Part shown: positions 1 through 64,000 of the stretch, one piece after another
Numbering within the stretch: position 1 is the stretch's first letter
Layout: every line of letters starts with the position of its first letter
Origin: Haliotis rubra
Taxonomy: Eukaryota
NCBI RefSeq assembly: GCF_003918875.1
Contig: NW_025767134.1
Coordinates: 806,001-870,000 of the forward strand
Direction of reading: 5' to 3'
Length of the DNA stretch: 64,000 nt
Program-made: the position numbers and the translations under genes
The notes under the pieces: generated by a model
What the model was told of the DNA's origin: nothing
What the model saw: only the letters and a program-made list of their open reading frames with translations
Databases searched by the model: none

Positions 1-369
1 CGATGTCATAGCATTGTGACGTCATCAAGTACACGACGTCAAAGCATTGTCAGGGCATTGTACAAAATCTACTGTCAAAACGATATCTCCTAGGAGATAT
101 CGTTTGATCTCACACAAGCGATATCTCCTGTGGAACACAGTTTTGGATGATAAATCAGATTATTCCTTTTATGCACGTTATCAATATGTGATTATTGCTT
201 TCGTAGTAGAAGTGAATTTCAACGAAGGCTGGTCAAACATAATAAAACCTCATGAGACATGTCAACATGTTTGCTGCAGCCACACTCTATTATATCACGA
301 TCCATCATATCTATGACATTGGCATTCGCAAACATGTCAGTAAGCATTACATGTTTATTGCCATTTATA

Positions 370-1562
370 TACTCTCCCCAGAATGAAACGCATATAGGAA
401 TTTCAACTGTATTTTTATGTTTATTTTGAAACATCTTGTAGGCTTTATGAGTCAATGAAATATAGCGAAATTGCACACTGGGAATGCACACTTATCCGTC
501 TTTGACACCAACTCGAGGAAAGTTAGTTTGAGTGTCACATGGAGACTTGTGGTGGCGCTGAAGTCAATACCTCATGTGAAAACAGTGGGCATCCCCCAGA
601 ACTGCACGGCATTGCCTCGGCATCGAACGAATAAATCTCAGAATCTCGTGTTGCCCTATCGCAGCTCACTCTGTAGTGCCTGTGCGAGTTGCTGAAGTGT
701 CTGGGGCTGAGGGTTACGGCGTCGCACCCGTCTGTCCAGGGCATCCCACAGATGTTCGATCGGGTTTAAGTCCGGTGATCTTGAGGGCCAGGGAAGTCTC
801 TAGTGTGACGTGCTGTGTGGGGCCTGGCATTGTCCTGTTGAAACAACTCCCTCTAGCCATCAATGATTGGAAGGAGGTGTGGGCGTAGGATTTCGTCACA
901 GTACCGTTGAGCTGTCAGGTTGGCCTGAATCATCACCTCTCCATCATCAAATCACTTCTCCTAGGGCAGGTGATATCTGCCCACATCAAAACACTTTCCC
1001 GGCCGAATCTGTCCACCTGGGGATCCCAATCGTCGGCAAAACGTTCACGTCGACGTCTGTATAACCGCATTCTTCCATCGCGTCGTTCCAATAGAAATCG
1101 TGATTCATCACTGAACTAGATTCTACGCCAATTCGGTAGGTTCCAGGCCTGAACGTTGGTGCACCATTGAACTTGATGTCGACGATGTTGCACAGGGCCA
1201 AAATAAGGTCTTCTGGCACGTAAACCAACCTCTCTCAACCTGTTCCTGACGGTCTGTGCAGAAAGCCTCCTCAATCCGGGTATTTGTCGAGCGGTACTGG
1301 TCGCCGTAGCTGTTCGATGACTCAGGTGAGGTACCCGGATGTAGCGATCCCCCTAACTTTCACGTGCATTACATGTCAATTGTGTATTCTGTGACACTAC
1401 ACACCGAAATTGAAAATCATGCTGTTAAATACGGGCATTTTACGATGGTGCGTTTTATAGCAATTATAAACAGAGCAAACCCTTTTGTAAAATGAATCAT
1501 GTTTTAATTCATTGCTGCATGAAATTGCTATTTTCATGATGCGTTTCTTTTTGGGGAGAGTA
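370..1562 (-). mobile_element. Tc1/mariner DNA transposon, internally deleted
   Basis: 24-bp imperfect TIRs TACTCTCCCCAGAATGAAACGCAT (370-393) / ATGCGTTTCTTTTTGGGGAGAGTA (1539-1562), flanked by TA on both sides; transposase remnants inside. Confidence 0.92.
640..1350 (-). pseudogene. Tc1-family (DDE) transposase remnant
   Basis: Manual minus-strand translation gives SAQTVRNRLREVGLRARRP, FSDESRF, FQQDNARPH, WPSRSPDLNPIEHLWDAL. In-frame stops, an internal deletion and a missing N-terminus. Confidence 0.9.
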
Positions 1563-3202
1563 TATATTGATTTCATTAAGCCAGAATGTCCTTTAGCTCT
1601 ACTTACTGTGTGTCATATATACATGTTCGCAGTGAAACAGGTTATACCCAAACATACCAAACTGCTAAATTCTATAGTCAACACCACTAGCGTTATATTA
1701 AGGGTTACCGTTAAGGGTTATACGCTTATTGATAGCAACACACATATTCAAGAGGTATATGCAAGATANNNNNNNNNNNNNNNNNNNNNNNNNNNNNNNN
1801 NNNNNNNNNNNNNNNNNNNNNNNNNNNNNNNNNNNNNNNNNNNNNNNNNNNNNNNNNNNNNNNNNNNNNNNNNNNNNNNNNNNNNNNNNNNNNNNNNNNN
1901 NNNNNNNNNNNNNNNNNNNNNNNNNNNNNNNNNNNNNNNNNNNNNNNNNNNAGTTCAAAATTCGGATAAAGTAAAAAGTGAAGGTACAAATTATGTGGCA
2001 CGAGTGACAGGCTATCGTCTAAGAAAGGTACCAACCAAAGATTTCGATCTATCGATCACAACAAAGAAGACGACGACTCGATTCTGTCATGTATCAGAAA
2101 CTGATATTGATGAGGTGATGACCCGCAATGAAAAAAGAAACACTTCCCAGAAAACCCTGCCCGAATTTGTTGTTCTATTTAGACAGAAAGATCTTATTTT
2201 AGGCATGAGTTACGTTTGCACTGTATTAGAGACTAGTCACAACCATATGCCGTCGTCATGAACGACCTTCACCTTGGCGTACCGCTAAGTATTCTTACGC
2301 GAATGCTCGATTCTCTTCATATATAAATTCAAGTACGATTTGCTTACTTTTGTTTAGTAGTTTTAAGAATGACATTATATTATTAAGAGATTATTAACCT
2401 CGCGTGTTCCTGTATCATTAATATCATATTTTAGGAATAAAAAATATGTATTCCTAATATTTGATATTAATTATACGGAAACACACTCGGTTAACAACCT
2501 CTCTCTATATATATACACACAACACATATATCATCGATGCTTCTATACACATATGGCTTCACGCATACCGTAACGGATGCATATGTAACAGAAAAGAGGC
2601 ATGTATCTCACAAAAGATCTTTTTATTAGAAGACGAGAATATACCTTGTGAATATAGAGTGAGTGAGTGAGTGAGTTATTATTTAACGTCACATCGGCAA
2701 TATTTCAGCCATATCGTGACGAAAACACTTGACATTGAAATAGAATATATAGAGAGATTACTAAAACCTGCCTACGAAGGACATTAAAGGTACTAGATAA
2801 TCACAGATATCAATATAAAACTAGCGAACAAAGCTCAAATATTCCAATTAAAGAAGACAATACAATGTAAAAATGGGCTATAGATCGCCAACAACTGAAA
2901 GTAGATCACCATACTAAGGCCCATGGGGACTTACATTACTTTTGCTACCTGCATGGACCCTAGCTGGATTTACACCATCCCTTCAGCCATTGGCGTTGAT
3001 GCTGAGATTTAGCCATACATTAAAAACACAAAAATACTACGATTAAAAACCTGGTACACTTAAACTGACTAGAAATGATTTGGGACTTCCGGACCCTCGC
3101 AGGAGGACAATAATTTTACGCTACTTCAACCCCCTTTGAGAGTACAGCCACCAACAATCTCAGTTACTAATTCAAACTACCAATAGTAAAATATATATCT
3201 AT

Positions 3203-6200
3203 TTACAAATCACTTAACAAATCTATTTCTTTTAAAAATGCAATAATTAAATGAGCACTGACATTATTAAAAAGATCCTTCATAGTGTTTACTTTGAAAT
3301 AGTTATCCCTTGTGATGGAATATTCGATGCAGTCAAGCAAGACATGCTTGACCGTGATTCTTTCATCCAAAGGGATGCAAAACGGAGGATCTTCGCCTTT
3401 AAGCAAATATTCACGGGTATACCTTGTATGGCCTATACAACATCGCCGCATAATGACCTCATCAAATCTGGACTGACAACCCAAGTAAGTGTAACCAATA
3501 TATGGTTTTATTTCATGTAATTTATTAATACCCGCCTGGGTGTCCCACTTCTTTTGCATCAGATCGCGGATGTAAGTTCTAATGCTAGCTTTGTAATCAG
3601 AGCATGGAATAAGAAGTGGTGTCACAGATTTGTTGAGTGCTGCCTTGGCAGCAAGATCGGCCATTGTATTCCCAGAAATTCCAACGTGGCTGGGTAACCA
3701 ACAAAAGACGATGTCGCATTGGCCAGTAGCAAGTTCATTATATAATTCAATAATTTCTAATAAAAGTGGATGTTTGCAAGAGAGATTTTTAATAGCCTGA
3801 AGGCAAACAAGAGAGTCAGAAAAGATTATATATTGTTTCTGTTTTGGATGTCTTTGAATATATTTAAGAGCTGCTAAGATGGCGTTTGCTTCTGCTGTAA
3901 ATATAGAGCTGTTATCCGGTATTCTACAAGATATTGTTCTGGATCCAATGACAGTGGCACATGTCACTGCGCCACCGTCGTTGGACCCATCTGTAAATAA
4001 GGATTTATTTCTTAATTGACTAAATTCTTGTTTATACTGTAGTTCATTTGTTTCTGATTTTTTAAATGTAGTTAATGTTAGGTCAACTTGTGGCCTAGCC
4101 AATTGCCAAGGCGGAGAAGAAAGAAGACGGGAAGGAGATATATTTTCCAGCTCAAAGCCGGCAGCCGAAATGAATGGTTTAATTGTTAAACCAAGAGGCG
4201 GAACAAGAGAAGGCTTTTTGTTGTACAGATCCTCATAAAGAGGATTAAAAACACAGTTAAATGCAGGATTTGACTCATTGGAATATAGTTTTGTTACATA
4301 CTGCAAGGATAGTTTTATACGGCGTTGTGCAAGAGATGGCTCATCTGCCTCAACGTAGAGACTCTCAATAGGAGAAGTTCTGAATGATCCAAGACAAAGT
4401 CTCAGACCATGGTGGTGGACAGAATCTAATAATTTTAAGTTGCTTTTGCAGGCTCCACCATATACGATGGAGCCATAATCAAGCTTCGAGCGGACCAATG
4501 ATCTATACAGGTGTAGGAGGGTAGTTTGGTCCCCTCCCCACTTTGAATTAGAAACGACTTTCAATAAATCGATTGCCTTCAGGCATTTATTTTTAAGGGA
4601 TTTGATATGAGGAAGAAATGTTAAATGGGAGTAAAAAATCAGACCTAAGAACTTGGCCTCATTTACAACCTTGATGGGAGTGCCATTTAAAAACAGTTCT
4701 GGGTTTTTATGTGGTTTATATTTACGGCAGAAATGTATGCAATTAGTTTTTGCTTAGAAAATTTAAAGCCGTTTTCAAGACACCATGTATTTATTTTGTT
4801 TAGACACAATTGCAATTGCCGTTGCATATTTTTACCGCGACAAGAAATATTAAAATCATCCACAAAAAGTGATCCATCAATTGAAGCATTTAAAACCTTG
4901 GATAAACTGTTGATCTTAATACTAAACAATGTGACAGACAAAATACTGCCCTGTGGGACACCCTGATCCTGATTGTAACGGTCAGACAGGGTTGAACCCA
5001 CTCGGACTTGAAATTGCCTATTATTTAAGAAGCTGGATATAAATTGAGGCAAACGGCCTCGTAATCCAAAATCATGTAAATCTTTTAAAATCCCATGTTT
5101 CCATGTCATGTCGTATGCTTTTTCTAAATCGAAAAAGATTGACACAGCATGTTGTTTATTAATTATGGCATTCTTAACAAAAGATTCTAAACGTACTAAA
5201 TAATCGATAGTACTTCTGTTTTTACGGAAACCACATTGTATATCTGTTATTAGGTTATTGGTTTCCAAGTACCAAACAAGTCGATTATTTATCATGCGTT
5301 CCATGGTCTTGCAAACGCAGCTAGTTAGTGAAATGGGCCTATAATTGGAAGGATCAGTATGATCACGTCCAGGTTTAGGGATGGGAACAATTATAGCATC
5401 ACGCCACGACGAAGGAAAATTTCCAGACCTCCAAATATCATCAAAAATGGTTAAGAGGGTCTCTAAACTGGTAAACTGATTCTGGTAAGTGCTTCAGGAG
5501 TTGATAATGTACGTTATCAGCTCCTGTAGCAGTATCATGAGCCTGGTCAAGAGCAGTACGGTGCTCATGAATCGAAAATACTTCATTGTAATCTTCCCCA
5601 TTATCTGAAGTGAAATTGATAGTTTTCTTTTCTTTTTGTTTCTTATATTTTTGGAATAGAGGTACATAAGTCGATGAGGAAGAGTGTCTAGCCAAAGTTT
5701 CTCCAAGTTTATTTGCAATATCGGATTTACTAGTTAATAACTTGTCTCCGTCTTTAAGATGCCTAATGCTAGATTGAGAACCCTTGCCTTTGATTTTCTG
5801 GATCATGTTCCATACTTTGGTTATCGGCGTACGTGAATTGATTTGCGAGACATAGTTTCGCCAAGATTGACGTTTATTTTGTTTGAAGGTACGTCTTGCT
5901 TTTGCATTTAAGATTTTGAACTTGTTCAAATTATGGACCATAGGCTGGCGACGGAAATATTTCTCAGCTTTTTTCCGTGCCTTCCTAGCCTGTTTGCAGT
6001 CATCGTTGAACCATGGTTTTCGTATGTGTGGATTTGCAGAGGACTTTGGAATGGAGTCATCAGCTGTTTTGTTCAGTTCATCAGAAAAGAGTTTAACAGG
6101 GTCAGGAACTCCCATAAACAGTTCAGGTTTCAATTTGTTGGATGAAAGTGATTCAAACAGAAGCCAGTCAGCTTTAGTAAAGTTCCTTCTCGACAATGGA

Positions 6201-6874
6201 GGGATGTCAGAGGGACATATAGCTTTGAGAATGGTTCGAAAATGGTCACTTCCACACAGGTCGTCATGGACTGACCATTCAAACTCACTCAGCAGAGTAG
6301 AGTCAGTGATGGATAAGTCAAGTGAAGAGTATATTCCTGTACCAGGATGTAAATAAGTGTTGGAATTATCATTAAAGAGACAGATATTGTTGGTAGAAAT
6401 AAAATGTTCCAGTACGTTCCCTTTGCTGTTTGTATGTGCACCTCCCCACAGGGGGTTGTGTCCATTCAAATCACCCATGGTGATACAGGGCTTAGGAAGT
6501 TGGTCATACAGCGCCTGAAGATCGACAGGCTGCACAAAAGAAGAAGGAGGAAGATAGAGTGAGCACAATGTAAAAACAATGTGCATGGTTACACGGACAG
6601 CAACAGCTTGCAGATGGGTATTTAGAGGAACAGGACTGTGAAGTATGCCCTGTCTCACTAATACTGAAGACCTCCCAGTTGCTTTCGGCCCTGGATGAGA
6701 AAAGCAATGGTATGGAGTATACTGTCTTATATCAATTCGATCGTTTCCTTTAAAATACGTTTCTTGTAAACAAAATGCCGATGGCGTAAAATCTTGTATA
6801 AGTAAGTGTATATCATTAAAATTGTTCTTCAGTCCTCTACAATTCCACTGAATAATGGTATTGGAGCTGTTCAT
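3203..6874 (-). pseudogene. LINE ORF2: AP endonuclease - reverse transcriptase - RNase H, frameshifted
   Basis: QWNCRGL, LQET, GDLNGH, SDH (APE); FFDLEKAYD, GVPQGSILS, LFVDD (RT); FTDGS, IFTAE, FSDS, WLPSHVGISGN (RNase H). Split into three ORFs (5441-6874, 4687-5304, 3203-4564). Confidence 0.92.
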
Positions 6875-8042
6875 GGAGGCTTAACTGGAGATCGTGATTG
6901 GGAGGAGTGTTCACTCCCATTGATTGTTTGTAATGGAGTTATGAACCTCAACAGGTGTAACAACAGGAGTGGGTGTCTTCACGTAAGTGAGAGCCTTTTT
7001 TCTTTTTTCCAATTTCTTTTTCTCTTTTCTAGTTAACCTTGCATCACCCACAGGTGTACTTTCAATTGAGTCAGATGGTACATCAATGGTAGGATTGTCC
7101 GTTTGTGAAGTTGTTGATTGCAGACTACCTTCCTGAGATAGTGCAGTGGACTGCTGCAGTACAGTCTGGTCGTCCTTGACCCAGGAGATGTTGGTCTGAC
7201 ACGAAACAGAGACTGTCTTGCAAACCGGAGTGGAGGATGCAATTGCTGCGGAATATGTTTTGACATAAGTTTGAGCAGAAGATGGAACTAGTGTTTTGCT
7301 TCTTGGTAGGTGATGTTATTTGTATGTTTAATTTTTAGGATTTGGGCTTCAAATTCAAAAGATTCACTCAGAGCTATCATGGGCTCCACTGCAACGGTAG
7401 CATACTGCCATCTTGCTTCGGCAGAACTTGGCGCCATGCCCAAACTTTTGACACTTAAAACATCGGAGTGGATTTGGTACATAGACCTCCACCCCGATGT
7501 TGAAATATCCAACCTTTAGTGATTTGGGTAATGCAGGTTGAGAAAAAGTGAAAAGATAGGTGTATGTTTTAACAAAGGTACCATCTTGAGTTTTTTCTGG
7601 AAAAACATTTTACATTTGTAACTCCTTGAGCTTTTAAGTGAACAGCAATTTCCTCCTCGCTCATGTCAGAAAGACAGCGAGCAACATCTCTGACAATGCC
7701 TCTGCTCGTGTTCAGTGTCTTGTGCTCCGAAACAACAACAGGAGTATTAACAAACTGTTGTAAGCCCAACAGGTTGACTGATTGGTGTTTCCGTACACAT
7801 TCCACTAACAAGGCACCAGTCCGTAGTCGTGTGACATTCTTGACATCGCCACAGACACCTCTAATGCCCGCCGAGATAGCAAATGGATTAAGTTTTAATG
7901 GGCTTCCATCAACTGACGCAATTACGATGAATCGTGGCCAAGAATCTGAAATCTCTGGAGCGACCTCCTCATCAGACGAGAGCACATCTACATGTCTGCG
8001 TTTATTTGCTTTGGATGAACCAGGTGAATTGTATTGAGACAT
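6871..8042 (-). pseudogene. LINE ORF1 (gag-like, Zn knuckle), frameshifted
   Basis: WPRFIVI...LNPFAI...LLVEC...TLNTSRGIV, then PNPLRCFKCQKFGHG in a shifted frame. Its TGA overlaps the ORF2 ATG (ATGA at 6874-6871). Confidence 0.85.
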
Positions 8043-8621
8043 GGTACAGTATATGAATTCGACACCCCTGCTCCCCACCCACCATGGAGTGTCAACAAGG
8101 ACGGTGTCAATTTGCACTGGATCTCCAGGATGCTAACACCAGGGATACAGGGGTGCTATACTCCAGTACATATGACGTGAATAGCTAAATTCGTCTAATA
8201 GAGTAGATGTCAGGCTGGTCCGGCCCATAACAAAAATCTAAAGACACATAGAATTCAGCGGTCAACATCACCAGATTGGTCCATGAGCCACCGCCGTCTG
8301 GCATAGGACTCTAGGCAATTTAATATGATCAATATTTTTTACACAATAAATCAAAATATCCTAGACCCAATGATAATTTAAATGTGCATAATCGCCATGC
8401 GCAGGGCTTGGCGTGACCAGCCGATTGATAGAACCGGGCCAGTTCTACCACCCGTCTAGGTGAAGTAAGGGCCAAAGTGGTGAGTTGGGCAAAAGGAACA
8501 CGGTTCCAGGATCCTATTGCCCTCAACCACCAGAATCCCGTCCTCCACCGACACCGGGGCGCAACCCACGGAAAACAGGTTGGTGGACCAAATATACCCC
8601 CGGGTGCACAACGGGGGGGTC

Positions 8622-8673
8622 GAAGAGCGCTTAGCGTTACCCAGCACCCACCACGAGGCTCTTCACGGGTGCC
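8622..8673 (-). ncRNA. Putative HDV-like self-cleaving ribozyme at the LINE 5' end (possibly damaged)
   Basis: Minus strand GGCACCC GT GAAGAG CCTCGT GGT GGGTGCT GG GTAAC GCTAA GCGCTCTTC: 7-bp P1 with first G.U wobble, P2 GAAGAG(C)/(G)CTCTTC, L3-like CCTCGT, GG for P1.1, J4/2 GCTAA. The predicted cleavage site falls at the element boundary. Confidence 0.65.
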
Positions 8674-9045
8674 TTGTGAATATAGATCATCCTTTTATTC
8701 AAGTCGTATTGTTTCGGTATTATATAACCATATCTAAACCGACAGTGTCAATATTGTTCTAAATAGACATTACGGGAGTGTGGACATGGGGTTGATGTGG
8801 GTACGTGAATAGTACCCAGATATTATTATCACCAGGTGTATCAACAGATGATCGCATGACGGTGTAAATATGACATCACACTTCAACAGCAAAGTTAACC
8901 ACATTGAATAATGAATAAATGGCTTTTGATTTGTTAAATAAAAATATGTGTGACTATGAAGGGTACAGCTGAACATTGACATTAATGCAGTTTAATGCTG
9001 CTTTTGACAATATTCCAGCAATAGTTTGGTTCACAAGACATGGCT

Positions 9046-9651
9046 TAGTAGTAGTAGTAGTAGTAGAAGAAGTAGTAGTAGTAGTAGTAGTGGCAGTAGT
9101 AGTAGTAGTAGTAGTGGTAGTGGTAGTGGTAGTGGTAGTAGTAGTAGAAGTAGTAGTAGCAGTAGTAGTAGTAGTAGTAGCAGTAGTACTAGTGGCAGTA
9201 GCAGCAGTAGTGGCAGTAGTAGCATCGGCAGCAGTGGCAGTAGCAGCAGCAGCAGTAGCAGCAGTAGTGGTAGTGGTAGTAGCAGTAGTGGTAGCAGTAG
9301 TAGCAGTAGCAGTAGTAGTAGCAGTAGTAGTAGCAGTAGCAGTGGTGGTAGTGGCAGTAGCAGTAGCAGCAGCAGTAGCAGCGGTAGTGGCAGTAGCAGC
9401 AGTGGCAGTGGCAGTGAGTGCAGCAGCNNNNNNNNNNNNNNNNNNNNNNNNNNNNNNNNNNNNNNNNNNNNNNNNNNNNNNNNNNNNNNNNNNNNNNNNN
9501 NNNNNNNNNNNNNNNNNNNNNNNNNNNNNNNNNNNNNNNNNNNNNNNNNNNNNNNNNNNNNNNNNNNNNNNNNNNNNNNNNNNNNNNNNNNNNNNNNNNN
9601 NNNNNNNNNNNNNNNNNNNNNNNNNNNNNNNNNNNNNNNNAGTAGTAGTAG
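9046..9651. repeat. (GTA/GCA/GTG)n trinucleotide microsatellite spanning an N gap
   Basis: Direct reading; explains the poly-V/S/L/C-Y ORFs. Confidence 0.97.
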
Positions 9652-11076
9652 TTCTTGTTGGGTGTTGGTGGTGTAGTGGTAGTAGCAGTGGTTGTTGTAG
9701 TGCAAACTTGGCACTGAATTTGTAACTGACATGTAAACCCTTTCAAATTCATGCAAATATTTCCTGTTATAGCATTTATATCAAGTTTCGTATGGGTATA
9801 CCTCTCTCGCTGAAACACAAGGGGCGTTGATCAATAATAGCTATGTGACACCACATGGTACTTCCAGCAGCTGTATACGAAGGGAGACAACCCCGCTGCA
9901 CTGGGAAACTGTAAAACTCTTTGGTACACCAGATATATTTTACACAAAACTCATATGAGTTTTAGACTTCACTGTTCACAGACATTTTGGTTACACTGCA
10001 CTGTCGATAGTGCCATGAATACAGTACAACTCTTTCTACTGGCCCGCTTAACTTCCATAGTTCACAAGCATAATTTTATTTTATACATTCAATACACTTC
10101 CAGACAACTATCCAAGTAAGCCAACCTTAGAAGACTTTGGGCTACACACCCGTCGCTGGGTGATTTACATATTTTGCAGTAATTTGCGTAAATCATAAAC
10201 TATTCAAAATAAGAAACTTAGTCGACATTGGACTTGTGAAAGTTAGCGCACCACACTCCTCTCTGGGCAGATCACACTGATGACTGTTTGACTGACGTGG
10301 ACGTGTGCATGGTTTTCTTCTGAATACATATAAAGCATTTGTTATCAACATCTGAACAATTACACAGGTGTATTAATCGAGCCGATTGAAAAATGCCATA
10401 GGATAATGAGCAGGTTTCAACCGACAAATTTCATCAGAAAACTATGGAAACTACTTATCAAACTTTTATTTGTTGCTCAAAATGCGTTTAAATATTAAAC
10501 GTTGTATCAATGATAAGTGTCAAATATACAAGGAACAATAAACACAAGTAGGGTCTGTGTAATTTATTTAGCTTGAAGCAAAGTGTTAAATGCTGGCATA
10601 CACAATTATTACAGATATCAAGAAACATATAAACAGAGTACAGATGTGCTCTGATGCATGTGGTTTTCCTGTATGTACAATGAGTCGTGATTAATGAGTA
10701 TGACAATAAAGCCTTTCCCCATTCATAAGAAATGTCTGTCAAAATCAGAGCAGACTGAACGATCCCGACTATATCATGAGTTTTATGAACCAATATCAAA
10801 TAGAGAGGATGCCACGTGATTCCTTCACGGTGAGCGTAACTTGCCCCCCAACACAGAGATAGGTAACGTGGCGTCATAAACGCATGCAAAGGCAAGTCAA
10901 GAAAGCTTTTTGTAAATTTGATTAAGCTCATTAGCTATGGCCGTATTGGACGATAATACTTTCTCATGGCTTTAGTCACTGGTTTGTCCACTACACGTTT
11001 GTTTGAAGACCATCGCGGTCAGTATATATTGCTGATTGTGACTAAAATCGATATTCCCTTACTAACGTTTATCATG

Positions 11077-13336
11077 CTAGTCCTTACATGTGTCAGCTTT
11101 TGGACAAAGGTAAGTGGCAGTCACGTTTGACAAGTCACAGTTTTGCTCAATGAATATGATCGAATCCGTTTTCTTTATCAATTCTTGAACCTCTATCGAT
11201 ATAGTCAGGTCACAGTCATCATGGAGTGACTTTGACCTTAAACTATCATCTTTGACATGTTGTGCTATTGCACTCAACAGCGATAACGACGAGGTTGTGT
11301 CAGCTGGTGGTTCTGAAAGGGGTCTCTCGATTACACTTGAGGGTCCACGAAAGATCGCTTGTCCTTCCACTGATAATGGTTTCACGGTTTCATGGTGCTT
11401 TATCCGGAGCTTCACGACTTCGGTGTCAGAGGAACCTGTGTTTGAACACGGCGATGAGGAGTTAATATCTCTGTCGTGTATTTCCCAGTACTTGTGTGTC
11501 CAGTAATCACTGTCGTGGTCATTCCCCGACCTGACTGCATGTTCCGGCTGTGTCCCATCTTCTGGTGGAGATGACCTTGTGGAACCATCTCTGAAAACAG
11601 CCATGACAGTGTGTAGGCTCAAATGCGCATTATGCCCAATGGGAATTGGATTATTTAATAAAATGTATAAATATACGTTTTTGAAATTGTTTTGAAATGT
11701 TGACAGATATATTCATGCGATGAGAACAAGCATTTAATGACACTTATCTGAACTTATCTGACATCGCCAAGTCATAAAACAGTGTTTTGGAACCTGTGAC
11801 ATGATACGGTAGATTTTGTATATAATATTTTTCTCACCTTCCCAAACATTTCGGAAATTGTCGAACGACCAATATGACAATCCCAAGAAGGATAACCATC
11901 GTCAGTATTCCAGTCGTAATTTTAAATGGGAAATTTAGACCTCCTGCAGAAAAGACATAAAACAATAAGACACATTATATAAAATACATTATAGATATGA
12001 ACTTCAGTTAATAGGTTAATATATTATCGTAATGGGTATTTAATCTATCCAATGAAAGCAGTCTCCCCGTCTGAGAAATTTTACTGCTGAAAGGTCGATT
12101 GCATTATATAAATTGTCAGACTCGAGTATATGACTATACTGAATATGACTATGTTAGCACACATTGACGCTGTATGATATCCTGTTGACAATGTATTCAG
12201 TCAGTTCACAAGCCATTTACGGTGTTGTGTTGAAAAGGATCTTTACTTATTACCCATACGGATGAGGAGATCCCCTGTAATATCTTTTGGAGATTTGCAA
12301 AACGTGCACACTTTAGTGATTCTCGACGTTTCGCATTCATAATATTGCATCGATTCATTGATGAATTGACCGTGCTGTAATCGCACTGATTGAGATTTTA
12401 AAATAGTAAAAAAACATACAGGATTTCGATTTGGATGCTTATTTAATGCTTCATTTCATATTTCATTGACAATATGGCGTCGTTTACTTAACATGTTTTG
12501 TAATAAAAAAAAATTCTAATCGTATTTTGTAAACAAACATGGCTACCCAGTTACCGTCAATGACCTGGTCAAGGTGGACGGATGCATTACTGGACGTGGG
12601 ACAGGTAACATCACACTTGTCCCCTGTGTACACCCGGCTCACAGCTGTCACACACTCCCCTGTGTCTTTATCACATCCACCTCTACAGTTAGGGGGACAG
12701 GTAACATCACACTTGTCCCTGCTGTACCCTGTGGCTCACAGCTGTCACACTTCCCTGTGTGATCCTTTATCACATCCACCTCTACAGTTGGGGGGACAGG
12801 TAACATCACACTTGTCCCCTGTGTACCCTGGCTCACAGCTGCCACACTCCCCTGTGTCTTTATCACATCCACCTGTACAGTTGGGGGACAGGTAACATCA
12901 CACTTGTCCCCTGTGTACCCCGGCTCACAGCTGCCACACTCCCCTGTGATCCTATTACATCCACCTGTACAGATGGAGGGACAAGGTGTTCTACAGTGTT
13001 GACCGTAATACTGGGGATTCTGACACGGTCCTGTACAACCATTACCATAACGTTCACACTGTGTACAGGCTGTAGGACAGTTAACTCCACAGTTATCTCC
13101 CTTCTTGCCGGCCACACATCCCTCTGTACACACAACACGGGTGTTGTTCATCTGACAGCGAGAGTTGAGACAGGTGTCTGGACAGTCATGTTGACACTGT
13201 TTACCATAGAACCTGGAGTCCAGACACTGGAGACACTCTCCAGATGACGTCACATTGACACAGCGAGGTGGACACACCACGTCAACACAGGTCACGTTGT
13301 TAACGTCACAATTGCAGGGTGTGCTTTTAGAAGAAA
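11077..13336 (-). CDS. Multi-EGF single-pass receptor gene A (MEGF10/SREC-like); exons 13336-12555, 12385-12254, 11943-11838 (TM), 11590-11077; signal exon not assigned
   Basis: Canonical AG/GT sites with consistent phases 1,1,1,2. Cys-rich repeats CPxNCxGGCDxxTGECxxCEPGYTGDKC; TM ITTGILTMVILLGIVILVV; tail with HKYWEI. Small indels in 93-bp repeats break the frame (real or consensus errors). Confidence 0.8.
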
Positions 13337-14582
13337 CTGTCGAATGGAAAATGAAAATGTAAATGTATGGTATGTGTTCAATGTACAAATTAAACATCTT
13401 CACCGTCAACACAGGTCACATTGTTACCGTCACAGTTGGTGCCAGGAGCTGTGAATTATTTTAAAGCAAACGCTAAGCAACAAAATATTGTTCCTGAATG
13501 TCCGCACATAGTTTACTGAAAACGGCTCTCAATTTAGAAATAATAATACGATACAAAAATGAATAGGATTATTTGATATTATGTACGATAGTTTAGATAT
13601 GTGTGAATGGTGAGCGCCAACGGTAGGGTACACACAGATTTTCATTGCTTCATTCAAATCATGTTCACAGCTATTTTGCCCTTCACATGAAATGGAGTGT
13701 GGTCTGAGGATAGTCAAGACTAGGCATTTCTTTTTGTACTGACGATAACAATTAATGAGGAATGCTAAGAAAACATTAAGTGCATTTAAACCAAACCATC
13801 ACCCTGGTTTTGGTAATGCTCTAATTACATATTTTATCATATTAGTTACATGAAAGTCAAGAAATTGAGCAATATACATTTATACTGACCAAAGTAAACC
13901 GATATAGATATTTTCTGCGCTAGTGTTAATGCGTAAATATAACCCTTTTCTTAACATGCATAACTGCTTTAATGCTGTTGCAAAAACTTCTATTAGAAAT
14001 GTCAAAAGTGGATGAGCGTTTGGGCGGAAACTGCATAGTGATTGCATTCTTTCCAGGTCTTGTTAAAGGAAATCAAACACAATAAGTATCCATTTGAGGC
14101 TTAATGCAGCACCCTGCTTAGAATACAAAAATAAGAATTTCAAGCCAATGCATTTGTTAACTAAAGATAATAAGTTTCAGCAAAATCAATTAAATGCGTC
14201 ATCATGTCACTGGATTTGTTAGTCCATCACGTGATTGTCTGGTTTCACTGCAGGCCACCGTCGTACTGCGCAACACACAACACTTGAACAAGAAACTGTG
14301 CCACCTGAGGGGATTATATGTCAAGCAAGGCCTGCTTACCCTTTCCGCAAACACCTGGGGCGGTATTCTATAAAAGTCTTAAGTCCTTAAAAAGACTTAA
14401 GTCTATGGAAAGTGACTTAAGTTTTTTGAAAAAACTTAAGTTTTGTCTTAAGTCACTTGTTTTTTTCTTAGTCATATTCAATAAAGGTTTTAGACTTAAG
14501 TTTTGTTGTTTTTGGACTTATTTCCTAAGCCTGCATCCATGTAGGCTTAACTATAGGATTTCAACTTAAGTCTGTAACTAAG

Positions 14583-15414
14583 ATGGCTGCCGCACAGCGT
14601 GTTTATTTGCCAAGATCCAACAGATTCAATGATATGCGTGATGAGGAACTTCTTAAGAGATACAGACTGAACCAACAAGGTATTAGATTTTTATTGCAAC
14701 TTGTTGGAGCACAAATACAGCCATTAACTGGACGGAATCATGCAATTGACGCGACAACAAAACTTTTAGTCACTTTGAGGTTCCTGGCAACAGGCAAGTT
14801 TCAATTGTGTAACGGGGATGATCATGGGTTGAGCCAACCGAGCGTTTCACGTGCGATATGCACGACTGTAGAAGCCTTGACCACACCTGCCATGGTGGCA
14901 CGGTTTATACACTTTCCCAGTCCTGCCGAGTGTCAACGTAACAAGGTGGAGTTTCACCGGACAGCCAACTTCCCGGGGGTGATCGGCGTCATTGATGGCA
15001 CACACATACAGATACAGGCACCGACTGTAAATGAGGATGTTTACGTCAATCGGCATCACTACCACAGCATCAACACACAGGTACTTTCTTTACGGATTCA
15101 TATTTTGTGTGATGAAAAATAGTTCATTTCTAAAGACATACATGTACAGTAACGTCTCAAACCTTTCGATCGTCGATTTGGGCGTAACAAGCTTGTAAAC
15201 GTGCCGTGGTTTTGTATTTTTCAGGTAGTATTCGATCCCTTCGATCGCATCATTGACATCGTTGCACGCTGGCCTGGGTCCACACACGACTCGAGAATCT
15301 TGTCCCAGAGTGGCCTTTTCCGGTTAATGGAGGGTAACAACTTGCCAGCTGGGTGTCACCTCCTCGGTGACAGCGGTTATCCGTCCAGACGTTGGTTGCT
15401 AACACCTTTCTTAG
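14583..15414 (+). pseudogene. Harbinger (HARBI1-like) transposase, exons 14583-15080 and 15225-~15414; C-terminal exon not found
   Basis: LVTLRFLATG, FPGVIGVIDGTH, YVNRHHYHSINTQ|VVFD, WPGSTHDSRI, LLGDSGY, LLTPF. The region carrying the third catalytic (Glu) residue is not visible downstream. Confidence 0.88.
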
Positions 15415-15423
15415 GCAAGATTA

Positions 15424-15947
15424 CAGAATACCGGATACCTATCCGCCATTTTTATTTTGATTGCGCATTTATTTTTGCGCACTTCCATTTTGTTTCCTTA
15501 GCAACGGCACGCGATGAATGAAGGCTGTGTTGAAGGAGCGTTCAATATTAAATATTAAATATTAAACAATATTAAAGCTAAAAAAATGTAAGGTAAAGGG
15601 GGTACCCCCCTTTATTTAAAAGCCTTACCTACCTTACCTTACCAATCAAAAATCACTTACCATCAGAGTGTTCCCACACTGTAGAGTTCCTTTTCCCAGC
15701 ATGCATTTGAATAAAATTTCAACACACGATTACTTTTTACTCTGTTTACGTCAGTGAACGCTGTTAAAATCCCCAGTTTAGGTTTCCTAAACCGGAAGTA
15801 AGGTGAGGAATTCGATTTTAACCTTATTTTTTACCTTAAATTCGTATTTTTATTGGATCGCTCGCAGGCTCGCGCTCTCTGTTTCTTCTATATATAGGAG
15901 CCTCACGCGCACAATAGAATGTATATAATTAGGTATCCGGTATTCTG
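15424..15947. mobile_element. MITE nested in the Harbinger
   Basis: 18-bp perfect TIR CAGAATACCGGATACCTA / TAGGTATCCGGTATTCTG with TA flanks; no coding capacity. Confidence 0.8.
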
Positions 15948-16549
15948 TAAGTGTACCCATTACAAAGGACAGGTTCTAAATAAGCAATAGATTAACAGGA
16001 AAATAATGAGCACTGTTCACACACTACAGTAAAATCTATACTTTTTTATAAATCAATGCTTATAGCTATATCATTACAGCTATGTAATCATAAATATAAT
16101 ATAATAATTCATAAACATCAGACAATCAAAATCTCTCATAAGAATATGCAACTTAAATATAAATCAAAAGTAGTGACTTAGATGTGAATATCTTTCATAA
16201 AATATGATTATGGGATTATATGAAAAATTCCTTCAAAGAATGAATATTTATCATCTCTAAGGATAATTGTTTGTTTTGGAATATGTTTTAGAATTCATCT
16301 GATTATCAATTATTCTTTTACATGAAAAACAAAATACATTTTCTGTTAACAGTTAAGATTGACATTATTTAATTTTTCTGTAAATTTCTTGTCACATGGC
16401 AACAAGTGTTTATTGGTAGAGATTGAGTTCCAGCACTGTACAATTAGGTTAACTTTATCCATGTTTATACCTGAAATTATTTGATTTCATTTTATTCCAA
16501 AATTAATATAACACTCAATGTGTACACATGATATTCAACAAGTACATTC

Positions 16550-16828
16550 TGTAACTATCAATACAATAACAAGCAATAAAACTTTAAAATATTTGAAACA
16601 TTTGACACAAAATAGACTCATCTTCACCACTTAGTTCATTTAACCATTTGTCTATTTGTCTATGTAATATTTCAACATACACAAAGAAGTTAGCCCCAAG
16701 TATTGTAACTATCAATACAATAACAAGCGATAAAACTTTTAATTTTTTGAAACATTTGACACCCAACAGAGTCACCTTGAACACTTAGTTAATTTGTCTA
16801 TGTAATATTTCAACATACACAAAGAATT
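16550..16828. repeat. ~154-bp direct repeat x2 inside the Harbinger
   Basis: TGTAACTATCAATACAATAACAAGC...CATACACAAAGAA repeated at ~16550 and ~16704. Confidence 0.85.
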
Positions 16829-17238
16829 AGTTTTAGCAACAATCAAGTCAGAACATATGCCATAATTTCCTGGTAAGAACATGTGTTTACCCAACAATTC
16901 AAGTCAAAGAAAATCAAAATTGTTCCCATATTCTGTTATTTTTTTAGCTTCTGTTAATCTGCTGTCATTATCTCTGAACATTGAGGAAATCTACCTTTGA
17001 GAGATACATATAGATACAATGACCAAATTTACTTTTGTCAAAAAAATACCCCAGTACAACTCATACATGTTAATAATTAGACATAAATAGACACAAAATT
17101 CTATTTCATATTAATGGATAAGTCACACATACCAACAAATCATAACTTTAATGCTTTGTGCTTAATCAAGATTTTTGTGTGTAGGTTGAACTAGTCATAC
17201 AGACATAAACTGATACTGACTACTAGTATTTGATACAG

Positions 17239-19777
17239 CTATTCTTCTAATTTCCTTAATTTTGATTGAAGATAAGTTTTCTGTAACTTTAGAACTTCAA
17301 TCTCCAGTAGAAACTTCTCTCTTTCTAGGACTTCTAAGGAAGTTGTTGATATGGATGTTGCTGCTGATAGTGATGCTGATGCTGCTGATGCTGATGATGA
17401 CTGTCCCACCTGTGATGTAGGATAAGGACATCTCACTCCCTCTTGAACTGGATCTAACTCTCTGAAACACAGATGTAGATTATCAGTATTGTATTCATCA
17501 AAATATATCATTACTTTTTAAATCCTGTTTTCTGTTATTATTTTATCTCTTCAAAGATTTTCAGACAAATATAGAAACAAGGTTTATCTAATTTCTAATT
17601 TCAACTTTAATTTTAGGAATTCAAATGGTCAGGTGTACATGGTCAGGGGAACTCATACAATTGTTTCAATATGTTATTACCTACTTTTCAAAGGACTGAT
17701 CTAGCGCTAGGAGCTGGATGAAACTAGAATCCATGGACATCGGCCCAATCCCTGTCAGCACTGTATTCTCCCGGCCTATACAGTCCACCACAGCTTCTGT
17801 AACTGGGCTAATTGGTGTTGGGGGAGGTCCACCACCTGAAAATATTGTCAGACATTAATTATTGTAATTCTAAAAAATTGTTTTTTTCCACTTAATTGGA
17901 ATTACTCATACTATCTAAACATACGGTAAAGGTCATACGAAACATATTACACAACTCACCCAATGTCATCTGCACATATCATATATAGAAGATTACTATT
18001 TTTCGTAACAAATACCATGTTTACCTCATCAAGCAAGATAGAAATTTGATGTTTTTATGATTTTGCAATGAAGACTCATCTGTGTGATATTTTACATTTT
18101 ACAGTTTTCTGCTGGAAAAAGTTTTAAATAGTTGTATGACAGAAAGTAAATTTGATTTATAACGGAGAGTAAAATTGTTAGGGTCAGTAGCAAAATTTGG
18201 GGTCAGTAGTTAAATCGGAACCCCAAGATTTTTTTTAAGGCCCTAACCCCAATATGTTACCCTCCATAGGACATAAATTACAAAATTTACCGGTTGCAGT
18301 TGTTGCATTCTTGAAAGTGCTGTAATTTTTTTTGCCCGCAGACTTAAGGTTTTTCCATTTCTTTATAACCTCATCTCTGCTTCGTTGCTGTCCAATTGAA
18401 TTGATGGTGTCAGTGATTTTCTAAAACAAAAAGTTGTTAACAACTGGATTAATATCACCTCCTTGATTTGAAAATAACAAATTTTTGTTGGGCATTCTTC
18501 AATTGGAGGATGGAAAACGAAAATTATTTTAATTGATGAAAAACTAATATTTCAGTGCATTTAATGATTTCTCTGTTGATTATTTCAAGTCGGAGGGAAC
18601 AAAGGTAAAAAGGTTGCAAAAAATGTATATAATTACACCTTTAAGGCTTAGTAATTGTGTACCATTAATCATAGATATGTGTATTATAAACTGAAGTAAA
18701 GCCCTTTATTGGATTCCAAAACAGAATGTAGAGAATATTACTGTAAATAAACAATCTTACAAACAGCATCCGTCATATCGTAAGAAGGGCATTGTCTTTG
18801 TTTCAATTCAACTATTTTTTTAAATATAGCAATTCGGAGAGGGTAAAGATACCCACCTACATAAAACACTCAAGGGAATACATCAAGCAAATAAGGATGA
18901 AATACACTATTTTCTTTGCACAGTTTGGGCATACTTCAATACAGGTGTCTCTAGAATAATGGAGCACAACACAGTGACACATTGCTCAGTTCCAGTTTTG
19001 GAGTCACATAACCTATCAGTATTTCCCTCACCTTTTGAAAACAGGGATAAAAAATATTTTAATCATTGTGAAAATGTCAAAATTAGGAATGCTATATTAG
19101 CCATAAAACACGTACTCCATGCGCATCTTTAGCCTACACTTACNNNNNNNNNNNNNNNNNNNNNNNNNNNNNNNNNNNNNNNNNNNNNNNNNNNNNNNNN
19201 NNNNNNNNNNNNNNNNNNNNNNNNNNNNNNNNNNNNNNNNNNNNNNNNNNNNNNNNNNNNNNNNNNNNNNNNNNNNNNNNNNNNNNNNNNNNNNNNNNNN
19301 NGGCTGGTCCACTTGAAACTGTTCTCATCAATAACACTGGCACAGGAATGTGCAATTACATATTTTGCATCAGCCTTGACAACGGTAAAAATTGTCGTTC
19401 ATATCTGATCATGTGTATAATTTCTCCTACAACAGCACAGTGATTCTCTTCGCGAAATTCAAACACTGTAATTCCATTACTTTTGTGAGATAATTTACAT
19501 GAAAGACTCTTTCTGATTGGCATTTTAAACTTCATCTGATCAACTGACTCAGTACTGAATCACACAACATTTTACATGATATAAAATCACTCGAGATTTC
19601 ACTCACTTGCCATGTCTCCTGGCGACTCGTGGCCGTCACTCCCTGGGAAAATTTCCCCTCAATCGTTTGCTTGCTCGCCTTGACGAGATCCGCTAATAGG
19701 AGGCACTCATCCTTCGTCCAGTTTGGCTGCCTTTTCCGTGAACTACCACAACTACCGGCGTTATCAACATCTGTCAT
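17239..19777 (-). CDS. Harbinger Myb/SANT-like DNA-binding protein, 4 exons (19777-19607, 18420-18291, 17835-17685, 17461-17239), 224 aa
   Basis: Spliced frame open: RKRQPNWTKDECLLLADLV...RQETWQ|KITDTINSIG...RSRDEVIKKWKNLKS...TGGGPPP...LEREKFLLEIEVLKLQK coiled coil. All GT-AG, 675 nt in total. Confidence 0.87.
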
Positions 19778-20692
19778 TTTGTTTACGAGTGTCGTCTGCT
19801 GTAAACATCCGGGGAATTCCGGGGATATCCCGTGACGTCAGGAAATTTGTCCTGGGATTTCCCTTGACAACATGCGCACGCATGGATATGAACCTGACTA
19901 AGTTTTTTAACGCAGACTTAGCTAAGTCTCTGACTTAAGTTTATAATGAATACCGACTTAAGTTTTTGACTTACCTAAGTCAATTTTTTTAGACTTAGGA
20001 AAAAACTTAAGAAAAATCTTAGACTTTTATAGAATACCGCCCCTGGTGTCCTAACTGACTTTAAGGGATCCATGCATACACAACGCTATTGCGTTTTGTG
20101 CCCTTTAGAATCTCTTGCGACGGACAATCAAGACATGTTATTCTCTGGAGCTAACGTGTTAGAGATAGGAGAACAATTATTCTCCCTGGCGAAAGCAATG
20201 GTGATTTATATTATTAAAATTCAAATATTCCATATTAAAATTTCACCCATAAAATACAATGTTTTAGCTCGTATTATACTGATGCCATGTCATTATTGTG
20301 CAGAATACATAAAAAGTTTGGATTCAGTTAACAAAAATGTTTGATCGTATTGCACTCACATCAGAATGCTTTGATAAATATGTAGGTGCTCATAAATAGA
20401 AAATGCATAAATATGGGTTCACTAAAAATTAGTTCACTGATACTGCGGCATTAATGATTCTGTAACATAAATGCAGAAGCAATATTTCGCAGTATTAAGT
20501 AAGTATTTATTTCCTTTTTAGAAACGTTAGTTTGTTAGTCGTTGTACAGGAATAGCTTTCACAGGTTTTGTCCAGTTTATTATTTCCTCATTAGGAAATG
20601 AAACATTTAGTGTTGAATACGAATTGAATAAGATAAATAATCATGGCGTGCAGATTCACAGCTTTGATGTGTCATAATTGATGACTGGATAA

Positions 20693-21492
20693 CAGAATGA
20701 TAACAGTGCTTGTGACCTAAGGGACAGCAGAAAGCCCATGGGAGCCGGAGCCACCTCGCAGTTGGTACTGGGGTTTTCGACGTTCTCCCTTCAGAATGAT
20801 AACAGTGCTTGTGACCTAAGGGACAGTAGAAAGTCCATTGGAGCCGGAGCCACCACGCAGTTGGAACTGGGGTTTCCCACGTTCTCCCTTCAGAATGATA
20901 ACAGTGCTTGTGCCCTAAGGGACAGAAGAAAGTCCATGGGGGCCGGAGCCACCTCGCAGTTGGAACTGGGGTTTCCCACGTTCTCCCTTCAGAATGATAA
21001 CAGTGCTTGTGCCCTAAGGGACAGTAGAAAGTCCATTGGGGCCGGAGCCACCACGCAGTTGGAACTGGAGTTTCCCACGTTCTCCCTTCAGAATGATAAC
21101 AGTGCTTGTGACCTAAGGGACAGAAGAAAGTCCATGGGGGCCGGAGCCACCTCGCAGTTGGTACTGGGGTTTTCCACGTTCTCCCTTCAGAATGATAACA
21201 GTGCTTGTGACCTAAGGGACAGAAGAAAGTCCATGGGGGCCGGAGCCACCACGCAGTTGGTACTGGGGTTTTCCACGTTCTCCCTTCAGAATGATAACAG
21301 TGCTTGTGACCTAAGGGGCAGTAGAAAGTCCATGGGAGCCGGAGCCACCACGCAGTTGGTACTGGGGTTTTCCACGTTCTCCCTTCAGAATGATAACAGT
21401 GCTTGTGACCTAAGGGACAGTAGAAAGTCCATGGGAGCCGGAGCCACCTCGCAGTTGGTACTGTGGTTTTCCACGTTATCCGTTCAGAATGA
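20693..21492. repeat. 99-bp minisatellite, 8 units
   Basis: Unit starts CAGAATGATAACAGTGCTTGTG at 20693, 20792, ... 21485 (792 = 8 x 99). Confidence 0.96.
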
Positions 21493-21924
21493 CTAAGGAC
21501 AATCACATTTCTAGGGGCGCCCATTCCCACAAAAACATTCACTGACCCAGGAGCGATTTGTGTGAGAGTGTTATCTTATGGAGTTCAAACTGACCACCAA
21601 TCCCCCGCGCAAACGGTAGCACAGCTGGTCTGAAAACCCAATCTTGAAAATATTTCCCGTAATAACTCAACCATAAACTGAGGTTGCATTTGTTGGTTAG
21701 CTGTAAGGATCGGGTTTCAAACAGCACGATATCAGGCATGCTGTACTACGGCGACAAAGCTCATACCACTCAGGAGATAGTGTCCAGATATAAAGTCCAG
21801 AAGTCATCTGAATACCCTTTAACGCCATCGGGGCCATTGATTCCTTTGATTAGAAACTACATAACCCCTTCCATATCCGTGAGAAATCTTACGATAATAC
21901 AATTTAAATTATAATGTGAGCATG

Positions 21925-22015
21925 TGTTTGTTTGACGCAGCTGTAGTGCAGCTGTATGACGCTGTGTTTAAACAATCGAGTCTGGACCAGACATTCCAGT
22001 GATTGACCCCATGAG
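21925..22015 (-). mobile_element. 3' fragment of the non-tRNA short retroelement family (see 25329)
   Basis: AATCGAGTCTGGACCAGACATTCCAGTGAT matches the reverse complement of the family body. Confidence 0.6.
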
Positions 22016-22138
22016 ATACGATGATAGAGCAGGTGTTTATGAATCACTATTAAATAGTGATGATACCCAGTGTTCGCGACGAGGTGGACGTATCCTTGCT
22101 CTACGAAGTCGTTCAAACCCTATACTTAAAATACGTAA

Positions 22139-23057
22139 TCAATGGTCCCAACAGCTGAGAGGACCCAATCCGATGACACAAGACGGTCTGATACCGTCAC
22201 AATTTCTGTACAGTGCTGTTTGAAATTGATGGAAAACAGATGAGAAATATAGCGATGGGGTTTATTACAGTCATGTTGAGTACTGTTGCTTGAATAGGGA
22301 TTTAATAAAGCGAAACCATATTCTTGAATGGGAACGTTAGGACAGATCTATTACGATATTTGAAATTTGCACAAAAAAAGGAAATTAGAGATACAGACAA
22401 ATAGAGATTACTGTACGGGAATCTGTATCATACTGGTCTTGCGAAACGAACGTCGGAATTTATTTATTTCTGAGCGAGAGCGAGGATAATACATGAATTC
22501 TTACACGAGTTTCGTAAAGTGAGTAGGAGACACGTACGAGTGTAACAATGTCTTTATTACCCAATATTTCCATACCTTTTTAACTCCCCTTAGAAAAGTG
22601 CGCTGATCATGACCGTCGTCTTAAAAATTAATACAGCTATCATCGAAACACGTCACATAAGGCATCATTCCAACCTTACGGCACAATGATATTCGATCGA
22701 CACAGATAATACTATCCGGCTGACTTAACCAATGCACTGCCGCGCATGAAGTGATATTTGCACTTGTGCGCCAAAGATTTTTTATCAACTCGGTTATTTC
22801 TAACCCAATGGCCGTGTGTTAAACGGCTTCATATGTATTTCTGCAATTTACACTTTACAATTTTCTCCAGTGTATGAATTCGGTGTGCACTACTTTTGAA
22901 GTGCATCAATATAGTAGAGCAAGTAGTATGTGGAGTGAACATTTGTAATGAGTTTTATCCAAGGCATTTCTCTACAAAACAAACCTGTTGCTGTCCACAC
23001 CAATACGACCAGCGTTACAGGTGAAACAACTCCACGTTCAGGGCATGCCAGGTGCAT
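22139..23057 (-). pseudogene. Truncated receptor paralog: signal exon 23057-22985 plus degenerate EGF exon start 22215-22139
   Basis: MHLACPERGVVSPVTLVVLVWTAT-G|gt phase-1 exon like those of genes B-E; the next acceptor gives ALYRNCDGIRPSCVIGLGPLSCWDH*. Confidence 0.45.
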
Positions 23058-23661
23058 CTTCTTCTACATGAAAAGAGAAACGGACCAAATACATCAATTT
23101 AAGCACTCAAAAAGCTATCATGCATCTGTTAAACACACATTCCTACGTTGTGTTGGTGCCAATTGCTAGAATTTATAGATAAATAAATATTTCATCTACG
23201 TAATGAACGTACCTAAGTTATTTATCGTGCGGTAAGTATTACTTATTGCATACCATGAAACAACAGTCTTACCAGAATAATTGATGGATGTCTCTGTAAC
23301 GAGAACAGCGCCCTCTACAAACTATTTGAAAGATTTCAATATGCAGTGATCAATGGAAAACAAGGATGCAGTTACTACTATTAGTCAGTTTCGATCCAAC
23401 AATTTACGTGAGTCACACAGCTAGCACGTGTATAGCTGACACCGGAATGTTAGTTTTGTGTTAACCTTTTCTACTGTTAGGACAAATTGTGCTTTTTACT
23501 TTTGGTGAATAAATAATAAATTAAAATGATAACTAATGAATAAGTTTGTGTATTTATATTGCGCTAACTTCCATACAAAGTCACTTGCTTAAACCACACG
23601 TTCTTCGTTGTGGGGGAGGATGACTCTCCGTTACCAACCTTGCTTAGCTTCTAATTATTTG

Positions 23662-23801
23662 GGGGCTGGGTAGTCTAGTGGGATCACTCAACACCACATG
23701 CCGGTGACCCGGGTTCGACACATTACATGGGCACAATGTTATATGGATCCCCGCCGTGATATTGCTGGAATATTGCTAAAAGCTAAAACTCAGTCAGTCA
23801 G
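23662..23801 (+). mobile_element. tRNA-derived SINE with I-group LINE-like tail
   Basis: A box TAGTCTAGTGG, B box GGTTCGA, tail GATATTGCTGGAATATTGCTAAAAG + (CAGT)n; 12-bp TSD TCTAATTATTTG (23650-23661, 23802-23813). Confidence 0.8.
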
Positions 23802-23870
23802 TCTAATTATTTGAGACCTGTGTTTTTTCACGGGATCACTCAACACCACATGTTAGGTGTATATGTGTAT

Positions 23871-24043
23871 GTACACATTAAAGGCGAAAATGTATGGATG
23901 CCAGCTTCTTTATATGAGGAGCACGACGTTTTGGAGTATATTCCTACTTCTTCATCAAATAAAGGAGTATGAATATACTCCGAAACGTCGTGTTCCTCAG
24001 ATAAAAAAGTTTACGTCCATAAATTCTCGTCTTTATGTGTATC
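23871..24043. repeat. Long imperfect palindrome resembling an inverted pair of Penelope-like termini with hammerhead-type cores
   Basis: Arms of about 85 bp, e.g. TGAGGAGCACGACGTTTTGGAGTATATTC / GAATATACTCCGAAACGTCGTGTTCCTCA; TGATGA...GAAAC-like motifs. Confidence 0.6.
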
Positions 24044-24202
24044 ACTTCTAAATGACGTTCAAAGACACTCTGTACATCTTGTATATATGAGTTACTGCAC
24101 CCGACTGCATCTCTAAAACCAAGAGTAATCTACAACTCAAAACACTCACCTGGTGTACTTGCACACTTGTATATCATATGAATTTACCTCCGTGTCCAAC
24201 GT

Positions 24203-24448
24203 GGAGTCCAACGCGGAATCGTCGGAGAAATAATGAAGAGGTTTGAAAGTCGTGGCTACAAACTGGTTGCCTGCAAAATGATGCAGGCTTCCAAGGCACA
24301 CCTTGAAAAACATTATGCAGATCTGTCAAGCAAGCCATTCTTCCCTGGCCTTGTCAAGTACATGGCATCTGGACCCGTTGTTGCTATGGTTTGGGAAGGC
24401 AAGCATGTAGTAAAGATGGGCCGTAAGATGCTTGGCGCCACAAACCCA
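24203..24448 (+). pseudogene. NME: Processed nucleoside diphosphate kinase (NME1/2-type) fragment
   Basis: [82 protein letters not shown]; intronless, both termini and the catalytic HGSD missing. Confidence 0.92.
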
Positions 24449-25328
24449 ATCCGTATATTTACTGATGAAATGCGATGTGATGTTAACGTCATTCGAATTC
24501 ATAATATGACGTCAGATTGAAGTGAAGTCATGACAGAAATAACGCACTGTTAAGGTCAATCGACATTTGTGTTTTTCTAAGAGTGTGGTCGTTATCAGTT
24601 GGTATAGTAGCATTCGTGTCACAATCTCGTTCTTTCAACATATTATAATGAAGTTTGTGATAGGCGTTCAGTAGGGGAAAAACATAACAACATCGCCGCT
24701 TTATACCGACAACAGCTGTAGAAGAGCTGTTTAAGAGCTACGTCTTGCCCCTTTATCATATGAACACCATATAGATTATGTATAGAAACAAATATATGTT
24801 TAGACCAGACAGGAGTAATATACAAAGATGATTGTGGGCGACGAAGCCAATTTATTAATATTACTGTCATGGCAACTCAGTCGTTACTGGAATGTTTCCA
24901 ACTGTTTATTCTACAAGCCAAAGATTAACGAAACAATAGTATACATTTATCCGGCCTATAAAAGATAGTACACAATGCCATGACTGAATCTACATATGTA
25001 TATGTCCTGTATAGATATCAAACAAAATACAATATCACAATAGAGCAACATGCACGCATTTTGTAATATCTATACTGTTATGTGCCGGTATTATTTATTG
25101 TGTATATGTATATAAGTTTGATTACTGTTGGTGAGAGGTGCATATTAATTACTGTTTCAATGATATAATCACTGTTCTTGTATCACATTACCTTGAAATG
25201 TGTACTGCAATCTATTTCCTACTGCCATAGAGACACCTTGGTATGAATTTGTGAACTAAGTTCATTTTAGAATACAATTGATAATTATATCACATTGCTA
25301 TGTTGCTTGTTGCCTTCAGATCTAGTTC

Positions 25329-25533
25329 GACCCGTGAAGATCCGGGTTAGAATTGATCTTCAGTAACCCATGCTTGTCTTAAGAGGCGACTCACGAGATC
25401 GGGTGGTCAGGCTCGCTGACTTGGTTGACACATGTCATCGTATCCCAATAGCATAGATCGATGCTCATGCTGTTCATCACTGGTCCAGACTCGATTATTT
25501 ACAGACCGCCACCATAAAGCTGGAATGTTGCTC
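25329..25533 (+). mobile_element. Non-tRNA short retroelement (best copy), 5' end GACCCGTGAAGA, LINE-like 3' tail, ends in gap
   Basis: GACCCGTGAAGATCCGGGTTAGAATTGATCTTCAGTAACCCATGCTTGTC.TAAGAGGCGACT...GCTGGAATGTTGCT; at least six other copies in the window. Confidence 0.8.
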
Positions 25534-26033
25534 NNNNNNNNNNNNNNNNNNNNNNNNNNNNNNNNNNNNNNNNNNNNNNNNNNNNNNNNNNNNNNNNNNN
25601 NNNNNNNNNNNNNNNNNNNNNNNNNNNNNNNNNNNNNNNNNNNNNNNNNNNNNNNNNNNNNNNNNNNNNNNNNNNNNNNNNNNNNNNNNNNNNNNNNNNN
25701 NNNNNNNNNNNNNNNNNNNNNNNNNNNNNNCTGATTCCTGGTTAACTTCTTAGTTTCAACCCGGGAAGCAACACGTAACACACTGCATTGTTTTAGGGGC
25801 AAAACCATTAACGTATACTAGGTACTGACGACTGTATTGCACTCTTTTGTGTGTTATACTGATTTCATGAACTCCTGTAAGTATTCATACATGACCTTCC
25901 CTCTCCGTGGGAAATACAAGCGTTCAAACACAATACATATTGTGAATGACTCATCAACCCCGAACTCCGACCCGGCTGAATTCTGGCTGCAGGAAAAGAC
26001 ACAATAGACTTCTAATTTTGTGACCCATTAGTA

Positions 26034-26385
26034 AGGTGAGGTGAGGTGAAATTGGGTTTAACGTCGTGCTTGAGAATATTTCGCTCATATGACGACGTGC
26101 ATGCGTGTGTATGTGTATGTGCGGCTGCTTGTACTAGCCCAGACTTAAGCTGGTTTTATAGTGCTAGCCCACTGAGATACCATGCCGCAGTGAAGCATGA
26201 ATACCCCACTCAGACACATTATACTAACTCCGAGCCGACCAGTCCTTGTTGTACCCATTAATGCCGTGCGCCAGGCGGGGACCAACAAGTACCATATTTT
26301 AACGTCTTTTGGTATGACGCGGTCGAACCCGCGACCTTCCGCTCTCCGGGCGGACGCTCTAACCACTAAACCACGGAGGCGGTCA
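26034..26385 (-). mobile_element. tRNA-derived SINE with V-domain-like core
   Basis: Head GACCGCCTCCGTGGTTTAGTGGTTAGAGCG...GGTTCGA; core GACTGGTCGGCTCGGAGTTAGTATAATGTGTCTGAGTGG...CAGTGGGCTAGCACTATAAAA; (CACCT)n tail; 12-bp TSD GACCCATTAGTA (26022-33, 26386-97). Confidence 0.88.
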
Positions 26386-26889
26386 GACCCATTAGTATGT
26401 GACATTGACACAGTGGTTAATGTGTGTTGTATTTACTTGTGAGTTTTATGAAATTGCCGTGTTAAGAAGTGCCGTTTGAGTATTGAGATTTTACAATATT
26501 ATAAAGGCTTCTCAGCAGCCACTGATACATTAATCGAAGGTTGTCAATAGATCGATATTTGTGTGAAATGCTTGAATTAAAACAGGTTTCAGAGGGAACA
26601 GGATACCTCTTAAACAATTAGAATCAAGTAGTCCAGGCCACGATAGAATTAGTGTTTCACATGAAAACGGTAACATGTTGCCTACAGAGATATGTACCTG
26701 ACCACATTCAAATGTTCGCTTACTAATTCACGTTATTTGCTATTTTTGTCTTATTTCCTCATGTACAGTAAGGGATGGAAAGACTTCATGTTGTGTCACA
26801 CCATGGCTACCATGGCTACCCGGTATCATCTCTATTGAACTCTCTGTGAACTGGGAACAAGAAAGTGAAATAACACGAAGGGATTGTTC

Positions 26890-27513
26890 AGGTGAGCGAA
26901 TGAGTCCGGTTTCACTCCGTTTATAGCTATATTCCAGACAGTAGACACGACCAGATGGGAATAAAACCCGCATCTTCGTCACCTGCGAACGCTTGAACCA
27001 TTACGCTACCCCCACCGCCCATAGTTGTTTCAAACTCTCATCAAACAGTCTTTACCAAGTGCAATGTGAGTGAATGAGTGAGTGAGTGTGGTTTTACGCC
27101 ACATTTAGCTATATTCCGGCAAGATCATTTCGAGGAACACCAGAAATGGGCTTCACACGTTGTATCCATGTTGGGAATCGAACCCGGGCCTTCAGCGAAG
27201 TGCAATGTAACAGGAAGTTTCAGTCAACGGGTGACCAGGTACACTGCTGCGGAATATTTCCCTGTAGCAAAATTACTAGTCATACAGGGGCGGTGGGATA
27301 GCCTAATGGTTAAAGCCGAAAACCCAGGTTCGATATTGTTATCTTTCTTTAGTGCCCCAACTTCTAAATAAGAGCGGTGGGGTAGCCTATTTGTTAAAAC
27401 ACACGGGTTCGACTCCTCACATGGGCACAATGTGTCAAGTCCATTTCTGGTGTCATCCACCGTCATATTACTGGAATATTGCTAAAAGCGGCGTAAAACC
27501 ATACTCACTCACT
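26890..27513. mobile_element. Cluster of four tRNA-SINE copies/fragments (26890-27020 -, 27066-27198 -, 27288-27337 +, 27372-27513 +)
   Basis: GGGCGGTGGGGTAGCCTA heads, GGTTCGA B box, CATGGG.ACAATGTGT core, CTGGAATATTGCTAAAAGCGGCGTAAAAC(ACTC)n tail. Confidence 0.8.
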
Positions 27514-28263
27514 ACTAGTTATACAAATACTAGTAGTAGTTGCACTGATTATTTTCGTTATTTGCATTACATGATATTTGAGTCAGAACGAAGCTAAGTA
27601 GTGAAAAAATATACTTAAGGGTTTATGCTTTGAGACTGCTCAAAGTAATGTTCATTGTTCATCGAAATATCAAACTAGCGTTGTAAACATTGTCATAAAC
27701 ACGTTAAAATAACTACCTATTTCCGGGATTAGGATCCGGTTCAACATCGACTTCCAAGTATACAGTTACATTCGTTTGACAATACCTAATACATGAAAGA
27801 ATAACTTAAAATTGAATAAAGTAAGTTGTTTATTTGTTGAACCCAGTGTCCAGCGTTTTAAGGACAGCAATATATACATGTGGAAACAATGACTCTATTT
27901 AGAGTGTTCTTCACTCATCTGGAAAATATATACAATCAATATAATTAGTACACAACTTTCTTTGGCACATACTGGGGCAGATATTTCCAATGTATGGGCC
28001 ATGCAACACAACACAATACTCAATATTATTGCTTGCAACTGGGAAGGTATATACACAACATGATGGTCAATCATTTACATATGTAGTGTCTGGAACTATA
28101 ACACAAGTGTCTCCTTTGGAAAGTCAACAGCAAGATAAACCAACAAAGCGTAGGTAGTGATGCATCTACACCACACTGACAAATGTTTCTGGGTCTGTAA
28201 TCCCCTCCACATAATCGCGGCACAGTGTAGTATGAACACATCGCACATTACAGCGTCGTTTCC

Positions 28264-30332
28264 TTATTCATCACCAAGGTCATCATCCGCGTCGCCTGTG
28301 CGCTGTGTTGTTAGATACCTCACCTGTGCATTAGCAGAGGCAGCTATTAATTCCAGTAACTCGAGAGACTCACTGCTTGTCTGCATATCTTCATGTGTAT
28401 CTGTTTGTCCATTAACACCGTGCAACCTCGAGCCTGACATGGGTTCATAGATATGTTCCTGATGCCAGTCTGGTCCGTCTACCACACCTACTTTGTCACC
28501 ATCAGCCATCGCACCTGGAGTATCAATAACCCTTGGTTTAATATCTGGTACAGCATCAATCTCTTCCCTCATCCTGTTCCCTTGGCTCGGCTGTTCATGT
28601 GATGATTCTTTAAGGCAAGCCACCCTCTGTTCAGGTCTGGTGGTCAACAAAACTTGTTCCCTGCAGCCAGTGTCCACGTCCTGATCGTTGATCTCATAGT
28701 ATTTATGCGCCAAATAGGTACTGGATCCACTACCTTCGGCTTGGGTGACTGTTACAGCATCCTGCTGGGACCTGTGTATCAATCAAACGACCACTGAAGC
28801 ATATATTGCTGACCATTTATAGTTAACACTGTCAAATCCTCCACACTGTGCAGGCAAATATGTAATCGGTATTCTTAAGGAAACTTAAAACACCTCATTT
28901 ACCTTCTTCGTTTTTTATAAATCTTCTTAACAGTCTGAAGAGCACCGATCAACAGAAATGTTGACAGGATGGAACACACAATCATCAGGATGTGGACAGT
29001 TTTCAGACCATCTGGTTCCCCTGGTGAGGCTGTGGTGGCATCTGAAACGTTTCATATACTACATTTTACTTTCATATGATAATGACTCTAAAGGACACAG
29101 TGTTTCTAAAGGATGTCAGTGTTTCGCTACATCAATCCAAGTAAAAAAATGTCTTTCAATGTTTTCAAAATGATTTGCATGATAGTATATGAAGCTACGA
29201 CACGTGAAACATGGGTGGTACACGTAGCAAATGTGCCCAAGTCATGTATCAAACAGTGATATACCCTACCCTATGCACTGACAATTGATGGCAGGACAAC
29301 GTTATGCACGATATGTTTGGACAGCAAGAAGAAAGGTAATGCAGATGATATGTAAGAACCTTAGATTTTTGTTCGAAATTTTCTGACATATTCTGCCCTT
29401 ACCTGTGTGACAGTCTTCGCCGTGACATTTTCCATCGTCACACTCGAAGTAGCTCTCATCGCACCGTGTACACGTCTCTTTATGTTCGTCGCATTCTACA
29501 CAAGATTGTGATGAGCAGGTAACATTGCAGAACGTTCCAAGGGAACCTAATATACAGGCACGACATTTCCCTATATCCTTATCACATCCGTCTCTACAGG
29601 TGGATGGACAAGGCGTTCTACAGTGTGGACCGTAATACCGGGGATTCTGACATGGTCCTATGCAATCATCTCCATAACGTTTACACTGTGTACAGGCTGC
29701 ATCACAGTTCGCACCACAGTTGTCTCCCCTTTTGCCAGCAATACATCCCTCTGTACACACAACCAGGCTGTCCGTCTGACAGCGAGAGTTGAGACAGGTG
29801 TCTGGACAGTCATGTTCACACTGTTTACCGTAGAACCTGGAGTCCCGACACTGAAGACACTCTCCAGGTGACGTCAGATTGATACATCGTGGCACACACT
29901 CTCCTTCAACACAAACTCGGTTATCGTCCTCACAGTTGGTACAGAGTCTACTGGAAAACGCACGTGTTGCCACTGTAACGACAAAATGAACACTTGTAAC
30001 ATCTTCTGAGAAGTTTGTCACATTAACATACATGTGAATCAGTAACTGTCGGTCTAAAGATCCTTGTCCACAGGTTAAATATGAGTTACGCAGACACTTA
30101 TATCTTTTTTAAACAATGCATTTTCTGTAACAATTATTATGCCCTGTTTATGATATATACACAAATATATACTTTACATTACCCGATCTGACATACGTTC
30201 CTATTATTAACAGTGTTTACAAATTCACGATTTATGTATAATTGACCTAAATATATAGATATAATCTAAAAGGTATAAACAGGTACCTGTTATCAAGGTC
30301 ACCAGTGTAATCGTCACCGCCAACGTTGCCAT
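28264..30332 (-). CDS. Multi-EGF single-pass receptor gene B, intact, 420 aa; exons 30332-30287, 29972-29403, 29041-28903, 28771-28264
   Basis: Signal MATLAVTITLVTLIT, EGF exon, TM VHILMIVCSILSTFLLIGAL + KKIYKKRRR, tail with HKYYEI and IYEPM. GT-AG with phases 1,1,2; 1263 nt open. Confidence 0.88.
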
Positions 30333-32775
30333 GGTCAACGGTGCGCTGTTGAAAAACAGGCAATACTTGCTTGAAAAGTATATTGACTGTCATTAATACA
30401 ACATTGGTTGCTAATGGTATATATGAAAGGATGAAAAGGTGAATCCTAGCATCAAATTAGAAATACAGAAACGACATGCTATAATAACCTGGAACAACTA
30501 TTACATTTGCTATCTTACCTCGCAGGTGGGTGTAATATTGGTGCATCGCCCACGTGAGTTAACTGTGAGTTCGGAATACTTCCTCTCACTACCCTTGACC
30601 TAGGGCCGTGTGGGTTTTGTTGGAGATCATGGATCAGTTTCATGCACAATGCAAACACACCAGGAAGCATTTTGTGTACGTATGTTTCACCCGATATATC
30701 TCCTTTATACCAATTCGATAGGTGAAGTAAATTACTTTCTACATCATGATTGGAAAGGTAAAGAAAATTATAAGAAGCAAATCGGTGTATTTGATTGTAC
30801 GTTAGAATGGTGAATATGGTTCGCAAACACCTGGTATTATCCGTATCTGGTAGTGATTCAAGAAAAATAAAGCGACCTTTCTATAGTCACAAAGACGCCA
30901 AAATAGGAGTCGTTAGTCCGATCCCGACTACATCATGAGCGTGATGATATCGGGTGTTTGGGAAACGGTGAACGTATCACGATCGGTGGCACTCGTCGTA
31001 AACACAGAAAGAGGCAAGTTGATGGTTTACCTGGAAAACACAGGGTCACTTGTAGTCGTATAGATAACTCGTATGTCAGACTCTGGTGTCATTACCGATT
31101 TCTTGTGATTATGGAAATGGTTTTGTCGCTTTTGTTCCAAGGTCGAGAACGAAAGTTGCTGTCCTCTGTAGGTGCAGCATCATACGTGTCATGAACCAGT
31201 TAGATAGTCAATATACTCAATGTAGCATGTTAATGTTTTTGAATGTGATACACAGGCTAGCTGATTGCTGTGTTCAGTTACAGATTATCAAGTCTCTTGG
31301 GTTGTTTTTTCTAGCGCACAATAAATCAAGATGTAAATAAGGAAGAAGAACCAAACACCAATACAACGGGGAATACAAATACAACAGGCCTTGTTTCCTC
31401 TTATGACAATTTACATTTTAGATTTGTTCCCTTATGTTATACCATACATGAAGTAGCCCAGTGAGTGTTACTGACGACGCAGCCTCGTTATGATGTAAAG
31501 TCTGACCACCTGAAAACGTACTGGTCAGTTTTTGTTGGTGCCGCTCATATATACAACACACCAAATACGACAGAATACCGTACTTGAGAGGGTACATTTA
31601 ATGAAAGATCATTCATCACAAGCTTCTCACTCACACGAATTCAGTGTAAAAACAAAAACAAACTGGTATTATACAAAGAATAATTTCATTAAGACTATAT
31701 TCGGGTTTTACATTAATACAAATGACTTGAAAGTATTTACAATGTTAGTATGTGCAAAAAAAACAATTTACAGTATATTTATAATGTGCGTGTGTGATTC
31801 TTTAAAAACTTGTATTGTGTTTCCCTGCATGACAGTAATTGACGCCATCTTTTGTTTTTAACAAAGCGTTAGGTAAAAAATTACACCTTTTGTACAGACC
31901 ACACATGTTTTTGTCGAGTAGGAGAAAGGTGTATCTCGAAAGGGCTATACTTGCTCCTCCTTGCTAACAACACCTCATATCCATATACTGAGGATTCGAT
32001 AGGGGAAACATTAAATATTCGTTAGAAATTGAAAACAGTTCAACAGGCAGCTTTATTTTATACTGGAAGAATATAATATTAAAACCGAAAAGCAAAGCGC
32101 CTGGTATACTGACACACTGGTGTAATTAAGTCGGGTGGGTAGTTTCCATACAATATCCGTCTAATCACAGTTTTACAGGTGGTGTGTAGTCTTCTGTGTT
32201 TCAGAAAAAAGTGGGTTTCTTAAACAAGCAACTGCAGCCAGGCGGGTAACACGAGATAAAACCTGTTTCCATTTTTCTGATCAATGCTATTGCAAAGTGC
32301 GAGTTTTGGGGAGCAGATAGTGGTACAATCTGTGATGATCGCATTATAATGTCAGTGTCAAAGCAGAATATTACGGAATTTACGGCGATTGGCTTAACTT
32401 ATATAAGGTACAAACACGTATGAAGACCAACGATACACGTATCATCCTTGTCAAACTACGGACATTCATAAGACAGCTAAAACATAGCAAGATTATTTAA
32501 GCCTCCAAGAAAATAACTACATTTAAAAGATATTAAATTCATGTTATTGCACATATTATAAGCAATAGAGTTCAGTGACATTTGGGCTGAAATTCCCTCA
32601 GCCATTCAAGGGTAGGTCCTTGTATTTTTTGTGGTCACAGTTGGCTGATATTGTCCGCAGTATGTTCGGCGCTGTTATCCGTGATATCACTGATTTTTAA
32701 ATCAATTGGGAACTTTAAAAGTAAAATAATGAAAGCCGTAAGTTGCTTTCACATTTACACTCTGTCTAACACATT

Positions 32776-35400
32776 TCAATCGATTAAACTCTCTGTTGAA
32801 CTGGGTGGTGTATTGAAATAGTGGATATGAACACATGGCCTCGTCAGTTCCACAACTGTAATTCCATTGGAGAAGCTGTCTAAACTTCGTTCCAACACAG
32901 GCGCAGTGACGACTTCCTGTTGGTCAGCGCTCCCTGGCGCGTCAGTGGATGTCCCAATGGGATGCGAGCAGCGGATGTCAAGTGTGTTGTAATCTCCGTC
33001 AACAGGTACGGCATCAGCTCCATTGACTTGCATATCAAAGAATGTGTTATCTATGTAGTCATAGGAATGTTCGGAGACGTCTTCTTCTATGTCTGCAGCA
33101 ACAGTCTTAGTCGTGGATCTGAAATAGTTAGTCGTACCTAGGAAACTGGAACAAGTTCAAAATCACAATGAGTCACATTGAGATAACTGATTTTTGCCGA
33201 TTGACCACGTATATATCTAAATGATTGCATAACAGAAGAAAAAAAAACATTCAAGTAAAATACATGTTTCAGGTAATCGCCCTAACCCTTTCACTCATTG
33301 TAACATCTTACTTCGCCCAAACTGAATACAAGTAGTGTTTGCCTTTCCAAACGCCATACCCTTGGAAAGGGAAATAATACATATAATTGAGCCTTTATTG
33401 TCTGTCGACATCACCATACTTTCAAAACTTGTGAACTTCCTGGCAACGGGTATGAATCTACATCAGTTGTGTACTGAATCTTAGACATGAGAAGAGAGCT
33501 CGACCATTTCAGGTCACTGACAGAAGCATCACAAGGTTGTTTTTGAAATATTAACGTTCAATGCTATATACACAGATTGGATATGATATGCAAACAAACC
33601 TCCTCCGATTACGCACAAGCAGTATGGTCACAATCAGCATCACATGGCCTAGGATACCCACTGTTATCACTGTAGGAGTAACTGCATCGTTTCCTAAAAA
33701 CAGATATTTGCAATATACCACATATATACTGCATACTGTTGACTAGAAAACCCAGAAAGCCTTGGTAAATAAAAGTAATTCGTAATTCGATAATTGTTTA
33801 AATAACTGGTCTTTTAACCATTGACGTACTATTACGGATAAGTTGTTTAAATAACTGGTCTGCGTGACAACTTAACCATTGACGTACTATTACCTTTATC
33901 ACATTCAGTATACATCACACTTGTGACAGGAAACATTCGATACACTTGTCCCTTGACTAGAAAACCAAGTTGGCCTTGGAAGGAAACATTACACTTGTCC
34001 CCTATTGTAACCTGGTTTAACCATTGACGCACTCCCCATGCCTTTATCACACCCACCTCTACAGTTGGGGTGACAGGTATTATACACTTGCAATCACACT
34101 TGTCCCCTGTGGTAACCTGGCTCACAGCTTCCACATTCCCTGTGGTACTATCACATCCACCTGTACAGTTGGGGTGACAGGTAACATCACACTTGTCTCC
34201 TGTGTAACCTGGCTCACAGCTGCCACACTCCCCTGTGATCCTATTACATCCACCTGTACAGTTGGAGGGACAAGGTGTTGAGCAGTTGTGACCGTAATAC
34301 TGGGGATTCTCACACGGTCCTGTACAACCTTCACCATAACGTTCACACTGTGTACAGGCTGAAGGACAGGTCACTCCACAGTTATCTCCCTTCTTGCCGG
34401 CCACACATCCCTCTGTACACATAACACTGGTGTTGTTCATCTGACAGCGAGAGTTGAGACAGGTGTCTGGACAGTCATGTTGACACTGTTTACCATAAAA
34501 CCTCGAGTCCAGACACTGGATACACTGTGACGTCACATTGTCACAGCGAGGTAGACATACACCGTCAACACAGGTCACGTTGTTAACGTCACAGTTGCAG
34601 GGTGTGGTTGTAGAAGAAACTGGTAACAAAGATCCGGTCAGATATTACAGACAGTGAGTCTAAAATACGTTTACTCATATTATTGGATAGCAGTCGAAAT
34701 AATATCGATAAAGTCGATACAAGGCATACTTCCAGTTGAAGCTGTAGAGAGGGAAAGATATAGATTGGGATTGCGTTCAACTAACACACCTTGACAAATA
34801 ACCAACAGGGCGTAACACAGTCTACCGCCAAAACACCAACACGTAACACCTACCGCCAACGCACGTCACATATGCTAGAGAGTTGGTGATATGAATGATA
34901 GCTATGGCGAGGGGTATGCTGGGCAAACTGTTGATCTAAAATGTATTTAGTGCAATCTATGTGGATATGGACTATTACTTTGATGTTGGATTATGCAAAT
35001 GTAATATGAAGATGATAATTTTCAGAGAAATCGGATATCGTTACTATCGTGTCTTGCAGTAATGTTTCGCTTCTTTTTACCTTTTAAGGTACCGACAGTC
35101 TAAACCATATCTGAGTTGACTTCATTTGTTGCTTAAATTCAAACTGAATACAGATTTTTTGACATGGCGAGATGAAGCCAAACATTAGTATCCGGAGCAT
35201 ATTTCAATGTCGTTTTAAATGTTTCTAGATATATGAGTCCATGATTAAGTCACATCTGATATGCACTGACATCAATTGTAACTACAGACAATACATCTCA
35301 TCCACAACAAATTCAAGGTTCAGATATACATTTTCTGAGCTTTAACGACATTGTACGCACCTGATGCTACCACAAGGACTATAGCCATGAGGCCCTCCAT
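32776..35400 (-). CDS. Multi-EGF single-pass receptor gene C; exons 35400-35361, 34619-~33900 (3' end scrambled), 33693-33600, 33118-32776
   Basis: Signal MEGLMAIVLVVAS, EGF block, TM VITVGILGHVMLIVTILLV + RNRRR, tail with HSYDYID and DYNTL. Region 33770-34060 is jumbled. Confidence 0.75.
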
Positions 35401-36129
35401 GGATGTAAGGTCCTGAAAAAAAGTAATTACACATGGTACAAGTTTTTACACAGATGACCACTTTCCCCTATATCGTCAAATGTATGGGTCATTTATCGGT
35501 GACGTGATGTCTGCCATGCACATTGGCTAACGTGGTTAACTTGAAACATAATGAACACCTTCACCTTGTGTGTACAATAACTACTGACTCACGACCCTGG
35601 TAGTTTATTCTCTTTAACTCCCAGTAACATTAAATTGGAATATGTTATGTTCAAAATGCTGACTGACACCTGATAATTGGAAGCCAAACCTTTTGAATGT
35701 GTAGCCCGAAACAACTCCACGCCCACCTTCTTCTGTTTCAAAGGATATACATCTGAAATCGTAGCTCACCTGTCTCAATTTACAACAGACAACCATTCAA
35801 GTATAATTTCTGCTAAATACAAGCGAGCCTACATGGTGGTCGACGGTAACTCCGTCCCGAGTTACCGCTATCGAGCTCCGCGGCAGAGAGTCACCCTGAC
35901 AGATTGGATTACGGACCGAAACGCCCATAGACACAGTTCCAGGCGATTCACTGGTGTTCTCACAGTGGACAAACTCACCTACATAGTAAATAACAGTTGC
36001 ATGCCTACGTCATCAGGACTAGAGGACCCTCAATCACCATCTTTAAGTGGAAGCAGGAAACTTACTTCGTCTACAGGGCTACAGTTATCATCTTGCGACA
36101 GTATTTCAGCATGAATCAGTGAAATTAAT

Positions 36130-38100
36130 ACCACAATAGGCCCGAGTGGATTTAACATAATTTCACTGAATGTTTGCGGTTTACGTAATAAGCTCCAATA
36201 CCAGGACATTATAAATTTGATAAATACAGTTAGTATTGTTGGACTTCAGGAAACAAAAACAGATGATATAGAGGTGATTAATGTTGATAACTTTAACAGT
36301 GTTAAAAAGCAGGACTTCTGGGCAGAAACGGTCAGGAGGTACTGGGGGTTTGATTAAAAATGATATCTCTAAATATGTTACAGTTCTTCAATCAGATTGT
36401 GATGTGACGCTATGGATTAAGATTGACAAGTGTGTATTTCAATCACCGGACGATGCCTGTATTGATTTGTTTACATTCCACCACAAGGTTCCAAATATCA
36501 TAACAATGACAGTTTCTATGACCTCGAAAGTGAAGTCACTAAATATTTATCTTATTGAAGTAATGTTTATTTAATGGGTCATTTTAATGCCCGTATAGGG
36601 ACAGAAACCGATCTGTGTGAAATAAGCCACGACCTCGGCCGACGGTCTGGTCTTTCTGACCAAGACATGGAGCTCATAAATACTAGATCGTATTTCATCG
36701 ATATGAACATTCAAGAGACCAGGTCTTCGACGGACACATTCGGGAATATGTTATTAGATCTGTGTAAATCATCATCCATGTTTGTTGTAAATGGCCGCTT
36801 GGGCAAAGACATTGGCGTTGGTGAACTTACATGCAGAGACAGGAGTGTTGTAGACTATGTGCTGGCATCACATGATTCATCAATTGTAATTAAAGACTTT
36901 CAGGTGACTCATTACTCAGTTTGCTACAGTGACGTTCATAAACCTTTGTGCATCACGTTTGGAAATGCCTCAGTTAAAATGTTGATGATTATATAGAAAA
37001 TGTTGAAAACGTTTTGTCAGAATACCCAAAAAGATTTGATCCACTTAAGTCACGTGACTGTTAATTGCATTGATGCCGCAGAACATGCTCACGAGAGCAC
37101 GTGAACCCCGTGCAGGTCGCCGTGACCTGACCAGTATCGTTACAGATGTCACTGACAAGCTGGGTCAAGTCTTTATACAAGCTGCTACGCAGGTATTTGG
37201 CCGAAGAAATGTCATTAAAGGACGTAATTTATGTAGGAAATCTAATCCGTGCCAATGGTATAATAAAGATTGTCTTGTCTTGTGCTAAAAAGAAAATATA
37301 GAAGACTAAGAAGAAAATGTGAGAAGACTAGATCAGGAGTTGATAAAGAAAATGTAAGGACATTTAATCGTTTATATAAGAAGACTGTTAAATGGCAATA
37401 TAGAAAGTTTTTGACTTTTGACTTTGACTTTGACGTTGAATCATACTTAGCGACTACTGCCTGTGATGGTGTAGAAATTGATGATATATTTGGGTTTGTA
37501 AAGATTTTTGTACTGATGTATGCTGATGACATGGTCTTATTTGCTGAAAGTCCGGATGAGTTACAGCGTAGTATTAATATCTTTAGAGAGTGGTAGACTT
37601 AAGTAGTGGTATTTGGTTCTGGAATTGCAAGGGTGAATTTTCAAAAATATAATTTTGGTGACGTACCTTTGAACCTGTCAGACACATATACTTACTTTGG
37701 AATAAATTTTCATAAGAATCGGAAATGTAATGCTGCCATTAATTCTCCAAGAGAACAAGGTCTGAAAGCAATGTTTTGGTTGCTAGCTAAAGCAAGACAT
37801 TTACACTTACCGCCAGACTGTCTTGTTCAAATATTCGACCATATGGTTGTACCAATATTATTGTATGGTTGTGAGATATTGGGCCCTTAGGTTTGAAACG
37901 TTAGAATTAGTTCATAGATCGTTTATGAAGAATGTGTTTCATCCACGTAAAAGTACCCCGGCTTATATGTTATACGGCGAGACTGGACGCCTGTCTTTAA
38001 GTATTAATATCTAAAATAGAGTATTATGATATTGGTGTAAAATTTTAGATAATGAAAACCAAAATAGACTTACACGTAACTTGTACACTAAATTATTAGC
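36130..38100 (+). mobile_element. Decayed non-LTR retrotransposon (APE + RT C-terminus; RTE-X/CR1-group-like), internally deleted
   Basis: ISLNVCGL, GLQETK, GHFNARIG, GNMLLDLCK, SVVDY, SDVH; LMYADD, LLYGCEI, MLYGETGR. Many frameshifts; most of RT missing near 37410. Confidence 0.85.
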
Positions 38101-38240
38101 AGTAGACAGACGTTTGCAATCTATCACTTGTTTCAGCTAATATGACAGTATCGTCAGCGTAAAGTAATATCAACAATTCATAAAGATACCAAGCTGGTCC
38201 TCAATAAGCCTATTTACATATTCGAGGCCAGTTACATCAT
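38100..38240 (-). mobile_element. Short inverted RT fragment of a related LINE
   Basis: Minus strand encodes LLILLYADDTVILAETSDRLQ; also present in the duplicate at ~43100-43240. Confidence 0.7.
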
Positions 38241-38277
38241 GTTCATAAATAAAACATTCAAGATTATACAAGTATGA

Positions 38278-38910
38278 ATAACTGGAGAATATGACGTTGT
38301 TGAATTAGTTTTTGCAACTAACTGTAGAACAGGATGTTTTGATTACTTAAGATTATTTGAAGATGAAAGTGAAACAGTATTTATGCAATACAGTATAAAC
38401 AAAGTAAATGGAGAACGGGACGTTTTATAATAGTTATTTTTCCCATGACTTTTGTTGTTGTTGAATTGTTTTTACAAATAACTGGAGAACAGGATCTTTT
38501 ATTGCGTTTAAGATGAAAGTGAAAAGTATTTATAAAATTCAGTATAAACAAAGTTTATAACTGGAGAACAGGATGTCTTATAATAGTTATTGTTCCTAGT
38601 ATGACTTTTTGTTGTTGTTGAATCTGTTTTTGCAAATAACTGGAGAACAGGATCTTTTATTGCTTAAGATGAAAGTGAAATAGTATTTATAAAATTCAGT
38701 ATAAACAAAGTATATAACTGGAGAACAGTATGTTTTATAATAGTTATTGTTCCATGACTTTTGTTGTTGTTGAATCGTTTTTTGCAAATAACTGGAGAAA
38801 AGGATCTTTTATTGCTTAAGATGAAAGTGAAAATAGTATTTATAAAATTCAGTATAAACAAAGTATATAACTGGAGAACAGGATGTTTTATAATAGTTAT
38901 TTTTCCCATG
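38278..38910. repeat. AT-rich higher-order tandem repeat built from ATAACTGGAGAACAGGAT subunits
   Basis: Recurrent ATAACTGGAGAA / AAGATGAAAGTGAAATAGTATTTATAAAATTCAGTATAAACAAAG blocks; fewer units in the copy at 43275-43605. Confidence 0.85.
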
Positions 38911-39271
38911 ACGTTTTTCCTATGACATTTTTCCGGTCACCCTTCAAGATGGCTACCTGTATGCCAAGAGCAAGGTGAAAGGAGAAAATGATAATGTTCA
39001 AGTGACTTTCTAATAAGAGTCATCTGTGGACTGAGAAACATGTGATGTAAAATAATATGGTGCTTGGTCTCATATGTTTGTTGGTACATGTATATAAATT
39101 ATTGGTTTTGACAATATTCACAAGTAAATGTGGATGTGGCAAATATATGTTAATGTACATATATGTTGATGTAGTACGTCTTAATTTAAAAATCATACTT
39201 CATTACATGAATTGATAAAACTATAGTTAACACCTCCACGTTGTCTTTTTATCTGGGCACATACCATTATT

Positions 39272-41185
39272 ATCACACCCACCCTCTACAGTTGGGGTGG
39301 GCAGGAAACATCCACACTTGTCCCTGTGGCTTACCTGGCTTACAGATTGCCGCATACTCCCCGATGCCTTTATCACACCCACCTCTTACAGGTTGGGGTG
39401 ACAGGAGTACGATGCACTTGTCCCTGTAACCCTGGTTTACAAGATTGCCACACTCCCCGATAACTATCACACGCACCTCTACAGGTTGGGGTGACGAGGA
39501 AACATCCCCACTTGTCCCCTGTGTAACCTGAAACCGCAGCGCTGCCACATCCCTGTGTCTTTATCACATCCACCTGCCAGCGCAGTTGGAGAGGGACCGG
39601 GTATCACTTGTCTCCTGGCAGGTTTTGTGAGAAGGCTTTGGCTCACAGCTGCCCACACTCCTATTGATCCTATTACATCCACCTGTACAGTTGGAGAGGG
39701 ACGAGGTGTTGAACGGTTAATGGCCGTAATACTGGGGATTCTCCACACACGGTCCTGTACAACCTTCACCATAACGTTCACACTGTGTGTACAGGCTGAA
39801 GGACAAGATCACTCCACAGTTATCTCCCTTCTTGCTTGCCGACACACATCCCTCTATACGCATAACACTGGTGTTGTTCATATTCTAGCAGGGATTAGAG
39901 ACAGGTGTCTGGACAGTCATGTGAAAACCTGTTTACCATAAAACCTCAGGTCGAGACACTGGATACACTGTGACGTCACATTGTCACAGCAGGGTGGGCT
40001 TATACCTGCCGTCAACACAAGGTCACGTCATTAACGTCACAGTTGCAGAATTGTGGTTGTAGAAACTGGTAACAAAAGATCCGGGTCAAAGATATTTACA
40101 GACGGTGAGTCTAAAATACGTTTACTCATGTTATTGGATAGCAGTCAGAAATAATATCGATAAAAAGTCGATACAAAGGCATACTTCCAGTTGGGAAGCT
40201 GTAGAGAGGAAGATATAGGTGAGGATTGCGTTCAGCTAACACACCTTGACAAATAATAACAGCGTAACACCTACCGCCAACGCACGTCACATATGCTAGA
40301 GTTGGTGATATGAATCTATTTCTATGGCGAGGCATGCTGGGCAAACTGTTGATCTAAAATGTATTTAGTGCAATCTATGTGGATATGGACTATTACTTTG
40401 ATGTTGGATTATGCAAATGTAATATGAAGATGATAATTTTCAGAGAAATCGGATATCGTTACTATCGTGTCTTGCAGTAATGTTTCGCTTCTTTTTACCT
40501 TTTAAGGTACCGACAGTCTAAACCATATCTGAGTTGACTTCATGTGTTGCTTAAATCCAAACAGAATACAGATTTTTTTAAATGGCGAGATGAAGCCAAA
40601 CATTAGTATCCGGAGCATATTTCAATGTCGTTTTAAATGTTTCTAGATATATGAGTCCATGATTAAGTCACATCTGATATGCACTGACATCAATTGTAAC
40701 TACAGACAATACATCTCATCCACAACAAATTCAAGGTTCAGATATACATTTTCTGAGCTTTAACGACATTGTACGCACCTGATGCTACAACATAGACTAT
40801 AATATGAGGCCCTCCATGAGATGTAAGATCTGAAAAGTAAGTAAAATGAACAATTTATTACACAGATGGCCTTTCTATCGTCAAATGTATGTGGTCTTGC
40901 TCAGGTAGACTCAGCACACGCTATGGCTAACGTGCTTAACGAAACATGAACAACTTGTATGTACGTAACTACTGACCAGACCCTGGTAGTTTTATATCCC
41001 CTCAACTCATATTTACATTAGGGTGGAATATATTGTCTTACAAAATGCTGACTTAACACCAGGTTGATGGCGAGCCAACCTTTTTCTGTTTCGAAGGGAT
41101 ATACATCTAGAAAATCGGCCAAGCTCACCCTGTCTCAATTTACATGGGTAACCTTAACCAGAATTATAATTTTCTACTAAATACA
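39272..41185 (-). pseudogene. Indel-rich duplicate of the gene C 5' half (EGF exon, intron, signal exon)
   Basis: Colinear with ~34045-35821; the intron is partly near-identical, the exon is riddled with 1-2 nt indels. Confidence 0.8.
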
Positions 41186-41739
41186 TAACCCGATTTCTTT
41201 TTAATGGAAATCTCAAATTAGCATACATTTTACACACCTGTAACGGTACTGGTTTCAAGATTATGCTGTAGCTTGTTTGGCTCAGATCTGTTAGATACTT
41301 CGTGCTGTAGATTAGAGGAGTAAGAAGATTAAGACTATTAAAGCACTTTCCTCTATAAAAATATTAAATGAGTAGAATTATATGTATCAACGTAAATAAT
41401 ATCTGTACTATTTATTGCCTTCCCTTTAAACTATTAACATTGTACATGATTTATCCATTAATCATTCAAAAGGACAAATACACTCTAGTGTCATTACCTT
41501 TCATATCTGAATTGAAATGCTGCATTATATTTCCGAAGGAGGTCACGGTAGGTTTTTGTTCTACAATCAACTGGCTATTCAATGATCAATGTTAAAATAC
41601 CCAGTAACCTAAATATCTATTTATCTTTTATAATATTGATTGCACTGCTTTCTGTTATCTGAACCTAGCATAATATATGCCAGTCAATATTCAAGTCAAT
41701 ATCCAGTGGAGCGATGACCTGGAAAATACATTGTAATAA

Positions 41740-42944
41740 CACTATATCAGGTTCGGATTTTGTCTGTGAGAAAGTATTATCTGCAGCTGTGGATTAGACT
41801 ACGGCGCATTAAAGTCAATATGCATCATTGATACTTTCCACCGAATGTATTTCTTTGATTGTGTTAAAGGCTAAATATGTAAATGTAATCGGTGCTTAAT
41901 AGATGCGTTTGAGGGTAATAAAATTATAGATTCTTTCGGTATACATTTTTAAATGTTATTTATTCCGCTAAAAATATATAGCGGATCATTCGCTTTCTTT
42001 TGCAGTAGCAGTGTTATGCCTGCAAATGAATGTGTAAATATAGTGAACATTATGATGCACATGACACACATATAAACCACACTTGACACCCTAAGACTAT
42101 AAATATATATGAAAATGGTTACCTATTACTACTTATTGAGCATACAATGCAAGTACTCTCTGACTAAATTTCTTCAATGGTATAGTGACTGTGATTGTCA
42201 TCCATTTATTGGACTAGTGTCTATGTTGTGATAACTTCTGCATTCACATTATATTCGTATTGATTAACTCGAATGCAAACCTCTATTTCACCAGTCTGAC
42301 TAAGTGAATGGGTGAATTAAATTTATGGTTCTCTATTTCAAGAATGATAAATAGACCTCCTGAGGAAAATAATGAAATTGCTTTATAACGACGCGCCTTT
42401 GGGATCTTTCGCAGGAAGGGCATTAACCTGATGTGGTTAATGTACTATATACCAGTACAATCCATGGCATTCAACGTGTCACGACCAAGGGCTGTATCCT
42501 GGGCTAATACCAATCAGCAATGAATGTTTCTGTTTAACGAAATCAGGATGTTCATCTTGAAGCCTCACCTGTCAGTTTTATTAATATGTGTTATGTATCT
42601 AAAGACAGACAGTTACCGTTATACAATTAAGGTCAACTGCACTAAAAGTATATCCATGGACGTGTAATTCAGCTTACATATACACTTTGAATATAGATAG
42701 ATAGATAGATAGATAGACCGAGATAGTGATAGATAGATAGATAGATAGTCGACAGATAGATATATAAATAGATAGTAGTTTAAACCATCCAGATTCGAAC
42801 TAACAATGAGCATCTCTTACACTGCACCTTACTAAATGTACAAAAATATATAGAGAACGATGAAGAGTTCTAACGCAGAAACATACTCAGCAAAGTATTA
42901 CCTGCCGATATCGGCCCAGTGAAAGGACGTGCAAACTCCCGTTA
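41740..42944. repeat. Diverged duplicate of ~44585-45726 (includes GATA microsatellite and SINE remnant)
   Basis: Shared blocks GTATTTCTTTGATTGTGTTAAA, TTCGAACTAACAATGAGCATCTC, GGACGTGCAAACTCCCGTTA. Confidence 0.85.
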
Positions 42945-43968
42945 GTAAAAGTACCCCGGCTTATATGTTATACGGCGAGACTGGACGCCTGTCTTTAAGT
43001 ATTAATATCTAAAATAGAGTATTATGATATTGGTGTAAAATTTTAGATAATGAAAACCAAAATAGACTTACACGTAACTTGTACACTAAATTATTAGCAG
43101 TAGACAGACGTTTGCAATCTATCACTTGTTTCAGCTAATATGACGGTATCGTCAGCGTAAAGTAATATCAACAATTCATAAAGATACCAAGCTGGTCCTC
43201 AATAAGCCTATTTACATATTCGAGGTCAGTTACATCATGTTCATAAATAAAACACTCAAGATTATAAAAGTATAAATAACTGGAGAATATGACGTTATTG
43301 AATTAGTTTTTTTGCAAATAACTGAAGAACAGGATGTTTTTATTACTTAAGATTGTTTGAAGATGAAAGGGAAATAGTGTTTATACAATACAGTATAAAC
43401 AAAGTAAATGGAGAACGGGACGTTTTATAATAGTTATTTTTCCCATGACTTGTTTGTTGTTGTTGAATTGTTTTTCGCAAATAACTGGAGAATGGGATCT
43501 TTTTATTGCTTAAGATGAAAGTGAAATAGTATTTATAAAATTCAGTATAAACAAAGTATATAACTGGAGAACAGGATGTTTTATAATAGTTATTTTTCCC
43601 ATGACGTTTTTCCTATGACATTTTTCCGGTCACCCTTCAAGATGGCTACCTGTATGCCAAGAGCAAGGTGAAAGGAGAAAATGATAATGTTCAAGTGACT
43701 TTCTAATAAGAGTCATCTGTGGACTGAGAAACATGTGATGTAAAATAATATGGTGCTTGGTCTCATATGTTTGATAGGTACATGTATATAAATTATTGGT
43801 TTTGATAATATTCACAAGTAAATGTGATGTGGCAAATATATGTTGATGTACATATATGTTGATGCAGTACGTCTTAATTTCAAAATCATACTTCATTACA
43901 TAAATTGATAAAACTATAGCTAACACCTAATGTTGTCTTTTTTATCTGGGCACATACCATTATTATCA
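42945..43968. repeat. Near-identical duplicate of 37947-39275
   Basis: Both start GTAAAAGTACCCCGGCTTATATG and end CACATACCATTATTATCA. Confidence 0.93.
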
Positions 43969-43972
43969 AGGG

Positions 43973-44356
43973 TAATAATAATAAGTCATCTTCTATAGCG
44001 CACAGTCTCCAAACACCATGTGTTTGCTCGCGGCGCTTCATCGGAATTTGATTCTTATAATCCCGGATAACCCAAGCTATCTGTTAGGCGCTAGAAGGTT
44101 ATAGTCACATGACTTTATCCAACCGGGTACCCATTTTCTGCTGGGTGAACAGAGGCAATTTTGAACAAACTCACTTGCCTAAGGTGAGACCACATGTATT
44201 ACATGTGCTTCGTTGTGGGGCAGGACTGAAGTCCTAGAAACTCTCAGGAGTCAAGCTGCCAAACACGGTCACCCATCAAAGGATTGTCCGAGCTTGACGT
44301 TGCTTAAACTTCACTGATTCGTGACCTGAGCTCTGTGCACAGGACCACACGCCGAC
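43973..44356 (-). mobile_element. Putative 5S rRNA-derived SINE (SINE3) with Deu/CORE-like core and L2-like tail
   Basis: Minus strand head ...GAAGTTTAAGCAACGTCAAGCTCGGACAATCCTTTGATGGGTGACCG (5S A/C box-like); core CCTCTGTTCACCCAGCAGAAAATGGGTACC; tail AAGCGCCGCGAGC...GCGCTATAGAA...(TAT)n. Confidence 0.7.
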
Positions 44357-45162
44357 AAGGCTTATTTAAGCCTTATGCAACCAACCATAAAATGTGTTGT
44401 TTTAAGCGGTCTGTCTTTGGGAGGTCTCTCTTATGGGAAGATACCCTCTGTGCAGCTTAATCTGACACTGTATACTCCACCTGTAATCTCTCCTTTGGGT
44501 CAGTTCATTATGCCAGATTAATTGTTGGGGCACAGGGCTGTAGAGGTTATGGGATGTAGGGGTTTGGGGAGACAAACTTGTAAGGTATCTCTGATGGTTT
44601 CGGTTTTGTCTGTGGTCATCTTCAGCAGAGATTCGACTGCGCGCATTAAATCTGCATCATGTAGTTACTTTAGACTCGAACGTATTTCTTTGATTGTGTT
44701 AAAAGGCTAATATTAAATCTAATCGTGCTCAATAAACGTTTGAAGATATTTAAATTATACATTTGCATATACATCTGTTATTCCTTAAACAAATATTCGC
44801 TATTCGCTTTTTGTGCAAAATATGAACGTAAAAATAGTGTCATTACGAACGCATATAAAATCTAAGACTATAAAACATGAAAAGCACTATTACTGATGCA
44901 TTGAAACCACAAATATAAACCACATGTGTGTTGCTAGTGACTGACTGTGATTGTCGCTCATCCATTTATTTAGTTTTCGTCTTTATGTTGAAATATTCTC
45001 TGCCGTTCACGATTTATATTCATGTGTGATTAACTCGAATGCAAGTGGAATGGGAAATTTCACTCTGTTTTCACCAGTCTATGACTGATAAATTAGATTA
45101 GAATTTCTCTATAGTTCTCCTGTTTTACCGAATGAATCGTGTATTATCGCAAAGGGAAAATA

Positions 45163-45294
45163 GTGAGTGAGGGTTGTTTTATGCCGCCTTTAGGATCATT
45201 TCAGAAATGTCATTGCAGGGCATTAATACAATGTACTCATGTCCGGTATCGATCCATGGTATTCACGACCGAGGACTGTAACCACTAGGCTAAT
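45163..45294 (-). mobile_element. Degenerate tRNA-SINE copy
   Basis: (GAGT)n...TTTTATGCCGCCTTTAG...ATCGATCC...TAACCACTAGGCTA. Confidence 0.6.
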
Positions 45295-45460
45295 ATACAT
45301 GATCTATCAACAGTGTTTCACAGTTTAATGAAATCAGGATGAACCTCTCAGCCTTCACTGTCAGTTTAATTATTTGTAATGGTGTTATGTATCTAAAAAG
45401 ACAGTTGTTCTATAGGCCGTAGAATTCAAAATTTACAGAGATAGATATGGAAGTAGATTC

Positions 45461-45476
45461 AGACAGACACACAGAC

Positions 45477-45511
<35 letters not shown>

Positions 45512-45551
45512 TAGACAGGCAGACAGACAGATAGATAGATAGATAGATAGT
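45461..45551. repeat. (GATA/GACA)n microsatellite
   Basis: Direct reading; counterpart at 42694-42775. Confidence 0.95.
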
Positions 45552-46230
45552 AGTTTAAACCATGGTCCATCTTGGATTCGAACTAACAATGAGCATCTCC
45601 TTACACTGTACCTAAATGTACTAAAATATACAGAGAACGATGAAGAGTTACAACATAGAAACATATCTGAAGAAAGTATTACCTGGATATTATCGACCCA
45701 GTGAAAAGGACGTGCAAACTCCCGTTATGTAGCCGATGTGTAATACTTCCTCATGCATCATATATGCATATGTCATCCATCAATATATATTGCCGGGTAC
45801 TGACTTCCGGTATCGTATATTACATCCTGGCTTAGTCGAGTGTCATAGATTAATATTTTATTAATAAATTAAGTAAATGATAGTTATTTTACAGGAATTA
45901 ATTAACATACGTACAATGAGTGAGTGAGTGAGAACTCCCTATCACCATTGTACTGTCTAAGCAAGTTTTCGAAACGTAACGACATTCAATGTAAAAGCCC
46001 GTAAATAAAGGTTGCAGTCTTTATAGATATATGGGTTAATTGCTATTGACAAAACTTCCCAATAATTGTATTTGGATTGTTGAAGATTTAGAGAGATGTA
46101 CAGTCATGTAGTCCGACTGTATTGAACTGTGACTCTGCCATGGACAATATGGAACACTGTTTGGCCAGTAATTGTGATACCATCCCTCAACATACTGGAC
46201 CAAACTTGATTTCCTTTATCACCTTATATT

Positions 46231-46396
46231 CCGTGACGTTCCGGGTTAGAATTGGTTCTCAGCTAACCATGGTCTTCAGCTCACCAAGAGGCCACTAAGG
46301 GGATCGTGTGGTCTATCACGCTGACTCGGTTAACAAATGTCATCGTATCACAATTCAAACCGGAATATTGCTGCGTTAAACAAAAACAAACAAACA
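46231..46396 (+). mobile_element. Degenerate copy of the non-tRNA short retroelement
   Basis: CCGTGACGTTCCGGGTTAGAATTGG...AAGAGGCCACTAAGGGGATCG...GGAATATTGCTGCGTTAAAC(AAAC)n. Confidence 0.7.
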
Positions 46397-46772
46397 TTCC
46401 TAACACATGATTCTTTCACTTTGTTTATCTGTTTGATTAATTCCTTTCACAGGAGGTGTGTATCGTAAATATCATTTGCGTTTTACTACCACGAAGACCA
46501 GAAACAACATCAAGTCAAATTAGGTTTTAAACCTTTTACGCTTTTACGCGTTCAGTTTCGTAACGCTGCACTAGGTAGTATTACCCTTGTGAGATTATGC
46601 GCTGCGGAGAATGATTTCACCTATTGTCATCGGGTTCGAATCCCATATTCGTTGTGGTTAAGAATATTGGTTTGTCAGCATCATGTCCGCTTTCAAAGTT
46701 TCCCTAAAATGATAAAAGCATAACTTAGGATGACTTCCTGTTTCGCACCCTCCTGATTTGACAGTACAGAAG

Positions 46773-47069
46773 TACAGTGAATACACAGCGCCATTTAGAA
46801 AGTGGTCAGATGTAACATATGTCAAATTGGGATTAAGCTTTCTCAGAATGATGCTGATTCTAGACCTATGCGCCTGTGACAATGGTTCAGATCGCCGACT
46901 GTGCTGTCGATTAGGTGCATGACTCTGACTGTGAGGGTTCGAATCCCGAATGGGACTCAACCTAAAAAAAGTACTAGAATTTGTATCTTACTGAGAAGGT
47001 GTAACCCAAAATATAGCATATGTAACAGAAGTTCTATTCAAAGTGGCGCTACATATAGTGAGTCGCTGT
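46773..47069. mobile_element. MITE-like element: ~90-bp imperfect inverted arms around a tRNA-like core
   Basis: AGCGCCATTT..GTAACATATG..TTGGGATTA..TTCTCAG..TTCTAG mirrored by CTAGAA..CTGAGAA..TAACCCAA..CATATGTAAC..AAGTGGCGCT; core contains GGGTTCGAATCCC. Confidence 0.55.
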
Positions 47070-47349
47070 TCTCCATTTAAACTACAAGGTTAAAGTTCTG
47101 GCCTTCTGTTTTATCAGTCGGTTTCAGTATTACTGCTGAATTACACTTCCTTTCCACAAGGAAATGGTCGCGAGAGATATGACTCAAAACGTTGTCATCG
47201 AGATCGAAGTCTTTTAAGGAAATGTTACACGTATAAAAGTGTCTCATGACATTGTAGAAAAAGATTATCAAATTCAGAAAGTACATAATAGTGTTAATCT
47301 AAATATCAAGAACTACATAGCATACATTTAAAAGTGTTGTATGTGTTGG

Positions 47350-47636
47350 GAATGTTTGCTACTGCTGGCATTATTCAGTGGTATGGGTATTGGTACAATG
47401 TCCAGAGCATTGTTTCAGAAGACGGTTATTAATTTTAAACGGTTACAAAGGTCGTTGTAACAACGTCATTGTTCCCACCAACCAGCACTGCCAGGTCATG
47501 GTGACAAAGCTCATGACAATGGGGACAGTGATTCAAGCCCAGGGACAGCTTATACCTAGAGTTGTAGGATGCACACTCTGTCACCATGCCAAAGAACACG
47601 TGTCCGAGCGTTACAACCGTACATGTAGATGAATGC
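47350..47636 (-). pseudogene. Possible decayed EGF-exon relic
   Basis: Broken frames give HCPHCHELCH, AGWW, KQCSGHCTN after an AG acceptor; stops and frameshifts. Confidence 0.3.
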
Positions 47637-47872
47637 TGTTAAATTCAAGCGAATCAAACAAATTGTATCCTTAGTTAATTCATAAATAAACTCATTAGAT
47701 TCAGTATACAAGCTTTGGCTGAAGAAAGGCAGTGTGTTGTACATTGTACCGTCTAAAATGCAGGTAGAGGTATCGGTATGTATATCCATATTTTCTACCT
47801 CAGAATTTACATACGCGTCGTAAATTTCTAGTGATGGTTACAGACATTCAGAAGGCATCTTGAACTGGATGT

Positions 47873-48016
47873 CTTGAGTTGTTATTTTACACCGTATTCT
47901 GCAATATTCCAGCTATATGACGATGGTCTGTACGTAATCGAGTCTGGACCAGACAATCCAGTGCCGGAAAATCCATGAACTTCGACCTACGCAACTGGGT
48001 GTCAGAGAGCCTGAGA
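47873..48016 (-). mobile_element. Partial copy of the non-tRNA short retroelement
   Basis: GCAATATTCCAGCTATATGACGATGGTCTGTA..AATCGAGTCTGGACCAGACAATCCAGTG. Confidence 0.7.
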
Positions 48017-48307
48017 TCAAACATCCTTTTGTCGAGAATAATGACAGTGAATCAATAGCGTTAAATACGGCATGCCTCTAATACTTTATCATCATATAAA
48101 CATATCCTCAGATATTACATCTTGCATCAATGTTCGTGAGACAATAGATGAGATCCAGTGTTCTAGTTTGTAGTCATGTGTAACACAACATATTTCGTAA
48201 GCAATTTTTTATTCGATTCAGGAACGCATAAAAACAAGGAACATATACATTAAAAGAGGTTAATCTCAAGCGGATATATACAAATCAAGAAAGCCGATGT
48301 ATCATGC

Positions 48308-51300
48308 TCATTTTCCCTGGACAGTTTCATCTGGAGTAATGTATTTGACAGTGATATTTGACAAGTCATTGTTTTGCTCTATGAATAGGATTGAACTGGT
48401 CTTTGTAGGGAGCCCCAGGGTGCTTGAAGATACTGGTCTGTCGTGTATATCACAGGAATGTGGTATATACTGATGAGTGGAACCTGATGCAACATCAGTA
48501 GTCATCAATACTGGCATTGATGGTGATCTGGCAAGGTCTTTTATTGGTGAGGATGCAATGTTGGAAACACCTGACATCTCTGACGTAACCAAAGAAGGTT
48601 CATTTCCGCTTGTCATGTGAGAATCCTTATGCGCAGACACAAATGATGACCGGAAGTCACGTGACGTCCCTTGTCCAAGTGACCAGGACCGTGGTTTGGG
48701 TGACTCTTGTCTTGGGTCGTGTTTAGGATGTAATGGAGGAAGAGGGGGTTGTACAGACAGCCTAGGTGGAGAAGGTCCAGGTAGACAAGAATCAGTGTCC
48801 AAGTCCTTGTCGTATATTTCCGAATACTTGTGCGACTGGTAGTCACTGTTGCGTGATTGTCTGGAGCCATTGCTGTCCCATCTTCCACCTCCGGTGTTTG
48901 ATGAGGAGACACACATCAGTCTACAAAACAAAATATACTTCCAATAATGCTTCGCTAAGCTGTAAAGTATACCAATGATTGTTAGTTTGTTACCATTGCA
49001 TTAACATTGTCATTGTATGACGATTGTCAGGTGACATATCTTTCAAAGATTTAGAAACATGCAACAAACTGAAGTTTAAAGAAATTGTTAATTTGTCATA
49101 GAACGCGCTTTAATGCCAGAGAATAACCAGTCTATATTATCTGTGGAAACAGATTCCACCACTGAGTCACCCAGTTTCAATCGGACTTTACTATTTCCTT
49201 CAGCTGGGTACAAAGTGCGCTGTGTACTTGTGGGTGTCATTGGGTGAAGCAATCACATAACCTAATTCTTCGCATTCAAATAAACCAGTGTATTGTGGTA
49301 AGAGAGGAAAATGGAAAATTGTGTTTCAAACTTATAGGTTCTGTAAATTGTTCCGATCATTGTACAGTCTCTGTTCATCACCTACCGGTTTCTCTTGTGT
49401 GCCCAGAAGCCCAGTACCAGTAGCAGTAATGTGGAGGCTCCAGCTATTGTTCCCATGACAATCACCAAAGTGTGGTCAGCGTTCCCTGCAACAACAGTCA
49501 TAATTCAACAGTTTGTTACTGGGTCTCATAGGACATTCTTTGACTCAGTGCTCATCCCATGTACATTTTCAAAGATTAAAATCATTTATATTTTTCTCAA
49601 ACTGCTTTAAATTGAATAAATCACTGTAGGCAGAGAATACATATACATATATCTACACGGGTCAATACAAACTTTAAACACTTCATGACGAGCCTTGGTG
49701 TGTTAGACATGAAAATACTCTAGGGTGAAATTATATTTAATTTCCAAATTAATTCCTCACTTCAGTTCCGTTTGTAAACAGTAACAACACGTATCCCGAA
49801 TGTGCAAAGTACAATTCACCATCGCCATTGGCATATAGACAAGTGATGTCATGGCAACCGATGACGTCGCAGTAGTCTACAAGGCATTTTCATGCACACT
49901 AACTCGGAAGTTATCTCCTTGATAAATAAATCATCCCGTTATACGGAAACAAATAACGTTACATTTACAAAAGGTATATTTACAAGTTTGAATGATCAGT
50001 TTCGATATCGAGCTTTACCATGACTATGACTCACGCTTTTGACAAGGTGACGTGTTGCATGTCTGTCCTGCGCAGGGCGAACATATCTCATCGCAGTACT
50101 TCCGGCTGAAGTTGGTGGCACACTCGATACACAGCCCTGTCTCTCTGTGACAACCATGGCAGTTGACGGGGCAAGGGGTGGCACAATAGTCTCCATGAAA
50201 ATTAGAATTTGAGCAAAGACCGATGCATTGCCCCGAATATCGATCACATACCTTACAGTTTTGATTGCATGATTCATTACAAGACCTACCCCACATCCTT
50301 GGAACGCATTGCATGCACTTCCCTGTTTGTTTGTGACACGTGTCACACTTGGGTGGGCACGAGATGCTGCACATGGCTCCATGATAGTTCTGATTTATGC
50401 ATGGACCGGTACACTGAGACCTACCGATGTCGAAGCTTCTGCAGTTCGGGAGACATGTCTTTTTACACGAAGTACTATCACAATTAGTCATATTCTCGTC
50501 ACACAATCCCAGACAGTACCGTTCAGTACATTTCAGGCAGCCTTCGCCATACTGATCGCAACGTTCACAGTTATCAGGGCAGGAATGATTGCAATATCTA
50601 CCTCTATACCCAGCTTCACAACCATTACAGTATCCTTTGATTGTTGTACATCCATCCTTTAAATTACAGTGAGAGGGACATAGTTTGCTACAATTTGGAC
50701 CGTAATACCGGGCATTGCGACACAACCCTGTACAACTATCACCATAACGTTCACACTGTTTACAGGCTGTTGGGCAGTTCAATCCGCAGTCGCCTCCCCT
50801 TCTACCAGCCACACATCCCTCTGTACACACAACACGGGTGTTGTTCATCTGACAGCGAGAGTTGAGACAGGTGTCTGGACACTCTAAATCGCAGTGTGTT
50901 CCATAGAACCGGGAGTCGACACAGGTCCCGTTGTTGTCACAGTTGGGGCAGACTGTGCTGGTATAAACAACTGTGGATAGTAGAGAGATGTTTGTTGGAT
51001 AGACACACATATACTACCCATCAAAAGTTTAGACTAGTGTAAATGTAGCCACTTACTTCAGTCAACTGTTCCAAACCTAATTTTCAAAATATTCCATTCA
51101 GGTTAAAGGTACTGTTTACACATGAACAAATGAATTGTAAAAACAAATTCGTGACGTTGAAAAAATTATTGTCATGAGTTCAGTAAATGATGAAAATCAG
51201 TGAAAATTGGTGAATGCTTAACAACACTTTTCACCAAAATGCAGCTGTTCACATGAACGATATTTGCATATGCTTGTTAGCAATTTGATGCATGATCCTC

Positions 51301-52453
51301 GTACAGTTCATCTGCATAAAGTTTGCAGTTGGTTCCCCAAAGTTAGTGAAGAAATTCATCTTCGATGTAACCATATATATATACATAACATATAGTGAGT
51401 GCGTTAGGTGAGTCTAAACTTTTGATGGGTAGTATATAAGGAGTAATTGCATTCATACTGGTGGAAAATGGACGTGAATGTTATTGTTAAAGTCCCAATT
51501 AAACAGCTGCAAACAAGATACTAGTATGTATGTTTAAGCCTTTAACAACTATGTAATGAAACCATTCCAGTCTGGGTAGGACAGACCATTGACTGATATT
51601 ATGAGCCATACCGTGGATGACACTTCATCATTCACGCAACGTATGGGTACCAAGACACGCCATCTTTCACACAACCTGACATCCATACCGTATGGGTACC
51701 AAGAGACGCCATCTTTCACACAACCTGACATCCATACCGTATAGAATCCAAGACACGCCCTTTACCGTATACCGACGGGTCCAAGACACGCCATCTTTCA
51801 CACAACCTGACATCCATACCGTATGGGTACCAAGACACGCCATCTTTCACACAACCTGACATCCATACCGTATGGGTACCAAGACACGCCATCTTTCACA
51901 CAACCTGACATCCATACCGTATGGGTACCAAGACACGCCATCTTTCACACAACCTGACATCAATACCGTATGGATTCACGCCATCTTTCACACAACCTGT
52001 ATATGGTACCAAGACACGCCATCTTTCACACAACGTGACATCCATACCGTATGGGTACCAAGAGAAGCCATCTTTCACACAACCTGACATCCATACCGTA
52101 TGGATTCCAAAACAAGCCATCTTTCACACAACCTGACATCCATACCGTATGGTGCCAATACACGCTATCATTCACACAACCTGACATCCATCCATACCGT
52201 ATCGGTGCCAATACACGCCATCATTAACACAACCTGACATCCATCCATACCGTATCGGTGCCAATACACGCTATCATTCACACAACCTGACAACCACCCA
52301 ATGATGCCATTGCCGTTTTCTGGTACGACAAGTATAGGTTGTTCGGGACCTACTCCATCCATTGATTTCTATGTCACATTTACAGAGAGACGTTAAGGAA
52401 TAATTACCTGTTGACATACAGTGTGAAAGGAGAATCACCGCGAGAGACAACAT
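48308..52453 (-). CDS. Multi-EGF single-pass receptor gene D, intact, 564 aa; exons 52453-52408, 50970-50035, 49485-49386, 48920-48308
   Basis: Signal MLSLAVILLSHCMST, 312-codon Cys-rich exon, TM LVIVMGTIAGASTLLLLVLGFWA, tail with HKYSEI and SSILFIEQNNDLSNITVKYI; 1695 nt open after splicing. Confidence 0.9.
51012..51434. mobile_element. Tc1/mariner-type MITE in gene D intron
   Basis: 24-bp perfect TIR TACTACCCATCAAAAGTTTAGACT, TA flanks. Confidence 0.9.
51606..52291. repeat. ~49-bp minisatellite, about 13 units, in gene D intron
   Basis: Unit ATCCATACCGTATGGGTACCAAGACACGCCATCTTTCACACAACCTGAC. Confidence 0.95.
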
Positions 52454-54379
52454 CTTTTCACTTGAAATACCTCTGCAAATAGATTAAGTCATTGTCAGTG
52501 CTTTATCTTATTCCATAGCGCTTACAGGTCTGCGACTAAGATATGCAATGATGATATGCTATTTCAGTTATTTCCCGCACAACATTACTATAATACCTAG
52601 GTTGCTAAACACAAGTGAGTACGTACGCAATAACACAGAATGAACAAAGTATTTAATTTTAACTTTGGATCAGACCTTGACATATCTAACTCTCTTTCCA
52701 TGGTTTGTTTGTTATCTTTAAGTTGACGGTTATATATGCATAGGAGAAATTGTATAACACCAGTAAAGACCATACACATGTCACGTGTTTCTTAATACTT
52801 TAAGGAAATTGCTTCTGAGCAGGACAACTGCCAACATCTGTTTCCTTTCATAAATATCTTCCTGGACTATATGTGTTTGTTTCTAGATCTGCAAATCTGC
52901 ATAGGTACGCGTGTGCTTGCTTCGGTGACATCTCACCACAGGAATATGGCCAAGAAGGATTGCCCAATAACCAAGCATTTCCAATGATGTTGCCACCTGA
53001 ACAAGAAATATAGGAGACTAGTGTGTTTCATGAAGGTTCAGAGTGTAATAAACTATAAACACGACTGTATGACAAGACGGGCAATCAGCTACAAAACAAT
53101 CAGCTTTCCCTCAATATTTAGCAATATTGTAGTAGCTCAAATCGAAGGATACAACTGCTGAGGTACAATCGAAAAATTCAAAGAGCGCCCCACTACTCTA
53201 AATACAAAATATATTTGATCAAGGTTACAGCTATTACGGCCTGAAAAAGCTTTTATGCTAAAAATGTCAAAATGTTTCCACAATTTGAAACCTCAACGAC
53301 AAATATGACATCTAAAGCAAATGCTCTATTTTGTTCTATTTTGACTACCATATATTACCGTGTTTGTTCAGGTGAAGGCGAGACATGCATTTGCATATTT
53401 GTGTTATAGGTTCTACCGGTGCCTGCCACACCATAGGTGTGACAGGCAGACCTCAGTTAACGATGTGTGTGGCTGGCAGACCTCAGCTAACCGTGTGTCC
53501 CAAAATGTATGTGTAACTGTGAAAGATTTCACCTAACTATTGGTTTCTATAGAGGGCCTAAAGAGATACATCTGTGACAGAATTCTCTGTCTGTGAAGAA
53601 CGTGTATTGAAGGCGTCCATTCTGTTGACTGAGAGTGAATGTGACAGTGAGTTTACAGATGCGAAATCAAACTATCTTTAAACATACATCACGTGTACAG
53701 TCATGCTCGAGACTAGATTTGACCCAGGTCTTCACTATGAAATTAGTTTGTCGAAAATGTGTATTTAACTTCATCTATAAAGTTTGTCCTTATCTAATGC
53801 ATATTTAGCCATCGCCACGACCCGGCAAATTATCTGGTAATCCATTGACATCATGACATTACAACAAAACATTTAGACTGGACATGAGTAACACGAGGAG
53901 ATAACTATACGTCAAAGAAGGTGTACATAACGAATAGTATATACAAGCACACAATATATGTTTCCAAAGGAACAAATGTTGAAGACATTGTGAATGTATT
54001 ACCTTAGGCAGACCATACAATGATGCAGCGTCCATGTATGTTGATACAGATTCTATTTCCTCCACGTCGTCACCCAGGTCACATCGTTTGGCGGCGTGGT
54101 CAACATTTGTCCTCTGAACCTGTAACCGGAAGATAACTCCATTCCACCACACGTACATTTTACTCCTAACTGTAACGTTAACCCATGAGGAGGAAAATAT
54201 ATACTCAAATTAAATATGTAGACTCACAATGATTACTATGGTAGACCATACAGCGTATGGGACAGGAAGGTTCTTGAAATAGATTTGGCATGTTACGTTA
54301 AACGTGCAAGAAATTTTCCCCAGAAAGTACACCATGTATTCTCCCCATGTCGTAAAGGGAACATGTAACAACCAATGAC

Positions 54380-54617
54380 GTCAAGAAGAACCGGGTTTGA
54401 AATGATATTTATCAACCAATGCTTGTTGTAAGAGGTGTCTACCGGGTAAGCGGATGGTAAGCCTCGCTGCTTTGACTAATATTACGTATGTCACTGAATC
54501 CCATTCGCTTAGACCGATGCTCTTGATGTCAGTCCCTGGTTTGCCCAGACTTGGTTATTTGCAGGCCACCGTTATAACAACAGCTGGAATATTCCGGCGT
54601 GCAGCGTTAAACAACAT
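54380..54617 (+). mobile_element. Diverged near full-length copy of the non-tRNA short retroelement
   Basis: GAAGAACCGGGTT...ATGCTTGTTGTAAGAGG...CAGCTGGAATATTCC..GCGTTAAACAAC. Confidence 0.65.
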
Positions 54618-54939
54618 ATAATCAATACATGTCTGAGATTCGCCTCCCCATTGGCCTGAAAGCAAGGGGCAAGTGTATTCCCATGTAACACACACACCTG
54701 CTGTGACCAGCTGTAGCAAATATGAACCGTCATCACGGTTCAGTATATCCTAATAACAAGCTAATTTCAAAATGTGCTTCACTGAGGTTGTGTGTGGATT
54801 GCCAATAGTAAAAGCTTAGATCGTTACTTTCATTGTGATGTCATTCGACTTAAGATAGTATAGCATCGATATCTTATATTCGCGAGATATACCTGGTATA
54901 CAGTATGAACGATACTGAAGGATGAATGAGTTGTATGTA

Positions 54940-55075
54940 TACTCATGCCAATAATGGTTGTCACTCCCCCTCTCCACCCCAACCCCACACACACCTCACA
55001 CCTCACACCCCCACCCCACACACCCTCTCCAATTAAAAAAATTGAAGGGGGTGACAACCATTATTGGCATGAGTA
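54940..55075. mobile_element. 136-bp Tc1/mariner-type MITE
   Basis: 25-bp perfect TIR TACTCATGCCAATAATGGTTGTCAC, TA flanks, C/A-rich filler. Confidence 0.85.
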
Positions 55076-56824
55076 TATATGGGTAGATTTGAGGTATTTG
55101 AAGTCCATCGTCCATGAGTGAAAATCAGTATTATTTATCTATAGTCTTATACGACACTGTGTTTGTTTTTTTGTATCAAATGTGTTCTGTCGCTTACCAC
55201 AGAAGACATGAGAATAAGTCTGACATTTATTATACCTGATGTTAAGCACAAACGTGCTTCATGTCCGTACCTATTGAATAAAAACAGTGAGAAACGGTTC
55301 CTCCATAAAGATTATTATGTCATTATATAAAAAGGGTGAAGAACATTTGATGACAACGTCGCTACTTATAATTGGAAAGGATCAATATATGTTATCTGTA
55401 TATGCACAAGGTAGTGGGTGGGGGTGTTAGAGCGATGGTGTGTGTGCGTATGTGTGTGTGTGTGAACTGGCGTTGGTACGTGTGTATTACTTACTCAACT
55501 GGAGAATGTTTATTACCCTTCGTAGACGTAATGTTATTAGTCATTTGTTTTTTTTGTTTTTCCATAACTATTGTCTCTATAATTTGTATCAAATATGATC
55601 ACCACGAACTGGCCTAAAGTGAATATTTCAAATATTTCTAACATGTTTCTAGCTGGTCACGTTAAAATAACAAATATACATGTTCTTCATTGTCCCATTC
55701 AAAGTCAATACACCTTCATGTAAAGGCATCCTAAAAGAAGAACCTTTCAGGACTGTGTAACTCGATTTAGGACCTCCACGCATAGAGGCCTGTGTATCAG
55801 CCTACCATCTTCTGTGTGTATGTTGATATTCTGATATAGGCCACATTGTCTGTGTTGTACGGTCAGAGGTCATACCGGGGAATGAAACCAGAATTTACCT
55901 TCCTGTTGGCTAATAACTGTAAAATCCGAACACACAGGCGTATGAATGATATGTATTTTTATCCAAAACGCTGAGTTGCAATATGGAGTGTCATCACGTG
56001 TATCGCTGATGAGTTTGATTTTGAGTCATAGAAATATGTACACTTTCAACAACTTTGACTGTAAAACAAATGTCCGTTTACCTTATTCCTGTCCCTGACC
56101 TAAACGATTAAACCAAATAATTAACGAATATGTGTGATGATTTGTTTATTGACACAGCATTGGCATGAAATATAATGTCGAATATTATCAAATCAACAAA
56201 TGAAATCTATTTTACATTTTTTTAAATATTTTGATGCAGGAAGTGAATAAAAAGACATACATGCTCCAATGAAAGGAAGTGTTTGTCACGGACAATATGC
56301 CCGCAACTGAAACCATATAAACTACCTTTCATGTCAAGATATTCTAGCTTGCAAGATTGAAATACAATACTAATACAATAGTCTGAGTAGCTGGATGATG
56401 AATTAGAGATTGTATATAGTACATACTCACTCTAATTTGCATATAAACATTAACCACTGCACCACAAATTCGAGTGTGGCAAGCTCCGCCTCGGGGTATA
56501 AATGAGACTGGTTATTCTCCGGCGTTTTATTTTCATACGGAGTTGGTCGGTGTTTCTGTTGGTGGAGGGATGTTCATCCTAAACTCAGAAACATTTATCA
56601 GTTACACTGAGTCAACTACGATAGAGATGTTTCGACCGAGATATACAGTCCAATATATTTCTCAAACGTTTCCAAACAGTCAGGTGCGTCTCTGCACTTT
56701 TACACAAGGCAGACCTCATTCAAAATCAAAATATGCAAGTGAAGTTAGGGCCATCGCTTGATTGTTTGACTGGGGCTCGATTGCATACTGCTGTGTGTCC
56801 TTACGCAACAAAAGAACTACAGAT

Positions 56825-57069
56825 ACATGAGTGGTCGGTTATATCGGTATTGCAGGACATGCCTACGGTTTTCGCGATCACTTCGTGTCATCACTGATCT
56901 CCAAATGTGTGTCATTTTCACCGATCTTTTGCGTTTTACACCCAAAACGGCGGATGACGAGACTGTTTATCCTCTGACGTGGACGTGTTTACACATGTAC
57001 AACCCACAGTGGTCGGTTCCATATCCCCTTCCAGACGGACATGGCTTCACGTGTCTTGTTCAGGGTGAC
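56825..57069 (-). pseudogene. Possible decayed EGF-exon relic
   Basis: Broken frames give KPCPSGRGYGTDHCGLYMCKH and FGCKTQKIGEN (cf. EGCVAGKKGDN). Confidence 0.35.
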
Positions 57070-57426
57070 TAGAATGTAAAGTTAGCTAAGCATAATATTT
57101 GTACAGTGGCACACCATGGAAATGGCGCAAATTCCGCATTAGAAGGAAATGCATTTCCATGACTGGCATTCCTTTCACAATCAAATTACATATAGATGAC
57201 CAGAACTGTCACACTTTAAGTTGGCATATGTTTGCCTGTCGTAGTCATGTATCCTCAGAGAGAGATGGCACTAATGCATTCTGTCAAGGGTAGTCCGGTA
57301 CATTACAACAGTTGACCAGGAATTTACAAGAAATACTCCAGTTAAATCTATTCTTATATCAACATGTGAGATTGTAATGAAAACATATACAAATGTACAA
57401 TATCATGTGTACTGAGTATTTGCATG

Positions 57427-57625
57427 ACTGTCTGTCTGTTTGTTGTTTAACGCCGCACTCAGCAATATTCCATATATATGACGGCGGTCTGTAAGTAATC
57501 TAGTCTGGACCTGATAATCCAGTGATCAACCTCGTGAGCATCAATCTACGCAATTGGGAGTCTGACCAACCGATCCCGTTAGTCGCCTCTTGCGCCTCTT
57601 ACCACATTCACGGATCTTCACGGTC
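57427..57625 (-). mobile_element. Copy of the non-tRNA short retroelement
   Basis: Reverse complement starts GACCGTGAAGATCC, contains AGAGGCGACTAACGGGATCGG, ends GGAATATTGCTGAGTGCGGCGTTAAACAAC. Confidence 0.8.
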
Positions 57626-57881
57626 AGTATTTGCATGAGTATGTTAATGTCCGATATCAGGAAATTGAAAATATATTTACGAGGTGAACTTTTAATAAAA
57701 GTTGTGAATAAAACTTGAGCAGATTTTATCATTACTCCATCATTATAAATATAATCTATGAAACGGAAGTGGGGTATTCGGTTTGTTGAATTGTTTTTAC
57801 CCAAAATGGGGGCGGATTTGTCAAACATACTTCCAGTATTACTGTAACGTACAAGTTTAAAATCTGCATGCATTATGTGTG

Positions 57882-60800
57882 TCACATTTCATAAGAAGCA
57901 CTATCTCTGTCAACTTTTTTCGCTGTCAAATATCGGACATTCACGTTTGACAAATCACAGTTCTCTTCAATGAAAATGATCGAATCGGTTCTTTCGGTCA
58001 TCCTTTGGATTTCATCTGAAAACGCGATCCCAGTGTCACTCTGGACAGATTGGCGCTGAGAATCTCTCTCATTCTCAGAAAGGGCTGATGCAGCTAACAG
58101 TGTCAACAAAGACTCTCCTGCATCACCATTTCCTTCTGCAGAATCTATCAGCTCAGAGTCGCTCCCTGCAGGTTCGCCTTGCCCAGGCGTTGGTGGAAGG
58201 GTGTGAGACAACGCAACTGGACCTTGACCATCGGATGGTGCGCTGCCTGCAGTTCTTACTCGGGGTCTGTCTGTAGGAGGTAATGCAGGTCTCACAGACT
58301 CTTCAACATGGTCAGACTGCCCGGCAACCAAGTTGACATCAATCTCCCAGTATCTGTGCGCAATGTTATCGCTGTGGTTCCTGCTGGAGCCATCAGAACA
58401 GTGTACTCGAGTCAAGCGTCTGCAAAGTTGTCATCACGTGTATTAATTAGACTGTATCTCTTCACATTATTACATTGTGTATACTAAGATGAATATAACA
58501 CAAAATAGGTTTATCACATCAGTTATCAAGACAAATGCACTGATATGATTAATGTCAATCTAATACAATATTCATGTCAAGCTTATTGCCTAGACTGATG
58601 CCAAATTGTCCTCTATATTCCTGTCCTGATACCAACTTATCCACGTCCTCCCATATATTCGACAAAAGGAAATATTATAAACAACTCGTTTTTAGCTCAG
58701 GTAGCTCAGCTTCACATGTTTTTACTCAGTCACTCTACAAGAGCATCTCATTATATTCGCCTCTTACTTCTGTCAGCAGTAATTAGTCTTTTCCACAAAT
58801 AATCAATAATTCTGATTAACACGAAGTTACTTATGTATAATGTATGTTCTAAAACTGATACCTACCTCTTGAATATGAGAAGCAATATAACACAGCATAG
58901 AACCCCTGCTACTGATCCAATGGAAATTACTAAGATGTGATCAGACGAACCTGCAAATGGAAGGGCAGTTCGGTAAACCATGACACGGACATTTATAAGG
59001 TGAGAAAGAAATTGAGTTATCGTCCAGCGTAATGTTATCGAACTTTTGTAGCGACACATATGCCTTAAGCAGGTTTTATAAAAGTGCTTGTCTACTACGA
59101 TAACACGCCAGATGTTAACATACTGGGCCAAAACATACTTTACTGATTCCGAGCCGGCCAGGGTGACGTACCAACTACCAGGGGATCGAACCACCTTCCA
59201 CTCTATCTACTACGACACAGAGTTGATCGCATACATATTGTGATTAAAACGTCACCAAACCAGGGTAATTAAACCATAATTCTGATCAAATTGTTCGTAA
59301 ATATATCATATATGTGTGTTGTTTTGAGTGATATTAGCTAATGTCAGGCAATAAAACTGTACTTTCAATCAAGAAGATCACAGAGCATTATACGTTACCA
59401 TTTCAACAATGAAAATATATCTGTCATTCTATTTGTGCCACTTAATTATATTAACTGGCTTCAACCCATAAAATCATTGTTCTATATCCTTGATATTTCA
59501 TTAATGTGAAGGTTTTCAGTTTGTCTATTTGTCAAGACTATCCACTAATAGGCTTTGTCGGTGTTCACTGTTATTGATTACCACACAAGCAGAAACGTCT
59601 TTACATCAAAAGTCTATTCCTGAGCTGGTACCCAGTAAAAGGCTGTCTAAGAATGGTCAAATGTATGAAACTTTCATTAATTGTTTTTCCGGATTATTAT
59701 GGGCTGCAATTGTTATGGATCGAGATGTAGGATATGGAGGAATTCACACAAGCGTCTTTATCGTGAAAATTTATAATTTAATAAACGTATCAACAAGGAA
59801 GACGGTACCTCTTTTCAACCAATTGGAATGAAGCATTCTTCAACCTCGAAAGAATGAATAATAACTGACGCGTTTTGTGTGAAAACGAGTTAATTAAACA
59901 TGTATTAATAGGGAAAAGCTCCCTCTTATTAAACAATCAATATCAAACTTTTTTTCAATGTCGTGCAAGAATGAATAATAACTCACGTGTTTTGCAAGGC
60001 AGTCTGTGGCAAGCGTCCCCAACACACGGAGAACACACCTCGTCACAGTAGGTTCTGCTGTAGCCTTGGACACAGCTCATACACAGTCCAGTGTCCTTGT
60101 CACAACCGTCACAGCTGACAGGGCAAGGAGTCGAGCAATTCCCTCCATGATAGTTAGGATCTCGGCAAGCTCCGATACACATGTCCACAAAACGATCACA
60201 GACCATACAGTTAGATGGGCATGACTCGTTACACAGTTCACCTCTCACACCTGGTACACAGTTGAGGCATCTCGCAGAGTCTTTCTCACATTTGGCACAG
60301 TTATCTGGACATGGAATGGTGCATATCTTTCCATAGTAGTTGGCGTTGATACAAGGTCCATTGCACTGGTTTTGTGTGAAGTCATTAATTATACAGTTTG
60401 CTCGGCATGTTGTTTTACAAGATGTACTGTTACAGTTATCTCCCTGCTCGTCACATCCACCCTTGCAGTACCCTTCAACACAGTGTATACACTCGCCTGT
60501 TTCCCTGTCACAGTCTCTACAGTTGGAGGGACAGGTAATGTTACAGTGCTTCCCTCTGTACCCCGGCTCACAACTGTCACACCCTTTATCACATACCCAA
60601 CTGTCACACTCCCCTGTGATCCCATTACATCCACCTTTACACAGCAGGTGTCACACACTCCCCTCCTGTGATCCTATCACATCCACCTCTACAGTTGGAG
60701 GGACAAGGTGTTCTACAGTGTTGACCGTAATGCTGGGGATTCTGACACGGTCCTGTACAACCATCACCATAACGTTCACACTGTGTACAGGCTGTAGGAC

Positions 60801-61518
60801 AGTTCACTCCACAGTTATCTCCCTTCTTGCCGGCCACACATCCCTCTGTACACACAACACGGGTGTTGTTCATCTGACAGCGAGAGTTGAGACAGGTGTC
60901 TGGACAGTCATGTTGACACTGTTTACCATAGAACCTGGAGTCCAGACACTGGAGACACTCTCCAGATGACGTCACATTGACACAGCGAGGTAGACACACA
61001 CCGTCAACACAGGTCACGTTGTTACGGTCACAGTTGGAACAAGGTGTGCTTGTAGAGGAAACTGTAAACAGTGAGGTGGTTTGCAATATAAATTCTGATA
61101 TTATTGAAAGACATTAAGTCGGACTTAATTTATTTTCCTATTACGATTGAAAGCATTCTGATCAAAACAAGTAACCATTTGTAAAGTGTATTGTTCGGCC
61201 ATTAGCAGGTTCTGTAGTATCTGTTGACAGTCTTGAAATCTGGAATCATATCTCCTGGGTCATCACACTGGTATGTATTCTAATATGCCAAATACATACT
61301 GTGTTTCCGCCAGGAAAACACTCAGTCGTGAAAAACTATCAGTTCAACGACATGTTCATTGGTATGAGAAAAGCATGACACTGTTAACACGAATATACAG
61401 TGAAGATTGTGACGGGGAATGGACTACGACAGTGCATCACGGAACGCATGAATGAAAGACATGTATACAAACCTTGCGATGCAGCCCACAGTAGGATAAG
61501 CCTCAAGACATTAACCAT
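57882..61518 (-). CDS. Multi-EGF single-pass receptor gene E; exons 61518-61473, 61061-59987, 58950-58866, 58419-57882; one frame break at ~60640-60665
   Basis: Signal MVNVLRLILLWAASQ, long Cys-rich exon, TM ILVISIGSVAGVLCCVILLLIF, tail with HRYWEI and TDSIIFIEENCDLSNVNVRYL. The break lies in jumbled 93-bp repeats. Confidence 0.82.
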
Positions 61519-62068
61519 TGTTAGAGCTTGAAGAGTTCTGAAACATAGATTGTTAGCAATGTAGGATATTGTGATTTAACACTGCTTTCAACAACTTTTA
61601 ATACCATCACGGTTCTCAAGTGGCAGTGAAGCGATATTTGGCCATGAACCCCCTAACACTACACTGATATTTTTACACAGCTGGTCTACAATTACATTAT
61701 GTGATAGATGCATTATTATAAGAGTCGCTTAGTACATTTGGAGTAATTTTCTCAAGCCAATACGAGGAAAACATTTCATATCGAAGTTTGATTTCACATC
61801 TCCGCCAAACATTGGCATTGTAATTATTACTGTAATTATCAGGGTCGTTTATCAAATAAAGCAAATCAATTGTAACATTTATCTACATACATGGTTGATG
61901 CGAACTACAGTTATGAAAATTGAAGTAAGATTGTTGGTCAAAAACGTTGAAAAGTTTGTATTGAAAAAGCATCGTAACACCCAACTTACTACTACTCCAC
62001 TCGCTCATGCTTGTTTGACTATGTGTATTTGTTTGCTTGTTGAGTTCAGTAATTGATTTTGTCGGGAT

Positions 62069-62218
62069 CAGATAATCCAAGAATGTACATGATCTACGCA
62101 ATTGGGATACGATAACATGCATAAGCCACGTCAGCGAGCCTGACCACCCGATCCCGTTAGTCGCCTCTTACGACAAGCATGGGTTACTGAAGACCAGTTC
62201 TACGTCAGATCTTCACGT
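62069..62218 (-). mobile_element. 5' part of the non-tRNA short retroelement
   Basis: Reverse complement CGTGAAGATC...CTTCAGTAACCCATGCTTGTCGTAAGAGGCGACTAACGGGATCGGGTGGTCAGGCTCGCTGAC. Confidence 0.82.
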
Positions 62219-64000
62219 AGGTATTTCAGGTAAAATAGTTCTCCCGAAATTGTTTTGAGCATATGCCGGTGGTACCTTAGTTACATGATCAGATCAGTGT
62301 TCCAGTGATATGCAGTTAATACGATATAAAATATTCACCTTTATGTCAGGCTCCAGTCCAGCTGTCTCAGCTTGACGGCTAGCTAATCACGATATGTAGG
62401 AAGGCCAGGAGGCCCAGTGATTCAGTAACCGTTTCCTTTACGGAAGCTTATGAAAACATGGTCCAATTGGTCACCTGATCACAAACTTAAAATATTTCCT
62501 TGTGTTATAAAGTTCAGTTCTAAAATATATTTAGAACCTAAAAGAATGTCCCACAATACTATCACCTTGTAATAATAACAAAAATTCAATGTATGTGGTG
62601 ATGATGAATTAACAGTTTATGTGTTCGGAATATGGAAGGTTGCGGTCGCCCGTCCCTCTGTCTGCCTCTGACAGTAAAACTGAGCTTTGATGTAGATTTG
62701 TATCGTTATCTTTCTGAGATTGGAAAATCAACTGCAAGTATTAAACTTGAACTATAGACACTGCAATGTGTTGTCGGATATTTAATAAGGCTAAATACAT
62801 ACTGCACATATTTTCACGTACACCGAAATGATTACTGTCCCCATTGCAGCTGTATAGAAACTGTGAGTAAGCAAACTACTTTCTGAACTGAATTAAAGTC
62901 GATTTTACTCCACGACGTCAAAGACAGGTTTTCCGCACGACCTACGATAAAGATCATAACTCGTCTCGGCTTAGATCTAATCCTTGTAAATCAGCTCTTT
63001 GGGGCTGCATTCACTGTGGAATAAGGAGAGTTATTTTCGTACTATTTCGTTAACTAGAAATCTGACTGTTTTATCATCGCCAGTCATAAAAATGATGAAA
63101 TAGTACTAAATAACGTAAGAAAAGAAGTAAAATCGAAATGGACTTCTCATTCTAACATCGGAGTTAGATCTCTATATTTTTGTGCAAGTATAAGACCTAA
63201 CGTTCGTACTGAAACTGAAAAATAAGAGGATTTTTCTGAAAACGTTTTCTCAAAACTACCTAGGTCACAGCTCACATAGGTAAGTCTCCTGGAGTGGTAA
63301 TATATGTCTTGTCTGTAACAACTTCCACAACTCTGACCGATACAAATACCACAACACTTTAGGACTATATTGGATGGATGCTGTTTGGCAATGTTTATGA
63401 TAGGACCTAAACGTATATATGTAAAACATAAAATGACTGGGCGAAAACCATTCTTTTCACTCGATTTTAATTCTGTAATGCATTGTCTGAAGACAGGTAT
63501 TTCCTGTCAAATGGAGTGACGTTTGTGCCTGAAATACAGTTTTCTGATATGAAAATATATAATTAAAATGTAATGCAAAAGGAGCCAAGAGCGATTATTA
63601 AAAACTGAGGCAATCTAGACTTGCCGAATCATTTTAATTTGATTTGGCCACAGCAAAATATACACCAGTGTAAAGGTTCGTAAAAAGCAAATCCTAGCCG
63701 ACTGACAACGCATATATACTCTAAAAAAATAAGAAACTTGACAGAGGAACAAATTGACTTTTAGCAAAATATTTGACACAAACCAAGCCATCTTGAATCC
63801 CAAAAAGAAACGTTGCAAAAAACGTAACGTTACACTCACGTTTGTAGTGAAACGCTAAAACGCACCCTACTTGAAATGACCGTGCATCATGAAATTGTGT
63901 ATCACCCCGAGCTGAAGCCTATGACTGAAGGCGTTAAAAAGCCACAACAACGGTACTCCACATACACGCAGGGGCATCGCAGCATGAGGTGGCAAGGCAC

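Follow-up and report, generated by a model that had tools for sequence, protein, structure and literature searches.

The window analysed here, a 64,000-nucleotide stretch of the genome of Haliotis rubra (blacklip abalone), holds an approximately 50-kb slice from a longer tandem array of genes whose products are SCARF-like, cysteine-rich (EGF-type), single-pass membrane proteins. We consider the following explanation, taken as a whole, to be likely: the array would be an abalone-only family in which a converted head is kept alike among many members, the inner parts of the receptors evolve separately, and the shared head serves a shared ligand. A literature search did not find a paper describing this abalone receptor cluster.

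Copies in the window and extent of the array

Six copies were found in the window, all on the minus strand, and only B and D are demonstrably intact. An earlier note on this DNA had listed five co-oriented genes. The common orientation was borne out for every copy; a sixth, frame-shifted copy had been missed, and three of the five (A, C and E) are damaged as assembled. The copies have a motif in common, which A carries near position 13214, B near 29838, C near 34503, D near 50911 and E near 60936. The features of the window are as follows.

11080-13415, minus strand: copy A, decayed, a duplicate of A' (intact; contig 793.8-796.6 kb)
11080-11592, 11837-11947, 12598-12983 and 12990-13343, minus strand: tail exon, TM exon, repeats and head of A
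12980-13320, minus strand: homogenised head block of A, its DNA 97-100% identical to the heads of E, E2, R1 and R3
19144-19301, no strand: assembly gap (N run), intergenic, in the A-B interval, without an adjacent exon
25534-25730, no strand: assembly gap (N run), intergenic, in the A-B interval, 2.5 kb from the 3' end of B
28267-30332, minus strand: gene B, intact (RefSeq LOC124289769, 420 aa)
30287-30332, 29403-29972, 28903-29041 and 28267-28771, minus strand: coding exons of B, phases 1,1,2
32779-35400, minus strand: gene C, of a distinct tail class, ortholog of H. cracherodii P0009
35361-35400, about 33894-34620, about 33599-33693 and 32779-33120, minus strand: candidate signal exon, head and degenerate-stalk exon, TM exon and tail exon of C
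34269-34609, minus strand: head block of C, near the homogenised group but drifting (dS 0.07-0.11, dN 0.06)
39230-40074, minus strand: sixth copy, a pseudogene interrupted by many frameshifts and stops
48311-52453, minus strand: gene D, intact (RefSeq PEAR1-like isoform X2, 564 aa)
52408-52453, 50035-50970, 49386-49485 and 48311-48920, minus strand: coding exons of D, phases 1,1,2
57885-61518, minus strand: copy E, its tail an ortholog of H. cracherodii P0019
61473-61518, 60640-61062, 59982-60641, 58865-58936 and 57885-58370, minus strand: signal exon, head, stalk (in another frame), TM and tail of E
60702-61042, minus strand: homogenised head block of E, dS 0.02-0.04 to A, A', E2, R1, R3 and R5

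Spliced mapping matched B to RefSeq P0012 and D to P0001 without mismatch, with four coding exons each, and a protein search gave identities of 100% (B) and 99% (D) to H. rubra RefSeq proteins. RNA contigs from two runs confirmed two introns of B through the joints 29041^29403 and 29972^30287, both GT..AG on the minus strand. The exon plan in phases 1,1,2 that had been ascribed to all the genes is exact for B and D; copy A is without its native donor, and E is broken past its head.

Copy A carries at least five indels, stops in alternative frames and frame-shifted repeats with a unit of 92-99 bp, and about 350 bp, the native donor included, have been lost. What had been taken for an extra stalk exon in A is this 92-99 bp tandem repeat running on in another frame. 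The earlier note had assigned A no signal exon, and our strict 46-nt scan and a subsequent relaxed scan likewise found none. The strict scan found signal exons for B, D and E only; the sole good candidate from the relaxed scan belongs to C, and neither scan gave a candidate for the sixth copy.

Copy C has at least four indels within its repeats, yet its frame is open up to a plausible phase-1 donor at 33893. Its tail exon is covered by one RNA contig (32773-33017); there was no C splice joint among the RNA contigs, and among the Illumina contigs no DNA contig lay on 33900-34100 in its repeat region. The sixth copy is 83% identical to C across 1.7 kb, upstream DNA included. It has neither TM exon nor tail exon, and the DNA downstream contains repeats and a retroelement. 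In E, the frame breaks and a TAA occurs at 60640-60642, immediately past the head. A short intron spanning this break was rejected, as the GT..AG pairs there give only 25 to 40 nt.

The first two exons of E are reused in the RefSeq model LOC124289762, which is chimeric and joins exons from three different genes over 122 kb. RefSeq proteins for A, C and E were not found in the length ranges searched, which is an absence of models and not proof of dead genes. As a practical warning, RefSeq models in the cluster are partly chimeric and half of the window copies are damaged. In A, C and E the frame is broken within tandem repeats, the likeliest place for assembly errors, and a long-read assembly polished with short reads could in principle blur paralogs. 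Both N gaps fall in the interval between A, whose exons reach no higher than 13415, and B, whose exons all lie at 28267 or above. Since the nearest exon is at least 2.5 kb from either gap, the reading frames do not depend on them; how far A lies from B is uncertain, and the gaps may hide an element.

On contig C2244, at least 21 head-bearing loci occupy 682-921 kb (about 250 kb), and further loci lie on C2260 and C2454. Five of these loci, 53-124 kb to the left of the window (contig 682-753 kb), join the same head to a PTP domain (PF00102); a PTP exon is absent from the window itself. Spliced mapping identified P0043 as an exact 13-exon head-plus-PTP gene, and both P0020 and P0043 have a single PTP domain with an HCSAG.GRTG active site and a WPD loop. 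A protein search did not find close relatives outside Haliotis, with Patella, Mactra and Saccostrea giving weak matches only. Judged from these searches, the receptor family is apparently lineage specific and restricted to abalones.

Head similarity within and between species

A, E and other genes lying as far as 185 kb off, among them phosphatase genes, are 97-100% identical over approximately 340 bp of head-coding DNA. This identity extends from about -100 to +240 nt relative to the start of the head core; pairwise identity falls to about 0.4 within some 150 nt upstream of the core and is about 0.4 in the intron. In the 78-codon core, dS is 0.00-0.07 among R1, R3, R5a/b, A', A, E and E2, compared to 0.35-0.44 against D. 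The comparison of E with E2 gave a head dS of 0.043 against a stalk background of 0.75 in the same exon (Fisher p = 1e-10), as well as a second low-dS tract within the stalk. R1 and R3 have identical heads, and their PTP regions are 57% identical at the amino acid level. In the Illumina contigs, word depth on the head was 12 to 40 times that of the flanks.

All five genes had been credited with nearly the same head. This is accurate for A, C and E, whose heads differ at 0 to 10 of 78 residues; the heads of B and D are only about 80% identical to these, and the D head (dS 0.35-0.5 against the A, C and E heads) lies outside the homogenised group. The homogenised set in the window comprises A, E and, less so, C, with B and D outside. 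Jointly with the wider explanation, we judge that the block of about 340 bp has probably been copied repeatedly among a subset of the members by gene conversion.

We compared heads and tails across abalone species. In the tail tree, A, B, D, E and E2-4 have starred orthogroups that span species; the head tree rests on 78 columns and has few supported forks. Between tail-defined orthologs, 7 to 13 of 78 head residues differ, compared to 0 to 2 of 78 among H. rubra heads across orthogroups and types. Within each species, species-specific head residues are common to tail-type and PTP-type proteins. The heads of H. asinina are much less homogenised, with 8 to 10 differences within the species. Separate trees had been proposed earlier as a check, and it came out in favour of the proposal: head and tail trees are incongruent, and divergence along the genes is strongly non-uniform. 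The comparison between abalone species, made on proteins, suggests concerted evolution.

An ordinary birth-and-death family, with strong purifying selection on the binding domain and no exchange among paralogs, is in our view a very unlikely explanation. Such a history would suit the heads of B, D, F, G7, G8 and H10, which group by orthogroup across species with dS of 0.2-1.8 and dN/dS well below 1, and the heads of H. asinina, which differ within the species as much as between species. However, purifying selection leaves synonymous differences in place, and the heads show a dS of only 0.00-0.07 where the background of the same exon has 0.75. The sharp edges of the head block and the species-specific residues common to several orthogroups likewise speak against such a history.

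We also considered whether an assembly artefact (collapse, chimeric joins or multi-mapping polishing) made the head identity, the breaks in A, C and E, or both, the genes being truly intact and more divergent. All of the breaks are inside 93-bp tandem repeats, one of them a C6-to-C5 homopolymer change; the stretch in C bare of DNA contigs, the chimeric LOC124289762 model in this cluster, and the intact orthologs of A, C and E in other abalone species point the same way. Against this, the same assembly holds long in-frame repeat arrays in many neighbouring paralogs, and A has suffered complex indels as well as a deletion of 350 bp. Moreover, head likeness within species, with species-specific residues, is seen again in three other independently built assemblies, and head words occur at 12-40x single-copy depth in the independent Illumina contigs. 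We regard an artefact as unlikely.

Least probable of all, in our assessment, is that the damaged head-bearing copies (A, E, the pseudogene and E4) are kept as a donor reservoir for conversion, comparable to pseudogene-templated diversification. The heads of A and E are stop-free and near-identical to working heads despite the broken remainder of these copies. The effect seen, however, is homogenisation rather than diversification, and passive receipt of conversion explains intact heads in broken copies equally well.

Cytoplasmic parts and possible function

A juxtamembrane YxEI motif is common to the tails of A, B, D and E, and a C-terminal motif of the IIFIE..DLSNV.V.YLTP type to those of A, D and E; both the YxEI and the IIFIE...YLTP motifs were found in abalones only. 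The window holds two tail classes, the homologous tails of A, B, D and E and the separate one of C, for which BLAST found no similarity to the other tails. An alignment by eye of the C-terminus of the C tail to the IIFIE motif was discarded, being unsupported by any test. Signal peptides, stalks, TM segments, tails and introns had been reported as barely alignable, and signal exons, introns, TM segments and the middles of the tails are indeed unalignable; the tails of A, B, D and E are homologous all the same.

The tails in the window are 114 to 203 aa long; S, T and P together make up a fraction of 0.20-0.35, and Pfam domains are absent. No ITIM, ITAM, NPxY or YxxL turned up when the five tails were scanned for motifs. 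No K, R, D or E occurs inside any TM segment of the window; the TM segment of C has one His. Pfam searches of every large window exon returned no family at E <= 1, and an EMI domain was not found at E <= 0.1-1 in all exons and eight full-length relatives. In the relatives, the EGF families were represented only by EGF_TEN (PF25024), whose 17-20 bits fall short of the cut-off of 65. The tail gave no usable match in an atlas search.

The cytoplasmic parts belong to old lineages that evolve apart: the non-catalytic YxEI/IIFIE...V.V.YLTP tails, the C-type tail and, outside the window, the single PTP domain. According to the explanation that we prefer, gene conversion keeps the head near-identical within a species, so that the head changes in concert between species. 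The head would be the ligand-binding tip, and its homogenisation may tune tail-type and phosphatase-type receptors to one ligand. The earlier proposal of one head wired to several outputs finds its match in the five head-on-PTP genes outside the window, with two tail classes only inside it; it fits the architecture as read from sequence, the function being putative. An immune role is something we purely infer.

Comparison with known systems

MEGF10, Draper, CED-1 and PEAR1 resemble the array products as multi-EGF single-pass receptors with tyrosine-bearing tails, and the earlier note had proposed kinship with MEGF10, CED-1 and Draper. We rejected membership in this group: there is no EMI, NPxY, YxxL or ITAM, and the lack of EMI and NPxY in the window products does away with the kinship.

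The array products resemble SCARF1/SREC-I in plan: an N-terminal EGF-like cysteine-rich array without EMI is followed by one TM segment and then by a tail that is long, Ser/Thr/Pro-rich and for the most part disordered; the single TM segment and Ser/Pro-rich tail without a catalytic domain are present in the window products. A fold search with the head model returned EGF-array proteins only. Its top Foldseek match was 8hna, an N-terminal fragment of human SCARF1 (E = 1.6e-4, probability 1.00, TM-score 0.33, model pLDDT 70.6); a head profile gave no match to PDB sequences at E <= 0.01. The abalone proteins differ from SCARF1 in the CxxC-type spacing of their repeats, in having no Pfam EGF family above threshold, in their YxEI and IIFIE...YLTP tail motifs and in their PTP-bearing sister genes. 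NCBI names several members SREC-like, and relatives of B and D carry names of the MEGF10/PEAR1 type.

The phosphatase-type sisters, with one TM segment and a single PTP domain, resemble the R3-subtype receptor tyrosine phosphatases (PTPRJ/H/O/Q, Ptp10D), after whose members NCBI names them. They differ in that an EGF-type head stands in place of fibronectin III repeats, and in the array the PTP domain occurs only outside the window.

Among vertebrate paired receptors, Siglec-5/14 and Siglec-11/16 have ligand-binding domains that are kept alike by gene conversion. The array shares with such receptors the clustering of genes, a short near-identical exon block joined to differing TM and cytoplasmic parts, and concerted change within species; on one contig, the heads of tail-type and PTP-type genes differ from each other at 0 to 2 of 78 residues, with dS of at most 0.07. 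The ectodomain is EGF-type rather than Ig-type, neither ITIM/ITAM nor charged-TM adaptor logic is present, a receptor tyrosine phosphatase takes the contrasting role, and at least nine genes share the head, which is not a pair. The canonical marks of the paired receptors to which the earlier note compared the array (ITIM, ITAM and a charged TM residue) are absent from the window.

A bolder reading, which we hold to be rather unlikely, makes the array a true invertebrate counterpart of paired receptors. A single ligand, bound by the converted head, would act on both kinds of receptor: the tail would be tyrosine-phosphorylated at YxEI/YLTP, the R3-like phosphatase would erase the signal, and a fast-changing ligand on a microbial or self surface would drive species-wide replacement of the head. 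A head-only product of E could then serve as a soluble decoy. If the explanation preferred above is right, the logic of vertebrate immune receptors, a converted tip on differing signalling ends, would have arisen also on a mollusc scaffold, with a receptor tyrosine phosphatase as the opposing partner. With its head of 340 bp, its pair of conserved tyrosine motifs and its phosphatase sisters on the same contig, the array is a system open to direct testing.

Receptor copies and gene models

We scanned the window (contig C2244, 806001-870000) in six frames for the Cys-rich module that forms the receptor head and found six occurrences, every one on the minus strand. This agrees with the orientation described in the earlier note, which had counted five genes and had not listed the frame-shifted copy.

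Cys-rich modules (six-frame motif scan)
~13214, minus strand, module of A
~29838, minus strand, module of B
~34503, minus strand, module of C
~39946, minus strand, module of the frame-shifted sixth copy
~50911, minus strand, module of D
~60936, minus strand, module of E

Against Haliotis rubra RefSeq proteins, the products of B and D reach 100% and 99% identity. P0012 (LOC124289769, 420 aa) mapped to gene B and P0001 (PEAR1-like isoform X2, 564 aa) to gene D, each with zero mismatches over four coding exons with GT-AG introns in phases 1,1,2. Moreover, the B splice joints 29041^29403 and 29972^30287 were present in contigs of two small runs behaving as RNA. Given this exact mapping and the B joints, the exon plan proposed earlier is correct for B and D.

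Exons of B and D (spliced mapping of P0012 and P0001) and N gaps
30287-30332, minus strand, B signal
29403-29972, minus strand, B head/EGF
28903-29041, minus strand, B TM
28267-28771, minus strand, B tail
52408-52453, minus strand, D signal
50035-50970, minus strand, D head/EGF
49386-49485, minus strand, D TM
48311-48920, minus strand, D tail
19144-19301, N gap
25534-25730, N gap

Both N gaps lie inside the 14.8-kb A-B spacer, with no exon closer than 2.5 kb, and no reading frame of the array copies depends on either. The window also carries the following elements.

Other elements
3206-8132, minus strand, non-LTR retrotransposon long open frames (endonuclease, reverse transcriptase, gag-like part with CCHC knuckle), inserted in a duplicated segment
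14529-15518, plus strand, two adjoining open frames, PIF/Harbinger-type DDE transposase-like by eye
20693-21492, 99-bp tandem repeat, 8 copies, 95% identity, frames open on both strands (322-aa frame on minus)
24182-24517, plus strand, nucleoside diphosphate kinase-like open frame (by eye), isolated between the two N gaps, which may be a retrocopy or lone exon
36115-38011, plus strand, reverse-transcriptase fragment
37947-39275 and 42945-43968, block with a 153-bp satellite, present twice (92-95% identity), flanking the pseudogene region
51640-52296, 49-bp minisatellite, ~11 copies, in D intron 1

The larger array and its damaged copies

Whole-assembly search and local mapping placed at least 21 head-bearing loci at 682-921 kb of the contig, which ends at 928 kb, and further ones on two other contigs. 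The five leftmost loci (682-753 kb) contain tyrosine phosphatase (PTP) exons; the others are tail-type genes. The protein P0043 corresponds to an exact 13-exon head-plus-PTP gene, and PTP-type proteins matched PF00102 in Pfam with E = 1e-77 to 1e-83. RefSeq LOC124289762 (P0020, 810 aa) joins the signal and head exons of E (window 57885-61518) to an exon of A' (795.6-796.2 kb), the duplicate of A, and then to PTP exons (745-749.5 kb). The model stretches over ~122 kb (745-867 kb), past many other genes, and very probably represents a chimera.

A segmental duplication of 12-20 kb relates contig 784.8-797.3 kb to 800.2-820.1 kb. The two stretches are ~94% identical, which makes A a decayed duplicate of A', a gene that is intact and has two heads. 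The segment carries one H-type and one A-type gene; window 1-14098 holds its right half. This right copy is broken by a LINE, and both its genes (H12 and A) are damaged.

As assembled, A, C and E are all damaged. The stalk of A consists of 93-bp EGF-type repeats (period 92, 7% indels) with at least five indels, one a C6-to-C5 change and the rest complex, and with stops in alternative frames; the "extra stalk exon" once assigned to A proved to be the same repeat in another frame. Relative to A', ~350 bp are missing, including the exon end and donor, and strict 46-nt and relaxed signal-exon scans found no signal exon for A. Just upstream of its head exon, a short duplicate of the head-exon start lies in another frame (13405-13452, minus strand; peptide like TAPGTNCDGNNVTCVD). 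In E, the frame breaks directly after the head and meets a TAA at 60640-60642; the stalk resumes in a different frame from 60641, and no plausible intron bridging the break was found. C has at least four indels, yet its frame is open up to position 33893, where a good phase-1 donor lies (AAG|GTAATA). For the signal exon of C there is a candidate at 35361-35400, similar to the one in the H. cracherodii ortholog, and one RNA contig (32773-33017) covers the tail exon. Protein searches found no RefSeq proteins for A, C or E in the length ranges searched. No DNA contig from the reads covered the repeats of C, and the frame breaks may be real damage or assembly errors; systematic error is argued against by the long in-frame repeat arrays of many neighbouring paralogs in the same assembly.

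Homogenised heads on old tails

The 78-codon head core was compared among R1, R3, R5a and R5b (heads outside the window), both heads of A', A, E and E2 (a tail-type copy at contig 882-883 kb). Among these genes, which lie on both strands and as much as 185 kb from one another, dS was 0.00-0.07 and dN at most 0.04; for comparison, the C head gave dS 0.07-0.11 and dN 0.06, and the D head dS 0.35-0.44 and dN 0.14. Pairwise DNA identity was 97-100% from about -100 to +240 nt around the core start and fell to ~0.4, that is, unalignable, in the upstream intron. Between E and E2, head dS was 0.043 (129 codons) against a same-exon background of 0.75 (Fisher p = 1e-10). R1 and R3 have identical heads and PTP regions only 57% identical. 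Such identity could come from polishing; against this artefact speaks the word depth on the head in independent Illumina contigs, 12-40x that of the flanks.

A second E-E2 conversion tract of ~240 nt was observed in the stalk part (low dS; window 59982-60641 against contig 882-883 kb in E2), with dS 0.035 against 0.75 around it, so exchange is wider than the head.

In the tail tree, each starred orthogroup holds several species.

Tail orthologs (tail tree)
A and A': P0008 (H. asinina)
B: P0011 (H. asinina)
D: P0002 (H. rufescens)
E: P0019 (H. cracherodii)
E2, E3 and E4 (further tail-type copies): P0004 (H. asinina)

Between tail-defined orthologs, 7-13 of the 78 head residues differ; between H. 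rubra heads of separate orthogroups and types, 0-2 do. This cross-species evidence is from proteins only, and the head tree is poorly resolved. Every species shows head residues of its own, common to its tail-type and PTP-type proteins, and H. asinina heads are much less homogenised. Low head dS, the block edges, and tail orthogroups set against species-own head residues together form the signature of gene conversion (concerted evolution) acting on the head block. Purifying selection alone was rejected as the cause of head likeness (head dS 0.00-0.07 versus 0.75 exon background).

Protein build and comparison with known receptors

Pfam returned no family at threshold, the sole match being a sub-threshold teneurin-EGF, and a sequence-profile search of PDB with the head found nothing. 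An AlphaFold head model from a 32-sequence alignment (pLDDT 70.6) matched best the human SCARF1 N-terminal fragment (8hna, E = 1.6e-4), with EGF arrays of Notch and Delta ranking next. A motif scan detected no ITIM, ITAM or NPxY in the window tails, and the window TM segments contain no acidic or basic residues. A juxtamembrane YxEI is common to the A, B, D and E tails; a conserved IIFIE..DLSNV.V.YLTP-type motif closes the A, D and E tails, as it does those of most tail-type proteins from four abalone species. The middle parts of the tails are disordered, and alignments there reach only ~27% identity. The C tail (ortholog P0009) has a conserved YxN and forms a class of its own; the five window tails thus fall into two classes and are not all unrelated.

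Together, these results describe a tandem family restricted to abalones. Its cytoplasmic lineages are old, conversion has homogenised a head block in tail-type and phosphatase-type genes alike, and damaged copies occur at a high rate. Our literature search found no paper on this cluster. The head would be the ligand binder, and through its homogenisation receptors with unlike intracellular outputs would stay tuned to a single ligand. The presence of both tyrosine-motif tails and receptor phosphatases suggests putative opposed phosphotyrosine signalling. The array bears no canonical mark of paired receptors. The fold, motif and tail results place the family outside the MEGF10/Draper/CED-1 group, whose NPxY the window tails lack, and make it SCARF-like in build.

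What the first reader, a model, noticed from the sequence alone, without database searches (positions are those of the whole stretch)
12975..60991. Gene-conversion signature confined to the EGF exon
By eye, 12975-13269 (gene A) and 60697-60991 (gene E), 48 kb apart, differ at about 3 of ~295 nt, including synonymous sites, while the adjacent introns share nothing. A 34-nt core TCTGACAGCGAGAGTTGAGACAGGTGTCTGGACA (encoding CPDTCLNSRCQ) is identical in all five genes (13151, 29775, 34440, 50848, 60873). Protein-level selection alone would not preserve third positions. Inference: recurrent ectopic conversion nucleated at this core.
Basis: partly seen in the sequence, partly recalled or inferred. 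Interest (0 to 1): 0.72.

Follow-up and report, generated by a model that had tools for sequence, protein, structure and literature searches.

The report
Gene conversion in abalone receptor family
A cysteine-rich exon segment shared by about 26-29 clustered abalone receptor genes is kept almost identical between genes whose introns are unrelated, most likely by copying between genes, which is a well-known process.

Summary
A 12975-13269 and E 60697-60991 differ at 3 of 295 nt, their upstream introns do not align, and the 34-nt core is exact at all five places. The window is Haliotis rubra, a tandem cluster of CED-1/MEGF10/SREC-like genes on the minus strand.

The genome holds at least 26-29 copies, and the window has a sixth, decayed copy. 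The block is not an exon. High identity begins about 25 nt inside a much longer exon and ends inside it. Pfam finds no EGF domain in the block.

Ectopic conversion is supported by tests polarised with orthologues:
- Gene A's introns align with an H. asinina gene, yet its block is 98-99% like H. rubra paralogues and 93% like that orthologue (AU p 0.036).
- Gene D carries a 74-nt master-identical tract that has 9 changes in its H. rufescens orthologue.
- Family-wide, species-specific sites exist.

"Nucleation at the core" is not shown. The core is the overlap of independent tracts and the most conserved stretch, also between species.

The 99% figure may be inflated. The assembly is 30x Nanopore polished with Racon and Pilon. 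Long-read assemblies of two other species show 93-97% between paralogues.

This is a known kind of process, of moderate interest.

The parts
12600..13338 (-). Gene A, large Cys-rich exon. The acceptor is at about 13338/13339 (phase 1). Tandem 96-nt Cys repeats lie downstream, and the frame is lost in the assembly near 12893.
12975..13269 (-). Master-type block in gene A. It is 292/295 identical to E and 98.3-99% identical to four further H. rubra loci.
13151..13184 (-). 34-nt core in A, encoding CPDTCLNSRCQ.
11080..11947 (-). Gene A transmembrane and tail exons (11837-11947 and 11080-11601). They were used as the within-gene baseline against the H. asinina orthologue (pS 0.23).
28267..30000 (-). 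Gene B, which is H. rubra LOC124289769 (P0029). Its block homologue is at 29563-29913 and its core at 29775-29808.
32773..34644 (-). Gene C. Its block is at about 34225-34572 and its core at 34440-34473. The repeats are frameshifted.
39415..41084 (-). Copy F, a decayed duplicate of C. It is 83% identical to C including the flanks, carries many indels, and its core is no longer intact.
48311..51013 (-). Gene D, which is H. rubra PEAR1-like isoform X2 (P0015). The large exon is at 50027-50980.
50808..50881 (-). 74-nt tract in gene D that includes the core. It has 0 differences from the H. rubra master sequence and 9 substitutions in D's H. rufescens orthologue. Both flanks share D-specific states with that orthologue.
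57924..61134 (-). Gene E. The large exon runs from about 61063 downward. There is an in-frame stop at 60637-60639 after a 72-nt insertion.
60697..60991 (-). Master-type block in gene E. Its core is at 60873-60906.
19144..19301 (.). Assembly gap in the interval between genes A and B. It lies in no compared segment.
25534..25730 (.). Assembly gap about 2.5 kb beyond the 3' end of gene B. It lies in no compared segment.

Best explanation
The window is part of a tandem cluster in Haliotis rubra. The cluster genes encode single-pass receptors with a Cys-rich ectodomain, named CED-1/MEGF10/SREC/PEAR1-like. Some relatives carry a tyrosine-phosphatase tail.

The first 300-450 nt of the ectodomain exon exist as a 'master' sequence shared by about 20 genes whose introns are unrelated. 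The best explanation is repeated non-allelic (ectopic) gene conversion. A stretch of one paralogue is copied into another during repair or recombination. The tracts end where similarity falls off, inside the exon on the 5' side and in the variable repeats on the 3' side. More divergent paralogues (B, D, L024) receive short patches of tens to about 110 nt.

The 34-nt core is the place where these patches overlap and where the protein is most constrained.

Shown: mosaic structure, conflict between block tree and intron orthology, and tracts polarised by orthologues.

Inferred: the molecular mechanism, the direction master-to-recipient, and the idea that high identity at the core favours further exchange.
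For: 1. Paralogues with unrelated introns share the block. Blocks of L001-L006 are 98-100% alike, while their upstream introns give no BLAST hit to each other.

2. High identity starts at AACTGTGAC, about 25 nt inside the exon, and not at the splice site.

3. Nine 'class 1' genes share introns at 92-98% identity, but their blocks are less alike (87.5-97%). One of them (L005) has a block identical to L003, which belongs to another intron class.

4. Gene A's introns align with the H. asinina gene in L031 at 70-75% identity. A's block is 93.2% like that orthologue and 98.3-99% like H. rubra paralogues.

5. In the block tree, master-type copies group by species: H. asinina with support 90/95 and the Californian species with 91/92. 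The more divergent paralogues instead group by orthology. The AU test rejects the orthology grouping for A (delta lnL 25.6, p 0.036).

6. There are 5-10 diagnostic sites per species pair, shared by paralogues whose introns do not align.

7. Gene D has a 74-nt tract with 0 differences from master and 9 in its H. rufescens orthologue. The rest of D's exon has pS 0.49 against that orthologue.

8. L024 and its H. asinina orthologue carry master-like patches at different positions.

9. The same pattern occurs in long-read assemblies of other species. Blocks are 93.6-96.9% alike in H. cracherodii and 92.9-94.1% alike in H. asinina, with introns that do not align.

10. A run test on 23 copies gives 32 pairs with P<0.01 where 2.5 are expected.
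Against: - The run test on the five window genes alone is not significant. The minimum P is 0.025 over 10 pairs, and A-E gives 0.066. PHI on 23 copies gives P 0.098.
- The AU p value is only 0.036.
- The excess of long runs could partly reflect clustered slow sites.
- Master copies of H. rubra and the Californian species are as alike between species as within them (mean pS 0.084 in both cases). Conversion inside a genome cannot produce this.
- The H. rubra assembly is 30x Nanopore with Racon and Pilon polishing. Multi-mapping reads could have pulled paralogues towards one consensus.
- Two letters private to A are not seen in short-read contigs.
- No read spans a whole block together with unique flanks.
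Confidence: 0.7

Rival explanations
1. Nucleotide-level constraint without conversion. The paralogues are old, and the block, above all the stretch around the core, changes slowly at all codon positions because the DNA or RNA sequence itself is functional.
For: - H. rubra L003 against H. cracherodii L032 shows 0 synonymous differences in 48.7 sites over the first 75 codons and 4 in 89 overall. The H. rufescens comparison also gives 4 in 89.
- Orthologous non-coding stretches between H. rubra and H. cracherodii are 67-84% identical.
- Gene D's other exons have pS 0.35-0.49 against the H. rufescens orthologue.
- PTP-domain exons of the best-matching genes are 82-88% identical between the two species.
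- The core is 33 of 34 nt identical in H. cracherodii Hc1.
Against: - Recent duplicates (class 1) have blocks more diverged than their introns.
- Orthologues L029/Hc2 have pS 0.61 in the same region.
- Against H. asinina, the block's pS of 0.14-0.15 is not significantly below the baselines of 0.257 for GalT and 0.230 for A's own tail exon.
- Constraint does not explain grouping by species, diagnostic sites, or the D and L024 tracts.
- Rfam finds no family, and folding energy is ordinary, with z 0.09 and 0.39.
Confidence: 0.15
2. Assembly artefact. Polishing with multi-mapped short reads made truly different paralogue exons look alike.
For: - The assembly used wtdbg and DBG2OLC on about 30x Nanopore data, two Racon rounds and one Pilon round with BWA, plus merging and haplotig purging.
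- Frameshifts in A, C and E look like residual long-read errors.
- Six H. rubra loci are 98-100% alike, against 93-97% in long-read assemblies of two other species.
- A's private letters are absent from short-read contigs.
Against: - Cross-mapping already needs exons that are more than about 90-95% alike next to unrelated introns.
- The same contrast is present in independent assemblies of H. cracherodii and H. asinina.
- Many H. rubra copies still differ by 3-12%.
- The D tract and the species-specific sites are not what a polisher would make.

This rival can explain the last few per cent of identity, but not the phenomenon.
Confidence: 0.1
3. Recent exon shuffling or segmental duplication placed one young exon into different genes, with no ongoing conversion.
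For: - The same block heads SREC/MEGF10-like genes and receptor-phosphatase genes.
- Two blocks lie within 1 kb of each other at two loci.
Against: - The first 25 nt of the exon and the splice phase are specific to each gene class, with no sign of an inserted unit.
- The gene classes predate the split between H. rubra and H. asinina, as shown by orthologous introns.
- Short internal tracts in D and L024 cannot arise by insertion of an exon.
Confidence: 0.05

Closest known systems
Concerted evolution by interlocus gene conversion in tandem gene families (classical cases: globins, MHC, histones). In abalone, concerted evolution of the VERL repeats is discussed in PMC2704960 and PMC3567151.
   Same: Paralogues within a species are more alike than orthologues between species. 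The flanks are diverged and the genes are mosaics with short tracts.
   Different: Here the homogenised unit is the 5' part of one exon, shared by genes with different tails (scavenger-receptor-like and phosphatase). VERL homogenises repeats inside one gene.
MEGF-domain and MEGF-RPTP gene cluster SudRes1 of Biomphalaria sudanica (PMC12297450)
   Same: It is a gastropod cluster of paralogous single-pass receptors with Cys-rich MEGF-type ectodomains, some with PTP tails. Haplotypes there are highly variable.
   Different: No galactose-binding domain was detected here. No link to resistance or immunity was tested. Homology between the two clusters was not examined.
CED-1 / MEGF10 / SREC (scavenger receptor class F) / PEAR1 family
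   Same: NCBI names the Haliotis relatives this way. The proteins have repeated CxCxxGYxGxxC-type units and a single transmembrane helix.
   Different: Pfam gives only sub-threshold EGF_laminin (18.9 bits against a cutoff of 21) and EGF_TEN hits, and nothing for the block. No EMI domain was found.

Membership tests
Interlocus gene conversion / concerted evolution | In the affected segment, paralogues within a species are closer than orthologues between species. | tested here: met
   A's block is 98.3-99% like H. rubra paralogues and 93.2% like its intron-defined H. asinina orthologue. Master-type copies form species clades with support 90/95 and 91/92. AU p is 0.036.
Interlocus gene conversion / concerted evolution | Flanking sequence records an older divergence than the segment. 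| tested here: met
   Introns of A, E, L003, L004 and L005 do not align, while their blocks are 98-100% alike.
Interlocus gene conversion / concerted evolution | Discrete tracts with breakpoints, more than chance would give. | tested here: inconclusive
   Polarised tracts are seen in D and L024. The run test on 23 copies shows an excess. It is not significant on the five window genes, and PHI gives P 0.098.
Interlocus gene conversion / concerted evolution | The sequences are real at each locus (reads spanning the block and unique flanks). | not testable with these tools
   Only k-mer contigs of public runs were available, and none spans the block with its flanks.
EGF-like domain (Pfam EGF families) | The block scores above the curated Pfam cutoff. 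| tested here: not met
   No Pfam family matched either block translation except a chance Zn_clus hit. The downstream repeats reach 18.9 bits for EGF_laminin, below the cutoff of 21.
CED-1/MEGF10/SREC receptors | N-terminal EMI domain, multiple EGF-like repeats, one transmembrane helix, and cytoplasmic signalling motifs. | tested here: inconclusive
   Cys-rich repeats and a hydrophobic helix are visible in P0015. No EMI hit was found. Cytoplasmic motifs were not examined. The family names are those of NCBI.
MEGF-type receptor protein tyrosine phosphatases | The same ectodomain joined to a PTP catalytic domain. | tested here: met
   This holds for relatives outside the window, not for the window genes. 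P0016 matches Y_phosphatase at 8e-83 and carries the block. L003 encodes the ectodomain of the H. rubra RPTP alpha-like protein P0025.

The most novel reading that the evidence does not exclude
The master block is held almost unchanged at synonymous sites across abalone species, while amino-acid changes sweep through the whole family. All five sites that separate H. rubra from the Californian species family-wide are non-synonymous, and net synonymous divergence is about zero. This would mean either a nucleotide-level function of the exon, or selection on sequence identity itself as a substrate for exchange, together with conversion-driven adaptive sweeps.
Probability: 0.2. Interest if true: 0.6.

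Novelty: new member of a known kind. Interest (0 to 1): 0.35.

Why it matters
The cluster shows how a gastropod receptor family keeps a common N-terminal module while its stalks and tails diverge. The family is of a type linked to parasite resistance in a snail (PMC12297450).

For annotation and population work it is a warning. Paralogue exons in this Nanopore/Pilon assembly cannot be trusted at the level of single letters, and short reads will cross-map between them.

The low synonymous divergence between species would be the more interesting part if it holds against a proper genome-wide baseline.

Tried and rejected
- Rfam on 12500-13500 found nothing.
- RNA folding of the block on both strands gave z 0.09 and 0.39.
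- The core has no match in viral contigs, so a viral or mobile origin has no support.
- Pfam on the block found nothing.
- The Sawyer-type run test on the five window genes was not significant, and PHI was not significant.
- The antisense codon-aligned frame is open over the block. This follows from the absence of TTA, CTA and TCA codons, and I did not take it as a gene.
- Depth in the laid contigs was not used as a copy number, as the tool warns.
- I could not get a non-family baseline gene for H. rubra against the Californian species. GalT relatives were found only in H. asinina. A search with an intron-bearing stretch was swamped by an interspersed repeat. P0018 is not on record. The tail of P0010 is not orthologous to A's tail.
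Exons were searched one by one or through database proteins.
- Assembly gaps were left as they are.
Full report
**What is there.**
- The 34-mer is exact at the five stated places and at no other place in the window.
- A 12975-13269 and E 60697-60991 differ at three positions.
- All genes lie on the minus strand.
- Family proteins map six loci: A 11080-13403, B 28267-30000, C 32773-34644, a decayed copy F at about 39333-41084, D 48311-51013 and E 57924-61134.
- The two N runs named in the finding lie between A and the 3' end of B. No family exon is detected between 13403 and 28267. They therefore affect only the stated distance, not any comparison. I did not fill them.

**Which organism.**
- H. 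rubra proteins P0015 and P0029 are encoded by genes D and B at 99-100% identity.
- The genome has 1,378,282,171 bases in 2855 contigs. The published H. rubra assembly has 1,378,265,264 bp in 2854 scaffolds.
- That assembly was built from about 30x Nanopore reads plus Illumina reads, with Racon and Pilon polishing, merging of assemblies, RNA-guided scaffolding and haplotig purging.

**The block is not an exon.**
- The exon starts at a phase-1 acceptor, at about 13338 in A and about 61063 in E. It runs for several hundred to 1600 nt through Cys-rich repeats of about 96 nt.
- The first 25 nt or so of the exon are specific to each intron class. High identity begins at AACTGTGAC.
- Between A and E the identity runs as follows: intron 41.8% (random), first 69 exon nt 87%, block 99.0%, next 40 nt 81.6%, then random.
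- Pfam gives no hit for the block, and only a sub-threshold EGF_laminin hit in the repeats.
- NCBI names the relatives CED-1-like, MEGF10/11, SREC-like, PEAR1-like and receptor-type tyrosine phosphatase. The phosphatase members carry the same block.

**Size of the family.** The genome holds 29 matches to the block on contigs C2244 (680-921 kb), C2260 and C2454. The core is exact in 17 copies and within 2 mismatches in 26.

**Evidence for conversion within H. rubra.**
- Upstream introns fall into classes that do not align with each other. Even so, the blocks of L001-L006, which come from at least five classes, are 98-100% alike.
- Nine genes share one intron class at 92-98% identity but have blocks that are only 87.5-97% alike. 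One of them, L005, has a block identical to that of L003 from another class.
- This mosaic is not what duplication followed by divergence gives.

**Evidence from other species.** I fetched loci from H. cracherodii, H. rufescens and H. asinina.
- Gene A's upstream and downstream introns align with the H. asinina gene in L031 at 70-75% identity. Within H. rubra they align only with A's duplicate L007/L020, apart from short stretches of L006 and L015.
- A's block is nevertheless 93.2% like that orthologue and 98.3-99% like the paralogues E and L003-L006.
- In a maximum-likelihood tree of the block, divergent paralogues group by orthology across species. Master-type copies group by species: H. asinina with support 90/95 and the Californian species with 91/92.
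- Forcing A, L007 and the H. asinina orthologue together costs 25.6 log-likelihood units (AU p 0.036).
- Five to ten sites per species pair are fixed across paralogues whose introns do not align.
- Gene D is identical to the H. rubra master over 74 nt (50808-50881). Its H. rufescens orthologue has nine substitutions there. On both sides of the tract, D and its orthologue share states that differ from master.
- L024 and its H. asinina orthologue carry master-like patches in different places.

**The core.**
- Its 5' end is D's breakpoint and its 3' end is B's first difference. The 34 nt are therefore the overlap of separate identity runs.
- It sits in the most conserved 100 nt or so of the block in all paralogues.
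- It is 33 of 34 nt identical in H. cracherodii Hc1, which is the syntenic orthologue of L022.
- It has synonymous changes in L027, L029, Hc2, the H. asinina orthologue of B, and the H. rufescens orthologue of D.
- That tracts tend to include it is shown. That they start there is not. A reasonable inference is that strong protein constraint keeps identity high there, and that this favours heteroduplex formation.

**Statistics that did not support the claim.**
- The run test on the five window genes gave a minimum P of 0.025 over ten pairs, and 0.066 for A-E.
- PHI on 23 copies gave P 0.098.
- On 23 copies, 32 pairs had P<0.01 where 2.5 are expected. These pairs are not independent, and clustered slow sites could contribute.

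**Assembly caveat.**
- Public runs are available only as k-mer contigs. They confirm the master sequence in the source sample, in a second species and in a probable RNA run.
- None of these contigs bridges a block with unique flanks.
- At 13043 and 13083 every contig shows the master letter, not A's letter. Contig building drops minor branches, so this does not prove an error.
- Frameshifts in A (a run of five C where the other repeats have six, near 12893), in C and in E may be errors or real decay.
- In long-read assemblies of other species, paralogues with introns that do not align have blocks 93.6-96.9% alike in H. cracherodii and 92.9-94.1% alike in H. asinina.
- The contrast between exon and intron is therefore real. 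The 99-100% seen in H. rubra may be partly made by polishing.

**An unexplained point.**
- Master copies of H. rubra and the Californian species are as alike between species as within them at synonymous sites (mean pS 0.084 in both cases). The five family-wide differences between them are all non-synonymous.
- L003 against H. cracherodii L032 has 4 synonymous differences in 89 sites.
- The other data for these species pairs are far more diverged:
  - non-coding orthologous stretches are 67-84% identical;
  - D's other exons have pS 0.35-0.49;
  - PTP-domain exons are 82-88% identical.
- Against H. asinina, where clean baselines exist (GalT pS 0.257; A's tail exon 0.230), the block's pS of 0.14-0.15 is not significantly lower.
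- Recent duplicates show no slow-down in the block.
- I could not obtain a non-family baseline for the Californian species, so this remains open.

**Comparison with what is known.**
- Conversion among tandem paralogues is a textbook process. In abalone it is discussed for the VERL repeats.
- Clusters of MEGF-type receptors and MEGF-RPTPs are described at a schistosome-resistance locus of a snail.
- This is a new example of a known kind.

Noticed in passing
It is 83% identical to C 33992-35694 over 1.7 kb including non-coding flanks. It has many frameshifts and a broken core.
   Followed up: partly
window 20693-21492: A tandem array with a 99-nt period whose copies are about 94-95% alike. It lies between the two assembly gaps.
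   Followed up: no
window 37947-39275 and 42945-43968: A duplicated non-coding segment at 92-95% identity, with internal repeats of about 160 nt. Further tandem arrays lie at 9046-9427 and 51608-52309.
   Followed up: no
window 12893 (A), 60637-60639 (E); gene C repeats: Reading frames break in the Cys repeats. A has a run of five C where the other repeats have six. E has a 72-nt insertion and then a stop. These may be decay or residual Nanopore errors.
   Followed up: partly
window 13043 and 13083: Two letters private to A, which account for two of the three A/E differences. No short-read contig of the source sample shows them, and all contigs read the master letter.
   Followed up: partly
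G000:C2244:752341/753120 and 795797/796213 (L006/L008, L007/L020): Two copies of the block lie within 0.4-0.8 kb of each other. In L007/L020 both sit in one 330-codon open frame, which indicates duplication of the module inside the gene.
   Followed up: no
L003 (G000:C2244:729563), L032, L033: The same N-terminal block heads receptor-type tyrosine-phosphatase genes as well as scavenger-receptor-like genes. The module is shared across gene architectures.
   Followed up: partly
master-type blocks, alignment: All five sites that separate H. rubra from the Californian species across the family are at codon positions 1 or 2. Five of the six sites that separate H. rubra from H. asinina are at position 3.
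   Followed up: no
L032:22878-23135 (intron of the H. cracherodii RPTP gene): An interspersed repeat with over 18,000 first-look candidates in the H. rubra genome at 87-90% identity.
   Followed up: no
G000:C2260:785724-786338 (L039): A beta-1,3-galactosyltransferase gene flanks the cluster in both H. rubra and H. asinina (94% nt identity, pS 0.257). C2260 is therefore the syntenic start of the cluster and not merely a haplotig of C2244.
   Followed up: partly
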